Assembly (NCBI RefSeq): GCF_037042905.1 | Contig: NC_087250.1 | Span: forward strand, 8,186,001-8,250,000 | DNA length: 64,000 nt | Direction: 5' to 3' | Source of the DNA: Lytechinus pictus | Taxonomy: Eukaryota | In this document: positions 1-64,000 of the stretch, one piece after another | Numbering within the stretch: the first letter of the stretch is position 1 | How the letters are laid out: every line of letters starts with the position of its first letter | The notes under the pieces: model-generated | What the model was told of the DNA's origin: nothing | What the model saw: only the letters and a program-made list of their open reading frames with translations | Databases searched by the model: none | Program-made: the position numbers and the translations under genes

Positions 1-29
1 TAGTGGTGGGCTTTGCTTTCTGTACAGAT
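1..29 (-). CDS. PRDM9: PRDM9 next SET exon (start only)
   Basis: tttgtag acceptor then ICTESKAHH(Y), phase 0, runs off the window. Confidence 0.75.
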
Positions 30-2268
30 CTACAAAGTAGAAAATTGAAATAGACATTGTAATTGAAACTACCATAGCAACTGAAATAGAGCTTGAACAA
101 GAAGTTGGGAATGAAAATTGATTTGCAATCGATAGGTAGTCATACTGGCATTTAAACTGTATCTTGAAATTCATATAAGAACAGGAAAGCTTAGGAGAGT
201 CATCAATTTTTATTCATGGTTTTGTGATAAATAAAAATGTTATGTGGGGAAAATTAAGGTCACATTTAGCTATCTTATTAAAGGGATCATTGCCTTCTGG
301 GAGCAGCTGATTGAAAAACTCTGAAACTAAAAATGAACCATGCGTATGAGTGATTTTTTTAATGAGAACAAAGGGAAACAATGACTTCAAAACTACCACT
401 GTTTAAGTAACATCAGTGTTTAGAATCTGGACTGTTTGACCTGGGGCCTATTACATAAAACTAGTTATGATAAAAAACTTATTTCATAAAACAAAAACTT
501 GCAATAACAGTTATGAAGCTACTGAAATAAAATGTGATTGGCTGAAGACTTGTTATTTTATGGGACCTAGAAGTTTAGAATCAGGAATTTGATTTAAGAC
601 CAATAAAATCTAGAACAATTTCTAATAGCTTCATGTCAAGTATTGCCTCAGGCATGTTTCTTGACAGAGAAAAAGATCAAAGATAAAATCAATCGTACCT
701 CCCAGGCATAACCGCTATCATATCCTGTTTCTAGGTCCACAATGTCACCTTCATAAGGGCCAAACCGATATCCTTTAGGAATGAACTTGGTCGCAAAGAC
801 TCCCTGACCAGCCCCCGGTATCGATGACTGCTTGACCAGTAGACCATCTGGTAGAGTCTTCATTGCTCTGTCCTTACAGCCTTTAGGGATGGGGTTGTCC
901 TTGATGATGGTGAGGGGATGTTTGGAACACTCACCCTCAAAGACCTCATGACAGTCCTCACAATCTAAAAGAGATTATGTTAGGTATTGAATGATAACAT
1001 TGCAAATAATATCTACTACTGCACGTGTCTCTTTCACTTCTTATCCTACTATTTACTAAAACAATGCTTTCCCTTCTCCTTGTCATTATCTTCTCTGATT
1101 TCTTTTTAGTATCGTCCTTCCTCATTCTTATTCTAAATCTTCTTCTCTTGCTTGTATTCTTTTCTTTATTGTCATGACCCAATCTTCCTTTACTTCTTCT
1201 TCCTCTCTCTCTGTTAAAATCAGAGCAATATATGCTGTACAAAAACAAAGAGTTTCACAAGTGAGAACATCAAAACAAACGGTACAGAATTATCACTCTA
1301 TTCAGAGTCATTGATATACTAGTGATAGCCCATGTAGATTTGTACTTAATTTGTAGGAAAATAGGGGTGTAATCAATTATGGTAATATATCTCCATTATA
1401 TGTTTACTTACAGATGTAATGATCATCATCAGGAACATCGTCTTCTTTGTAGCACTTCCTGGTCACGGATCTTCGAGGATACCTAGATTGTCTAGGCGAT
1501 GGTTGAAATTTTGCTCTTCTCCTTTCTGAAACCAAAGAGCAAAAAATTGATATGGATGTTCTTATCTCATATAAAGTTAATGATTTGCTATAAAAGTTTT
1601 CATCAAATAGTTTCACAGGCTTTAATTAAAATAGAAAGTTGCCTTCAAAAAAATCTATCTTCCTCTTGATGAAGTAAAATTATAATTAGATGCGGTACCT
1701 CAAACACAAAAGTTACATTTTATCTGATAATCAGAATCTAACTTTCAAATCTTAGACTGACAAATCTGGAAGGTTTCCTGAAACTTTGTCTTTTCAATAA
1801 TTGATTGCATTTTGAAAAGATAAACTATTAGTATTTGAATGTACATTCAGCTACTTGATAGGCAAAAATGTCAGTCACATGTGATGTGGGAATTAAGTGA
1901 GAGAAATTAAAAGCTGAGTCCACTCACACAAAGGTTAGCGATTGATCGCTAATTTCAGAGAACAATCTGATTGGTTCATGGTAAGTCTACTTAGCAAAAT
2001 GCACATGCAACGAGGATCTTGATTTGTCCTTTTATTTAGCAATTAATTTCTAACCTTTGTGTAATTGCGCCCTGGTGGTGATATTCAAGCAACCAGATTA
2101 ATCTCTTTACAGAATGGGGTACCTCAATTTTTGACATCAAGGTTTTGCGCTGGTTTGGGTCACAATTTTATTCAGAGTAATGATGATAATAATAACAATA
2201 ACAACAATAATAATAATATTACACTACTACAACTGCTGCTGCTACTACTACTACTATTACTACTACTT

Positions 2269-2305
<37 letters not shown>

Positions 2306-5300
2306 TACTAATATTTATAAAGCACTTTTTCCAGAGGGTATAAAGGGCCAGCTTTCATTTTACAATGAAAATACATTCATTGAAGAAAACTTATTGTCAG
2401 GATTCCTACCTAGCTGAGATCTTAGAAAATGGCAGAAAATTACTGTATTAGATAAAAACATTAAATGAAGTACTTATGAGATATTCCATCGACATATTTA
2501 GACTATGTTAATTTCACCTGAGAGAGACTTGGCCTTTCCACCTGCTTTCCCTCCAACTTTCATGCAGAATGATTGGGATTGCTTGGAAGTCCGCTCCCTT
2601 CCTGGAGATGCTTCTGTCAAGGTTTGCTCAGTCTTGTGATCACATGACTGAGTGTTGAGATCACCTGACTGATCCCCCTGATCACCTGATGATGCTGGAT
2701 TGGTTTGTGCCTGGGTAGCTTCATCATAGTCCTTCCACTCAAGAAGATCGATGATCCGCTCTCCCCCGATGTGATTGGAATCATCCAAGGGATTGCCATC
2801 ATCATCATACACGGTACCTGACGTTACAGTGTGCTAGAACAGCAATCCAATGTCAAACAGTTTTAGCATTTGTTTGAAAATACTTCACAATTACATATTG
2901 AACAGAAAAGATCCAGAGAAAAGGAAGCCACAACAAAAAGCTAAGATTCATTTAATCTATCACTCACTCTAAAGCACACAACACAAATAATGTGCTAGAA
3001 ATTGAATGTCCAAAAATATTAACTTTTGTTTGTGGCAATGTTTAACAATAAAATATTGATCAACATTTTCCAAAAAAAAAACCTCCACAACCAAAACATG
3101 ATATTTGTTTTTAACTTTAGTTAGACCAACAGCTTCTCACTTTAACAGTACTCTAAGGCACACAAAACAGATGATGTGCAGATAATGATTGCATTATTCT
3201 TCAAATATACACATCTAACATCTAATGGAAGAGGTAGCGTACTATTGCATAAAGTTGTGCAATTAAAGCAATCAAATAGTGCTTTTGTTTGGGCTTATAT
3301 TTGTTTCACTGATTAAGCAGGACACTTTGAGAGAATTGGTTTTCGTAACTTTGAAAGCATGCAGCATCCCATTTTTCTTTTTCAAAATTGATATATTGCT
3401 TTACTTGTATTTTGCTTTTATCTTACATACTTATTTTGTGTTTTGATGTTGTTTTATTTGTTTTTTTTTGTTAGAACTCACTGGTTTTGTACACTCTTGA
3501 GATGATTTTTTCTTCTTTGTATGAACTGGTTTGGTTACCTTCTGCTGAACCTTGAACGGTGCATGAAAAGATCCTGTGGGAATGTATGCATAATAATAAG
3601 ATCGCACCACCATCTTATAATATAATGATCATCATTTATTGTTGGGCATTAGAAAATTACCCATACTTCTTACCTACCTTTGACATGTATAAAACATGTC
3701 AAACAAATGCCCTTTTTTCTAGTTCACATGAACAATTGTAATGCTCTAAAATCAACAGGGATTGAGCCTTGAGCAATTAAAAAACTAAAGCAAAAACAGG
3801 GGGATGGGGTCTGATGAGCAGGAAGGTTGGTGATCTTACAGAATACCCCATCCAACAATAATAATAATATTCCGCATTTATATAGCACTTAACACATCAG
3901 AATGACGTCTCTAAGCACTTTACAGATATATTATTTCCCCGGTCATCGGATCATTGCACTTCCGCATACAATGTATGCACCTTCTCCACTCCCTGGGGAG
4001 CATTCCAACAAGAGTTCCAAGACTCAATTGCTAGGCATACTACATAGGCTTTCCCATCCTACCGGGTACCCATTTAACACCTGGGTGGAGAGTGGCAAAT
4101 CGCGGATTGACGTCTTGCCAAAGGACACTAGGCCATGGTGGGATTCGAACACACGACCCTCTGATTACAGAACCGCTACACCATGGTGCTTCTAATTAAT
4201 CCTGGTCCTTACCTCTTGATTTCTTTTTAGCTCTCTTAGGTTTCCATTCCTCATCCTCACTGTCACTCTCCTCAACAATCTGTTTCTTTCTTCCTCGCCG
4301 AGGTCGCATGAACTCCGGAGGACCAACCTGTAATCCTGCATTGAAATAATAAGTCATATCTTAGTCTAATTAATCAAACATATACTCTTGCATAAAAATA
4401 CCACCAAAATTAGATGGAATTTATTTATTTCGTATCATTTCTACAGGGTAACCCCATCCGTATTCATACTGATGTACTTGGGGGCCCTGTATGACATAAG
4501 ACAAAGCAAAAAACAAGCATATACTAGTATACAATACAAATTGAAAATACAAATCCTGATTATAAAATGATATGCGACATTGAATCAGTCAAATTTAACT
4601 GTCTACTAATTACCGGTACACAAATTTTAATTTTTTTTAATATAAAAAAAGCTTTGTGTATTGATACGTGGTGAGAAAAAAAGGCGCCTGAATGTTACAC
4701 AACCTGCTTGTAAATTTTCAACTAATATTAAACCATCAATTTTAACATTATCTCATGTGAGGGTACTAGGCTAGTAGAAGTTCACAACAACAACAACAAC
4801 CAGTAATGGCACGTCTTAATATGTCACATGACATGGTCCCTACTTATTCTTTTATTTAGTTTCAAAATATGGTTTAACATTATCTAAATCATTTGAGCTA
4901 TCGAATGAAAGCCTCAGTCTCTGTTTCACTGGTTGTCTCACTAGACTCGCTTTTGCTTCACAGTTCACTACACTAAAATAACGGAGAGAATTCAGTTGTC
5001 TATGACAAATATAGATTTCATTCTTGCATAGTTGAACCATTCTGTTATTTATTGTTTTAAAGATTTCTTGTGTTTATGGTCCAGAACAAGTTTTACAAGG
5101 TAGATAATGACTATGAAACCTTATATATTTTAATGTAGATCTGCAATAACAAAACATATTTTTGACCACCCCAATAAAAAAAACAAAGCAAGCTGTTTTT
5201 GCAGGTTGAGATCTAGCTTAGATATGGAAATACTGTAAAATTTACCATTACTTAGGTCTGAAACAGACTGATAGTAAGCACTTTTATAATTATTACTAGA

Positions 5301-7558
5301 AGTTACTGTGAAAATCAAATGTCGATGTACACGTACCGTATGTACTTAGCCATATACTACAAACACCAATACATAATTTTCTATAAGTTTTCAAAAGATA
5401 TCCAGAAAGTTTGATTTCACCATGTCTAAGGCTTACACTGCACACAGTTCACTCTTATAATTCCCTAGGCATGTCAAGCAATATTGCACTTCTATTCAAA
5501 TATTTTCCACACTTTTTAATACAGAACTTTTAGATCAATTTTCTAGAACAAAATCTACATTCGCTGTCCACTGCGATCTGCAGTAGATCAAGAACGACTG
5601 AAATTTGTTAAGGATTCCTTTTGTAAAAAAAAAAGAAAGAAACCAAATTACTTTACTCTATAATGATAAATAAAGCTTCAAAATCAATGAATTTTTTTCA
5701 ATAAATCACAATTTTTTCTTCAAATATTTTGGATCCATAAGAATCAAATTTGTATTTTTACATGAAGTCAACTGTGATCTGCAGTAGATTGAGAACTACT
5801 ATTTCTTTTTAAACTTGGGATTCCTTTGGGAAAAAAATCGTCCCTTCTCTGTTAATCTAGCTTCAAAATCTATTTAATAATATTAAATCATGACATCTTT
5901 TCTTTGTAAGGTTTACATGTACATGTAGATCCATATTTGGCATAAGAATAAAAAACTACTTTGCAGTCAATCGTGTTCTAATGTAGTTCAAGAACTCTTG
6001 AATTTTGTTTATTCCTCTGGTCAGAATACTTTTTTAATGCCTCAAGGCCTATAAATAATCTAGCTTTTATATCAGAGAAGATAATGTAGCCCAATACTGA
6101 CAGTTATACAGATCCACAGTAGATCTAGATAGAAAAGTATTGCAAAACTCTTAAACTTATCTTAAATTTCATCTAAGTTTTTCATTCATATAGAAATTCT
6201 AACAGGCATTCTAATCAAAGCAAAATCTGACAAAGTATTTTTTCAAAATCTTTCAAATTTCAAAGAAGAGAAATTGACAAATGCGCAAATCCAGAGAAGA
6301 TATGAACACACTGCAAAATTTTTTAATCAGCTTCCCTGAGCTCATGATTAAAAATATAAACAGTTGAAACTACGTTTGAAGCAGATGAATCTAAGATTTT
6401 TTAAATGGGGAGGGCCATGATCTATTTCAAATGATTTTTTTCTTTAATGAGCTTCTTTTTGCATTTTGCGAGTATGAATCATAAGTAAATTGCCAATTCG
6501 TCCACTGCCAACTCGTCCAGTCATCGCATGGTCTGCCTTCTTAGTCAAATGCCCTTTCATCCATCAAAATTTCGTCTAGCAACCATTTTGTCCAATAACC
6601 ATTTGGTCCAATCATCACTTCGTCTAATCACCATTTCGTCTATAGATAACCATATTTCGTCTAATAACCAGTTGGTAATACCCGCTTTCCTTTCATTCAT
6701 TTTCACAACACTTTAGTTTAATTAGACTAAATGGTATATGGACTAAATGGCTATTGGACCAACTGGATATTAGACGGAATTGCATTAGACTACCGTAAAT
6801 GAAAGTAGACCATGTGGTGAGTAGACGAACTGATAGACCAAATGGTAGAAGACGAGTTGGCAATTGGACGAATTGGCATAAGACGAATTGGAAATAAACC
6901 GAATAATAAACCAATGAACCCCAAATAAGTGATATTTTGAATTACACTCTAGAAAATGTGAAATACAAAAAAAATGTCTTTGTTGAAAGTAACGTCATCG
7001 TGGCTGAAGATTAACAGGAACAATTAATTCTCTTTCATTAGTTCATCACTATCCCCATTTCCAAAGTTCTGGGAAATTTTGACTGAATTTCAAAGGAAAT
7101 AATTCTGCTTTGGGAACGCTTGGCCCCCGTCTTAAGAGTTACGATTGATCTGATCAATTCAACCTCAACTATGGAAAGCCAGCAACATCCACATCTAAAA
7201 TGTATGTTTGTTAAAAACGTTATCTATTGTACATTATGAAGTATACTCATCAAAATATTGTTTTCTTGACAATTTGGTGCATTCAACTTTGTTTACAAAG
7301 GACATTTTGCAAATTTCCTGTAGAAAAAATTATGACACTGATGGACTTCCATAGAGTTACGATTGATTGGATGAATCGCAACTCTTTGTAAGACGGGGCC
7401 CTGGCCTACAACATGTACATACCAACTTCAATCATCATCTCGTAGTTCTCTTTGATGTTCTTGAGACGAAGCTTCTCATAGTCACTGGTCTCTGCCCATT
7501 CTTTGGCTGTGAAGAAAGCCTGAACAGCCGAGTAATCATCCGTTGCTGGGAGAGGCAT
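1..7558 (-). CDS. PRDM9: PRDM9 (Meisetz) ortholog, multi-exon, 3'-truncated by window edge: aKRAB - linker - SSXRD - zinc knuckle - PR/SET
   Basis: Exons 7558-7423, 4335-4213, 3573-3482, 2833-2518, 1525-1412, 964-699 and 29-1 join in frame with GT-AG junctions (phases 1,1,0,1,1,0). Translation shows KRAB-like FTAKEWAETSDYEKLRLKNIKENYEMMIEVG, PEFM..SDSEDEEWKP, SSXRD-like RYPRRSVTRKCYKEDDVPDDDHYI, knuckle CEDCHEVFEGECSKH and SET-N SIPGAGQGVF..FGPYEG..SGYAWE, collinear with vertebrate PRDM9. Confidence 0.92.
699..964 (-). CDS. PRDM9: PRDM9 zinc knuckle + N-terminal PR/SET exon
   Basis: ttttag acceptor, YCEDCHEVFEGECSKHPLTIIKD...TLPDGLLVKQSSIPGAGQGVFATKFIPKGYRFGPYEG...SGYAWE, donor GAG|gtacga. 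Confidence 0.93.
1412..1525 (-). CDS. PRDM9: PRDM9 SSXRD exon
   Basis: tttcag acceptor, ERRRAKFQPSPRQSRYPRRSVTRKCYKEDDVPDDDHYI, donor T|gtaagt. Confidence 0.88.
2186..2345 (-). repeat. (AAT/AAC)n-(CTA)n microsatellite expanded from an L2/SINE-type 3' tail
   Basis: Trinucleotide run adjoining atttataaagcactttt, similar to the tails at 3856 and 53702. Confidence 0.7.
2518..2833 (-). CDS. PRDM9: PRDM9 linker exon (low complexity, ~105 aa)
   Basis: gttctag acceptor, HTVTSGTVYDDDGNPLDD...KAKSLS, donor G|gtgaaa; phase 0 to 1; more GC-rich than flanking introns. Confidence 0.72.
3482..3573 (-). CDS. PRDM9: PRDM9 linker exon (basic)
   Basis: ccacag acceptor, GSFHAPFKVQQKVTKPVHTKKKKSSQECTKP, donor CCA|gtgagt; phase 1 to 0. 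Confidence 0.7.
3856..4191 (-). mobile_element. tRNA-derived SINE with conserved central core and L2-like 3' tail
   Basis: On minus: A-box TGGTGTAGCGG, B-box GTTCGAATCC, core CCACCCAGGTGTTAAATGGGTACC, tail AAGTGCTATATAAATG(TTA)n. Confidence 0.8.
4213..4335 (-). CDS. PRDM9: PRDM9 exon: KRAB C-terminal part and acidic EEWxP motif
   Basis: tgcag|GA..., LQVGPPEFMRPRRGRKKQIVEESDSEDEEWKPKRAKKKSR, donor G|gtaagg. Confidence 0.88.
6484..6900. repeat. Foldback MITE-like element built from short cgtcca/cgtcta repeats
   Basis: Left ccaattcgtcc/aactcgtcc mirrored by right gacgagttgg/gacgaattgg. Confidence 0.55.
7122..7401. mobile_element. Harbinger-like MITE (GGCCCC...GGGGCC ends); second copy at 57170-57923
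   Basis: TIR ggcccccgtcttaagagttacgattg / aactctttgtaagacggggcc; internal sequence shared with the 57170 copy. Confidence 0.65.
7423..7558 (-). CDS. PRDM9: PRDM9 first coding exon (ancestral KRAB-A-like domain); exon acceptor at 7600
   Basis: ttatccacag acceptor, ATG at 7558, MPLPATDDYSAVQAFFTAKEWAETSDYEKLRLKNIKENYEMMIEVG, donor G|gtatgt; missed by the ORF track. Confidence 0.9.
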
Positions 7559-8976
7559 GATGACTGAATGGTCTAGATCAATATCAAGCCCAAAGATTTC
7601 CTGTGGATAAAAAAAAGATAGATCTAGCCATTTTAGGGCACAGATACAAATTGATGATGAAGATTTTGACTACCGGTACTGTATTTATAGGTACACTGAT
7701 AGGGATACTAGATCTAGAGGAGTAGGTACATGTATTACAGATTTACAGCCTGATTGATTGAAGATTCAAGAAAAAGACAATAACAGAAATAGATCTAGGT
7801 CTAAATAGGGTTTAGAACTTAGATTCTCAAGGGTCTAGTCTAAGTTACATGTAGATCTAAGCTGGTCAAATATCTAGACCTAGATTCTAAATCTGCTCCT
7901 GTGAGCAGCCACCCCCATGCAACTTTTTCTGTAGTCCTAAAATCTAGTGGTCTAGATCTAGATAATAATTTCTACAGCAAAATATGAACCATTGACTTCT
8001 TTCTCATAAATAAAAATCATATTAGATCCGTTGCTATAAAATTGAACACATAAAGCTTCTGTAAATAGCTTTAAAAAAAGTAAGATCTAGGATCGAAGTT
8101 AGATCTAACTTTTAGACCTAAGTAAACGTATAGTATAGTCTATATAGATCTACTAGTTAGTATCTAGACCTATTTCTTAACTCAGATTAGAAGTTAAGAA
8201 ACTGCCATTTTCCGTCCTTGACTAGCATACCATCTGACCAGGGAAGTCTGATCTGACCAAAGCCTAGGCCTAGATATTATTATAATGCATGGTACCGATT
8301 TCTAAATGTCGAGCGAAACCGTAGACTTTTTAGTACTGGACTTCTGCATTCACCGAGTAGACTCTAGAGACTAGATCCAGACTCTAGATCCAAGTCCAAC
8401 TAAGTTAATTTCTGAAGGGATATAGGCCTACTCATTATCATAGTCATATAGGGCCTAGATCTAAAAATATTTTTTGAACAGTCTAGATTCTAGATCTAAC
8501 TAACGTTAGGGCCTAGATATAAGTAACAGTAACACCAGTTAGACTCCTCTAACTAGGGTTAAGGCATAGGCTAAGGTTTGCAAAACTATTGGCTAGTTAT
8601 TGGGTTTTTATTCACCACAGGCCGCACACGGGGGGGGGGGGGGTGCTGCACACTACTCCGTTTACTAGATCTAGAAGTCTAGAGACTAGACTCTAACTAA
8701 GACTTAGGCCTAACGTAAGGCTAACATAGTATTAGTATAATAGTAACACTAAAGTAACACCGTACAGTTAGGCCAGATCCTCTCTTACGTTAGATCTAAC
8801 ATTAGGGAGTTCGTTGCCCCGGGAACCTCGACACGACGTCTTTAGACAGTGTCGAGGTCCTGAACGCTCCCACTCGTTCTCACCGGAGTGCACTGATGCA
8901 CTAGATTAATCGCTAGATTACAAAAACATGGATGATAAAACGAAACCAAAAATACGACAGTTAGGACTGACCTTAC

Positions 8977-9085
8977 CTAAACAAACTGAGTTCAAGATAC
9001 GTTCTCCTTAAAATTACGAAAATTCGATGGAATCGTACAATAGAGGATCAATTTTCGGATTTCGTACGAATCGCCATGTTGAATT
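8977..9085 (-). other. Probable non-coding first exon (5'UTR) of PRDM9
   Basis: Strong donor TAG|gtaagg at 8977/8976; CpG-retaining sequence; YY1-like CAACATGGCG near its 5' end. Confidence 0.55.
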
Positions 9086-9459
9086 AAATGAAAAACATGT
9101 ATGCGCATGCGCAACATGAATATTTATAAGATGTCGTCACTGTTAAGGTTAATGAATATGCATTACAAGAAGAGATAAGAAAACTTCGGTCGAATCACGA
9201 ACTTGCTTTTCAAATAAATCGCGATTTAGGTATTTCAGTAATGGATATCAATCTTGCTTGCATTTAACATAGAAAAAAAAACATTATTTAAAGACGAATT
9301 CATTTCATTAAAATTATATTTATCTCAATCTGTATATTATGAACAAACATGACTGCGTTTACAAAATACTTTTTTTTTTAAATTAGAGATGTAATAAGTT
9401 AGAATCAAGGTCAATATTGAGTCGACATTGACGTCAGAAACGTAGTTCGCGTTGCAAAT
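9070..9459. promoter_or_regulatory. Putative bidirectional promoter between PRDM9 and RecQ-like exon
   Basis: YY1-like cgccatgttg 9072-9081, perfect NRF1-type palindrome TGCGCATGCGCA 9102-9113, CRE TGACGTCA 9429-9436, divergent first exons. Confidence 0.55.
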
Positions 9460-9615
9460 ATGGAGGAACTTGAAGAAGAATTTGCAATAAAATTAAAGGT
9501 GCCTCAAAAACAGGCCCTGGAAGAGGCCCAGAGAGGAAATGACAGTCTCGTGATTCTCCCAACGGGTTACGGAAAGAGCACGTGCTTTGCCCTCCATCAC
9601 AAACTAATGGAGAAA
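9460..9615 (+). pseudogene. RecQ-family (SF2) helicase N-terminal exon / gene fragment
   Basis: MEELEEEFAIKLKVPQKQALEEAQRGNDSLVILPTGYGKSTCFALHHKLMEK: motif 0-like Q and Walker A LPTGYGKS; putative donor AAA|gtaata; I found no downstream exons. Confidence 0.65.
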
Positions 9616-12600
9616 GTAATAAATCACAAAGAACCAGTTTAAACTGGACCAGTCTGACCAGTAGAATTTCAACTGGTAACTCGATCTGGAAATTGCAACA
9701 TTGGTTACTTGTCTTACTGGTTCAGTGCTGCGCGTATATTTGTCCATATGAAATTAGACTGGATCAACTAAGCTAGACCAGTCAATTTAAAAAGTTACAA
9801 GTTGAAATTCCACTTGTCAAACTGATCTTGAATTACTAACTCGAAATTAAAGTGGTCTTAATATAATATTAGTCTACTGGAGTTTGTTACTGCATGGTCA
9901 CAATATTATTACTTGTGTCCTAATCTAGGATGGGGGATCGGGTGTCCGGACACTTTATATTTTTGAAGCCTTCTTTTTTGTCTTTGGATTACACTAAAAA
10001 TATGAATTCAATAGTTGTAATCATCTTCCATTTTGTTCTCCATAATATTTCCTTACATTTTGTACGAAAAATTGATGAAACTTCGCTTGTAAATTTTTCC
10101 AAATGACTTTCTAAAATTGATCGTCCGGACACACAACCTGTCCGGACACACAACAACTGGGTATAGTACTCAACTGGATTCCATACTGATCTTTCTTGGT
10201 CAAAATGCAACACGTCTTTTTTTATTATTTTTTAAAGAGATTGGGTGGTCCTTTTCAGGACCAACACTTGCCCAAGTAAAGAAAAATACGTCATGGCCAG
10301 TGGCGTACCTAGGATTTTCCACAGGGGGGGCAAAACCGTCCGCCAAAAAATTGCAAGCCAAAAAAAAATAAAGGATTTCGTACCAGAAAAAAATTGACAA
10401 GCAAAAAAAAAGAAGAAAAAAGAAGGTATTCAACTTCAAAGGAGGGGGCCACTATGGTGGCTTGTCAGGGATCAGTTGTGACTCATCGGGGGGGGGGGGG
10501 GGGGGGGGGGATGGCATAGCTAGGGACACGTCCCTTGCATGGGTTGTGAGTGTGACTCGTAAGGGGGGGGGCAGTATAGGTACGCTAGTGGGAAGATGTT
10601 GCCTGAGAAAGACGTATCCAGCCGGTTGTGGTAAAAAAAAAAAATGTATATATATATAGGGGAAGGCGGGGTAAGTTGAGCCACCACCCCCGGGCTAATA
10701 ATAGAGTTTTATTTTTTTTTTTTTGTGACGTCATATATGCAAGCATTTCTCCTTCTTTTTAAAGCAGGTATTTCTGCATTTATTCAAAATTGCAAATATA
10801 TAACAATTATTTAAAATCAAACATACATAATGATCAAATTACAACGGTGACAATGTAGTTGGCGGTGGAAGCCAACAATTTAAGGGGGCACCACATTTTT
10901 TGAAAAGCAAAAAAAAATGACAAGCAAAAAAAATTGAAGCAAAAAAAAAAGGTTATCAACAAAAAATTTAGGGGGGTTCGTAACCCCACCTAAAATTTAG
11001 GGGGGATACTCCCCCCGCCCCCACTTCCGCCGCCTATGGTTATAAGAAGATATAGACATAATTCATGTAAACAATAACAAATGAATTCAAATGCAGAGAC
11101 CAGCTACCGTAAGCTGAATGCTTGAAAAAATAGCAGCCATATATATGGCTAAAATCAATTCAATAATGGTTTGTTAAAAACATGCCTCGCAGCCAAAGGC
11201 TGAATAATTATTTTGTACAACAATTTACAACAATAGAATAATACTCAAATACAAACATGAAATGATATTAAATTACTAGTACTTCTTAATATAATACAAG
11301 GAAATAAATTACTTGCAAAGAATAGGCTTCATCATTTCAAGCGTCAATACAAACCACATAAAATAGGCTATCAAATTATCTTTTTACTCACAAGGTGTAT
11401 CAATTGTTTTCAATTATGCATATTAAAAAAAATGTGCGACACCACGTGCATAATCTCTCTCGAAAAAAAAAAGATGATAAAGAAACTAATTTAAATATAG
11501 AGACAATAGGTAGAAAAGTAAAGAAAAAAAGAATAAAAAAGAAAACGAAAGGGAAAAGAAAAGAAAAGACAAGAAACGAAGAAAAAAGAGCAAAAGTCAA
11601 AAAGAAAAGAATGAAACAGTAAAGAAAGGAAAAGAAAATCAACTACGAAACGAAAAGTAGATGAACAAAATATGAAAATAATAAAAACAAAACGGAAAAG
11701 GGGATAAAAAATAAAGAAAGTGAAAAGAAATCACGAGGGAGAACTAAGAAATAATATTAGAACACGAGAAAAGAATGAAGAAAAAAATTACATGAAAAGA
11801 AGCTAATCGAATAAAAACAAAAGGCCGTTAAAATAGTGATTTATTCACTGGCTGCCACGCAGCCAAACCATCGAAAAAGAAATTACGCCACTAAGTTAGA
11901 CTTATGAATATTCATATTACCCTTTCTCGCATGCCTCATACGATAGCCTTTTGTCAAAGACTTCTAGTATATTTCTATAGGATCCTCAGTAATAAACAGG
12001 GTGAAATTAATAGGAAGAGCGTATTATAAACGTATTATAATCGATTATTATTTTATTTTTTGTTTTTATAAGGATTAGGCTATTATTTTTCTTTTGTTTT
12101 TGTTTTCTGCTAGCACGAAGATAAAAATCAATTTATCTCGTTGCCTCGTCAAAAGGCTATATCGATCCTCCATTGCTTCCTGTACAAACGACTTTTAATG
12201 CACACCGGCAAAATTTTCCGACGTTTTTGCTTCGTTTTGGGGAATTATTTCGAAGTTTTGAGGGCCGCCCATATTGCGCCTTAAGTTGTAAGTATGTATT
12301 GATTCCTTTGTAACAGTTTTGTGCAATTTTATGTATTTTTGATTGATTCCCGATGCTCATCTGGTTTGATCTGGTGAGCCGGGGTGAATCACAACGCAGC
12401 CCGAACACAGTACGTGTTCGGGCTGCCGCAGTAAGGGAGTTCGGTGACTTTTTTGGTTGAATTTCTCTTAAAAGAATCCCAACAAATTTTAAACCATGGC
12501 CTGGCCCTGGGTGGCATTGAAAAACTTGTGAAATAAGAAAAATAGATTCTAATAATGGTGCTTCAAAATCAAATTCAATCAACTCATTGTCTGAAATATT

Positions 12601-14065
12601 CACGGAGATATATTCTTGTTTCAATAAAGGGGAGAATGTGCCGGTTTTTTTTTTTCTAGGCCTAGGCCTACAGCAAAAGTAGATTCATTTAGATCTAATT
12701 AGTTCTAACACCTGTCTAAAAGTTAATCTAGGCTAGGCATAATCTAACTTAGTCTTAGACTTAGTCTAGATCTAGATCAGTGAGTAGATCACTCAGTAGT
12801 CCATGAAGTGTCTATTATTTATTAAGGAATTTTTATGCTCTTTCTGATGGTATGATTTTTGTAAAGATTTGGAAACCAGATCACAATGAAAAATTGCGAC
12901 AAAGTGAAAAAAATTGTGCAAAATAGAAATTTCATTTTCCCATAGGGCATAGGCTCACCCAAGCCAAGGGTTCATTACATGCCGCCGCGCACAGAAAAAT
13001 CAAGCCATAGTCATACTCATAGAACTAGAAGTCGTGTGTTGTGAACCCAAGAAGTTCAAGAAGTGAGATCCCAGGTACCGGTATAGACTATAGGCCTAGT
13101 ACTACTAGGCCTACGGCATAGGTATAGAAAACGCATGGGGAAATGACAATCTCAACACAAACACAAATAAGGGTTTGCAATTTATCTCTAAATCCTCATT
13201 TCAAATAATCCTATAAACTTGTCCTTACTGTCAAAAGAGCCGTAGTGTACTAGCGGTAGTGAAGTGGAGCCTGCACGAACATCGCCTGAGGCTGAGGTAG
13301 TTGCGGGGCGCGGGCCGCCTCCCGCGGCCAAGAAAATTAGCGCAGGCGAAGCCAACACAGGCACAGCAACAACAGTTTCAGAGAAAGAACGTCAACCCCC
13401 AAATTTCACACCTTTCTACTTTCAACTTCGTAGCCTTGTATTATTACTTTTAATACATAATCATAATACAGTAATAAATGTAAGTTTCCTACCGTGAGAG
13501 TCGGTAATCCAACTCCAAGTGAATGTAAAAAAGTGTTGGAAAGAAGTTTTTGAAGTTGCCGCCATTACGCCTCAGCGCTATATCGATATCCTTGCATATC
13601 GTTTCGATTTATATCGAGAGTCGTCGATATCGATCGAGAATAAACTTTTTATGTACCGCGATTTGAATGCGATAAAGTCAAAATACAATCTCTGAAAGCA
13701 CAAGAAAATCTCAAGCAGCCCAAAGACTGAAATACGCGAATGTATAAAAAAAAGGAATCATAACAAAAATATAAAGTAAACATTATAACTGAATATTCCA
13801 ATACAATACAAAAATTCATACAGAAATGTACAGTACCGGTTAGACAGGAATAACCGTCGTTTCTGGGGATTTATTCAACAATTTCTGACATTTTACTGTA
13901 AAGTGAGTGAGCCAACGCAGTTCAGCGGAACAACCAAAATACAGAGACTGAAGCTTTTGGTCTAAGTACCGGTATGTAAACATAAGCACAAAAATGTTTT
14001 CATTTAATTGGCGATGCATGATGGTCAGGTGTAAGCGCATGCGCATATGCCGCATACATAATGAG

Positions 14066-14616
14066 CCCGGGGGGGCCACTTACATTGACGAGTGGATACC
14101 ATGCGCGACCAAAAAAACACGTAAAAAGGATGTCCTTTTCACGATAGGGCACGTTACGTACGTAACGTGATAAGGGTGTCAAAAACACAAAAATAATAAA
14201 AAAAGGGTGTCTATTTCGCTAGGAAAATTACGTGTTTAGGGTCGAATTTGCGGGAATGATAAAACAAAATTAAAATGTTTTATAAAGGATGTCCATTTTG
14301 CCCCAACACTTCGTGTTTAGAGTCCGATTTGCGCGAGGTGTAGAAGGTGGGGTCGTACTAAACCAAATAAGGTAAAGCCGACGACCGAAGGACCCGTAAC
14401 AATAAAACATTCCTGTACTTGTTTAGGGGTTCATTTCAGGGAATATTTGCCAAGAGTATCGTTTTGTTTCCAATACTTGTTAAGGGTAGGGTTTCACACG
14501 CCAATACTTGTTAAGGGGTGCATTTTCAGAATATGGAAATTACGTGTTTAGGGTGTTTTTCGAGACCCTATGGTCGCGCATGGTATCCACTCGTGAATGG
14601 AAGTGGCCCCCCCGGG
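14066..14616. mobile_element. Non-autonomous DNA transposon (MITE) with ~45-bp TIRs and 8-bp TSD
   Basis: TIR CCCGGGGGGGCCACTT...GAGTGGATACCATGCGCGACC; TSD ATAATGAG at 14058-14065 and 14617-14624. Confidence 0.85.
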
Positions 14617-14857
14617 ATAATGAGTTAATCTTAACTTTTACAGTGATGTCATTTTTTTCTGACTTGTGCAACTTTAGGCCTACATTATGGACGGTACATT
14701 TTGGATGGTACGTGTGCAGCAACGGTACGAATGTTTGAAATTCAGCCTCCCATTTGCTCTCGTACAAAAAGTTAAGTAGTTGTAAAATTAACTATATTTA
14801 ATAGTGAACGTTCTATCATACAATATTACTGGACTATTATGAACTCCAAATATAATA

Positions 14858-15560
14858 AACTCCTCAAAAAAAGTTTGGAAATCTGACTTTTATCGATAAT
14901 TCCTCCTCGGTTTTAATAAATATCAATATGTGATTAATATTAATAAATAGATCATTTAATTCTCTTTAAAATGATACCCTACATCATATGATTAGGAGCC
15001 TATGGTTCACATGGAGGTGCAGTGCCTTGAAATGTGGGGCAAGGCCGGTCAAAATAATTGTTTTTATGCACCTTAACATCAACATTAGCATGGAATCAAA
15101 CACCTCTGCACAAGCAAACACATAAACAAACGACGACTCAAACCATGTTATCTCACATAACCATCACTACATAAACCACAACAAAACGTAAAAAAATGAA
15201 GAAGCAGGGGCTTGATTTGAATGGATTTTCATCTCTATTAACACAGACAAAAGAATCATGTTCTGTATTTCATCCAGCACTTTTGAATCCTGCTCTTTTC
15301 GTGATGGCATGATCAGAGCAAACATGGTATCATTTTAAAAAGAATTAAATGATCTTTTGAATGATATCAAATATGCATTGTGTAAAATTGGGAGTTGGGA
15401 GCCTTTAATAATGGCTTTTCAATTCAGACCTCCGTCATCCAACACTTTTGAATCCTGCTCTTTTCGTGATGGCATGATCATATAGTATAAGCATGGTATC
15501 ATTTTAAAGAGAATTAAATGATCTTTTGAATGACGTCAAATATAACTTTTTTGGAGGGGT
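14858..15560. mobile_element. Degenerate Tc1/mariner-like non-autonomous element with internal ~160-bp direct repeat
   Basis: Ends actcctcaaaaaaagtt / aacttttttggagggg flanked by TA; repeat ~15272-15390 vs ~15436-15540. Confidence 0.45.
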
Positions 15561-17299
15561 TAATTATCCTTCGCGTGCAGGTTGATTTCAGCCAGCACTC
15601 GGGATAATTTTATATTTGTCGTACATAATTATAATCAAGTAGTATTGTGCACTATTTATACAGAAAATGAAATTTCATTGATTTTTTTAATTCACGTTAC
15701 AGAGAACGCTGCTCAAAAATAATACTAATTAAATAAAGAAATTTCTACTAACTATATTAATGGATGGATTTTCCTCAAACTTTTACCCATTTTTTTCATT
15801 TTTCTGCGATTTTTACACTAAACTTTTTTCAGCGTGAGCTTCCCATTTAAACATGTTCAAATGTGATGAAATGGATATTTAGGTACGTTCCTGCAAAAGA
15901 ACTCAACCTCAAAAGAAAATTGAAATTACGTGTATAATAAGATGGTTTGCCAGATTTTTTTCAGTATGATGTTTCGACTCCTTGATGACCTAAGTTGATC
16001 TCATCCTCCTCTGAGGATTAACATGTGATATCACCCAAAGATTATTTGTACCAAATATGAACACAATTGATGCAGAAATAACGAAATGAGAGCAAGTTAA
16101 AACAAAATTTGTGAGAAAATGGTGCACTATGGCCTCATATAATTCGTCTTTTGACCCTTGGCTGACCTTTGAACAAAATCATCCTCGTGAACGCAAGCAC
16201 AATAGTAGAGCGGATAAGCCGAACAATTGTGCAAATTATGACTAAAGCATGAAACTTTCACAAGTATTAGTATATGCCGTAAGATTTATTTTAAAGATGG
16301 GAGGTAAATTTTTAAATGCCATTTTCGGCCGTTGCCATGGCAACGGAGTAATTTCCCTCTAGAAAGGTAAAAATATTGGTAAAATGTAAAATACATGTAT
16401 GATCATCATTCCATTTTCCCTAATTTTAAGGTACTAATCGAGATATGTTTGTGACTAAATTTATAAATATAACATCTTAAGCCATTGCCATGGCAACCAG
16501 ATAACATCTGATTTAAAAATAAACAACAACATGGATGACAAGGTTATTGACAGGTGAAAAATACAATGAAAAGAAAGTTATTGTACATGCCCGTAAGGTT
16601 TGACCTACTCAATTAATTTAGGGGAAAATAATACAGTGAGTGTTCTGCATGAACTAATTAGAATGATAAACATTGATGTTGCTTTGGTAAAGCTTGAATT
16701 CAACGATAAATATCAATGTTCCAAATGGCCTGTTGCCATAGCAACGGATCATTTACCCAAGAAAAGTACCAGTTTTTATTTTTGAAAAGGACTGTATAAT
16801 CTGATTTTTCTTTCATTTCCCCTAGTTTTAGGGTAAGAATGGATATGTTTGCTGTAAACATGCAAATAACATCTAAAGTCATTGTCATGGCAACCAAATA
16901 ACATCTAATTTGAAAAAAAAATAACATGGTTGACATGATAATGGACAGGTGGAAAATGCAATTTATAACAATTAACTCAAGGTTTGACCCAGTCATTTAA
17001 TTTTGAACAAAGATTACAGTGTTTCGCATAAGTTCATTAGAATGATGAAATTTGAGGTTGCCTTGGTAATGCTTGGATTTAATGATAAATATCAATGCTG
17101 TATATGGCCCGTTGCCATGGCAACGACTCTTTTTTTCCCAAGAAAAGTACAAAATTTGATCGAAAAACAGTTTAGAATCTGCATTTTGTCATATAAAATT
17201 TGCCCTAATTTTAGGGTGCAAAGCATAAATAATTATCTTTGCTGTTGATATACAAATAACTTAAGCCATTGCCATGACAACCAAATAACATCTAATTTC

Positions 17300-19880
17300 A
17301 GTGGCTTAATTTGGTTTCTATGCAATGGTTTTAAGGGTACATTGGGACTAGTTACAAGGACAGCCAGTGGTCTGATGTGTCCAAAACCCTAAGACGGCTT
17401 CCAAAAATGGAGTTTGAAATGGCTGTTGATATATAAATGGACCGTCATTTCATATCCGTCTGGGATATATGATTTTGGTGTCTAGACCATGGTTTCAATT
17501 GTCAAATAATACACTTTGGCAAGTTAGACGGACAGTCAGTTGTCCAGTATATCAAAAAAATCCAAGATGGCTTCCAAAAATGGGGTCTAAAATTGCTGTT
17601 GCTGCATTAAAAAACGTAGTTTGTCTAATATGTTTATGCCATGGTTAAATGGGTCAAAGAATACATTAGGACAAGTTACAAGGACAGTCAATGGTCAAGT
17701 ATGTCCAAAAATCCAAGGTGGCTTCCAAAAATGGAATATAAAATAGTCCCTGTTACTAACATATGGACATATTTCGTGTAATATCTGCCAAGGGCATATT
17801 ATTTTTATATCTAAACCATGGTTTTAAAAGTCAGTAAATACACCATGTACATTGGAACAAGTTACAAGGACAGTCAGTAATCCAGTATGTCTAAACATCG
17901 AAGATGGCTTCTAACAATTGGAGTCTAATCGGAGTCTGTTACTTAAAAATTGACATAGTTCATTTAAAATCCACCACGGAAAAATTATTTTGGTGTTCAC
18001 ACTTTGGTTTCAAGGTTTAAAAAAATACCTTTAGACTGGTTACAATGATATCCAGTTGTCTAAAATGACTTCTATCACTCAAAAATTATCAGAGTTCATA
18101 CAACATCCACCTTTGAGAAACATTTTTGGTGTCTACACTGTGGTATGAGGGGTCCACTATTTATAGGACAAGTAACAAGGATGGTTAGTTTTCAATTTTG
18201 TCCAAACTCCAAGGTAGATTCTAAAATTACATAAAAATTGGTGCTGTTACTAACTCTAATCTGCTTGCATTTTGAATGTAGGCACCAAAATTACTTCTCA
18301 CAACTGGATATTATATCTACTTCAAAGAAACAACCGTCATTTTAGAACCCATTTATGGAAGCAATCTTGGATTCTCAGGCAAAATGGAAAATTGTAACCA
18401 GTCCCAAAGTATCATTTGATCCTTAAAACCCTATAGTGTAGACACAAAAATAACATCCCCATGTGTATTTTTAATGTACTATGTCCACTTTTAAGTAACA
18501 TTAAAACCCCAATTTTCAAGCCATCTTTGAGTTTTTTGGACACAATAATGACACCTGACTGTCCTTTCAACTTAACGAAATGTACAGTGTTATTTGACCC
18601 TTTAAACAACTAGTGTAGCCACCAAAACCATATCCTTAATGTACATGTATATTATTAATGAAGTATATGTCCATATTGAAGTACCAACAGTCAATTTAGA
18701 CCCCATTTAGAGGCCATCTTTGATTTTTTTACATACCAGTCCACTGACTGTCCTTGTAACTTTTTCTAATGCATTAAACCATGGTTTTATGATTATGGTT
18801 TAGACATTAAAATCATATTCCCCAGACAGATATTGAACAAACTATGTTCTAGTTTATAATTTGACTCTTGAAACGATGGTTTGGACACTAAAGGCAGATA
18901 TAGAATGAGCTATGTCAATTTTTAACAACAGTCAATTTTAGACCCCATTTTTGTAAGCCATCTTGCCTTTTTTAACATACCAGACCACTGACTCTCCTTG
19001 TAACTTGTCCTAATGCATCACTTGACCCTTTAAACTATGGTTTAGACACCAAAATCATATTCCCAGACAGATATTGAACAAACTATGTTTATTTGTAAGC
19101 AACATTAGACATTGTTTTATACCTTTTTTGAAGCCATCTTGGAATTTTGGACATACTAGACCACTGACTGTCCGTGTAGCTTGTCCTAATGTATTATTAG
19201 CCTTTGAAATCGTAGTTAAGACATCATATCTCAAAGGTGAATATAAAATGAGCTATTACACTTTTAAGTATCAGCAGCCATTTTAGAATCATTTTTGGAA
19301 GCCATATTGGATTTTCGGACATACCTGACTGTCGTTGTAACTTGTCCTAATATTATTAGACTCTTGAAATCAATGATTTAGACACCAAAATCACATCCCC
19401 AGGCCGATATGAAATGAGCTACGTCCGCTTTAGGTATCAGCAACCATTTTAGATTCAATTTTTTGAAGCCATCTTAGGTTTTTGGACATTCTCTAGACCA
19501 CTGGCTGTCCCTGTAACCATAGGCGGCGGGGAGGACGGGGGCACCTGTCCCCCCTAAATTTGAGGTGGGGGGGGGGGGGGCGGTCCCCCTAAATGTTTAG
19601 TTGAGAACCTTTTTTTTTTTTTACTTTTCATTTTTTTTCCTGCATACCCCCTAAATTCAGGTGGACCCCCCTAAATATGTTATTGTCCCCCCTAAAATTT
19701 TGGTTGATAACCTTTTTTTTTTTTTTTTTTTGCTTGTCAATTTTTTTACCTGTGTCCATCCCAAAATTTCAGGTGGACCCCCCCTTAATTTTTTCCTTCC
19801 GCCGCCAATGCCTGTAACTTGGCCCAATGTACTACTTGATCCTTAAAACCAATGAATAGAAACCATTTAAAATAAAGCCA
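17300..19880. repeat. Foldback array of ~120-bp tandem units in two inverted arms
   Basis: Units with tccaagatggcttccaaaaatgg on the left arm and the reverse complement (gaagccatcttgg) on the right arm; turn near 18250-18320. Confidence 0.75.
19518..19810. mobile_element. hAT-like G/C-tract MITE, 8-bp TSD
   Basis: CATAGGCGGCGG...CCGCCGCCAATG; TSD CCTGTAAC; same family at 43494-43701 and ~10855-11038. Confidence 0.8.
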
Positions 19881-22604
19881 TTTTATCAAGTAATTGATGA
19901 ATTGTGGATTTTTAGCCTACGGCAGCCAGTGAGGGCACCATCTTGGATTTTTCTGTTACCCTGGAGTGCTTAAATTATTTTCAACCTTTCAACCAGTATT
20001 AAGGGTATTTAAATAAATTTAAATATTTTAATAAGTCTACTTATGTAAAATAACCAGTGAATAGATTACACTTCATGTTGAATATATTCATAATTATGTT
20101 ACTTTAAAAATTATCACAGTATTTCAAAATCAGTAGTGTAATTTTGAGGGGTCAGATATGACGTATCGAGCAAAATTTATTTTAAAAAGTTGTCAGCAAG
20201 CCCAGCGAAAGAGTAAAACTTTCGAAATTGTTCATAACAAAAATAAGATTTTGAAAAATATTTTCGGTATAGTATTGGTAAAATGATTATATTTCGTCCA
20301 TCTCCTTTTCACTTTTCTTTATTTTTTTCTTGGTAATTATTTTTTTTGGGGGGAGTAGGGTTGCAAAATTCCCGGGAATTCTCTTGATGGAAACTTTAAA
20401 CGGGAATTTTGTGGGAATTTTTTTAATTTTCTGCAATTTTCAGGAATTTTCAAGAAATGATGTGAATTTTCAAAAAGTAACAATTTTCTGATATCTATAT
20501 GCAGAAATTGAAAGGCGTACCCTGGCAGATGATGCTTGATAGTGCTTTGCCATCAAATTTCATGCCAAGTATTATGCTTAAACAGCTGACTGTTTATACA
20601 AGGCATAATTTTAATGATTTCCATGTAAAAGTTGATTTACTGTATTTACTTTGATTAGGAGTTCAAGACCATGTCAACTCCTGTTGTCAAATAGACTTAA
20701 GATTTTGATTTATCAACGCCTATAATCCCCTTATATATTGATATGATGAACGGCTTTAAAGCACAATTCACCCCAAGACGCTTTCTTCAAAATGGCCGCC
20801 TGCGAATACTTTGAATGAAATTGTCCAGCATCGAAAGTTTCGGGAATTTATTTAAGCCCCAAAAAGTCTGAAATGATTTTTGTAGGTCTTATTTCGATGC
20901 CATGTATAATGAAATAAGATGGTGCTTATCATTTAGCATATTTATGTTCAGCACCCTCAAATAAGTGTAAAGGAAATAAAATTAACATATTTTTATCAAC
21001 ATTTGTACCTTTCTGGGGCCGTTGGCAACATTGATATTTATCATTATTAGTCCAGGATAGGCCCCATAGAGAAGGGGTCGAACCTTGTTTTTTTATATAT
21101 ACAATGTTTTTTAACGGTTTTATGTCAATTCGAGGGTGCTGATTCCGAATCTGAATGATGCCACTCGCGTAACCTTGAGCGTTTTCCGCAAATTGGCAAA
21201 ATCCAAGATGGCCGCCCAAAATAGGTTTTGGGCCATGATAGTCATTAAAGTTCACATTTTATGACCTTAAAATGTTTCTAAATGTGATGTATGCCTGTAG
21301 CAATATCTGAAAATTATTTCTTACCTAATATTAGTAATTTTTCATGGTAAAAAATTATCTTTTTGCCTTTCAAAATGGCCGCCATTCATGTAATTTGAAA
21401 CATTATGAATTGGAAAATTAATATGTGAAGAAAGCTTAGGGCAACGTCACAGGGTGCGCATATTTATTAATGAAAACACTAAACAATAATCAAAAGGAAA
21501 CAAAAAATATACTATTTACTTACCTTTTGGATAATAAATTCAATATTTAATGAAATGAACTGGAAAGCCCGTAGGCATATCTGTGGTATATATTTAAAGA
21601 TACTTTGTAATTATCCAAACCTTTAATGCTAATGGGTAAAAGACCACACGCCGCCTCGTGATTGTATTCCACAAATTCAATTGAAATAAAAAAAATTATG
21701 TACAAAGCAAACACATAGGCAACTGATCACAGCTTAAATGGCCATAATCAGCTTAAATGGCAATAATTTGTAACAATATAGCTGCCTTTTCAGCTTACCT
21801 GTATACCCATTAACTGGCACGCGACTTGGTATGCAGCATCTTAGAACTGACCCAGGGTTACGTTAATGAGGTAAGTTGAGATATTTTCTTAATGTTCTTT
21901 GAAGAAAAAATCTAATAAATAGGGATTTTAACTCAAATATATGAAACAACTATTCACTAAAACTGTGTATGGCCTACCTAATATACAGACCCACATACTC
22001 ATTAGATTGTGGCTAATGATGACATTGATAAGTTGACAAATAAGACTGCATCATCGTATATTTTTCAGTGCAGTAGATTGTTTTATATAATGGCCATGTT
22101 GTGGTTGATAACTGCTCTACTTTGTCCCCTCATACAGATATATACTTACCGTAAAGTGGTATTAACAAGATTATCATTATACCTTTAATTCGATTTGGTC
22201 AAAAGTGATGGTTATAGCAGATTGTTCAGACCAGGGAACAAAATAAAAAGAAAAAAAAGAAGGCACGGCACTTTGGATTAAAAAAATGGCATTTGAGAAG
22301 CAAAACATTTGAAATCAAAATTCTTATGATCATTTATTTAAAGGAAGTAAGCTTTTTTCAGCCTGACTTTTATGATAATGGATGGCTTCATTTTGTGGAA
22401 TGGTGTATAATATTTAACTTCTTCCAATATTTTTTTGGGTCGGAATTCCCTGAATTGCTATACTACAATCTGATATATTCAATATTCAACCCTAATATTT
22501 CATCAGACATCCTATGCTCCTTTTAAAATCTGCGATTTTATTTCTACGGCATTTTCTAAACCATTTGTGCTTATTTTATTCCATATGCCGAAGCAGAACA
22601 TTTC

Positions 22605-22607
<3 letters not shown>

Positions 22608-22685
<78 letters not shown>

Positions 22686-22686
22686 T
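22608..22686. repeat. (TA)n microsatellite
   Basis: ~40 TA units upstream of the transposase acceptor at 22790. Confidence 0.95.
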
Positions 22687-22803
22687 GTTTACGGCAATGG
22701 GGGAGGTAGCGTCCACTTTGGAAGGATAAAATTTGAAATAAATGAACAATCAGAGTTCTTGATATTTTGATGTTTTCAATACCCCTCCAGCTTACCTGGG
22801 ACG

Positions 22804-25800
22804 ATGGCAGAGGTTTGCATTATATGCCAGATGAGTGGGGAGAAGCCACTCACCTTGTCTTCGAGAGTAGCAAGTTTTCGAAGTGCAAGTCGCCAAAGAG
22901 GTGATGGATTAAGTGATTGCCTCCTTGAAGATACCACATCATTCAGATGTCACCGGGACTGCATTAGTACCTACTGTTCTAAAAACCACATCAAAAGGTA
23001 TTTGAACAAATTGAAAAGGAATATACCACCACATCATTATAATAGTCCCAAACGACTGAGAAGGAATTCAGGTGAATTTGATTTCCTACAACACTGTATT
23101 TTCTGTGGTGATGAATGTGACATCAAGCGTCCTCATAAAAATCCTGGTCGTTGGAGACAGTCTTACTTGTGTAAAACTGCAAACGGAAAAGATAATTTAT
23201 CATGGAAAGACAGCATCCTGGAACGTGGCAAAAACCGTGGCGACAAGTGGGGCAGGGATGTCATTTTCAGAATAAGTTCTGTTTTAAGTGAGCTACATGC
23301 AGCAAAGGCGCGCTACCACAAAGACTGTATGACGAAGTTTTTCAGTAATGCACCCCCTAAAACGAAGACTGTGTCTGACACAGCGCTTGAAGGACTTAAG
23401 ACTGAAATGCTGTCTGATCGCTCACGAATTTGGAATAGCATTGAACTATACAATCTTTATCAGGAGTTGGGTGGAACTCGACTATCACGACGTTTGCTCA
23501 TTAACCACCTGGAAGCTGCTCTACATCCTGATATACTAATCCTGTCATCACCAGGTGTTTCATCAATATTTGCATTCAGGAGCAAGGCAGCAACACGTCT
23601 CCGGATAGAAGATGATTTTGAGGATGAATGCCTGGGGAGGGATATCTCAAATCTTGGGAGGAAAATCAGAACCGAATGTCTTAACCATCGTCCTGATCCT
23701 AACACATACCCAATCAGGTTAACCAGGGACTTTGTCTTAGGTGAGTCGGGATGGAATACTTAAATATAGTGTTGCATTTAATGCTCACACACTTCTTGTC
23801 ATCGTCCAACCTTGCAATTATCTTTATAGGGATGTGTCTCATAAAATTTCCAAAAGTTGTTCTATACTCACCCTTTTTCAGTCTTTGCGCCTCAAAACGT
23901 AAATTCTTAAATTTTTCTTTCTTTCTAACGTTGTATCAGTTAAATCTTTGGATTAAACCCTTTGCTTACCTTATCCTCTTCTTTCTCCAGCTGGATGCAG
24001 TGAAACGATATTGGCTCTACTAGCTGAGATCGACCTGCAGTTGGATTCTTCCTTACAAGCTATGATGATAAGCAATATCATTCTTGGTGTCGTTTGTGGT
24101 CAAGCAACACCGCTTCAACTTGGACTGAGTACAATGCTAAATAAACAGCGAGGCATTATAGAGCAGTTATACAACTATGGTGTGACATCTTCCTACAACG
24201 AAATGCGCCGCTTCAGGATCTCTGCTGCTGCTTCTATCGCAAAGGATAGACGAGGGATGTCAGAATTTGATAGCCGAAACGGGTTAGTTCAGGTTGTCGC
24301 TGATAACTTTGATGCTAACATTTCATCCCCCAATGGTCAGAAAACAACGCATGGTCTAGCCATGGTGATTACCCAAAATGGAAAACGAAAACACATTCCA
24401 TCTCAAGATGACAAAGATGTGCCTACCATAACAAGAAAGAAATGGGATCAGATAAAAGCAGCAAATTTGTAGTTAGGAGAGGTCAGTCTACAGCGTAGCC
24501 GAGGAAACAAAAAAGCTGAGATGCCAAATGAGTGTGCCCACAGATGTGTACCAAGGCTCTCATTTCTTGCCAGTATGCAGCTCTCCAAGATGAAAGCCGA
24601 GTCCAATGACATGGCTTTTCTCCATTCGGTAACAAGCGATGATAAATGTCCGGAGTACGGAGGTTTCAATACCAAGCATGCACGTGAGTCTGGGGAGGAG
24701 CCAAAGGCCAAGACAAGAGTGGCCTACACTCCATTTCTAGACATGACACCTGCCGAACCTGACACAATGAAAACAGCAATGGTTCAAGCACAATATTTAA
24801 CGTCATTGACAAGACAAGAGCTTACGATCATGACATGTGACCAGCAACTCTACCAGGTGGCAGTCAACTTAACCTGGAGCAACAAGACCCTCTTTGGAAA
24901 GTTCATTCCCAGACTCGGCGGCATGCACATGCTGATGAGCTTCATTGGAAGCATAGGGTCTTTGATGTCAGGAAGTGGGCTAGAGGATATTTTGAAATCA
25001 ACGTTCGCAGGAGTTCCAAAACTTCTGTCTGGAAAAAAGTTCCCTCAGAACTTTAGAGCACTTCGACTGCTTGTAGAGGAGATCCTAAGACCAATATTGA
25101 ATGGCCATCAATTCAGAGATATCGATGAATTGATTGATACCATCGGAAAACTCAGCAGGACAACCAAACTGTGGATCGACTGTCTTGTGAAGCCCATAAT
25201 GATCTGTATGGCTTTTGTGAGGGCTGAGAGGGAATCTGACTGGTCTCTACACCTGCTTGCAGTTGAAAAAATGCTACCATACTTCTTCGCATCTGGACAC
25301 ATCAACTACGCCCGCTATGGATTGTACTACTTCCGATCCATGCAGCGTCTCCCCCCTGCATTATTTAAGCAGTTCATGGACGGAGAGCACACTATGCGGC
25401 ACCAAGATGGCCTGTGGAATGGCATCTGGTCTGATATGTTCATTGAGACAACATACATGCGACATGGTAAGGGACCGGCTGGCATTATTGGATCGACTTT
25501 GAATGAGGCAACTGTTACCATATGGGCTTTGTCTCTCAGTGTGCTTGGACAACTGAAGGATGATCTGGCAGCAATGCAAGAGGAAAGAGAGCAAGAATTA
25601 ATGTCTCACAAAGAAGAAAGTCTTACGAGGATAAGATCTGATGCACTTGACAGAATGAAGATACGTGAGGCCTTATCAACTTGGATTGATGTCTTAGACA
25701 GCAAGAAACACCCAACCACAGGCATTGTAAACATCTTCACTGGTCAAGTTGTTGACAATAAAGAGGTCAATGTTGATGATGCAGTCAGAATAGGAACAGA

Positions 25801-27406
25801 TCAAATGGTGCAGTACGAAAGAAAATGGCCAAAAGGGTTTCACGAAACCATAAAGAAAAGGGTGAAAGTGATGTCAAAGGCTTCACCGACAGCAAAGGGG
25901 CAGGGCACATCTCAAATTGTGAATACAGAAATGATCTATGCACGAGTAATCGGAATCTTGGCATCATCAAGAGTCTCAATCTCAACAGACACTTTGTTTT
26001 CGTACGAATTGGCCCGCTACCCACCAGCACTATTTGATGGGAATGGTGATGCACGTTCCACAAGCAAGTCTGTTCTGAAGGACAGGATCAAAGTGGAAAG
26101 TGGTTTGCGTAGTTCAGCAGTTCCTGAAGTCATAATTCTAGATGGTTGTGCTCTTCTGTGGACTGTTCCTTGGCCTAGTTCTCCCGCAAAGGTGTCCGAC
26201 TTCGTTGATGCTGCAGTATGTATCATCATGAGATACGTCGAATTTTCATCAGTTCTTCATGTGGTGTTTGACAGGTATTATGAGAACAGCATCAAGTCAT
26301 GTTGCCGTACATCACGCGCAAAGGGATTCACCCGTGTATATAGGCTCATCCCCGAGTCCCCTCTACCTAAACAGAACATCGTCCTAAACATCTCTGCAAA
26401 CAAGGAACAGATTATAAAGCTGATTGTTGACCAGTTGTGCAACCAACGAGTACCAGAGGACAAGAAGGTAGTTGTGACAGGACCGGATCCACACCCGATA
26501 TATGTTGGCATTGGAGTACTACCAGAAGCAGTGACACATGAAGAGGCTGATGTTATAATGGCTTACCACATGATAAAGGAGGTTAATAATGGACACACAA
26601 GTGTTAAAGTTGTGTGTGACGACACCGATGTTCTCGTCATACTTGCACATCATTTGTTTTTCCAAACGAATGGTTTGTCACGCAAGGTAAAATTGGTGAT
26701 GGAGTCATGTTCAAGTAAACGAACAGTCATCGACGTCAATGAGGTAATCTCGAAACATGAGAAAATCATGCCCAATCTTCTTGCTGCACACGCTCTGACC
26801 GGATGTGACACTGTGTCATGCTTTTCAGGTGTGGGAAAGGCTTCAGCACTGAAAGCTTTAGAGTCGTATTCTGACACTCTCCTTCTGGGAGATCCAGCAG
26901 TGGCACTTGATGAGGTAGTACATTCTTCCTTGAAATATGTATCTTTACTTTACAGAGTGGATTATCAAGACACTCTTGACACAGCACGCAAGAAATTTTT
27001 TGCAAAGAAAGCTGGTGGAAAGCGTCACCTACCACCGAAGCTGAGCAGCCTTCCACCTACCATGGCTGCGTTTCGACCACATTGTCAGCGTGCCAGCTAT
27101 CAAGTAGCCTTATGGATGGCTGCTGGCAACCCTGAACCTCCAAATTTAGATCCTAGTCTGAACGGTTGGTCAATGAAGGGATCGTCTCTTCAACCCATCT
27201 ACCTGGCAAATGATCATCCAGTGGCTCCTGACGAGGTTCTTAACATCATCAGGTGTGGCTGCAAGGGGGACTGTAGTTCTGCAATGTGTAGCTGCACCAA
27301 GTCATCTTTAGCCTGCACTGAATTCTGTCATTGTAGAGCTGATCTTCGGTGTCAGAACCCAATGAAAACGACTTCAGAAGATGGAGAAAGCGAAAACTCC
27401 GAATAA
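22804..27406 (+). CDS. Academ transposase (~1450 aa; DDE domain + XPG/PIN-like nuclease + C-terminal Cys8/CXC), 2 coding exons, one in-frame stop
   Basis: Exons 22804-23740 (G|gtgagt) and 23991-27406 (ctccag|), phase 1. Motifs VADNFD, TCDQQLY, LGGMH, GHINYARYG, SDMFIE; PIN motifs DGCALL, VFDRY, HEEAD, DDTDV, LTGCDTVS..G.GK; CGCKGDCSSAMCSC...CTEFCHC. TAG at 24470-24472 with the frame continuing to 24521. Confidence 0.88.
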
Positions 27407-29372
27407 GACGATACTGCTGAACGATGCTAAGTTTGCAGAAGTTCAACTTGGGTTAGAATTGATAAAGACAAACTGAATTTGGAACTTTCATTTTTCGTTT
27501 GTTCTGAATGTGTGACAGATTTCACACCGTATTTATTTAGGTGATCAACTTAAAGAACATTACTTTATGTTGAGTGAACATTTCATATTTGTAGATGCTT
27601 ATTACATTACGACTGCTGTTCACAGATGATTCCACATAAAAATTATCTTATAATACACATACAGCTCTCGCCGTGAAGCAGAGCTCAACTGAGAACAACC
27701 TCTCATTGACCATGTTGACCATTCCTTCAAAACAACCTACGGGGAGATTTTTTCCTTTTTGGGGGTAATGTTTAAGGCTGCATGATGGCAATTTTAGAAA
27801 AAAAATGTTTACTTTATCATACATGTGCAACGATATTTTAGTTATGCATTAGCAAATCAAATGATTTATTATCTATTTTAATTTAAAGTACCTAAAAAGA
27901 GGAAAACGATTGTCAAAAAAGTTTAATGGCCTAATTCATCACCCAAGTGGCCGTTAATGTCAGGGTCACATTTCATTTTGGAGGCCATGTTTATTTTTCA
28001 AATTTGTAGAAAGTTCAAACGTTTATGCGAGTATGATCATAAATATCTCGATTTAGTTTCGAGCGTTCAAAAGTGAGGGAATAAGTTATTCAGGTTTTGT
28101 TCCAGTTAACAGTATGAAGTTCTTAAAATGATTTTGGTGGTTATTTTGGATATTGCACTTGCCTTAACCTGTCAAAACCAATGACAGCTAGTTGTTAGAC
28201 ATATCCTACGGAAGTGAAATCTTTTACATTTATAATCAGCTTGAAGAAAAATGATATGAGTTGTGGTTTTAAAGGTAAAAGCACTATTAAACTGTGAAAT
28301 AGATTTCTATATCAAGACATTTTGCATTGATTATGTACGGGTGTGTCCGAATTTCGCGCATGACCTTATGTCTCGCACGACCATTCAGCTGAATTGTTTA
28401 GGATATTCCCAAATCTCACATAGTCCACATAAATATGTATTTATCCTTTAACGTAAATCTCTTTTGGATGCGATGAATATTGGTTAAAAAAAATACCGTT
28501 AATGTTTTCGCATTTCATGCCAGTTCCCAGATAAAAAAAAAAAATCTGGAAAGCAACATGGAAACACCAATTTGCAAGTATATATCAACCAAAATATAAT
28601 AAAAATATGGTATAGACAGATCTTATAGCCTTTAGCCATCTTTTAAATACAAAAAGCTTTCCTTTTTGGCATGAATTTTCGGATAAATCTCAACAAACCG
28701 CATATGCCCGAAACCTTTTCAGAATCCTTTTTTAGCACAGCACGCCACTCATCTGCATTAGATCTTTTTTTTAGTTCCCGATACCGGCGTAACACATTGA
28801 CCTCATATTCATTTTTTTCATTATTTTTTTCATCTACGAATTTGCTGTCAACATGGTTATTATAATTTTAATTTTTTTTGTTTAGGAATATATTTTAATC
28901 TTATAATGATCATTTGCTAAATGTGCGCGAAGTTTGGACACCCTTTAACAGGTGGATATATGGGCGGCGGCCATTTTGAAGTGAAATTACCGCCATATCA
29001 CCATAGCTACAATGAAATTAATGTGTGCATATAGATGTAAAACGTCTCAAGTAATAAAATATGTTGATTAAAAAAGAAAATGTGTCATATTGTGCAGTAA
29101 TTAGGATATTTTCTGAGATAAAACCTAATTTTGACGGCCATCTTGGATTTTGCCAATTTGCGGAAAATGCTCAAGGTTACACGAGTGGCATCATTCAGAT
29201 TCGGAATCAGCACCCTCGAATTGACAAGAAACCATCAAAACATATTGTATATATAAAAAAACAAGGTTATGCCTCTTCTATCCTGGACTATATGTTCAAG
29301 CATTACCAAATCAACATCCTAATGGATTCATGCATGACACTTAATGTAACTTTTGTTCAAAATTAAAAGAGT

Positions 29373-29953
29373 AGGTCAAACCCCCAGCAAAAAGTTGATT
29401 TGAATAAGAGAAAAATCCAACAAGCATAATACCGAAAATTTCATCAAAATCGGATGTAAAATAAGAAAGTTATGACATTTTGAAATTTCGCTTAATTTCA
29501 TATACCAGTTATATGCACACCATGGCTGGTATGCAAATGAAGAGACTATGACGTCATCCACTCACTATTTCTTTTGTATTTTATTATATGAAATATTATA
29601 ATTTTCTCCTCTTTGTCAAGTGATACAACGATTAATTCCCTCCTGAACATGTGGAATTAGCATTGTTTAATACTATATGGTTCAGTCAAGTTGGTCCTTA
29701 TTGTCAAATCTATAAAAAAATGAAATATTGTATAATTCAAACAATAAAAACCAAAAGAAATAGTGAGTGATGGATATCATTGACTGACTCACCTAGTTGT
29801 GCATATCACTGTTTTGTGAAAAATAAGCGAAACTTTAGAATGTCATAACTTTCTTATTTTACACCCGATTTTGATGAAATTTTCAGCACTATGCTAGTTT
29901 GATTTTTCTTTATTTATTCAATTCATATAATTTTCCTGGGGTGGACTTGACCT
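29373..29953. mobile_element. Kolobok-like MITE (copy of the 56324-56907 family, opposite orientation)
   Basis: Inverted arms aaatttcatcaaaatcggatgtaaaataagaaagttatgac; right end tggacttgacct. Confidence 0.7.
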
Positions 29954-32484
29954 TTCATTTAATTTTATTGTATTTTCCGCCTGTCCGTTATCTTGTCAGC
30001 CATGTTATTTTTGGTAAAATTAAATGTTATTTTATTGCCATGGCAATGCCTTGAGATGTTATTTATACATTTAACAACAAACATGTACGTGTATGTTTGG
30101 CACCCTAAACTTAGTGGAAATGAATGAAAAATAAGATTCTACAATGTACTTTTTTATCAAAGATGGTATTTTCTGGGGAATAAAATGATCCGTTGCCATG
30201 GCAACAGAACACACATTTGCAAACATTGATATCATTATATTCAAGCATTACCAAGGCAACATAAGTTTTTTATCATGCTAATGATCTCATGAGGAACACT
30301 TACTGTAATTTTTGTTCAAAACTTCATGACTGGTCAAACCTTATGTAGATTAAGTAAATCTTTACTTTACATTCCACCTGTCCATTATCATTTCAACTGT
30401 GTTATTTTTTTAATTGTATCTTAATTGGTTGCCATGGCAATGGCAGAAGATGTTATTTATATATTAACTGCAAGCATATATATGCTTAGCACCCTAACAT
30501 TAGGGGAAATGAAAAAAAATCTGATTTTACAATGTTTTTGTTTATCAAAGCTGATACTTTTCTGGGGGGGGGGGGGGAAATGAGCTGTTGCCATAGCAAC
30601 GGGACATATGAAACACTAATATTTATCATCAAATTCAAGTATTACCAAGGCAACATAATTTTATTATTCTAATGAACTCATGCAGAACACTTACTTAAAT
30701 TTTTGTTCAAAATTAAATGACTGGCCAAACCTTTCGCTTATTGAGTTATTTATAATTGTATTTTCCACCTGTCCATAATCTTGTCATCCAAATTATTGTT
30801 ATTTTTTGTAAATTAGATATTATTTGGTTGCCATGGCAATAGCTTCAGATGTTATTTATACATTTTGCATCAAACATATCTATGTTTAGCACACTAAGAT
30901 TAGGGGAAATGCAAGAAAAATCAGATTCTACAGTCCCTTTTTTTAATCAAAACTGGTACTAAATGATCCGTTGCTATGGCAACAGGCCATTTGGAACATT
31001 GATATTTATCGTTGAATTCAAGTATTACCAAGGCAACATCAATGTTTATCATTCTAATCAGTTCATGCAGAACACTCACTATATTATTTTCCCCTAAATT
31101 AATTGAGTAGGTCAAACCTTACGCATGTACATTAAGTTAATTTTCATTGCATTTTTTTACCTGTCCATAACCTTGTCATCAATGTTGTTGTTTTTTTAAA
31201 TTAGATGTTATCTGGTTGCCATGGCAATGACTCAAGATGATATATATTTATAAATTTAGTCACAAACAAATCTCGATTAGTACCTTAAAATTAGGGAAAA
31301 TGGAATGATGATCATACATGTATTCTACATTTCTATCAATATTTTTACCTTTCTAGAGGGAAATAAGCTGTTGCCATGGCAACAGGCCTTGTGAAAAATT
31401 GTTTCTTTTTAAATTTAATTCAAGCATTACCAAGGCAACATAATTTTTTATCTTTATAAAGGACTCCTGCAGAACACTTCCTGTATTTTTGGTTCAAATG
31501 AGGGGGTCAAAACTTAAGCATACAGATTAAGTCAATTCTAATTGTATTTTCCACCTGTCCATTGTCCAATTGGAGCTATCTTGGTGATCTTGAATATCTG
31601 TAAATTTCATATGTATTCAATTGGAAGCCTGAAAGTTATCATTTTGGTCATCTATATCATGTTTATTTACCATTTACATGGGAATGTATGTAATTTTGGA
31701 GAAATTAATCCGTTGCCATGGCAACGGCCGAAAATGGCATTTAAAAATTTACCTCCCATCTTTAAAATAAATCTCACGGCATATACTTTTACTTGTGAAA
31801 GTTTCATGCTTTAGTCAAAATTTGCACAATTGTTGTGATTTTGGAGCTTATCCGCTCTACTACAAGTGGTATTATACCCAATTAGGGAAAATTTGAACAA
31901 AATTTATCAACGCAGAAATAAAGAAATGAGACCAAGTTGAACAAAAACTGTAATATTATTGTAACACCAGCAGACTAACAGGAAAAGTCTTTACTCGGTC
32001 CAGGTCCTCTCACGCCCCTGCTAGATCGATCCTATATAGGAATAGCCTCTGCCAACCTTCTTTATAGCGAGACAAAAATGTCATAAAAATGAATTTGCCA
32101 GTTATTAAAACTTGATTAAATTCATATGAGGCAATACCCAAATTTTAGTCTTATTTATATGAAAATAAAACAAAGGATATACAAAAATGAAGAGTTAAAT
32201 TGGTAAAGTGAGTCTTTATTTCTTTGTCTTGCCTGAACAAAATTTGCCAAGAGAGCTAACGTAATAATCATCTTTGATCTATAGTCTCTTGGTCTGTTAC
32301 AAATGTTTTTATCAGGGCCCTATACTGTGGAACAATCTCTCTGTTAAACTTCAGACAGCAAAGACATGTAAACTTTTCAACTTTAATTACAAACGACATT
32401 TACTTTACACTCAGCAACCCCTTTCTCTTGACAAATAATCATAGCCTCTCTGTTTCTTTCCTCCTTCTTTCCTGTCCTGTCTTA

Positions 32485-35400
32485 TAGTCTGGTCTGTTAG
32501 CGAAATTATGTGGACACGGTGGACAAAAGCGTGATTTTTTCTCCAGACCTTTGTTTGTGTATAAGAGTTAAGAATGGGGTATGCTCCAAAAAATCTGGCT
32601 GCAGGAACAGAGAAAAAATGGGTGAAAATGTCAGAATTTATGAGTTTAGATTGGTCTGATATATAGACTAGCGCTAGTGCAAAACTCAATAGCAGTGCAT
32701 TATTTTGCATTGGATTAGTTCTTGAATTCAGACCCTTTTTGAACAGATCTTCTGCTTGTCCTCACATCTCAATGCACCAAATATCTGAAAGCAGATGCTA
32801 AACAAGCCGAAGGGTGACGGTGGAGGGGGTTGAATGTTGGTGTGTATGTACATATTTTGGTCTTGGGGTAAAGATGTGCAATACATATTTTTTTTGCATG
32901 TGTTGGAAATTGTGTTGCCATGGTAACAGTGTATCATTGCAAAAATAAGGTAAAAATCTTGCAGTTAGAACTACTTCCTCTGTTTTCATCCGATTCTCAT
33001 GAAATTTGGCACACACATTGGTCTTGAGGTGAAGATGTCTAAGATACATATTTGTGTGTCTTTCAGAAATCTTGTTGCCATGGTAACAACATATCATATG
33101 GTGAAAATTGGGAAAAAAACTTACAATTCAAACTGCTTCATCAGTTTTCAATCAATTCTCATGAAATTTGGCACAAACATTGGTATTGAAGTAAAGATGT
33201 ACAAGGCACTTTTTGTGTGTGTTTCATAAATTGTGTTGCCATGGTAACAACATATTATATGGCAAAATTTAGGTAAAAAACTTGCAATTTGAACTACTTC
33301 ATCAGTTTTGAGCCAATTCTCATGAAATTTGGCTCACACATTGGCCTTGGGGTAAAGATGAGCAAGAACCTTTTTTTTGCATTTGTCAGAGAGTGCATTG
33401 CCAGGGTAGCCACATATGATAGCCAGAAATGCAGGAAAAACTCATTGTGGATCAAACTACTTCCCCTGTTTTTAGTCAGTGCTCATTAAAGTTGGAAAAA
33501 ATATTAATCTTGGGGTAAAGATTCATATTAAATTCTAAATGTCTTCGGTGCATTAAAATGTTCACGCCAGAGTGTGGGGGTATTAATCACCTTCATTAAT
33601 ATTTCTAGGTTGTGGGGGGAGGGGCGGGATTGGTCCTTAAAATCTGACATCAAAATAAAGAAGGTTAAAGGCGGTGGCCATTAGAAATATAAAAATGATA
33701 AACACTCTTAAAAAACGCATCCCCTCAAGGCATAGGCTGGAGGTACACTGGGTGAATGTGAAACCTTCCGCTGAGGCAGAGGAGTTCCAACACTGGCAAG
33801 CAAAATGAAATGTGCACCCCTTCTACTTTCAACAGCTGATTTTCCAAACCTTAGTTCCACCTCATCAAGATGTTCACCCCTCCCCATACCACTTTTAGTT
33901 CTACATCCCCATACTCAAACCAGTCTACACCTTTGCCCCTCAGGTGTCTTTGCATTTTTAAAGCTAGACATTACTCTTTTTTGTGGGGGGGAGGTCTTTA
34001 GAAAATGACCTCATAAAATTTAAAGGATTATGACTAGGAACTTAATCCCCCCCCCCCCGAAAAAATAGGGGCTGATTTATTTTTTTAGCAGAAAATACCC
34101 CCCCCCTTTAAAAGACCATTCATTTGAAGTTTAGTGCATTCTGATTTGATAAAAAATTGTTAACGGTACCCAATTAACCATTGTAACCATTATTCTCCTA
34201 CTCAGTCTTTTATTCATATTCCGTTCCTACTCTTTCTTTTTAACTTTTAAATCACTCTTGATTTTGAGCTTCACCATACTATCTCCTTATGTTTCCTCTC
34301 TCTCTCCAAGTATATTTTTTCTGACATATTTTAAAGTGTACCTTTAATCATGCAACTAATTATAGAAAAGCAAATATATACAAAAATCTCTGCCCTTGTT
34401 TTAGAAATTCACTTGCAAATCCATGACTTAATAACATACCTTATCAAAAATATACATATGTGCACAATAAATGTTAGCCTTCTATTTTCTTTCATTTAAT
34501 TTTTTCAGTTTATTTCTGTGACAGCCCCTGCTTTATACATCCTACATCTCTCATTGTCAAAAAATGAATATTATGTTTCAGTAGCAAAATTGTTGGATGC
34601 AAACTCTGACTGTCATAAAAACAAATTGGAGTAAAGCCAAACTTTACATAAGGGATATGACTAGAATATAATTATATGTAGAGAAACTTTTCTTTCTCTA
34701 CATATAGTGATATCACTTTCAGAAGGTGGTTACTGCAGGAATGGGAAAACTCAGTGATAAAACTAAAATTTTCGGAAAATAACTACATCCATTTTTGTCA
34801 AGCAACAGTTATTCAATTCTGAATGCTACATGTACAACCTTGTTAATATGAATTTGATGTACCTTTACCAAAATATAATATCATGACAGTCATTTCTTCA
34901 ATTTTTTAAAGTAGACATTAAATATTGCTAATAGTATCGACAGAGTGTAGCCAAAATGGAGTTTAAAAGATTATGAAGAACAAAAAATAAATGTCATGCT
35001 ATTATATTTCAAAGCAGAATGTTTTAGGCTTTACTTTAATACGCTGAAGTGTAAAGGATTTTTCTCCCCCTTTTTTTTTTTTGGGGGGGGATTAAGTTCC
35101 TAGTCGTAATAATTTCCTTTTACTCTTTATGTGGCCCCCAAAAAAAAATTGGAAGGGGTGTTTTTTTAAGAGTGTTTAATTTCCTAATGGTCATGGCCTT
35201 TAACCGTCTATATTTTTATGTTGTCAGTTTTTAAGGACCTTCTCCGCACCCAAAAAAGAACCTATAAATAATATTGAAGGTGATTAATACCCTGCGCTAT
35301 TGTATGATGTTATAAAGGGGAATCCAACCCAAATAAACACTTGTTTTAAGAGGAAAATGAAAAATCAGACAAGTTAATAGGTCAAAGTTTGAACAATATC

Positions 35401-36975
35401 GGACAAACCATAAGAAAGTTGTGAATATATAAAAGTTGTAAACATTGGTAATCGCTGTACCCATGAAGACTTCAAATTGACCGCGTATGTGATGTCATAG
35501 TGATGTAAGGCAAGGACCACTCTTCCATGTACTGGAATAATTAATTGGCTAAAATTTAATTTTTTCAAAAGTTTTACTTCAAATTATATCTTTCTTTCAT
35601 GAGGACATAAAACATACTACCAGGTTTATATTACAGCCCAATGGAATACGGATTTAGGAGAAAACCAAAAATCTTGATAACTAAGTACTAGTCTTATGGG
35701 AAAGTTGTCCTTGCGGCCTCACCCCTTGTCATAATTTACTTACCCAGTTGCCAATTTGAATTCTACATACTAGTAGCCTTAGGGATCTTAATTTGAAAGC
35801 AGCCATAACTTTATTTTGCTTGTCCGATTTCTTTCAAACTTTCACCATTCTTCTTTTTCTCCTTTTCATGCACACAACATTATGACCAAGGCTGGATTCC
35901 CTTTTAACACTGAATATGAATCTTTACCCAAAATGAATATTTGTGTCAACTTTTATGAGCACAGGCTGAAAACTGAGAAGCAGATTGATCCACAGTGAGT
36001 TTTCCCCATATTTCTGGCTATATGTGGTTACCAAGGCAATGCACTCTCTGACAAATGCAAAAAAAAAAGGTTCTTGCACATCTTTACCTCAAGGCCAATG
36101 TGTGAGCCATAATTATTTCATGAGAATTGGTTCAAAACAAAAAAATTATGAAGTAATTCAAATTGCAAGGTTTTTACCTAAATTTTGCCATATAATATGT
36201 TGTTACCATGGCAACACAATTAATGAAACACACACAAAAAGTGCCTTGTACATCTTTACTTCTATACTAATGTGTGTGCCAAATTTCATGAGAATTGATT
36301 GAAAACTGATGAAGCAGTTTGAATTGTAAGTTTTTTTCCCAATTTTCACCATATGATATGTTGTTACCATGGCAACAAGATTTCTGAAAGACACACAAAT
36401 ATGTATCTTAGACATCTTCACCTCAAGACCAATGTGTGTGCCAAATTTCATGAGAATCGGATGAAAACAGAGGAAGTAGTTCTAACTGCAAGATTTTTAC
36501 CTTATTTTTGCAATGATACACTGTTACCATGGCAACACAATTTCCAACACATGCAAAAAAAATATGTATTGCACATCTTTACCCCAAGACCAAAATATGT
36601 ACATACACACCAACATTCAACCCCCTCCACCGTCACCTTTCGGCTTGTTTAGCATCTGCTTTCAGATATTTGGTGCATTGAGATGCGAGGACAAGCAGAA
36701 GATCTGTTCAAAAAGGGTCTGACTTCAAGAACTAATCCAATGCAAAATAATGCACTGCTATTGAGTTTTGCACTAGCGCTAGTCTATATATCAGACCAAT
36801 CTAAACTCATAAATTCTGACATTTTCACCCATTTTTTCTCTGTTCCTGCAGCCAGATTTTTTGGAGCATACCCCATTCTTAACTCTTATACATAAACAAA
36901 GGTCTGGAGAAAAAATCATGCTTTTGTCCATCGTGTCCACAAGTAGGGCATTTTTGACGCTAACAGACCGGACTA
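32485..36975. mobile_element. Non-autonomous Academ-type element with >1-kb near-perfect inverted arms
   Basis: TAGTCTGGTCTGTTAGCG...CGCTAACAGACCGGACTA, TSD TTA (32482-32484, 36976-36978); mirrored ORF-track entries (32798-33097 minus vs 36353-36652 plus). Confidence 0.88.
35316..35903. mobile_element. Kolobok-like MITE inserted in the right arm of the 32485 element
   Basis: AGGGGAATCCA...TGGATTCCCTT flanked by ATAA/TTAA; absent from the mirror arm. Confidence 0.6.
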
Positions 36976-39149
36976 TTATGCCATATTAGTCCAGGAAAAA
37001 TAACTGATTTTGGGGGTAAACCGCAAACAAATTGCAATAGAATTTTTTTTACCACAATGCATTTTCTTGAAGTCCCCAAAATGACATACTAAAAGTCCAG
37101 AAAAATCCCAGTAGTGGAAAGACGTCTAATTTGCATAAATCCAAAATGGCCGCCAAATTTTCAGAAAATTTGAATTTTCGTACATAGATTTTGACATGAA
37201 CATGTAATTGCCACAAAATTAGTGTCATATGAAAGAGAAATAAATTTCCTACAATTTGGTACTATTTATAGGGGATAAAAAGATAATTTGGCTGAGATTT
37301 TTTAGTAGAAAACTGCATTTTTGTCATTTTTTCCCAAAAATTGAAAATTTTGAAAATACATGATTTTACATAAATCTGAGAAAAATTAAGCAATTACCTT
37401 GAAATCTTTCAGAAAACTTTATTGATATACTATTATCATGTGGATGCAATTCTAAATTGGTGTCATTCTTTTTAACAAATTTATAAGGTATCAAAGTTGA
37501 ATATTCAAATTTTACAAATGTCGTTTTTGTATGCATTTTCGTAGACTAATATGTATAAAGTGTAGAGTACAGTAGTGAAAGATTGTATGCATTTATCTGC
37601 ACTTTTTAACCGCTTAGTTAAGATTAGGCTTTTCTTTATCAGCTACATAAAAAGGCAGGTACATTGACGCCTACCCCTCTCAGGGGGCTGTCAAAGTCAC
37701 GCCCGCTGGCTATATCATGCTGTACAGTGTGTATCAAAATAAACGCAACCACATTTCATTCCAAATTTGTGAAAAATATGTTAGCTTTAAAGTCTCGGAA
37801 AAATTACTGATTTAGGGGGTCAACCTCAAACAAATTGCACAATAATTTTTGTACTGCAATGCTTTCCCTTGATGTCCCCAAAAGTTCATACTAAAAGTGT
37901 TTTTAAAATCCATGTAGTGGAAAGACGTCTTATTTGCATAAATCCAAAATGGCGGCCATCGCAAGAATTTTCAGTAATGTTTACTTATAGTAGTACAAAC
38001 ACTTGTCTGATCATAGCACTTTAAAAAGTTATGATTAAAGCATTTACCTTTCACCAGTGTTATATCTTACCATAGGCTTTGTCTTAAAATTAGAATGCAA
38101 GTCAGATTTGGCCTCTGCTGACCTCTAGAGGTCAATGACCTCAAGGTCAACGACCTCAAAATATCGGAAAATTAATGTTTTGCATCATTAGCTCATGATA
38201 AATGTAATAATAATGCACACACAATTATTATTTAATATTGACTTTCAAGGTAACCTGATATTCTGGAAAGAATTTTGTGTATTAAAAATGTTGACCTTTG
38301 ACCCTGGAGCAATGGAAAAGGTCAATTACCTTAACATATTACAATATTGATACTTAGCATCAGTGGTTTATGATAAACAGGCCTCTCGTGAAAAAAAAAT
38401 ACAATACAATTTATTTCAGCACAATGCATTTCCATGAAGTCTCCAAAATGGCATACTAAGAGTCCAGAAAAATCCATGTAGTGTAAAGACATCTAGTTTT
38501 TGCATAAATCCAAAATGGGGGCCACCGTGAGAATTTTACATTTTTACAAATAATGGTAAAAACACTGGTCTGATCATACCACTTAAAAAATAATCATAAA
38601 AGCATTTAACTTTCACCATAGGCTTCATTTTAAAATTCCAATGCAATTCAGATTTGACCTCTCCTGACCTTTTGAGGACAATGACCTTAAGGCCAATGAC
38701 TTAAAAATATTGATGTTTTGCATCCAGAGTTCTTGATTAGCATCATGTTATATCAACTTGTGTTTGAAATTTGAGGATCTCAAAAGAAATTTGACCTTAA
38801 ATGTAAAAATATTGGTACTCGGCATCACTGGATGATATGATAATGTTTTGAGGTAATTGACTTTTCACTTTCCTCAGTAGTCAAAATGTTGAGATCTGCA
38901 ATCTTTACCCAAATGGTCTGTTTAAAATAACAAAACTATATCATATGTATAGTTGTAAGTTTGTAACTCTAGGGGCACGTTTCATAAAGAGTAACTTTGC
39001 CATTATGGCAACTACCATGGCATTAGGGTTCAGCAGCAAATCAAAATCAAGGTTACCATGGTAGTTGTCATAATGGCAACGTTGCAACATTTGTAACTCT
39101 TTATGAAACGGGTCCCATGTCTTTTTTGGCTAGTACATTCTGAATGAGG

Positions 39150-40370
39150 TTAGAGCATTGGGAGGTATTGAAATGATATCTGAAATGCCTCAATTATTTT
39201 TTTGCACTTATCATCTATGTATACTTCCCGAGAGACTTGCAAGTTTTCCCATCTAGATTGTAACCTGGTGTAGTTGCTCATTAGAAGGGAGATGCAGCTT
39301 ACCACGATGCTGGTTGGCACTGCACTTCTCTTCCCATAACTTGCATAATGGTGACTCTGTCAGTGGTTTCACAGAATTAAAAATATGTTTCCTAGATTTT
39401 AGGCTTTTTCAGCTAGTTTGGCATCATAGATTTGATGGACGCTATATCTTCGCTGAGAGCTCTGTGGTCTAGCTACTGGTCTGCGTATATCAGATGGGCA
39501 ATTACCTGACAGGAAATACAGACCCTTCACATTGTTTTGGCTTTAGATAGTTTGTGATAGTCCCACAAGTGTTGTCTAGAGGAAGATGTGTCCAAGACAG
39601 CACATGCACACTCTGTAGCAGAGTATTGGTGGAGGAGTTTGTCAGTTCCGGAGAAGGTTATTATGGATCCTCACTTTCCACCTTCACTCTAAATGTGACT
39701 GATCAAGGTTGACAACAAGATATATTGCATGGTCGCAGTGCTGGAATGGAATTAAAACTATAGGTTGTTTTGAGTTTCCTCAAAGCATGAGGATTGTGGG
39801 TATGAAACAAGCCAACCTTGGTCTTTGGGTTTGAAGACTGGACTCAAGCAAGAACAAGCTACCCTGAGAGAGTCAGTTCTTTTGAATTCTTTACCTGCTG
39901 GTCTTCCTGTTGAGCTCCATAAAGAGATGTCTGTTTTCTAGTAGAAGTTTGATGACTTTGGTCAGATGAATGTCATCAATGATTTGTATAGTTGTACGGG
40001 TAGACCACAGTATCAGATGCAGCTGCTAATTCAACAATTTTCTACACCAGTTAGTTAGTTACCGTATCAAATCGGAAGTCCTCAGTGAACTGAGTCTGGT
40101 TGAGAACCTAGCCTGTATATTATTTCCAAAGTTAAGAACCAGCCTGGTTAGGAATATGATATGTTGTTCTATAATGGGACCATTTTTTTTTAGGATGAGA
40201 TGCTCAAGTAGCTTGTAGAGATATCAGAAAAGGGTGATTGGCCTGTAGCTTTTAGGCACATTTGGATCTTTCCCAGGTTTGAGGAAGTACTTCAGCCTTC
40301 CTCAAAATTTCTGGGAGATTTGTGTAGCACATTGTTAAACAGGCTGACAAGCTATTCTGAAGTATGGAAG
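39150..40370 (-). pseudogene. Degraded non-LTR reverse transcriptase fragment (Ingi/Vingi-like)
   Basis: Minus-strand LKPGKDPNVPKSYRPIT..YLYKLLEHLIL, QAG and SQGS remnants with stops and frameshifts. Confidence 0.55.
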
Positions 40371-40374
40371 CTTA

Positions 40375-40890
40375 AGATGTTCATATAATCATCTCGTCAT
40401 GTCTACATCTCTTAAGGAAAAGAGATAAGATGACGAAATCTCGGATCTCGTCATGTCTACATCCTGTGTGAGAGATGATCAGATGGCAAGATCTTGGATC
40501 TCGTCATGTCTACATCCTGTGGGAGAGATGACCAGATGACATGATCTGTGATCTCATCATGTCAACATCTTTTAGAAGAGATGACCAGATTTGTGATCTC
40601 GTCATTTCTACATCTTTTAGAAAAGATGATCAGATGGCAAGATCTTGGATCTCGTCATGTCTACATCCTGTAAGAGAGATGATCGCTGACAAGATCTGGG
40701 ATCTCGTCATGTCTACAACTCTTAGGGAAAAGGATAAGATGACAATATGATCATCTCTCCCACAGGAAGTAAAAAATGACGAGATCCAAGATTTTGCCAT
40801 CTGATCATCTCTCACACAGGATGTAGACATGACGAAATCTAAGATATTGCCATCTTATCCTTTTCCGTATGCGGACATGACGAGAAATCG
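40375..40890. repeat. Foldback element with tandem gatctcgtcatgtctacatc subrepeats
   Basis: TIR agatgttcatataatcatctc / gagatgattaaatgaacatct; ~8 forward and ~3 inverted subunits. Confidence 0.7.
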
Positions 40891-43493
40891 GAGATGATTA
40901 AATGAACATCTGGGCGGCAGATCAAAATGTTTCATTTACTCAGAGTGGTGTCACCGAAGCGTGCTACCTTTCCCTTTTTTGTTCCTTCAATTTCAATATC
41001 CAGGTGAAGTCTCAATTGGACTGGTCCCATGGAAGATATCCACATAGTAAACTAGTTAAGTTTAATATTCTAAATGAATTGACCTTTGAAAGTTTCAGGG
41101 TCAAAGGTCACAACTTTTAATACTCGCAAATTTTCTCATTTATCAAGGGGCCTTATAAGTTAACGAATTGTTTTGATGAAAACATAATTTTTTATGATAT
41201 TCCGACTTCAATTATCATTGCCTCTAGAGTTCAGCACAGGTCAATTCTAAATTGCATCCGATTTTTAAAATGAAACCTAGATGATAAAATATAACAGTGA
41301 TGAAAGTTTACGCTTTAATCATATTCTTAGTGTTATGATCAGACCAGTATTTGTACTACTACGATTAATCATATTTGATCACTTTTGATGCCAATAAGAC
41401 GCTTTTCCACCACTTGGATTTTTCTGGACTTTTAATATATCATTTTGGAGACTTCATGGAGATGCAATGTGTTGAAAGGAATAGTATTACAATTTTTACA
41501 CATTGAGGCCTGTTTATCATATATGCTTAGCGTCAATATTCCAAAATGTTAAGGCCATTGACCCTTTCTAGCTCTCCAGTTTTCAAAGTTCAAAGTTTAT
41601 AACCCACCAAATTATTTTTAAAATACCAGCCAATACCTCGGAAGTCAATATTGAATAATTTTGTTTTCATTATTACTATTTTTATCATGAGCTAATGATG
41701 CAAAACATTTTTTTTTAAAATATATTTTGAGGTCATTGACCTTAAGGTATTTGACATCTAGAGATCAGCAGAGGTCAAATCGGACTTCCATTCATTTTTT
41801 TAAATGAAGCATATGGTAAGATATAACACTGATGAAAGTTCAATGCTTCAATAATAATTTTTAAAAGTGCTATGATCAGACCAGTGCTTGTACTAATAAT
41901 CATAAAAAGTTTTCATGATGGTCGCCATTTTGGATTTATGCAAATTAGACGTCTTTCCACTACATGGATTTTTCTGGACTTTTAGTATGTCATTTTGGCA
42001 ATTTCATGGAAATACATCGTGCTCAAATAATTGCAATTTTTACACTAGAAGCCTGTTCATAAATCGGAGATGCTACTTGTCAATATTCTAAGATGTTAAG
42101 GTCATTGACCTTTTCCAGCTCTCCAAGGTCAAAGGTCAAGATTTATGACCCACCAAATTCTTTCTAAAGTATCAAGATACCTTGAAAGTCAATATTGAAT
42201 CATTTGTTTTCATTATAACCATATTTATTATTTACTAATGATGCAAAACATCAATTTGCTGATATTTAGAGGTCATTGACCTCTAGAGGTCAGCGGAGGT
42301 CAAATATGACTTTCTTCTGATTTCAAAATGAAGCCTATGGTAAGATATAACACTGGTAAAAGTTTCATGCTTTTATCATAATTTTTGAAAGTGCTATGAT
42401 CAGAACAATGTTTGTACTACTATCAATAACCATCAAAAATTCTTACGGTAGCCGCCATTTTGGATTTATGCAAATTAGACATCTTTCCACTACATGGATT
42501 TTTCTGGACTTTTAGTATGTCATTTTGGTAAATTCATGGAAATGCATCGTGCTCAAATTAATTGTATTGCAATTTTTACACTAGAAGCTTGTTCATAAAT
42601 CCGAGATGCTACTTGTCAATATTCTAAGATGTTAAGGTCATTGACCTTTTCCAGCTCTCCAGGGTCAAAGGTCAAGACTTAAAACCCACCAAATTCTTTC
42701 TAAAATATCAAGATACCTTGAAAGTCAATATTGAATCATTTTGTTTTCATTATAACCATATTTATTATTTATTAATGATGCAAAGCATCAATTTTCTTAT
42801 ATTTAGAGGTCATTGACCTTAAGGTCATTGACCTCTAGAGGTCAGCGGAGGTTAAATGCGACTTGTATTCTGATTTTAAAATTAAGCCTATGGTAATATA
42901 TAACATTGGTAAAAGTTTCATGCTTTTATCATAATTTTTGAAAGTGCTATGATCAGAACAATGTTTGTACTACTATCAATAATCATCAAAAATTCTTACG
43001 GTAGCCGCCATTTTGGATTTATGCAAATTAGACATCTTTCCACTAAATGGATTTTTCTGGACTTTTAGTATGTCATTTTGGGGACTTCATGGAAATGCAT
43101 TGCGTTGAAAAAAATTATATTGCAATTTGTTTGCGGTCAAACCTTATTTTTCCTGGACTATATGGATGCATTTTAATGATTATGTATTTATTATGTTTTA
43201 TGTATTATGTTTTATGTATTACGTACTATGTGCGCTTATGAATATTATTTTGGGCCATCCAAACAAGCCTGATGAGCTTTCATTTGGTCCACCACTATTT
43301 TAAAATGAACTTGTATATTGCTTTGTATATATTTTAATTTTGTGGAAATAAATGAAATGAAAAAAAAAAAAAAAAAAAAAAATGTTAGTTTTGGTTTAAC
43401 TTGCTCTCATGCGTTTCTTTCTTTCTTCTTGCATCAATAATGTGATCTCACTTGGTACAAATGATCCTTGCATGGGTAATTAATACTACATGT

Positions 43494-43701
43494 CATAGGC
43501 GGCGGAAGAGGGGGGACGTGCCCCCCTAAATTTTAGGTGGGGGACGATTTTTTTAACCTTTTTTTTTTTTTTTTTTTGCTTGTCAATTTTTTTTCCTGCG
43601 TCCCTCCTATAATCTGTGGTTGATAACCTTTTTTTTTTTTTTGCTTGTCAAAAAAAAGTGTGGTGGTCCCCCCTAAAAATTTTTGGCTTCCGCCGCCAAT
43701 G
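43494..43701. mobile_element. hAT-like MITE, 8-bp TSD
   Basis: CATAGGCGGCGGAAG...CTTCCGCCGCCAATG, TSD CTACATGT. Confidence 0.8.
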
Positions 43702-44358
43702 CTACATGTGTGTGTTCATAAGGATTCTGGATAATGTCTTGTTTCAAGTTGTTCTCATTTCTTTATTTCTGCATCATGAAAATAATCAAGTTTTGACAAG
43801 AAAACAAATTCCATAAAAAATACTCTAAAAATGCTATCAGTATTGTGCAAAGCTTTCAAATCCAAAATATGCATCGCATTACTCTCATTGCGTCATACAG
43901 TATATATTTTGGAATTCGTATGATCTATGGTAGACTATATTTGGGTATACTGCCATAACTCTATTGCTTTAAAGGGGAATTGATTCCCTGACAAAAAGTA
44001 GGTTTTGAAAAATAACTCCAGAAAATTAGAGGAAAAAGCTTGATGAAAATTTGATAGCAATTGAAACGCCTCAGTCCACTGCATTACACGATTCGATATA
44101 GCAACAGTGCTGACTTTGAAAACAGCTATTGAATGATTATTCACCAAAGAAAACATCTATATGATAAAATATTATTTCCATTGACCCAAAATGACCTTTG
44201 ACCATGGTCATGTGACCTAAGATGTGTGCAAAACAATCATTTATATATACTTGATTACCCTTATATGTCTATGCTATAGATGATCCATAAAATTTCTAAG
44301 TTTATGGATTGCATAAAATTCGTAGCGAATTCTCAAATTAATAGACTCTTTATATTAC

Positions 44359-45543
44359 AAACAAGTGGAACGCCTCTGGCAGTCTCGCCTGCATTACGCA
44401 ATTTAATATAGCAGCAGTGCTAACGTTGAAAACTACTATAAAATAATCATTCACAAAAACATCATTCATATAATGACATAATACCACGTTCATTGACCAC
44501 AAATGACATTTGAACGGAGACTTAAGACTGTCAACTACACCCATGTCCACATTTCATTCACTCTATCCATAAACTTTCAAAGTTATGATGGCACTTCAAC
44601 AATTACCCCAACATGGCCTAAGTTTATTGACCTTAACTTACCTTTGACTTGGTTTTGTGACCTGAAACTCACAGGGGATGTTCAGTGATGCTTGATTACT
44701 CTTACATCCCAAGTTTTATGAACTAGATCCATAAACTTTCAGAGTTAGGATGGTAATTCAACAAACACCCCCAACACGGCCAAAGTTCATTGACCTTTAA
44801 TGACCTTTGACCATGGTCATGTGACCTGAAACTCGTACAGGATGTTCAGTGATACTTGATTACTCTTATGTCCTAGTTTTATGAACTAGATCCATAAACT
44901 TTCAGAGTTAGGATGGTAATTTAACAAATACCCCCAACACGGCAAAAGTTCATTGACCTAGTGACCATTGACCATGGTCATGTGACCTGAAACTCTCACA
45001 GGATATTCAGTGGTACTTGATTAACCTAATGTCCAAGTTTCATAAACTAGATCCATAAATTTTCAAAGTTATGGTAATTCAACCAATACCCCCAACTTGG
45101 CCAAAGTTCATTGACCCTAAATGACCTTTGACCTTGGTCATGTGACCTGAAACTCAAGCAGGATGTTCACTAATACTTGATTAACCTTATGCCTAAGTTT
45201 CATAAACTAGGTCCACATACTTTCTAAGTTATGATGTCATTTCAAAAACTTAACCTTCGGTTAAGATTTTGAAAATAATTTTCCCAACATGGTCTAAGTT
45301 CATTGACCCTAAATGACCTTTGACCTTGGTCATGTGACCTGAAACTCAAACAGGATGTTTAATAATACTTGATTAACCTTATGTCCAAGTTTCATGAACT
45401 AGGTTTATATACTTTTTAAGTTATGATGTCATTTCAAAAACTTAACCTTAGGTTAAGATTTGATGTTGACGCCGCCGCCGCCGCCGTCGCCGTCGGAAAA
45501 GCGGCGCCTATAGTCTCGCTCTGCTATGCAGGCGAGACAAAAA
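44359..45543. mobile_element. Helentron-associated (HINE/DINE-1-like) element carrying a ~122-bp tandem array
   Basis: Sub-TIR GTCTCGCCTGCA (44382-44393) / TGCAGGCGAGAC (45527-45538), terminal hairpin with gtctcgc at 45513, A-run flanks, no TSD; central units caaagttcattgacc..tgacctttgaccttggtcatgtgacctgaaactc. Confidence 0.65.
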
Positions 45544-45599
45544 GAGTGATTCCTGTTATTAGTAATGCAGAATTCAGGGCACAAATATTCTGTTTTTTA

Positions 45600-46270
45600 G
45601 AAATAAAGTCTTGAAGGTTAAAGATCTTTTCAACTCGGACAGTTAATGTACAAGTTTATCAATAAACAATTACCATTACCATTTAATGATGTTTGTAAAA
45701 AATGATACGATCCATATAAGCACTTCACTCGCCAGGCGAGTTCCTTTCATTTACCTCTGAAGAGAACATCGTTTGCACAGAAGACATTTGTTTTTACTGG
45801 TCCAAAATGTGGAATTCTGTTTCAAAGGATATTATGCAATGTAATTCAATACAAAATTTCAAAGGGAAACTTAAAAAATATCTTCTGAATTCATATACAT
45901 TATCGCTTTTCCCAAAGTAATGTTATTCAGAACTAAATATGTAAACGTGTTTATAAATTTCTCTTTGTATATATGCTTAATCGTTTTATGATTTTTGTAT
46001 ACTGAATCATTTATTCATTTATTTTTTATTCATTATATTTTTTGTTTTGTTTATTTCTTTATTTTATTTTTAATTCATAAAATGTACTTATAAAAGGGGG
46101 CCTTCACCCTACAAGCTCTGCAGTTGGTCTCCTTCACTTTCGTTTTTATGGTATTATTGTATTACAAAAAAATTATTTAAATGTCATATTTTGTAAATAT
46201 GTATGTTGCACTATCACTGTAAGTCTAAAAAGATTGAAAGAGGAAATACATGTAGATGAATTGAAATTGA
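45600..46270 (+). mobile_element. CR1-like LINE 3' fragment
   Basis: FTGPKMWNSV..FKGKLKKYLL C-terminus, AT-rich 3'UTR, (gaaatt)n-like tail. Confidence 0.55.
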
Positions 46271-46352
46271 AGTTATGATGCCAATTCAACAAATACCCAC
46301 AACACGGCCAAAGTTCAATGATCTGAATGACCTTTGACCTTGCCTTAGTCAT

Positions 46353-46510
46353 TGTTTCAAGTTATATTATCAGTCAGAATCAAACAGAATTACACAGCTT
46401 CTGTATATAGTCGAGAGAGTAGCATTTAATAAGTAAACGTTTGTAGCGCCCTCTTTTGGCAGGATCATTACATGCTCCTCAAATCTCATAAACATGCAGA
46501 TATTGTAACA
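46353..46510 (-). repeat. 3' LTR
   Basis: Identical to 51258-51415, preceded by PPT on minus strand. Confidence 0.95.
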
Positions 46511-46934
46511 TCCTCCCTTCTTTGAGCTTTGTGCTAGAGAGAATGTATATAATTGAAAAGAATCAATAATAAACCAAACAATTAAATGTATGTAAATATT
46601 TCCAAAATATAAAACCAAAATACCAGTTTATGAGACTTTCACATTTTTGAAGTTGCACAAAAAATATACTTGCAAAAAAGAATAATTGAGTTAAAAACAG
46701 TTCTTCCAGTTGCAAACAAAATGTTTTAAAAGTCCAGGTTAAATTGTCCAGGTTGATTTCACAAAATAAAAAGTCCAGATAGATGAGTTGATAAATGAGT
46801 TGGTTGTTGCTTCAGTTCTGACTTCAAAATTTGCTTGAGTTAAAAAAAAAAGCAAAAAAACTTGTTTAAAGAAATGTTAGTGTTCAGTTTATTTATTTCA
46901 GCATTCACTTTCTTTCCTTCTTCGGTTTAAATGT

Positions 46935-49900
46935 TCAAAACGTAACAAAATCCCTCATCTTAAGCGGTTCGCGTCGCTGACGTCTAGATCGTCTTAGGGA
47001 AGCTGGGTTGGTTGGTTCCGTTTCTGAGGTATTCAAGTTTGGATCACGCGACTTCTCCGGACTGTTAATATCCGCGTTCTGGGATATCTGGGTCCTGGTA
47101 TAGGACGTATGGCGCTCAGTAGTTGGTACATCAGGTTGAGGATTACCATCAGAACGTCTCCAGTTGAAAAGAGCAGGACCAGTGTCATGTACATCTTGTG
47201 GTTCAGATGTGGCTCTGAGGTGTTCTCTGTTCCTTCTGAGAACCTGGCCCTCACAGCGAACTTCATAGGAACGGTCATCCAGTTTCTTAAGGATAACTGC
47301 TTTCTTCCACTTCTTGTTATTGTTGAATGGCTTGACTCTTACGACTGCTCCTGGTGAGAGATCTTTCAACTTTCTTGTATCTCTGTTGAAATACTTTGCT
47401 TGACGTTTCTGGCTTTCTTTCAGTCTCTCAAGATCAGCCTGTGGGTTGCGATCAGGTGCAAGCAACCGAGTCGAAGTGGGGAGGAGAGTACGAGTCCGAC
47501 GACCCATGAATCTTTGGACTGGACTACTCTGGATACCTTGTGTAGGGGTGTTGCGAATGTTGAGTAAGGCTAGATCAACATCATCTCCAGTATCCTTGCA
47601 TCTTGTAAGTAGTCTTTTTGCAGTCTTGACAGCAGACTCTGCTTTGCCATTAGCTTTGCTGTTGTATGGAGAGATGGTATTATGCTGAACTCCAAGCTTT
47701 TTGGCAAATTCAGCAAATTCGTTAGAGGAGAAAGGAGGACCATTGTCAGATACGATGATTTCAGGTACTCCATATCTCCCAAACTGGTGTTTCAGTTTCT
47801 TGATGACTGCAGGGGCAGTTGTCCTCTGTAGTTTTTCTATCTCAAAGTAGTTTGAGTAGTAACAGATCATGATCAAATATGTGTCATTACTATGATGGAA
47901 AAGATCCAGTCCTATTTTAGCCCATGGTCTGTCTATAATATGGTGCGACATCAGAGGCTGGGCAGGCTGTGAGCTGGAGTTTTCTTGGCATGTGGCACAT
48001 GTTTAAATAAATTCCTTGATTTCTTTACTCATGCCCGGCCAGTAGAGATGATCACGAGCTCTCCTCAAAGTTGACTCGACACCATTGTGACCACGATGTA
48101 ACTCCTCTTTCATTTTGTGCCTGACTTGTTTTGGGACTACAAGCCGTTCACCCTTGAAGATTAGATCATCACTGACAGAAAGTTCATCTCTGAAACCAAA
48201 GTATGGGGTGAGTGACTGAGGAAGTTGTGACTTGTGGTCTGGCCACCCTTCAAGAATGGTGTCTTTGAGTTGGCAGAGAGTAGGGTCATTGGCAGTCTGT
48301 CTTTTTATCTCTGCTATCTTGTCATCAGGGAGTGCCAAGTGGTTAACAGCATTCACCACTTCTAGATCATGTTGTCCACTCTCATAGGGAAGAGAAGCAC
48401 GGCTAAGAGCATCAGCCAGGACGTTGTCCTTGCCCTTGAGATATCTCACTTGTATGTCATATGCAAGAGCTCGTAGCAGTAACCCTTGCAGACGCTTTGG
48501 AGCTCTATCCAGGTGTTTCTTGCAGATGCTTTCAAGAGGTTTGTGGTCAGTGAACACAGCTATTTCACGGCCATAGGTGTATTGATTCCATTTCTCCAGT
48601 GCAAATACTATACCAAGCATTTCTTTCTCAATGACAGAGTATCTGGATTCGGCATCACTCAGCATTCTGCTAGCATAGGCTATCGGTCTTCCATCTTGTA
48701 GCATAACCGCACCTACGCCTGTGGAGCTGGCATCAGTCTGAATTTCTAGCGGTTTGCTATGATCGTAGAAGGCCAACACAGGTGCTTGCACTAGCATCTC
48801 TTTCAACACCTTGAAAGCTTTGTCGTGGTTGGAGTCCCAAGTCCACGCTGAGTTGTTATGCGTCAAGTCATTGAGAGGTTTCATCACATCTGATAACTTA
48901 GGTAGGTATCTGGATAGGTAGTTTACCATGCCACGCAAGCGATGGATGTCATCTTTACAAGAAGGATCAGTCATGTTCAGGATAGCTTCGATCTTTGATG
49001 GATCAGGTTTGAGTCCAGAGCTGGATACGATGTGGCCAAGGAATGTGATTTCCTTCAGTCGGAACTGACATTTCTCCTTGTTCAACACAATGCCAACAGC
49101 TTGACATCTCTTCAGTAGACAATGTAGTCGGGCATCATGCTCAGCATCACTGTTGCCCCAGATGATGATGTCATCGGCCACACAGCGGACTCCAGTAAGA
49201 CCATCAAGTGCTTGGTGAAGCCTCTTTTGGAAGATTTCACTACTGACTTTCAAACCAAATGGAAGACGTTTCCATCTGTACCTTCCCCAGGGTGTGGCAA
49301 AAGTAGTCAGTAAACTAGACTCTTCATCTAACTTGCAGTGAAGGTATCCGTCTTTCAAGTCACTGATTGAAAAGACTGTAGCATCTGAAAGCTGAGGTAG
49401 AATATCATCTAAGACAGGTAAGGGATAGTGCTCCCTCTTAAGCACGATGTTGAGAGGTCTGGGGTCTAGACAAACACGTACTTTACCAGATTTTTTCTGC
49501 ACCACAGCCATCTGATTTACCCAATCAGTTGGAGAGCTGACTTCTTCGATGATGTCTTTTGCCTGAAGATCATCAAGTGCATCCTTTACTTTGCCTTTCA
49601 AGGATTCAGGGATGATTCTAGCTGGGCAAACAGTAGGCATTGCATCATCCGTAACTGTCAGATGAACAGGACTTCCAGGCAGAGTGCCAATTGAAGAAGA
49701 CGAGAACACATCAGGATATTGGTCAGGAATTATCTCAGCAACGTCCTCAGGAACTATGTTGCGTACTAGCTCAAGGGAATCATAATGAACAGTAATGAGC
49801 TGCATCTTTTCCCCTGCTGTTTTGCTCAACAGTGGAGGTAGATCTTCCTTTACTACAATGTATTCAACTTTGTATTTCTTGCCAGTAGCAGGATTTCTGG

Positions 49901-51047
49901 TTATCACCTTACACTTGCCAATAGCCTGAGTTGTAGCTTTATTCCACATAGATAGACGGATGTTTGCACTCTGAACTACATCCTCCTCTTTTAGATACTT
50001 TTGTGGAAGAAGATTCACTGTTGCACCCGAGTCCAGTTGGAACGGTACCCTCTGATTGTTGATAAGCATGTTACAGATAATTGGCTCTTTGTCCATATCC
50101 ACTGCATTAATTTGCACAAAACTAATGCTTTCAGCTGAGGATGAGTAGTCATCATCTCCGACATGGTGAACATTCCTGGTCTTGCACACTGAAGATCCCT
50201 TGAAGTGATTAGGCTTACTGCAAGCTTTGCACTTTTGTCCCCATGCTGGACAGGACTCTTTTTTCATCTCATGAACCCTGTTACAGAACTTGCACTTCTT
50301 AACCTCTGATTTACCTTTCTGTAGATCTTTCCCTTTTGGTTTCTGCGTGCTATACTTCTTTCTTCCAGACTTTGGGAAATGTCTCTGTCCAACCTTATGT
50401 ATGTCTTCATTCTTCTGACTCAGAGCTTTCATTTGGACAGAAGTAGCCTCTACAGCTTTACACACGTCTATAGCAGTCGTGAGGTCAAGGTCAGATCTCG
50501 AAATGAGTAGTTCTCTCATTCGATCATCACGCACACCGAGTAGGACACGATCAACAAGCAGCTTGTCTTTCATACAATCACAGAATCCACACGTTTTGCT
50601 CATCATACGAAGAACCGTGACATACTGCTCAATGGATTCACCACTCTCTTGATTGCGCTGGTTGAATTTAAATCTCTCAAAGAATTCTCTGCTCTCTCCA
50701 AGGAAATGTGTGTTAAACTTGTCCATGATCACAGAACATTTGATGCTATCAGCCTCAGTAGCAAATTTCATGCCATTGTAGACGCGAAGACATTCCGGTC
50801 CAACACTGTGAAGGAGAAGGGCAGTCTGATAACGATCAGGTTGTTGAGAGAGATTTGTGAGAATAGAGTAATTTTCCCATTGCTGGCTCCACATTTTCCA
50901 CTCCTCTGCGACATTATTTCCAGCAGACGCATTAAAATGCCCAGGGGGTTGAATGGAAGGCTTAGCATAAGTAGCTCCATGCTGAAGCTCGGAAGGAGAC
51001 CCATCACTATGATTATCATCAGTCATCATGCAATCAACAGTAGTCAC
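46935..51047 (-). CDS. Gag-Pol polyprotein (gag Cys knuckles, protease, RT, RNase H, integrase) with one in-frame TAA at 48003-48005
   Basis: LDSGA protease, LPFGL/VADDII RT, TDASS..DHKPL..ADALSR RNase H, H-H-CATC zinc motif, DLF..SDNG..GKAESAVK integrase; the two ORF-track pieces are in the same frame. Confidence 0.93.
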
Positions 51048-51257
51048 AGTAAGTCAGAATGATAATTCACACCAATATAGCGATACCGAATGTAGAAAAC
51101 AGTACACAGACTTACATATGTGGGACACATGCAGGAATGACTCTCAGAAAGCTGGCGAAATCCAGTTCAAATCACAGTTTGCAGATACATAACAGAGTTC
51201 AGAGAGAAGAATATTAACTGTTCTACGGAAATAGGTAACTTTTCACCGCTGCCATCA

Positions 51258-51415
51258 TGTTTCAAGTTATATTATCAGTCAGAATCAAACAGAATTACAC
51301 AGCTTCTGTATATAGTCGAGAGAGTAGCATTTAATAAGTAAACGTTTGTAGCGCCCTCTTTTGGCAGGATCATTACATGCTCCTCAAATCTCATAAACAT
51401 GCAGATATTGTAACA
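51258..51415 (-). repeat. 5' LTR
   Basis: Identical to 46353-46510, followed by PBS on minus strand. Confidence 0.95.
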
Positions 51416-51632
51416 GTCATGTTCCTGAAACGCGCACAAAATATTCAGGGATAAATGGTTGCTTAATATGTCCAAGTTTAATGAACGAGATCCTTAAACT
51501 TTTAAAGTTATGACAATTCCACAAATACCCGCAACGTTACCAAAGTTCGTTGACCATGCATAAGTGACCTTTTACCTTGGTCATGTGTCCTAAAACTCAG
51601 GCAGGATCTTGAGTGATACACCATTACACCAT

Positions 51633-53035
51633 CACTGGCGTAAATCCCGGGGGGGGGGGGGATGGGGGATATATACCCCCCCCCACTTTTCGAGGAGGGG
51701 GGTGGCCTGTACAAACATCCCCCTCCCCCCACTTTTTACAAAAGAAATGAAGAAAAAAATCACAAGAGATAATTGTTTTATTGGTGAAAATTCTTCCTAA
51801 AATACCGCTTAACAAATAAAACAATATTATTGAATCATAAAATGCAAATAAAGAGCCAGTTCACCATTTCCAAACGAAATACTTTTGTCCTTATTATAAC
51901 ATTGAAGAGAAACCCCCGTTCCTTCCAATTCATCAATGTTAGGGTCTTTGGAAGGGATTAAGATGGAATGTCAAAAAAATATGAATGTAATCTCTAATAA
52001 AACCATTAAACCATCATGGGGTAAAAAAGATAATAATATTGGAGGGGTATTTGCAATATGGACATACAGTGGTGTAACTACGGGGGACATGGGGGGCACA
52101 TCCCCCCCCCCCCCCATCGGCTGACCAAAAAAAAAAAACGGGGAAAAGGAGAAAAGAGGGAGAAAGGAAGAGAAACATAGTGAAAGAAGAAAATATAATT
52201 CATTATAATATTATATTATAATTATGTTATGTTACATTACATACGAAACATTTTTATCATAACTTTATGACTTGCCCAGGGCCTACGTCTTCATTGTTCC
52301 TTGTGCTCGCACTGTCTGTTTAACGAGATATATAATCCTGTTGTACTAAAACATCCCGTTTTCAAGTCAATACAAACCAAATATATTTCCTAGCACTTGA
52401 GTTATCATTGTTTTACGTTGTGACATATATGCTTCTTTTTCATTTCTCAAAAAGTGATTGCCCCATGTTAAGGTCTTCGTATATATGAAACATTTCCTGT
52501 CCGTGATTACGTTCGCATTAGTGGATTGGTGAGATATGTCTGCTCTTCATGAATTCCCAAAATCAGTCCTTAAAATGTCCCTTCTTCTGATCTGAATATC
52601 AAAAACTTTCAGCTCGCGCTTCGCGCTCGCATCATTTGGTTAATGAAATACGTATGGTCCTAGTTAATTCCTACAAAGAAACCTTAGAATGCCCCACTTC
52701 AGGTCTGAATTATCTAAATTTTCAGCTCGCGCTTCGCGCTCGCATTGTTTAGCGAGACAGGTACCTATCATAATTACACAGATTTGATTATAATGTCCCT
52801 TTTTAGGTGTGAATACAAAAAAATTTCAGCTCGCGCTTCGCGCTCGCATTATTTGATCAGTGAGATACATATCCGTTTAATGACATTGTCCTTAAAATGT
52901 CTCTATTAGGTCAGTATAACTGGCAACTGTGGACATATCAATGACAATTCCTTGCATATCTAAAAACATAATTGCAAAAAATGCCAAAATATTTCAGTCA
53001 TCCCCCCCACCCATCAACACGGATTTACGCCAGTG
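51633..53035. mobile_element. hAT-like non-autonomous element (TSD TACACCAT) containing a nested element 52067-52929 (TSD TGGACATA)
   Basis: CACTGGCGTAAATCC...GGATTTACGCCAGTG; both 8-bp TSDs read directly. Confidence 0.8.
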
Positions 53036-53701
53036 TACACCATTACCCTTATGTTTAAGTTTTATGAACTAGGTCCATATACTTTTAAGTTATGATGACA
53101 TTTCAAAAAAACAACTTAACCTTGGTTAAGATTTCAATGTTGCCGCAGTCGGAAAAGCGGCGCCTATACGAGACAAAAATTCATCAAAGAATAAGAGATG
53201 AATTTTTAGTTTTCAATTTGTGACATCATATGCGAGCATCATTTATAGGGTATTGATATGTCAACTAAATTCCTCGTATTCTTTTTTATTATAAAAAATG
53301 AAATTAAGTCCAGGATCCAGAGGATATTCTGGATTGCCCACAGGCCATAGGTGTACAGATTCAACTTCAAAATTAACATGAAAATATGAAAAAACAGATC
53401 TATCTCTTGACTAACAATATTGCAAAGAGGGTCTACTTACTTTTTGTCGCCACGGATGAATTCCAGGGCTGAAATGGCCTGGTCCTTCTGAAGTACGAAA
53501 TCGTCATCATAGGGATTTTGGAGTTGAATAAAGTCGTACGGCAAAATCTCTTTGATGAGGACTGTAGTCGCTTTCAGTGGAGATGGAGGTAGACCTTCAC
53601 CGGTTTCTCTTTGCTTTCTGCGATATTCACTATAATATTCCTTCTTGGCAAGTATCCTTTGCCTCTTCCAAAATTCTTTCATTTGATGTACGGTCCATTT
53701 T

Positions 53702-55022
53702 AATAATAACTAACATCATTTATATAGCGCTTATCACAAAAAATATCTCTAAGTGCTTAAGGAAAATAAATAGAAAGACAAGAAATTTCAGCTAAAATCA
53801 AATTATACATGTCGACAATTAAAAGTAGACAGTTGAAGCTGCATTATGCTAAGGACGATCTTTTACCGAAAAAGTGAGTTTTTAACATAGATTTGAATTT
53901 GTCAGTTGAGTCTGCTTGTCTTATGCTCTGAGGTAGGTTGTTCCAAAGTTGAGGGGATGCTGAATAAAAAGATCGGGAACCATTAAGACTGGGTGTTGAT
54001 GGCAGGAACTTCTAAGAGTGATTTTTTGCATGAGCTCAAGTTGCGGGAGGGTGAGTATTCTTCTATTAACTGTTGAAGATAGACTGGTCAGGAGCTGATT
54101 TTTATCAAACATTGGAAAGTAAGCAAGCTAGAGGATCTTAAAATCAATTCGTTCTCGAACCCTTAGCATATGAAGCTCCCTTAGCAGTGGAGTGACAGAC
54201 TCACGTGAACGACGTTCAGCAATAATTCTAGCTGCTGAATTTTGTATTCTCTGCAGTTTGTTGATTTGTGTATCAGGTAGACCATACAGAAGACTGTTGC
54301 AAAAGTCAATGTGCGACATGACCTGGGGCCCGTTTCAGAAAGAGTTAAATTGCAATCAAACGTAACTCTAAAAATCACGCGCAACTTGATTTTCAACCAA
54401 TCAACCGCGCGCATTTTGGACTTGCGATTGATTTTTTGACTTGCGTTTAAACGCAACTCTTTCTGCAACGGACCCCAGTACCTGAACAAGCCTCTGGGTG
54501 GTCTTTTTTTGTAAGAAATTGACGGATGCTACCGATTTTATGCAATGCAAACGAGGCAGATCTATCTGCATACGTTGTTCACATGGGTCTTTAGTATTAT
54601 TATCAAACGTGACCCCTAGGTTTCTAGCAGCCGTAGAGCATTCTATATCAGAACTATCAAAAGAAATATCGCCAATCGGACTACAAGTCCTATGCCTGCT
54701 CACAAAGTGTAAACATTCTGTTTTACTTTCATTTAACTTTAATTCAATTCTGTATGGAACATTCTTAATGTCTATAAGACATGCACTGAGTCTTTGTAGC
54801 GTCACAGCGTGGTCCTCCTTCTTCAACACAAGGTAAATTTGAGTGCCATCTGCATAAGTCATACATGATATTCCATGGTGTTTGATAACATCCTCTAATG
54901 GAGATGAGAAGAGTGTAAATGCTATCGGACCGATAACGGACCCTTGAGGTACTCCGAAGTTAGAAGAGCTGACAATCGATTCAGAGCCATTAACAAAAAC
55001 AGACTGGGTTCTATGAGCGAGG
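53702..55022 (-). mobile_element. 5'-truncated L2-clade LINE (RT remnant) with Harbinger-like MITE at 54325-54476
   Basis: GVPQGSVIGP, YADG(D)TQIY, ARNLGVTFD, SHIDFCNSLLYGLP, LQRIQNSAARI; (TTA)n tail; TSD ATTTT (53697-53701, 55023-55027). Confidence 0.85.
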
Positions 55023-55069
55023 ATTTTGCTCCAAATCTTTGGGTGAAATGCTGATGCACAGCACTCCAG

Positions 55070-55187
55070 GAACCGTAACACAAAGGTTAGCAATGATCGT
55101 AGAATGTTTTTCTACGATTGATTGCATAGACTACAATGTACTATCAATCGTGAAAATCAAGCATACGATTAATCGCTAATCTTCGTC
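55070..55187. mobile_element. Short Harbinger-like MITE (related copy at ~1915-2072)
   Basis: cacaaaggttagc..aatcgctaa arms, TSD CAG. Confidence 0.6.
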
Positions 55188-56042
55188 CAGGCATCTTTCT
55201 TCGCATCATTAGCTTTTTGACGTGTCTCCGAATTGTTGCACAGTTGTAATAGATATATTAATTTCGCTGTTTTGCCATTTGTTTTGGCCCTGCTTTGCCA
55301 TTTTGGAAGTTGCAGCAGCATCTGTTAATTGTGTGGTGGAAATTGCATGCAGTGGTTGTGTGTGTGTGTTATGGGTGTGTATGTGACTTGTACATAAACC
55401 CAGGGCAGGAACACATTTTTTTAGGGGGGGGTGGAGAGAATGTTTTTTTTTTTTTTTTAAGATTTTGGACAAGGAAAATGTTGCCAGTGCTAGCTGTTGA
55501 ATGTAGTTTTCAATGCACTGAGCACGCTCAGTACATGCTAAAAAGGGGAAATCCCTGGTTTTGAGGTAAAATCCACAGTTGAAACCATGGTTTCATTTGA
55601 GTCCACTGCTGAAACTGTGTTTTCATTTGAGACCATGGTTTAATCCGTGGGTTTTAGAAACCATCGCTTGTGAATTACAGGTTTTTAAAAAGTCAAACCG
55701 TGGTTTTTTTAACACCTTTGTGAATTCGGGCCATGTCTCATGTAGGCCTAATAAACATTCAATTTTTATTTTTTCAATGGAACACCACGAATTACATATT
55801 TCCTATAAAAGGGGTCGGGAAATGGAATGAAATAACTCTTTTTCTTTTAGATCTCATATCTGGGAATTTATTTACATGACATTGGGAGTAGCTGCTTGTC
55901 TGTGACATCGCAAATCAAAACTTTCAAAATTCATAAATCAATTATTCTATTACGGATTTTCACTAAACCTTCACCAATATTTCCTATAATTTATAGTTTG
56001 CTATTAAAAATCAAATTATCGTCACGGTGAATTTCTCATTTA

Positions 56043-56312
56043 CGGTGTCATGGTCTATTGGTTAAACCTCTCCTCTTTCAATCTGAGGGACGTGGGTTCG
56101 ATTTTCCACAGCCATGGAGTGTTTTCCTTCAGCAACAAATTTACCCATTGTGCTGCATTTAACCCAGGTGAGGTAAATGGGCACCGGCAGAAATTCCTCA
56201 AAGGGCTGTCAGCACCAGAATTGGAAGACTAGCTTAGCCGGGGTAATAATAGGAGCGCCTTGAGCACCGATATCAAGGTGGATACTTGCGCAATCCTGTA
56301 TCATTTTATTTT
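56043..56312 (+). mobile_element. tRNA-derived SINE (degenerate)
   Basis: A-box tggtctattgg, B-box ggttcgatt, core cccaggtgaggtaaatgggcacc, L2-like tail agcgccttgagca. Confidence 0.7.
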
Positions 56313-56323
56313 ATGCTATTTAA

Positions 56324-56907
56324 AGGTCAAGTCCATCCCAGGAAAATGCTGACTTGAATAGAGAAAAATCAAACTAGCATAGTGCTGAAAATTTCCTCAA
56401 AAACGGATGTAAAATAAGAAAGTTATGACATTTTAAAGTTTCGCTTCTTTTTCACAAAACAGTGCTATGCACAACTATAGGTGAGTCAGTCGATGATGTC
56501 CCTCACTCACTATTTCTTTTGTTTTTTATTGTTTGAATTATACAATGTTTCATTTTTTATAGATTTGACCATAGGACTAACTTGGCGGAACCATATAGTA
56601 TTGAACAATGCTACTTCCACATGTTCATCAGGGAGGAATTAAACGTTGTATCACTTGACAATGAGAAAATTAGATTATTTCATATTTCATATAAAATACA
56701 AAAGAAATGAGTTGATGACGTCATAGTCTTCTCATTTGCAAACCAGACATGATGTGCATATAACTGTTTTGTGAAATTAAGCGAAACTTTAAAATGTCAT
56801 AACTTTATTTTACATCCGATTTTGATGAAATTTTCAGTGTTATGCTTCTTGTATTTTTCTCTTTTTATTCAAATCAACTTTTTGTTGGGGTGAACTGGAC
56901 TTGTCCT
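56324..56907. mobile_element. Kolobok-like MITE, TTAA TSD
   Basis: TTAA|AGGTCAAGTCCA...TGGACTTGTCCT|TTAA with ~130-bp inverted arms. Confidence 0.8.
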
Positions 56908-57169
56908 TTAACAGTAAAAACCCTAAATGGACAATAAAATGTCATTTATGATGTGGAACTGGTGACACGACTTTTGCTCTGGCGACATTTGCTCCCGGGG
57001 CTTGCAGTAGGGCTTTATATTAGGTTTAGGATAGGGTATAGTGTTAAATCCAGGGTTGAAGTTGGTCATTCCATTGTGTGGAATTTGCAGCAGAGCAATT
57101 GTCGCCGGAGCAAATGTCATTGAACTATCCCTCTTGTTTTCATCCTTACGACTACTAAGAATCTGACCT

Positions 57170-57923
57170 GGGCCCCGTCTTACAAAGAGTTATGATTGAT
57201 CCAATCAACCACAACTATGGAAAGCCATCAACGTCAACATCTACAGGTTTCACGGGCCTAAAACATTTCCCATAGACTCGTGTGTTAACATGGCACTTGC
57301 AAAAAAAATCATCAAAAATAAGGATGAAATTCGGGGGTCGAATGTTTACTACCAGTGGATAGGATATATATATATATATATCTGACAATCCATATCTGAC
57401 CAGAAAAGGATCCCTCAACCGGCTAGTTTTAGAAATAAATCGGCATTTATAAAGGCATCTCCTGAGGGATCAAATTCATTACCAAAAACAGTGAAAGAGC
57501 CCTAATCCTTCCGCCAGTCAAAATATAGTTTCAAAGTTTATATTTCTTCCCAATTTGGGTAAAGGATGTTGAGTAATTACCAAAAATAGAATCAGAGTTA
57601 GATGGACAATCATAATTCATACACTTTGTCAATCAGCCATATCAAAAAAAAAAAAATGAGAATGTGTTGGCTTGAATGAAGCTTCCTTCCCGTTGTTAAT
57701 AGGCCTGTGTGACCTGTACTACATATTTGTTCAAATTTTTTTTTTCTAGATATGATGTATATTCATACATTTACTGTTCCCTTGACAATATTCAGTAATG
57801 CTTCTGTTTGTTTTCAAAGGACATTGTGCAAATTTTGTAAAGAAAAATTATGACATTGATGGATTTCCATATACTTGAGGTTGACTGGATCAATCGTAAC
57901 TCTTTGTTTGTACAACGGGGCCC
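57170..57923. mobile_element. Harbinger-like MITE interrupted by a TA-flanked element (57244-57716)
   Basis: gggccccgtcttacaaagagtt...aactcttt..acggggccc; insert TA|CAGGT..GGCCTA...TAGGCC..ACCTG|TA. Confidence 0.7.
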
Positions 57924-58532
57924 AGAATTCACTATAGTGGTTTGTTTCTAAACCACGGTTTATGCATAATTTATGCCCTAATTACGCTTTAATATGATTT
58001 ATGCACTTTTATCAAAACGCGCTAAATATGTGTTGTTACCAAACTTATGGCAGTAAATAGTCTGCTGTTTATGTTAAAGTTAAATCATTAATGCATTTAC
58101 ATTGCAGGTTAGTAATGGAGATTACATTAGCGTCCTGTGGCAAAAGCATTTATTATTTTACCATTTCTGAATATATATGCTGAATTAAGCGTATAATAAA
58201 ATTCACAAGCTTATAGCATGTATTTCAATTCCCGTAGGTTATATGGCTTAATTTGGATAAAGAAATAACCACTCAAAATAATTACCTTTTCTTAAAATTT
58301 TTGCCCGTATTTATATTCATTTTTTACTCAGAAAAAAATACATGATTAAGAAAAAAAAAGACAAATTCTGCAAATCATGTTTGGCCAAAGTAAATAACAC
58401 AAAGTACTTGTACATAGAAACAATCAATTAAATCTCATGTAATAACCGCATTGTTCACATAGAATGAGAATCGGGGCCAAGTTCATTATCATGCTCACTG
58501 ACTGGTAGAAAAGATTGAGTCAGAACGCATAC

Positions 58533-58900
58533 ATTCGTAATTCCATAGCTTCGTTATTCCGAAGGTTCAGATATTCCGAAGGTTCGTTATTCCGAATATT
58601 CGTATTTCCGAAGGTTCGTAATTCGGAAGGTTCATTAGTTCGAAAACGAAATGAGGTTCGTAATTCCGAAAGTTTGTTAGTCCGAAAACGAAGTGAGGTT
58701 CGTAATTCCGAAAAGGAAGTGAGGTTCGTAATTCCGAAGGTTCGTTAGTCCAAAAACGAAATGATTAACGAACCTTATTTCGTTTTCGGACTAACGAACC
58801 TTCGGAACAACGAACCTTATTTCGTTTTCAGATTAACGAACCTTCGGAACATCGAACCTTATTTCGTTTTCGGATTACCGAACCTTCGGAATAACAAACC
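58533..58900. repeat. Foldback minisatellite of ttccgaaggttcgt units
   Basis: Forward units to ~58760, then inverted acgaaccttcgga units. Confidence 0.8.
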
Positions 58901-60996
58901 TTTGTTCATCTACAGTGAAAATAAAAAAATACTTTAATTTATACTGTGTAATGATTGGCTTAAAGCTAAAGCAATGTAGTTGCAACATGAATGGGTCTTT
59001 AAAATCAAGATTAAATGCAACCATATTATGACAATTCTAGATCTGGTAGATTGTAATAAAGTTATCTTTGAGAAATTGTGAAAACTTACAAGAAAACCAA
59101 TAATTCTGCTGATCACTAAACTAACATAAAAAAGCAAATGTGGGACAGTGTAAGTGTATAAATATTGCTTGCAAATAGCCAACATTCAGAGGTCGTTACC
59201 ACAACTGGCATTTATCTTCATTTCATGTCATTCAGGTGTATTTTGAAAAATCAAACAGTTTTACTACCACTAAATGACAATTTTCAAAAGCTGAACATTC
59301 AGACAAATATATACAATTATTTTCAATTAATATCAATATGATCAGAGTATATGACTTGGAAACGTGGAGGAATCCTTAGTAGCAATATGCTTGTAGATAA
59401 GGTTCCCTTTTAATTCTAATAGTATCGGACGCAGGGGAGGGGGGGGGGGAGCACTATGGCCACCCCCAACAGTTTTTGTAATAAGCCTTCAAAACAAACT
59501 TTGTAAAAATAACGAATACATAAAAAATTTAAGAAACAAAATACCTAAAACTCGATTTCGGTCCCAGTATTATTTAAGTACTATTGTAAGAACTGCTATA
59601 AAAAAGGTTTACACCAAAAAGTATCTTTGTAAAAGCTTCCTGTATCACAGAGCAAAAAGTATGATTTTATGAATAAAATAGCTAACTGAATTCATATAAA
59701 ATAGTGAAATTCACCTCTGCAATCACATTGATTCATATAATGTTCTTCCACAACAATTTATTGTCATTGAGAAGAGACCAAGAAAACAAATACAAGATAT
59801 AAAATTGCCTATAAAATTTGGCAAGCAAAATTACTCCAATGGTTTTATCAATATAAACATTACCCGGTAGGTTGGACAGATAATTACTGAAGAGCATACT
59901 GTTTCTAACAAGATATTGGCGCAAGCAGAAAATGTTTTGAACTGATCGAAAAGTGCCTTTTAAGGACTGCTTGCACTTAGCCATGAAGACGTTACATATT
60001 TCAACAATCAAACAATGCGAGCGCAAAGCGCGAGCGGAAAAATTCGAGATTAAGACCTAGAACGGGAGGGACACTCTATTCATGTTTCGTAGATCATGAA
60101 AGGGGTGAGAAAGGGGGAATCTTCTTACATTAATAATTCGAGCACAAAGGGCAAGCAAAAAATTTTGATATTGTGATCTGAAACTGGATAACTGAATGAA
60201 CATGCGCGCGTGTGTTTCAGATTTAGACCTAGAATCCAGGCATTCTAAATACATGAAAATAAAAGCGAGCACGAAGCGCAAGCTTAAAATATTTGATATT
60301 CCGATCTGAAAAAGGGGGTAAATTTCAGCTTCATATTTCAAACACTTTGTAGGAAAATTGTAAGGTGGATATAAATTGCACTTGATAAAGAGCTGATATT
60401 TGTCATTATTACATCCTTAGGACATGTTATCATATGAATATGATGACTATATATCTTCCTATTTATCTTGCTAAGCGCGAGATTAAACAAAAGGGACAAT
60501 TTAATTATTAAATTGATATCTTATTTATTATTGCATAATGAGGGGGCGGAATCTGATGACATTATGGCCTGAACACTGTACATTTCAAGCACTTTTTTTT
60601 ATTATGAATAGGATGCATCAGTAATCAGCTGATATATTTTTAACCATTAATGTTGAACAAGATATGTATATAAATGCAAACAGACAAGATATGTGAATCA
60701 CCTAACAGACAATGCGAGCGCGAAGCGCGAGCGAAAATTTTATTTAGTGACATGAAATTTTTTTTCCTTCCTTTTTTCTTTCTTTCCCTTTTTTTTTTTT
60801 TTTGGGCTCCGCCAATAGGGGGAGGGGCGGGCACCTCGGGCCCCCACCTGGATCAGCCTATGCATCATAATCACCACCTTCATCATCATTACCAACATCA
60901 TCATCAGCGCCCCGATCAGCGCATACCATACCAAAGCATGTTGCTATGCTGCACGTGTTATACACGGCTGGTGCGGCACGGCGGATCGGAGAGAGG

Positions 60997-61275
60997 GGAA
61001 ATAATATTTCGTGGGAACGAAATAGTATTGCGTGGGAACGAAATAGTATTTCGTGGGAACGAAATAGTATTTCGTGGGAACGAAATAGTATTTCGTGGGA
61101 ACGAAATAATATTGCGTGGGAACGAAATAATATTGCGTGGGAACGAAATAATATTGCGTGGGAACGAAATAATATTTCGTGGGAACGAAATAATATTGCG
61201 TGGCCACGAAATAGTATTGCGTGGGAACGAAATAATATTGCGTGGCCACGAAATATTATTTCGTGGGAACGAAAT
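60997..61275. repeat. 21-bp tandem minisatellite (~13 copies) inside a small element (~60962-61321)
   Basis: Head-to-tail cgtgggaacgaaataRtattK units without spacers. Confidence 0.9.
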
Positions 61276-61323
61276 ACTGTACGGAGAATTTTTTCTCCTT
61301 CATGTCACCTGGCGGGCTCCGTA

Positions 61324-62680
61324 TTGATCACATACATGAGGGCTTCTCACGTGTATGGGTTCGTTTATGTAGCGTGAGATGATGTCCAGTCAGACCGCAG
61401 GTCCCTATGCTAATGAGCAAAAAGGCCAGATTCATCCAAATCATCTCGTGGCTGAATCCTCCTCCTTGCAAAATCTCGTGATTCGTGAGATTTTCTTTCT
61501 CTAAGAATTTACCTGTTTTAACCTCAAGTTAAATGAAATATTATTGCACCATCAGGTAGAGTAAAAGTTACTCTTTCATATTGGTCATTTATTTTGTATA
61601 CAATATTTTGTTAAATAAGTAAATTTCTGGCCTGAAAATGTGCCTAACAACGGAATTTTCTTCCTCTGTTTTCTTTTGCAAATTGTGCAAAACTTTATAT
61701 TTTGAGCCTCAATGATATCTATATCACCATAAAGCTGAACATCTGTACTTTCTCACAATGCCACTGTTGATATGCGGCACCTTTTAATCGGGTCAAGATC
61801 ACACTTTTCCCACCAAGGTACAAGACGAGATTTCTGAAATTTTGTACTTGCATGAAATCCAGAGTTCTGATTGGCTGGATAAGGTTCACAGAACAACAGT
61901 CGCGGGGTATTTGAGGAGATTACCACATGGGAAGTGTGACCTTCCCACGAACCCAGGCACTGGAACCGTTGGAATTTGCCATTGTGTGGTCTCTTTGACC
62001 AATCAGAGTGCAGTATTCTTGTTTTCAAGCTGCTTTATGTACTTGGCAAATGAAAAGTGTGATCTTGACCCGATTAAACCAATTCTTATTTTGAAACCTA
62101 TATCATTTCAAAGCATACATATTCAGCTTTATCATGATATAAAAATCATTTGGGCTCAAACAAAAATAAAGTGTGAAAATAGCAGCTTTTGTCAGGTGAA
62201 AATATTTATTTTGTAGCATATTTTAGATCAAAATGTTCACCTATATTACAAAATCTTTGAATAAATCCAAACACATGACCTGAAAGAATGATTCTTCTTC
62301 TTTACAATGGTACCAAATTCATGAAATTCGATGCACAATTAGAGCAGCAATGACCGAATGAAAAGAGGTGTTTTGGTCCGCATCAAGCTAATTAAATATG
62401 CAAAACATCTCAAGTCATGAATATCACTTGGATGAAAGAAGCCACTTTCTTGGGACCTGCAGTCTGACTGATGTCCAAGCCTTACCACATTGATCACATA
62501 CATAGGGCTTTTCACCTGTATGGATTTGTTGATGTGTTATGAGAGTAGATACATGACTAAATGTCTTGCCACATTGATCACAAACACAGGTTTTCTCACA
62601 CACAAAGCCTGTATGGAATTGTTTGTGTCTTCTCAATGCACTTTTATCACTTAATGCCCTACCACATTGATCACACACAG
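61324..62680 (-). pseudogene. Degenerate out-of-frame tail of the zinc-finger array
   Basis: Fingers SDKSALRR and SHVSTLIT after the frameshift, a finger split by the 61387 transposon, and remnant HLTLHKRTHTREKP at 61324-61381. Confidence 0.75.
61387..62470. mobile_element. Non-autonomous DNA transposon with 19-bp TIRs and 5-bp TSD, inserted in a zinc-finger repeat
   Basis: CAGTCAGACCGCAGGTCCC / GGGACCTGCAGTCTGACTG; TSD ATGTC (61382-61386, 62471-62475). Confidence 0.85.
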
Positions 62681-64000
62681 GGCTTCTCACCTGTATGGAT
62701 TCGTTTATGTGCTTTGAGACTAGATTCATGTCGAAATGCCTTACCACACTGATCACAAACATAGGGCTTCTCACCTGTATGGATCTGTTTGTGTCTTCTC
62801 AACGCACTTCTATCACTTAATGCCTTACCACACAGATCACACACAAAGGGCTTCTCACCTGTATGAGTTCGTTGATGGCTTTTGAGGCCGTTTTCTTGCC
62901 TAAATGCCTTACCACATAGATCACATACATAAGGTTTCTCACCTGTATGAATTCGTTTATGAATTCTGAGATGAATTCCTTGGCTAAATGCCTTACCACA
63001 TTGATCACATACATAGGGCTTTTCACCTGTATGGACTTGTTGATGTGTTATGAGAGTAGATACACGACTAAATGTCTTGCCACATTGATCACACACATAG
63101 GGCTTCTCACCTGTATGGGTTCGTATATGGCTTGTGAGACGAGTTTTACTGATAAATGCCTTTCCACATTGATCACATACATAGGGCTTCTCACCTGTAT
63201 GGATTTCTTTATGTGCTTTGAGACTAGATTCATGTCGAAATGCCTTACCACACTGATCACAAACATAGGGCTTCTCACCTGTATGGATCTGTTTGTGTCT
63301 TCTCAACGCACTTCTATCACTTAATGCCTTACCACATAGATCACACACAAAGGGCTTCTCACCTGTATGAGTTCGTTGATGGCTTTTGAGGCCGTTTTCT
63401 TGCCTAAATGCCTTACCACATTGATCACATACATAGGGTTTCTCACCTGTGTGAATTCGTTTATGGATCCTGAGATTGGATTTTTCAAAAAACGCCTTAC
63501 CACATTGATCACATACATAGGGCTTTTCACCTGTATGGATTTGTTTATGTGTTTTGAGAGTAGATACACGACTAAATGTCTTGCCACATTGATCACAAAC
63601 ACAGGGTTTCTCACCTGTATGGATATTTTTGTGTCTTCTCAATGCATTTCTATCTCTTAAGACTTTACCACACAGATTACACACAAAGCCTGTATGGAAT
63701 TGTTTATGTGTTTCAAGATTAGATTCATGTTTAAATCGCTTACCACATTGATCACAAACATAGGGCTTTTCACCTGTATGGATCTGTTTGTGTCTTCTCA
63801 ACGCACTTCTATCGCTTAATGCCTTACCACACTGATCACACACAAAGGGCTTCTCACCTGTGTGAGTTCGATTATGGCTTTTGAGGCCATTTCTTTGCCT
63901 AAATGCCTTACCACATAAATTACATACATAGGGCTTCTCACCTGTATGGATTCGTTTATGTTCTGTGACATGGGATTTTACATTAAATGCCTTACCACAT
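62671..64000 (-). CDS. Tandem C2H2 zinc-finger array (3' end of a gene starting beyond the window); 16 fingers in frame
   Basis: Open frame from 64000 with repeated CDQCGKAF....[10 protein letters not shown] 28-aa units; ends at TGA created by a 2-nt deletion. Confidence 0.92.

Follow-up and report, generated by a model that had tools for sequence, protein, structure and literature searches.

A full-length PRDM9 ortholog in the sea urchin Lytechinus pictus and its probable role in placing recombination hotspots

The low-numbered end of the window (the whole stretch of 64,000 nucleotides of Lytechinus pictus DNA that was analysed) carries, on the minus strand, the 5' seven coding exons of what is read here, with moderate confidence, as a transcribed full-length Lytechinus PRDM9 ortholog that probably places recombination hotspots. 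Membership in the PRDM9 family taken by itself is close to certain. The gene is already modelled by NCBI (P0002, XP_063956894.1, Lytechinus pictus, 921 aa), but its name there, 'zinc finger protein 724-like', hides the PRDM9 identity. Sea urchin KRAB-PRDM9 has been in print since 2006 and the gene described here is a further member, ordinary for its family. What is added is the turnover of the zinc-finger array and the presence of two complete paralogs kept across speciation, in a tractable invertebrate deuterostome.

Six minus-strand exons all begin after an AG acceptor and end at a GT donor, and when joined they give 363 codons with no stops. The first coding exon (7423..7600) contains a short 5' leader, the ATG at 7558 and the ancestral KRAB (aKRAB), corresponding to residues 1-45 of P0002; it is identified by its AG/GT ends, a vertebrate profile and contig 2 of sequencing run X1. 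The second exon (4213..4335, residues 46-86), with AG/GT ends and also found in X1 contig 2, encodes the end of the aKRAB and an acidic 'DEEW' motif. Two linker exons with AG/GT ends follow. The basic one (3482..3573, residues 87-117) is the most paralog-specific exon, with 15-16 of 27 residues identical to other paralogs, and the low-complexity one (2518..2833, residues 118-222) is covered by X1 contigs 1 and 2 together. The SSXRD-like exon (1412..1525, residues 223-260) is identified by AG/GT ends and profiles. The zinc knuckle and the first part of PR/SET are encoded at 699..964 (residues 261-349), as seen from a match to Pfam PRDM2_PR (E 1.9e-10) and the alignment with mouse PRDM9. A seventh minus-strand exon, with an AG acceptor, has its first base at 29 and continues past the window edge at base 1; this stretch (1..29) is the start of the next PR/SET exon, cut at the window edge, and its translation equals residues 350-358 of P0002. 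The product from the ATG at 7558 is identical to the start of XP_063956894.1 at 358 of 358 residues, and the proposal in the first-pass annotation that the short KRAB and post-KRAB exons join in frame is thereby upheld, with AG/GT ends and no stop. Because of this exact match the NCBI model is inferred to be the continuation of the locus in the window. Everything said below about residues past 358, that is the rest of SET and all zinc fingers, has the NCBI model as its source and concerns sequence beyond base 1.

Four sequencing runs were aligned to positions 2400-9700 of the window only. Run X1 consists of assembled contigs whose RNA status is guessed. In its contig 2 (654 letters) the segments 2644-2833, 3482-3572, 4212-4334 and 7422-7601 are contiguous with no other letters between them, which joins the first four coding exons by the three junctions predicted between the KRAB exon and exon 4; the joint 2833-3482 is listed with CT..AC ends. 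The match of contig 1 ends at 2518, which is the predicted exon 4 donor, and 848 more letters of this contig fall outside the aligned stretch. Of the junctions that the first-pass annotation had left for transcripts to confirm, the three among the first four coding exons are thus borne out together with the exon 4 donor at 2518, the aligned stretch having stopped at 2400. The spliced form in X1 is not genomic DNA. X1 is identical to the window in every letter, so it may depend on the assembly or on its annotation. In contig 2, about 70 more letters could not be assigned a position; donors at 8976 and 8883, upstream of the KRAB exon, are unproven candidates. A search of sequencing runs with exon 4 listed none recorded as RNA, a result given no weight either way. 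About 6% of each of the raw-read RNA runs X5-X7 was read. The KRAB exon had zero depth in all three, and exon 4 had low depth with four differences, H183Q, L176V, D171N and A164T. Three of these match P0206, a relative that lacks SET, and the full set fits none of the PRDM9 paralogs. The exon 4 reads were therefore discarded as transcripts of this gene, about which X5-X7 say nothing.

Pfam matched only one of the six exon ORFs, the one with SET, and gave no KRAB or SSXRD match at E<=1 on any of the five non-SET stretches. On P0002, Pfam found PR/SET and the fingers, with no match to KRAB (PF01352) or SSXRD (PF09514) at E<=10. The names KRAB and SSXRD consequently rest on custom profile tests. 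The KRAB of lizard PRDM9 is also placed below the cut-off of PF01352. A motif was used to choose the 17 vertebrate-type PRDM9 proteins behind the KRAB profile; eight of them have Pfam KRAB matches, and five bear the name of PRDM9 or of a hypothetical vertebrate protein. With this profile the aKRAB (residues 12-59) scored 61.3 bits, a value reached by none of 1000 shuffles, none of which rose above 7. Aligned with lizard PRDM9, the N-terminal ancestral KRAB scored 131 (0/500 shuffles) and the second exon scored 64 with P0060 (1/500 shuffles). These scores clearly point to an ancestral KRAB at the N-terminus. The linker (residues 90-222) aligned no better than shuffles with each of seven distant PRDM9s.

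The SSXRD-like exon gave a weak match to the vertebrate profile, 4.6 bits at residues 236-259, in the expected place (3/1000 shuffles), and the vertebrate profile without the acidic tail gave no signal (369/1000 shuffles). Against a profile of 16 other invertebrates it scored 47.3 bits (0/1000 shuffles), and this invertebrate profile locates the same place in all four vertebrate PRDM9s searched (5.9-20.1 bits; 0-3/1000 shuffles). The exon is read as a probable homolog of SSXRD, by position and by the bridge that the invertebrate profile provides, yet diverged. Equally weak SSXRDs are reported from eels and salmon by Baker et al. (PMC5519329). A search of PDB with the KRAB exon alone and with the SSXRD exon alone returned chance matches only (E 0.7-1.6).

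The zinc knuckle, C-x2-C-x7-C-x2-H at residues 262-276, aligns with that of mouse PRDM9, and the Pfam zinc knuckle PF18445 had no match on P0002. Of the 167 positions at which the knuckle and SET together align with residues 200-368 of mouse PRDM9, 78 are identical. Y331, Y396 and Y412 of P0002 correspond to mouse Y276, Y341 and Y357; the first lies in the window and the other two in the NCBI model. The tyrosine of the FGPYEG motif, whose codon starts at 755, does align with mouse Y276 as had been suggested, and the downstream SET is intact in the NCBI model with all three catalytic tyrosines kept. The architecture first proposed, aKRAB, SSXRD, knuckle and SET, stands for aKRAB, knuckle and SET, the end of SET by way of the NCBI model, and is weak for SSXRD when compared with vertebrates. 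Among solved structures in PDB the PR/SET matched PRDM9 at 161-168 bits, followed by PRDM11 (118), PRDM14 (96), PRDM1 (85) and PRDM12 (82), and the PR/SET of S. purpuratus P0008 gave the same order. By this ranking of structures, which is not a tree, the assignment to PRDM9 is supported, with PRDM11 about 50 bits behind. The two best clusters in an Atlas feature search (0.94 and 0.93) were PRDM7/9-like; 68% and 80% of their members carry SSXRD.

In vertebrates the PRDM9 array binds a motif and SET writes H3K4me3 and H3K36me3; the N-terminal domains are needed to make the mark a break site, and erosion of the motif selects new arrays (bioRxiv 10.64898/2026.09.07.749791; PMC5519329). The combination of four domains, three tyrosines and a fast array goes with hotspot control in vertebrates (PMC5519329). 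By analogy, the array of the urchin gene would bind a DNA motif in meiocytes, its SET would write H3K4me3 and H3K36me3 on the flanking nucleosomes, the KRAB/SSXRD end would help to recruit the break machinery, and motif erosion by gene conversion would drive the turnover of the array. As far as sequence can tell, every hallmark used to predict a hotspot role is present, SSXRD weakly. It is from vertebrate PRDM9 that a role in positioning recombination hotspots is inferred, and this role is considered rather probable.

The NCBI model of P0002 (921 aa) comprises aKRAB, the SSXRD-like exon, knuckle, PR/SET, a lone finger and ten tandem C2H2 fingers. Among the ten canonical tandem fingers the likeness is 37% at the four contact residues and 90% elsewhere. 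The share of diversity at the contact positions -1, +2, +3 and +6 was computed at the protein level on NCBI models as in bioRxiv 10.64898/2026.09.07.749791. It was 0.51 for P0002 (10 fingers) and 0.51-0.61 for the other four full-length Lytechinus models, and 0.42-0.46 for two S. purpuratus models. Three Diadema models had 0.29-0.34 with all fingers counted; in one of them the longest run by itself gave 0.59. All five relatives without SET that were measured had 0.24-0.30, and the arrays of four amphioxus models whose ends resemble KRAB and SSXRD looked slow (0.19-0.22). The same script gave 0.83 for mouse and 0.54 for rat against published values of 0.91 and 0.57 (PMC5519329), so it reads lower. 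Complete vertebrate orthologs are reported at 0.33-1.0 (bioRxiv 10.64898/2026.09.07.749791; PMC5519329), and the top share of truncated orthologs is given as 0.524 in vertebrates and 0.784 in cnidarians (bioRxiv 10.64898/2026.09.07.749791). A share of 0.51 is thus mid-range for complete orthologs and not extreme, and it overlaps the top of the truncated ones. Compared with mouse PRDM9, the diversity share of the urchin array is lower and position +6 is nearly fixed, K being found in 9 of the 10 fingers of P0002.

The turnover of the array between species is a stronger sign than the diversity share. Before the array, P0002 and P0208, its ortholog in L. variegatus, agree at 536 of 585 residues (92%), and their arrays have no identical contact set, with a mean best match of 1.74 of 4. 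The second ortholog pair, P0007 and P0209, shows the same pattern, with 554 of 580 residues identical before the array and no contact sets in common (1.55). The only control pair without SET was identical at 263 of 293 residues and had two contact sets in common (2.69), so that in this one comparison the array of the SET-less genes is more conserved between species than that of P0002. No P0002 helix recurs in P0212 or P0009. Among the L. pictus paralogs, QSNDLTK is found in both P0002 and P0007, and NEHDLTR in both P0007 and P0006. This recurrence among paralogs within L. pictus, and not among orthologs, hints at a possible exchange of fingers.

Two L. pictus models are complete, P0002 and P0007. 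P0004 ends after the first SET exon, and the older model P0006 is without the second half of SET. A count of three full-length copies for L. pictus was considered and rejected, the third type being incomplete in both of its models. In L. variegatus three models are complete (P0208, P0209 and P0005), and there is also a split pair (P0207 and P0003). The tree of the pre-array region joins P0002 to P0208 and P0003 (99/99), and P0007 to P0209 (95/93) within a second group (93/96). Since each lineage has an ortholog in both species, at least one duplication predates the split of L. pictus and L. variegatus. The two main lineages are 83% identical before the array, and both have kept KRAB, SET, the tyrosines and variable arrays. 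P0002 and P0007 are identical at 45 of 46 residues in KRAB and 162 of 172 in SET, and their linkers have diverged. Haplotype duplication may account for some of the extra models, though not for the two main lineages. The duplication may be younger than the Strongylocentrotus split: the support is 96/94 in one tree and 91/88 in a SET tree of 24 rows, and the pre-array tree gave no resolution. The SET tree contained PRDM9-like sequences only and had no outgroup, the Bulinus and Hydra rows were dropped as their motif could not be parsed, and its deep nodes are open. At least one further full-length paralog probably shares the hotspot task with this gene.

With the N-terminal 225 residues as query, 14 of 924 candidates were returned, at least six of which are Lytechinus proteins with aKRAB and fingers and no SET (P0178, P0188 and P0203-P0206). 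These have the same aKRAB (56-61 bits), a similar exon 4 linker and the same lone finger as P0002, but unlike P0002 they lack SSXRD, knuckle and SET and their arrays are heterogeneous.

The presence of these relatives, which reuse the same head and tail without the enzyme, agrees with a different role for the gene, namely that of a true and catalytically active PRDM9 that writes chromatin marks at specific sequences or regulates transcription, for instance to counter mobile elements, and does not position hotspots. The turnover of the array would then come from minisatellite instability or from another arms race. Termites have a full-length PRDM9 to which hotspots could not be tied, its motifs failing to predict them (PMC12047536), and the slow-looking arrays of amphioxus (0.19-0.22) point the same way: since these models pair the architecture with such arrays, architecture alone does not imply a hotspot role. 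Against such a regulator stands the difference between the SET-less arrays, with low shares (0.24-0.30) and fingers kept between species, and those of all five full-length Lytechinus models (0.51-0.61), as does the way hallmarks and fast arrays together track hotspot control in vertebrates (PMC5519329). A role of this kind is regarded as unlikely, though it is the most serious of the alternatives.

It is less probable still that P0002 is a redundant duplicate under relaxed selection and that another paralog, of the P0007 type, is the working hotspot gene. Several copies exist, some of them modelled as incomplete (P0004, P0006 and P0207/P0003), and vertebrates usually keep one copy with all hallmarks (bioRxiv 10.64898/2026.09.07.749791). 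The lineage is nevertheless intact in both species (P0002 and P0208), with KRAB and SET kept while the linkers diverge, and the P0002 gene is spliced and has the longer array. That the exon chain arose by chance or as an assembly chimera, or is part of a different PRDM family (PRDM11, PRDM4 or PRDM14), agrees with the failure of Pfam to find KRAB and SSXRD, but it is largely refuted by the exact match to an independent NCBI model and a spliced contig, by collinear orthologs in three other urchin species and by the lead of PRDM9 over PRDM11, and is hardly credible. A hotspot-positioning PRDM9 is accordingly preferred.

The order of domains, KRAB, SSXRD, knuckle, PR/SET, lone finger and tandem array, is that of vertebrate PRDM9/Meisetz (mouse P0223, NP_659058.3; PDB 4IJD, 4C1Q and 6NM4), and the three catalytic tyrosines are likewise shared. 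Two exons encode KRAB and a single one SSXRD, which is also the layout described for PRDM9 (bioRxiv 10.64898/2026.09.07.749791). Unlike in vertebrate PRDM9, the linker between KRAB and SSXRD is unrelated and the SSXRD core is diverged. S. purpuratus PRDM9 (P0008 and P0212) has the same architecture and tyrosines as P0002; P0008 is identical to P0002 at 44 of 46 residues in KRAB and 160 of 172 in SET, and the S. purpuratus copies form a clade of their own, apart from Lytechinus (98/96 in the pre-array tree).

KRAB-bearing PRDM9 homologs in invertebrate deuterostomes are known already, as the first-pass annotation stated: the sea urchin Meisetz with KRAB goes back to Birtle and Ponting 2006, as cited in PMC3971581 and PMC8835667, and the KRAB of S. 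purpuratus PRDM9 is a standard root of KRAB trees (PMC3971581). Fast arrays in Nematostella, Lottia and Capitella were described by Oliver et al. (PMC2779102), who also mention a Prdm9 transcript of sea urchin germ-line tissue. The full-length PRDM9 of cnidarians likewise has four domains, three tyrosines and variable contacts, with several full-length copies per genome in 10 of 28 species, and the evidence given there for a hotspot role is sequence hallmarks only (bioRxiv 10.64898/2026.09.07.749791). Cnidarian duplications are described as mainly younger than speciation, whereas Lytechinus has two lineages with an ortholog in both species. Urchins and echinoderms are not mentioned in the text of bioRxiv 10.64898/2026.09.07.749791. 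More than one KRAB-SSXRD-SET ortholog with high-ranking arrays is listed for cattle, sheep, degu and Atlantic salmon by Baker et al. (PMC5519329, Table 1). This rules out multiple complete copies as new outside cnidarians, and such copies are therefore not unique to invertebrates. The PRDM9 literature compared also takes in PMC2794550, PMC11212366 and PMC4760075. In the main texts searched, which included few subscription papers, no report of Lytechinus PRDM9 arrays or paralogs was found, nor any that combined ZCWPW1, PRDM9 and sea urchin.

The sea urchin can be bred and edited in the laboratory, and it offers abundant gametes, a close sister species and fast array turnover. The misnamed, complete urchin gene makes it testable whether PRDM9 positions recombination outside vertebrates. 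A wider reading, offered tentatively and more doubtful than the hotspot role itself, is that Lytechinus has two to three parallel PRDM9 hotspot specifiers, from lineages older than the species split, each of which retains KRAB, SET and the tyrosines but has its entire contact code renewed from one species to the other, with fingers traded among paralogs inside a species, and that the gene described here sits at the locus that also seeded the SET-less aKRAB-zinc-finger family. If true, PRDM9-directed hotspots could be tested directly outside vertebrates for the first time. Two complete paralogs persisting through speciation would bear on models of PRDM9 dosage and on Red Queen models.

A second, related zinc-finger array lies in the window at 62424-63999 on the same strand, with a diversity share of 0.35; the PRDM9 gene sits 55 kb downstream.

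Five PRDM9 models of other invertebrate deuterostomes, four from amphioxus (P0023, P0026, P0027 and P0029) and one from a brittle star (P0015), carry KRAB-like and SSXRD-like ends. Their arrays are short and heterogeneous, and the contact-diversity share, i.e. the fraction of array diversity found at positions -1, +2, +3 and +6, is 0.15-0.22. In these five models the architecture is thus present without the signature of a fast array. In precomputed Pfam lists, four Lytechinus proteins with aKRAB but without SET (P0188, P0203, P0202 and P0103) are also assigned either PF00628 (PHD finger) or PF05485 (THAP domain).

A C2H2 array with the same backbone type as the PRDM9 array is located on the minus strand at the far end of the window (62424-63999). 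The long frame contains 14 canonical fingers and is followed, after a frame change near 62680, by about three further fingers. The array includes internal block duplications that are alike at up to 83 of 84 bases, and its contact-diversity share is 0.35.

Interspersed repeats were found within the PRDM9 introns at 3860-4190, 6480-6900 (with inverted arms) and 7090-7405, and in read mapping they attracted thousands of reads originating elsewhere. Intron 1 also contains three degenerate copies spaced by about 200 bases (5566-5999), and intron 4 a (CTA)n microsatellite (2214-2330).

Head to head with PRDM9, about 1.9 kb upstream of its ATG, a short plus-strand ORF (9460-9615) encodes an N-terminal motif of DEAD/DEAH helicases (E 2.6e-5 for Pfam DEAD; assigned by Atlas with very high confidence) and may be RecQ-like. 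Low-depth reads in the three raw-read RNA runs (X5-X7) match the direction of this ORF.

The plus strand at 22771-27406 holds three long ORFs of 330, 171 and 977 amino acids (stop to stop) with a Cys-rich cluster at the end. The two ORFs that were scanned against Pfam gave no family above the cut-off; the trio looks like an intronless transposon-type element. An LTR-retrotransposon gag-pol with protease, RT, RNase H and integrase is found on the minus strand at 46935-51053, interrupted by a single in-frame stop near 48003. An RT fragment is also present at 54401-55111.

Follow-up and report, generated by a model that had tools for sequence, protein, structure and literature searches.

The window, a 64,000-nucleotide stretch of DNA from Lytechinus pictus, contains four transposons (E1–E4; Table 1) that are probably, together with their relatives, AcademX cut-and-paste transposons with two functionally differentiated ends, a long and a short one, from which the active complex is built. 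A terminal box (consensus TAGTCCgGcAGcc) makes up the tip of each end and is followed by a second box and, about 25 nt further inward, by a run of T residues. In the main clade the second box reads (A)ACCTTG, and in E1 and E3 other words take its place; the box starts approximately 24 nt from the tip in the short end and approximately 34 nt from the tip in the long end, and the two boxes therefore lie on the same helical face at either end.

The coordinates and spacers originally predicted for the four elements were all reproduced, with a 3 bp target-site duplication (TSD) around each element, as was the claim that their ends are bipartite and offset by one helical turn, the offsets amounting to 9, 11, 10 and 10 bp in E1, E2, E3 and E4, respectively. 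The terminal block is identical between the two ends at 17/17 positions in E1, 13/13 in E2 and 17/17 in E4, and contains one mismatch in 18 nt in E3, and is followed by spacers of 2 nt on the left versus 11 nt on the right in E1, 20 versus 9 nt in E2, 6 versus 16 nt in E3 and 16 versus 6 nt in E4. The long end of E2, which lies upstream of the transposase gene, has ACCTTG at position 35 and the short end has it at position 24, and runs of A residues are found inside the 11 nt spacer of the E1 long end and the 16 nt spacer of the E3 long end. A diagonal scan in which no motif was assumed yielded best offsets of +9 (E1), -11 (E2), +10 (E3) and -10 (E4), with 56/63, 42/52, 49/63 and 42/53 matches, respectively, compared with 29–32 for the best of 200 shuffles of the right end. 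Gapped alignment of the first 260 nt of the left end with the reverse complement of the right end placed no gap outside the spacer block in approximately the first 150 columns of any of the four elements. An independent search for gapless inverted repeats gave arms (I8, I1 and I9) that begin exactly at the second block, at 16222 in the case of E1. The arms of E3 have been homogenized (801 nt, 98% alike), yet its 6 and 16 nt spacers remain unlike, and the long/short asymmetry is likewise retained in E1, E3 and E4, which are non-autonomous and can do without a promoter.

Table 1. Features of elements E1–E4 (coordinates of the window; blocks are listed from the tip inward)
Feature	Coordinates	Strand	Details
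E1, non-autonomous Academ-type, 15.66 kb	16203..31862	.	TSD CAA; E2 nested within
E1 short end	16203..16229	+	Terminal block 16203-16219; spacer 16220-16221 (2 nt); AACAATTG 16222-16229
E1 long end	31827..31862	-	Terminal block 31862-31846; 11 nt spacer 31845-31835; second block 31834-31827
E2, autonomous AcademX-type, 8.24 kb	21048..29290	+	TSD TAT
E2 long end	21048..21087	+	Terminal block 21048-21060; 20 nt spacer 21061-21080; AACCTTG 21081-21087
E2 short end	29262..29290	-	Terminal block 29290-29278; 9 nt spacer 29277-29269; AACCTTG 29268-29262
E2 transposase gene	22804..27406	+	From ORFs, translations and tblastn with full-length relatives
FEN/XPG-fold nuclease domain of the E2 protein	26060..27112	+	Predicted model, pLDDT 91.3; invariant D/E columns
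E3, non-autonomous, 4.49 kb	32485..36975	.	TSD TTA; inverted arms 801 nt, 98% alike
E3 short end	32485..32517	+	Terminal block 32485-32502; 6 nt spacer 32503-32508; TGTGGACAC 32509-32517
E3 long end	36933..36975	-	Terminal block 36975-36958; 16 nt spacer 36957-36942; second block 36941-36933
E4, non-autonomous, 6.17 kb	36987..43160	.	TSD TAT
E4 long end	36987..37028	+	Terminal block 36987-37003; 16 nt spacer 37004-37019 (GATTTTGGGGG); ACCGCAAAC 37020-37028
E4 short end	43129..43160	-	Terminal block 43160-43144; 6 nt spacer 43143-43138; second block 43137-43129

When positions 29100–43300 were compared with the contigs of four public runs, the elements proved to be highly repeated in organism A. 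Among the best-supported indels and loose ends listed from these runs none lay in the spacers, which is uninformative on spacer variants. A contig from another organism's run ends exactly at 36975, the right edge of E3.

E1–E4 and their relatives are AcademX-type elements, with 3 bp TSDs, a FEN/XPG-fold nuclease domain and termini resembling those of published Academ-1 consensuses, and no evidence was found against this assignment. AcademX TSDs are given as 3 or 4 bp in a passage of PMC10045372 that cites Kojima (2020). E2 and its relatives share with AcademX both the 3 bp TSDs and the fusion of an XPG/FEN-fold nuclease to the transposase, and the length of the relatives (5–6 kb) is close to the mean of 5565 bp stated for a published library in the part of PMC10294476 that describes it. 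The E2 transposase, which has hundreds of relatives of approximately 1470 amino acids each, is apparently encoded by two exons (approximately 22804–23740 and 23991–27406) separated by a putative GT..AG intron (approximately 23741–23990), and a single in-frame TAG (24470–24472) breaks the reading frame of exon 2. In E1 outside the nested E2, transposase similarity was absent when full-length relatives were used as tblastn queries.

The predicted model of the nuclease domain gave 79 matches at E ≤ 0.001 in a Foldseek search against the PDB, with T5 flap endonuclease in first place (8e-7), EXO1 and FEN-1 also near the top and the Rad2 core lower (6e-5), at TM-scores of 0.4–0.5. In Pfam, the nuclease part matched 5_3_exonuc_N in 4/30 members and XPG_I in 1/30, all below the cut-off, and in the Atlas it produced weak leads only (Pox_G5, 0.82; XPG, 0.79). 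The transposase core matched only DUF6589, which we take to be the Academ core, in 10/27 members at E ≤ 0.01 and mostly below the cut-off; DUF6589 is present in 28/30 of its Atlas neighbours, and conserved DNFD, CDQQ and SDMFIE motifs were recognized in it by eye. Above the Pfam cut-off nothing was matched by the ORFs of the window or by the full-length relatives, and a PDB profile search returned just a chance match to flagellin.

The two positions of the second box recur among the relatives, which comprise 99 transposase-encoding loci, 80 from metagenomes and 19 from bins labelled bacterial; none were found in a viral contig collection. The 68 ends that were judged by the analyst to be termini cluster into 44 end-families, in which the ACCTTG-like box, its position being read in part with regular expressions of the analyst's choosing, starts at 23–24 in 22 cases and at 33–35 in 18. 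Of the others, the L084 end-family has its box at 34, placed by alignment with the partner end, the E4 ends have a box of their own at 24 and 34, and the L091 end is the one outlier, with a box at 36 owing to a poly-G run; a start between 25 and 32 was found in 0 of the 44. The families with two-end elements encode proteins that are only 30–57% identical to that of the window, and the L094 clade, split from the rest with 100/99 support, has the same layout. Long spacers contain a T-run of at least four residues in 13/19 long ends, compared with 0/22 short ends, and the motif AAAC-N3-5-ATTTTT-GG is usual in them though not universal; short spacers display no conservation. An unfiltered pattern scan of one 9 Mb bin gave 18 matches versus 19 in the reversed control, and hence no overall enrichment, the box lying at 23–24 in seven of the 18 and at 33–34 in four. 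A hairpin in the long spacer was rejected after DNA folding of eight long and six short ends, all of which were within the shuffles with the exception of one long end (L084, z = -2.25).

Among published consensuses, too, the 5' ends of DNA/Academ-1 form two discrete classes approximately 10 bp apart, in the supplement of PMC10294476. The bivalve library (MOESM31) contains 100 consensuses bearing this label; in their leading 400 nt, as counted by eye, a AAGCATGAAA-like word starts at 41–43 in 13 consensuses and at 52–53 in six, and the word AAATTG[CA] starts at 32–34 in about 15, at 42–44 in about eight and at 57 in one; in the Mytilus clade of the same material only one class is seen among the 5' ends. 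The termini of E1 (TAGTAGAGCGGATAAG.. and AAGCATGAAACTT), E3 (TAGTCCGGTCTGTTAGC) and E4 (TAGTCCAG.. and AAATTGCAA) were likewise recognized by eye in DNA/Academ-1 consensuses of this supplement.

Both ends could be examined within one locus in 20 elements belonging to 15 families (E1–E4, L010, L012, L020, L025, L038/40/44/45/49, L052, L070, L081, L084, L032/33 and L094), and 20/20 combine a long with a short end, the difference being 9–11 bp; because both ends are inherited together, these are not 20 independent trials. Identical 3 bp TSDs flank 15 of the 20 pairs (E1–E4 and 11 related elements), the TSD being unconfirmed in the other five. Of the 19 elements scanned, 12 had a best offset above that of every one of the 200 shuffles; the offset of 10 in the L038 family (five copies) relies on short motifs and is within the shuffles. 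When the window and the 99 loci were scanned blindly for TAG-type termini in inverted orientation, 60–22,000 bp apart and flanked by an exact 3 bp TSD, 12 pairs were found, all 12 of them long plus short. The nhmmer profiles that were also used had been built from the same ends that they afterwards recovered.

One long/long element, lacking a matching TSD, was encountered as an exception to these pairs. This element, L088:4522-5050 (529 bp), has two identical long-type ends that form a perfect repeat of 66 nt, its termini are TGG instead of TAG and its flanks are unmatched (TAT and TTT). It is single-copy in its own 9 Mb bin, and a matching short-type end is present on a related contig. In L043 either side carries a long-type spacer, but a terminal box is missing on the left, and L043 is probably a chimera, since its short-read contig has a flank in common with L050. 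Among the 12 families in which a gene and the two ends are all present, the long end is located upstream of the transposase gene in ten and downstream of it in two (L070 and L081), with the reservation that its orientation relative to the gene was deemed unreliable in short-read contigs, L043 and L050 having the same flank on opposite sides.

The original reasoning that four chance indels of one size would be unlikely employed the wrong null, as the families of E1–E4 are not independent in origin: a TAGTCYRG terminus is common to E2, E3 and E4, and the termini of E1 and E3 are also present in consensuses published for this superfamily. Given this common origin, the fair null is the inheritance of one ancestral layout, and the real argument is that spacer length has been retained while spacer sequence diverged.

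The extra turn of the long end might instead be a separate functional site, either a core promoter or leader of the transposase gene or a place where a regulator or a host protein acts, in which case there would be no rule of unlike pairing and symmetric substrates would still transpose. This explanation deserves attention, albeit as an unlikely one: the long spacer does possess a conserved motif of its own, with the T-run confined to long ends, and the prevalence of long ends upstream of the gene also fits a role in expression. On the other hand, the gene-less E1, E3 and E4 still combine a long with a short end, the long end of L070 and L081 is downstream of the gene, the added length is restricted to 9–11 bp, for which a promoter has no need, and the homogenization of the E3 arms proceeded up to the spacer and excluded it. 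It is considerably less probable that the asymmetry is a neutral relic, namely a 10 bp indel in one end of an ancestor that was inherited by all descendants without selection. The families are indeed all members of a single superfamily, and every transposition copies the two ends together; nevertheless, spacer sequences have diverged beyond recognition while their lengths stay within ±1 across the 44 end-families, whose proteins share 30–57% identity with that of the window, indels accumulate freely in the repeats beyond approximately 150 nt, and the same two classes are found in clades with different box sequences. Chance or an alignment artefact, to which the analyst-chosen expressions and the self-derived profiles could have contributed, is highly improbable in view of the agreement on offsets of the motif-free scans (above all 200 shuffles in 12/19 elements), the start of the gapless arms at the second box and the heterotypic outcome of the blind scan.

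The pairing of a long with a short end, which remains the preferred reading, had been put forward as possibly new for Academ. No description of asymmetric Academ ends was found in the literature, where a search for 'academ' also matches 'academic' and a mention in primary papers is possible, but the idea itself has precedents in RAG/Transib, the P element and piggyBac. The ends described here resemble those of RAG/Transib in having two boxes and a spacer of two discrete lengths approximately one helical turn apart, with one end of each kind per element; according to a passage of PMC1131882, 12-type 5' ends are combined with 23-type 3' ends in some Transib families. Most Transib families are, however, symmetric with 23-type ends, whereas asymmetry was found here in every family with both ends visible. 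Moreover, the present elements combine an Academ/DUF6589 core with a FEN/XPG-fold nuclease and have no RAG1-like match, their TSDs are of 3 bp rather than 5 bp, and their spacers are of approximately 9–10 and 19–21 nt rather than 12 and 23. The spacers of recombination signal sequences (RSSs) are described as variable, and the long spacer differs from them because it has a conserved motif of its own, the T-run; while only spacer length matters in the 12/23 rule, here the long spacers are conserved in sequence. The long RAG signal is bent by RAG together with HMGB1 (PMC3575807).

In the P element, the distance from the terminal repeat to the internal transposase-binding site is 9 bp at one end versus 21 bp at the other, an arrangement called 'reminiscent' of the 12/23 bp RSSs in a passage of PMC7776569. 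The likeness consists in a between-end spacing difference of approximately one turn; the 31 bp terminal repeats, 8 bp TSDs, THAP-domain transposase and GTP cofactor of the P element were not found here. For piggyBac, a part of PMC7351741 states that, with the native enzyme in cells, excision and integration were both supported only by LE35/RE63. Its ends are also asymmetric and have short repeats in common that are differently arranged, but the right end differs by a 17 bp insertion and a duplication, with no clean helical turn, and piggyBac has a TTAA target, a transposase of a different family and seamless excision.

By analogy with these systems, AcademX transposition may require unlike ends. 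Contacts with both boxes would be made by the transposase or by two DNA-binding parts within it, and a long and a short end would together build the active paired-end complex, with the T-run possibly helping to bend or fill the extra turn of the long end; the logic would be that of the RAG 12/23 signals, of the P element with its 9/21 spacing and of piggyBac with its left and right ends. A more far-reaching version is entertained only tentatively, as a possibility with slightly less than an even chance: AcademX would have evolved a true unlike-ends rule independently of RAG/Transib and the P element, with subunit arrangements spanning approximately 24 versus 34 bp between boxes and the T-run replacing the HMGB1 bend, and like-ended elements such as L088:4522-5050 would form and be unable to move.

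Few superfamilies of eukaryotic DNA transposons have been studied as little as Academ, and to our knowledge neither biochemistry nor a structure is available for it. The long/short layout provides a testable prediction on the assembly of the synaptic complex and names the DNA sites for binding and cleavage assays. For annotation, it implies that a model of simple symmetric inverted repeats is inappropriate for Academ ends, and that approximately 40 nt suffice to distinguish a left end from a right one. If true, the proposed pairing would add another, apparently independent, case of a one-helical-turn difference to those of RAG and the P element, and would bear on how easily a rule of the 12/23 type can evolve.

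The four Academ-type transposons of the window, E1–E4, all begin with 5' TAGT.. and end with ..ACTA 3', and each is flanked by identical 3 bp duplications. When the left end is aligned with the reverse-complemented right end, the first 13–18 nt agree fully or with a single mismatch; a short stretch of unequal length follows, in which left and right are wholly unlike (the spacer), after which a near-perfect inverted repeat resumes for 134 to 801 nt. A motif-free scan of all diagonals placed the best offsets of E1, E2, E3 and E4 at +9, -11, +10 and -10, with 56/63, 42/52, 49/63 and 42/53 matches, respectively, while the top value in 200 shuffles was only 29–32. The target-site duplications (TSDs) and these scans bear out the original prediction of four elements with bipartite ends and unequal spacers.

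Positions of the Academ-type elements, the transposase gene and associated repeats
Feature	Positions	TSD	Spacers left/right (nt)	Remarks
E1	16203-31862	CAA	2 vs 11	Non-autonomous, contains E2
E2	21048-29290	TAT	20 vs 9	Nested in E1
E2 transposase gene	exon 1 ~22804-23740, exon 2 to 27406			GT..AG intron; interrupted by in-frame TAG (24470-24472)
E3	32485-36975	TTA	6 vs 16	Non-autonomous
E4	36987-43160	TAT	16 vs 6	Non-autonomous
Segment in E1, immediately right of E2	29100-30047			Extremely abundant in organism A contigs, at a summed word depth of about 1e6; probably a short repeat of very high copy number
Inverted copy of this segment	56357-56809			Near 56.4-56.8 kb
Tandem arrays in the long inverted arms of E3	32857-33367, 36150-36544			161-162-nt unit, 2.5-3.2 copies
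Further copies of the E4 subterminal region inside E4	37029-38500, 41385-43137			Several, all without terminal box
Tandem array in E4	40391-40725			53/98/151 nt

Academ insertions are clustered as well as nested in the window, with 11 bp between the right end of E3 and the left end of E4 (36976-36986: TSD TTA, 5 bp, TSD TAT). By eye, words such as CCAAGATGGCCGCC and AAAATGGCGGCC recur, often several times, in the subterminal regions of many Academ elements, at 21170-21200 and 37140-37165 in the window, at many other loci and in published consensuses; they also came up as repeats and as scattered hits in the searches.

Only E2 is protein-coding. Hundreds of proteins of about 1470 residues, nearly all without a name, are related to its product, whose central part matches DUF6589 alone. 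A model of the C-terminal 351 residues (pLDDT 91.3), based on 30 aligned relatives, had 79 structure matches at E<=0.001; the TM-scores were moderate (0.4–0.5). Among the matches are flap endonucleases (T5 FEN, E 8e-7; human EXO1; archaeal and human FEN-1) and, further down the list, the Rad2/XPG core. Invariant acidic columns are kept in the alignment of this region and are putative counterparts of the metal-binding positions of that nuclease family. The extreme C-terminus (27113-27406) is a Cys-rich stretch with invariant cysteines, for which the closest Atlas cluster with a name, at score 0.89, is a lead only; 36% of its members carry the TCR/CXC family. AcademX elements are described, in an excerpt citing Kojima 2020, as having 3- or 4-bp duplications and an encoded nuclease (PMC10045372). 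In a curated bivalve library (PMC10294476), the 5' ends of DNA/Academ-1 consensuses carry, by eye, the terminal block and inner word of E1 and likewise the terminal block of E3 and the layout of E4. Because of the TSD size, the nuclease-fold model and the termini resembling labelled Academ-1 consensuses, E1–E4 are filed as AcademX, a known kind of element.

The DNA around protein relatives was collected from 80 metagenome loci, the best of 245 that were confirmed, and from 19 loci in bins labelled bacterial, where the Academ loci must be animal contamination. These relative loci carry L-numbers; L081-L099 are animal-type Academ transposons on contigs from Sedimenticola-, Desulfobulbaceae- and Ekhidna-labelled bins, which carry host (animal) contamination. 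L059:1117-15252 is a perfect inverted duplication of ~14 kb, for which an assembly artefact and a large palindrome are both possible explanations. Three features are common to the ends of the relatives: a terminal box with the consensus TAGTCCgGcAGcc, a second box (A)ACCTTG and a T-run ~25 nt further in. The 68 ends judged to be termini fall into 44 end-families, in which the second box starts at 23–24 in 22 (short ends) and at 33–35 in 18 (long ends), and in none at positions 25 to 32. The two ends of E4 have their own box at 24 and 34; the long end of L084 has it at 34 by alignment to its partner, the motif expression having matched an earlier chance word at 28, and a degenerate end of L091 has it at 36 because of a poly-G run. 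Two nhmmer profiles, partly circular since they were built from the same ends, located 74 end positions, split evenly between short and long (37 each). Proteins of the related families are 30–57% identical to that of the window, and the layout is still 34/24 in the L094 clade, which is split from the rest with 100/99 support.

Both ends were present in one locus for 20 elements of 15 families (E1–E4, L010, L012, L020, L025, five L038-family copies, L052, L070, L081, L084, two L032-family copies and L094), and all 20 combine a long with a short end. The offset between left and reverse-complemented right ends is 9 bp in one element, 10 bp in 11 and 11 bp in eight. Blind searching for inverted termini of the TAG type that carry exact 3-bp duplications returned 12 pairs, 12/12 heterotypic (long plus short). 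Identical 3-bp duplications flank 15 of the 20; the other five are located at the end of a contig or within short-read contigs that are collapsed. The offset exceeded all shuffles in 12 of 19 scanned elements, with L012 and L052 borderline; in the L038 family the left/right likeness past the spacer is too weak to exceed them.

The same two classes recur in the published library (PMC10294476), of which the first 400 nt of each of 100 consensuses were classed by eye at one end (5'). In the E1 clade a AAGCATGAAA-like word starts at 41–43 in 13 consensuses and at 52–53 in six, with none between, E1's own ends having it at 43 and 52; in the E4 clade AAATTG[CA] lies at 32–34 in ~15, at 42–44 in ~8, with a single low-quality consensus at 57; in E4 it starts at 33 and 43. 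Some near-identical consensuses differ solely by the long or short version (A.marissinica_34 and _58 vs _91; M.edulis_3 vs _4), and a Mytilus clade shows one class only among these 5' ends. Public-run contigs aligned on the window held nothing informative on spacers. The end asymmetry is real, conserved and non-random.

One exception, L088:4522-5050, is 529 bp long and has long-type ends on both sides, which are identical and form a 66-nt perfect repeat. Its termini are TGG, its flanks unlike (TAT, TTT), and there is one copy in its 9-Mb bin; a canonical short-type end of this family is present on a related contig. It shows that homotypic elements can arise and is no demonstration of mobility. 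L043, with a long-type spacer on both sides, no left terminal box and a flank common to L050, is read here as an assembly chimera. A further short-type end (TAATCC.., + strand) precedes the long end by 467 bp at L081:7668-8134, with unmatched flanks, and possibly marks a miniature long/short derivative adjoining or overlapping the autonomous copy.

The long spacers have the consensus TAGTCCGGCAGccAAAccCnnaTTTTtGg..AACC, and a T-run of four or more occurs in 13 of 19 long spacers vs none of 22 short ones; an A-run replaces it in E1, E3 and L094, and E2 has neither. A hairpin within the long spacer was unsupported. In the main rival explanation, the motif of the long end would be there for expression or for a host factor, with no pairing rule. 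Among 12 families with both ends and the transposase gene, 10 have the long end upstream of the gene and two, L070 and L081, have it downstream; these two are scattered on the tree. Spacer length is kept within +/-1 nt despite diverged spacer sequence, and the asymmetry is kept in three non-autonomous elements, including E3, whose 801-nt arms are homogenised up to the spacer, which argues for selection on the end layout, with a probable role in transposition itself. With a difference of one whole turn, the two boxes keep facing the same side of the helix. Most simply, the paired-end complex would be asymmetric and take one long and one short end, and the T-run may help to bend or fill the extra turn.

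Unlike ends are known from other systems: the P element has 9- and 21-bp spacings between terminal repeat and transposase site, which its authors found reminiscent of 12/23 signals (PMC7776569), piggyBac requires two unlike ends, LE35/RE63, in cells (PMC7351741), ends of the 12 and 23 types are known from some Transib families (PMC1131882), and RAG, together with HMGB1, is reported to bend the long signal (PMC3575807). Academ resembles these in its unlike-end layout and differs in its enzyme, in the 3-bp size of its duplications, in its spacer lengths (~10 and ~20 nt) and in the motif conserved within the long spacer. No description of asymmetric Academ ends was found in the literature searched, which excluded the two primary Academ papers. 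The Academ end rule would represent a new instance of a known principle, with a putative functional meaning.

Follow-up and report, generated by a model that had tools for sequence, protein, structure and literature searches.

The ends of the four Academ-type elements in the 64,000-nucleotide stretch of DNA analysed here (the window) are bipartite and carry a conserved asymmetry of one helical turn, and this asymmetry is a trait of one clade, not a rule for all Academ elements. The best explanation, whose chances we judge to be about even, is that these are AcademX-type cut-and-paste transposons in which the extra turn makes the two bipartite ends non-equivalent, a trait of their clade.

Elements in the window and their two end classes

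Each of the four elements, E1 to E4, is flanked by a perfect 3-bp target duplication and has TAGT at its termini and long inverted arms. E1 (16203–31862, strand unassigned, target duplication CAA) is non-autonomous and has E2 nested inside it; its arms consist of a 17-nt block, a spacer of 2 nt on the left and 11 nt on the right, and then AACAATTG. Its left end is the short one (block 16203–16219, spacer CG at 16220–16221, AAAGC at 16244–16248) and its right end the long one (block 31846–31862, spacer 31835–31845, AAAGC at 31808–31812). E2 (21048–29290, forward strand, duplication TAT) has a 13-nt block, a spacer of 20 or 9 nt and then AACCTTG, with the long end at its left or 5' side (block 21048–21060, spacer 21061–21080) and the short end at its right or 3' side (block 29278–29290, spacer 29269–29277). 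E3 (32485–36975, strand unassigned, duplication TTA) is non-autonomous and has an 18-nt block, a spacer of 6 or 16 nt and then TGTGGACAC; here the left end is short (block 32485–32502, spacer 32503–32508, AAAGC at 32526–32530) and the right end long (block 36958–36975, spacer 36942–36957, AAAGC at 36920–36924). E4 (36987–43160, strand unassigned, duplication TAT), also non-autonomous, has a 17-nt block, a spacer of 16 or 6 nt and then ACCGCAAAC, the left end being long (block 36987–37003, spacer 37004–37019) and the right end short (block 43144–43160, spacer 43138–43143). The coordinates, blocks, spacers and motifs at which the repeat resumes had all been given in an initial annotation of the window, and all were reproduced.

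Beyond the spacer the arms can be aligned for about 155 nt in E1, about 180 nt in E2, more than 400 nt in E3 and about 165 nt in E4, and each arm pair contains a single indel in the alignable stretch, of net 9–11 nt and located 13–18 nt from the tip. The block and spacer boundaries can be moved by 1–2 nt with the alignment; the net offsets are unaffected. When the window and all loci were scanned for more TAGT elements whose 12-nt tips are identical, no new ones appeared; the scan misses E3 because position 6 of its block is T on the left and C on the right. No coding locus resembles E3 or E4 at the DNA level, which leaves their orientation relative to a transposase gene without an anchor.

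Exact pattern searches of the 811-Mb genome, in which the reversed-pattern control gave zero matches for every family, matched 1061 ends of the E2 family, 107 of E1 plus Fb (one of the families described below), 359 of E3 and 88 of E4. Two discrete end lengths are present in each of the E1–E4 families, which bears out the proposal of the initial annotation that the ends are bipartite and differ by about one helical turn. Among the first 100 of the 1061 E2-family ends the spacer is 20 nt in 47, 19 nt in one and 9 nt in 52, and among all 88 E4-family ends it is 16 nt in 43, 27 nt in one, 14 nt in one and 6 nt in 43. Most long spacers of the E1 family measure 12 nt, which puts its offset at 10, and the window copy has lost one A. 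The E2-family spacers vary in sequence and not in length; the long forms GCCCCATAGACAAGGGGTCG and GCCCCATAGAAAMTTGACCA are each 20 nt, and the short forms AAGGGGTCG and AAGAGGCAT, also different in sequence, are each 9 nt. The idea that four unrelated indels arose by chance or by misalignment draws on the 1–2 nt play in the boundaries, but the net offsets stay the same wherever these are placed, and they recur in hundreds of copies and in four of five further families; these genome-wide counts refute it, and we give it virtually no probability.

Long and short ends are also found together. Of 131 pairs of convergent neighbouring ends among the matches listed, 129 combine a long with a short end (38/38 for E2, 43/44 for E3, 33/33 for E4 and 15/16 for E1; end rows and pairs were counted by hand from the search tables). 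The two short/short candidates have flanks ACA versus ATA and TTA versus TTT, that is, lack perfect duplications. Since a long/short master element would yield long/short pairs by descent alone, this pairing does not show a requirement for it.

The transposase of E2 and its probable assignment to AcademX

No other coding copy of the E2 family was found in the genome, where the protein has a single match, at 100% identity. The transposase reading frame of E2 (23957–27406, forward strand) consists of a 171-codon segment, an in-frame TAG (24470–24472) and a 977-codon frame, P0001 (24473–27406); the first segment carries a DNxD motif that aligns with the consensus of its relatives. By sequence alone P0001 found nothing in Pfam, in a phmmer search of the PDB or in a PDB profile search. 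An AlphaFold model from a 9-sequence alignment (mean pLDDT 62; residues 550–900 mostly 70–87 per 10-residue block) predicts a FEN/XPG-like nuclease fold at about residues 550–900; P0001 also has a Cys-rich C-terminus. The best Foldseek matches in the PDB are plastid exonuclease 1, T5 flap endonuclease, human Exo1, FEN-1 and Rad2 (E from 1.9e-4, probability 1.00), and at E ≤ 0.001 only FEN/Exo1-type nucleases are matched. Four of nine relatives match DUF6589 in Pfam, and a search of the literature on DUF6589 found nothing related. The atlas neighbours of P0001 are unnamed or labelled "Tesmin/TSO1-like CXC".

AcademX elements are described as having 3- or 4-bp target site duplications and encoding a nuclease (PMC10045372). 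Duplications of that size were found in E1–E4, Fb, F32, Fe and two Fd copies, and the modelled fold of P0001 matches nucleases of the XPG/FEN type; 3-bp duplications and a nuclease-domain transposase are thus common to AcademX and the elements here, and the predicted fold together with the duplications fits AcademX. Searches of literature other than Kojima 2020 and Repbase turned up no account of asymmetric ends in Academ, and we know of no biochemically characterised Academ transposase.

Families beyond the window and conservation of the ends

Five further families (Fb, Fc, F32, Fd and Fe) were picked before the outcome was known. The first four have a 10-nt offset and Fe is symmetric. The 5' end of Fb has a 10-nt insert after position 16 (target duplication TTA), and six of seven 5'-type ends are 177–178 nt long versus 168 nt for the 3'-end query. 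The spacers of Fc are 4 versus 14 nt and those of F32 (duplication TAG) 5 versus 15 nt; in Fd, where two copies have duplications AAT and TAG, only TAGTA is common to the terminal blocks of both ends and the repeat resumes after 25 versus 35 nt. Fe is abundant and evidently mobile with symmetric ends: an open frame of 1540 aa is present, the target duplication is AAG, the arms match at 99% over 570 nt with zero indels, the 120 ends counted form one length class (99 of the 100 listed have the same length), and four copies are 98–99.6% identical. The asymmetry thus reaches beyond the window, as the initial annotation expected; its two length classes held up genome-wide and its long/short pairing among the pairs counted, but the symmetric Fe family shows that it is not general to Academ.

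Over the nine resolved families the offsets are 10, 11, 10, 10, 10, 10, 10 and 10 nt in eight and 0 in Fe, and no offset of 1–8 or of at least 12 nt was found. The elements of these eight families carry two spacer classes about one helical turn apart, one of each per element in nearly all of the pairs counted. The sample is one genome, and outside the nine families lie Ff, L033/L048, L045, L046, L047 and the element around locus L049. No inverted repeat was found within the 13 kb around the frame of Ff, no E4-type long end near L049, and nothing terminus-like at the breakpoints between copies L033/L048, L056/L060 and L039/L053. The transposases of the other families are 21–27% identical to P0001, and in the transposase tree Fe and Ff fall in a separate clade.

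Relative to the gene, the long end is on the 5' side in E2, Fb, F32 and one copy of Fc, and on the 3' side in Fd and a second copy of Fc; in a third copy of Fc the short end is the 5' one. There is no fixed link between the long end and one side of the gene. A role of the extra 10 bp in the transposase promoter was considered, but the 3' position of the long end in Fd and some Fc copies led to its rejection as the main explanation.

E1, E3, Fb, Fc and F32 have an AAAGC box, reading AAAGCRTGA plus a T-run, at position 42 counted from the tip of the short end and at 51–52 from that of the long end; AAAGC is absent from 42/52 in E2, E4 and Fd, although Fd carries something similar at a distance of 1 nt from that position. 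In the five families with the box, mean between-family identity is 0.68 at positions 1–17, 0.40 at 18–41 and 0.74 at 42–56, against 0.27 for random sequence, so that two conserved boxes flank a less conserved spacer of fixed length, as in a 12/23-type signal. A third landmark, ATGGCCGCC, lies 147–150 nt from short and symmetric ends (where present) and 156–161 nt from long ends. The initial annotation called the families largely unrelated in sequence, which the common TAGT termini and the box in five of them contradict; it was right that four chance indels are improbable, the offset recurring in hundreds of copies. The shared termini and box make it more likely that the offsets go back to a single trait of a common ancestor, conserved since, than to four separate indels, and since the families share ancestry the eight of nine are not eight independent events either.

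Shared descent also allows that a single ancestral 10-bp duplication was inherited throughout the clade as a neutral accident, without effect on transposition. The families are indeed related through TAGT and the AAAGC box, Fe is mobile with symmetric ends, and descent alone yields long/short pairing. We nevertheless consider such an accident unlikely: the offset was kept while insert and spacer sequences diverged beyond recognition (the spacer identity of 0.40 is to be set against the random value) and persists among transposases as distant from P0001 as those above; the arms are otherwise near-identical over hundreds of bases, so that a homogenising process spared this single difference; and none of the nine families has any other offset than those listed.

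The extra segment might instead act through its specific sequence, and not as a spacer, giving one end an additional site at which the transposase or a host factor binds or bends the DNA; it could then set the order in which the ends are bound or cleaved, or regulate activity, without a short–long pairing rule. In Fb the 10-nt insert, ACCCAAAATA, imperfectly repeats the neighbouring CACCAAAATC in tandem. The inserts of E1, E3 and Fb have a CAAAA core in common, extended to CCAAAA in the first and last of these; the reverse complement of this motif is found in the inserts of Fc and E4, and that of E4 also repeats, in inverted orientation, a subterminal CCCCAAAATGA motif that lies about 85–97 nt in. 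The E2 and F32 inserts differ from these, however, as GCCC(C)ATA..., and that of Fd is unrelated; five of the eight inserts have an A or T run of 4–7, but such runs are common at 64% A+T. The constant feature is the length of 10–11 nt and not the sequence, and we regard a site of this kind as doubtful, though it is compatible with the non-equivalent ends preferred here and does not exclude them.

In the elements of that preferred explanation, each end has a 13–18-nt terminal block that starts with TAGT, the presumed cleavage site; inward of it lie the conserved box, in five families, and then the long subterminal inverted repeat. At one end an extra 10–11 bp, one helical turn, is placed just inside the block, and all internal parts are therefore a full turn more distant from its tip. 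This architecture, its fidelity over hundreds of copies and its presence in eight of nine families are what the sequences show. Beyond that, a partner protein or the transposase itself may contact both the tip and the internal box; an extra turn would keep both sites on the same face of the helix and would make the ends non-equivalent, and the active complex might assemble on a short end together with a long one, as with the 9/21 spacing of P elements and the 12/23 spacing of recombination signal sequences (RSS). The asymmetry would belong to one clade, its sister clade (Fe) working with symmetric ends. A 12/23-like pairing requirement in the asymmetric clade is plausible. The stricter proposal, that a true 12/23-like rule evolved independently in this AcademX clade, such that the complex forms only on short plus long ends (TAGT block to AAAGC 42 versus 52 nt) and the sister clade has no such rule, is one we put forward tentatively, as possible and somewhat improbable.

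The data thus map what is likely the DNA recognised by an Academ transposase: a tip block, a spacer of fixed length and an internal box. Were the pairing rule true, helical-turn asymmetry would be a recurrent way to make transposon ends non-equivalent, with a bearing on the origin of the antigen-receptor 12/23 rule from ordinary transposon ends, and a 12/23-like rule in AcademX would be its third unrelated origin after P elements and RAG/Transib. One genome offers a natural pair of asymmetric and symmetric lineages, and as the asymmetric families Fb, F32 and Fd have intact reading frames (of 1347, 1498 and 1689 aa, respectively) beside the symmetric sister Fe, the two can be compared without altering genes.

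Comparison with known systems

Asymmetry of ends is itself already known from P elements, RAG-like transposons and piggyBac. In piggyBac, 13-bp terminal and 19-bp subterminal repeats are reported to lie 3 bp apart at the 5' end and 31 bp apart at the 3' end (PMC2532691); as described there, a terminal block is likewise followed by a non-matching spacer of unequal length at each end before the inverted repeat resumes, but the ends differ by 28 bp, not one turn, and the superfamily is another one.

P element ends have a 31-bp terminal inverted repeat, a 9- or 21-bp spacer and a 10-bp transposase binding site, and their 9/21 spacing is termed "reminiscent" of the 12/23 RSS in a paper that also gives their duplications as 8 bp (PMC7776569). 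They resemble the elements here in having a tip repeat and an internal box at two distances about one helical turn apart, and the 20- and 9-nt spacers of E2 come close in number to 21 and 9. The superfamilies are unrelated, however: P elements have 8-bp and not 3-bp duplications, a THAP/GTP-binding transposase and not a FEN/XPG-like nuclease fold, and an offset of 12 and not 10–11 bp, and the protein that binds the box is known for P, whereas the box here is defined from sequence alone.

RSS and the ends of RAGL-A share with the elements here two conserved boxes and a poorly conserved spacer in two lengths about 10 bp apart. RAGL-A terminal repeats are described as having a 10-bp spacer asymmetry and RAGL-B repeats as lacking it (PMC10629977), and the asymmetric and symmetric sister lineages RAGL-A and BbeRAGL-B, as portrayed there, parallel our main clade and Fe. 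The target duplications differ (5 bp there and 3 bp here), as does the layout (a box at 42/52 from the tip here, versus heptamer-12/23-nonamer), and the pairing rule is proven for RAG and a proposal here. Because P0001 has no Pfam match and its significant fold matches are FEN/Exo1-type nucleases alone, no kinship with RAG1 or Transib is seen, nor was a relation to the P transposase found, and the poorly modelled N-terminal half of P0001 makes this weak evidence. The claim we would make is that the ends "work like" a 12/23-type signal pair, and not that these elements belong to the RAG or P families.

Ends of the four elements in the window

The window contains four related Academ-type elements, E1 to E4, all within 27 kb, and their coordinates are identical to those placed by the initial annotation. 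E1 occupies positions 16203-31862 and has E2 (21048-29290) inserted in it, and E3 (32485-36975) is separated from E4 (36987-43160) by an 11 bp gap (36976-36986) made up of two target site duplications (TSDs) and 5 nt. All four begin with TAGT and have perfect 3-bp TSDs (CAA, TAT, TTA and TAT, respectively). Each terminal block is followed by left and right spacers of unequal length before the inverted repeat resumes: the block is 17 nt in E1 (spacers left 2 and right 11 nt, resuming with AACAATTG), 13 nt in E2 (20 and 9 nt, AACCTTG), 18 nt in E3 (6 and 16 nt, TGTGGACAC) and 17 nt in E4 (16 and 6 nt, ACCGCAAAC). We call the end with the ~10 extra nt the long end and its partner the short end. 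When left ends were globally aligned with reverse-complemented right ends, the arms were nearly identical over ~155 nt in E1, ~180 nt in E2, >400 nt in E3 and ~165 nt in E4, and the near-terminal length difference was the sole indel within them.

Genome-wide ends of the four families

The 811-Mb assembly containing the window was searched with exact patterns, each made of a terminal block, a gap of variable length and the resume motif; the reversed-pattern control gave no matches in any end search, and row and pair counts were made by hand from the match tables. The E2 family has 1061 ends, the first 100 of which have spacers of 20 nt (47 ends), 19 nt (1) or 9 nt (52); its two subfamilies differ in spacer sequence and are equal in spacer length, and all 38 pairs of convergent neighbours <11 kb apart among the matches listed are long/short. 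The E1 search found 107 ends, 100 of them listed and four of these belonging to the related family Fb; the long spacer of the E1 family is in the majority TCCAAAAATCAC (12 nt) and the short one is CG, an offset of 10, and the matches listed include 15 long/short pairs and one short/short. The E3 family (359 ends, 100 listed; spacers 16 and 6 nt) has 43 long/short pairs among the matches listed and one pair of short ends 11 kb apart, and the E4 family (88 ends, every one listed; spacers 16 and 6 nt) has 30 long/short pairs and three more recovered with a relaxed pattern. Neither of the two short/short candidates has a perfect TSD (ACA vs ATA and TTA vs TTT). Uniform long/short pairing is expected among the descendants of a long/short master, so it is by itself no proof of a requirement.

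E2-family end pairs are mostly 2-4 kb apart. On contig C3, four E3-family copies lie head to tail (C3:76209371-76228537), the long and short ends of neighbouring copies overlapping by 2 nt, and E1-family short ends are arrayed on the same strand at a 4264-bp period (C3:31884882-31927565); both are arrays of tandem whole elements with abutted tips.

Transposases and further families

The only long reading frame of the region belongs to E2; it is the 977-codon transposase frame P0001 (24473-27406), upstream of which lie, in the same frame, 171 codons containing a DNxD motif and then an in-frame TAG (24470-24472). Among the matches listed in a protein search, P0001 has high identity to itself only, at the E2 locus, and the other 49 are ≤38% identical; with 1061 ends and this sole TAG-interrupted coding copy, the family consists of one coding copy beside ~500 non-coding derivatives. 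A Pfam search of P0001 found no family, and PDB sequence searches with it found no significant match. Its structural model, for which nine related sequences of this genome were used, has a mean pLDDT of 62 (70-87 in most 10-residue blocks of residues 550-900), and a structure search with it found flap endonucleases, Exo1, FEN-1 and Rad2 (E from 1.9e-4, probability 1.00). In a language-model atlas P0001 adjoins "Tesmin/TSO1-like CXC domain" clusters of molluscs, cnidarians and arthropods (scores 0.93-0.95), and its Cys-rich C-terminal region is grouped there with these CXC proteins, a DNA-binding domain family. The features printed for AcademX include a nuclease-bearing transposase and 3-bp duplications (PMC10045372). 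E2, with its modelled nuclease and 3-bp TSD, appears to match AcademX, an assignment made by description. The window also holds, at 46935-51053 on the minus strand, a 1016-codon frame (P0002) and an adjoining 355-codon frame; the translation of this region looks like an LTR-retrotransposon gag-protease-reverse transcriptase and has no connection to the end asymmetry.

The P0001 search also found ~12 distant families (24-38% identity); intact frames, 1100-1700 codons long, occur in several of them. Five of the ~12, Fb, Fc, F32, Fd and Fe, were picked blind to the offset outcome. Fb (transposase 1347 aa, TSD TTA) has the 3' end TAGTAGAGCGGCTAAG-CACCAAAATCG, and its 5' end has ACCCAAAATA, an imperfect tandem copy of the following 10 nt, inserted after position 16; six of seven 5'-type ends span 177-178 nt, compared with 168 nt of the 3' query. 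The spacers are 4 vs 14 nt in Fc and 5 vs 15 nt in F32 (1498 aa, TSD TAG), and in Fd (1689 aa; TSDs AAT and TAG in two copies), whose terminal blocks have only TAGTA in common, the distance from tip to resumed repeat is 25 vs 35 nt. Fe (1540 aa, C10:16953018-16961750, TSD AAG) has inverted arms of ~1 kb that are 99% identical without an indel over the first 570 nt, with inner aligned blocks of 62-100% identity beyond. Its 120 ends genome-wide form a single class (among 100 listed, 43 nt in 99 and 39 nt in one), nearly all of those listed being identical across the 43 nt searched; this suggests that the family was active very recently or that its arm tips have been homogenised. Of the nine families with both ends resolved, eight thus have an offset of 10-11 nt and one, Fe, has none; among the five outside the original finding, four have it.

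In a maximum likelihood tree of nine transposases (midpoint root, long branches), Fe and a further family, Ff, form one clade (support 100/99) and the asymmetric families all fall in the other, so the asymmetry characterises one clade. Which side of the gene the long end lies on varies: E2, Fb, F32 and the Fc copy at locus L037 have it on the 5' side, whereas Fd and the Fc copy at C6:6897385-6903912 have it on the 3' side; in a third Fc copy, L039, the 5' end is the short one, and the 3' end of this copy was not found. Among these Fc copies (L037/L062, C6:6897385-6903912 and L039) the long-end side flips relative to the transposase frame, and we infer that recombination between long inverted arms, which can flip an element's interior, would give such switches.

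Internal landmarks and significance of the offset

In E1, E3, Fb, Fc and F32 an AAAGC starts at position 42 from the tip of short ends and at 51-52 in long ends, and mean ungapped identity among these families is 0.68 over positions 1-17, 0.40 over 18-41 and 0.74 over 42-56 (0.27 for random sequence of the same composition). Block and box exceed the spacer in identity, so these ends comprise two conserved boxes and, between them, a spacer that is less conserved and constant in length; in each such pair, one of the ends is longer by one turn. AAAGC was not found at 42/51-52 in E2 or E4, and Fd has a similar sequence displaced by 1 nt. A second conserved motif, ATGGCCGCC, lies 147-150 nt from the tip of those short or symmetric ends that have it, and 156-161 nt from the tip of long ends. 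Carried by E2 (21208-21216), E4 (37146-37154), Fb, Fd and Fe at ~150 nt from their ends, it often adjoins TTCAAA or TTTGAA, is sometimes present as an inverted pair and may be a binding site.

What is constant across families is the insert length, 10-11 nt; insert sequences vary and are of at least three unrelated types, and the arms elsewhere are nearly identical, which argues that the offset is maintained beyond mere inheritance. The most economical mechanism would be that one protein touches both tip and internal box, that the extra helical turn keeps the rotational phase while making the ends unequal, and that the complex assembles on one long and one short end. Fe speaks against a strict long/short pairing rule, as it shows that related enzymes can manage with symmetric ends. 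An A/T-run motif is also common to five inserts (E1, E3, E4, Fb and Fc), and the extra segment could accordingly act as an added binding or bending site instead of providing pure spacing.

Full-text literature searches turned up no account of asymmetric ends for Academ; an earlier description may exist in sources beyond them, such as the primary AcademH/AcademX paper and Repbase. Printed precedents for unequal ends are the P element, with spacings of 9/21 (PMC7776569), piggyBac, with spacers of 3/31 (PMC2532691), and the 12/23 recombination signals together with the terminal inverted repeats of RAGL-A, for which a 10-bp asymmetry is given that is absent in RAGL-B (PMC10629977).
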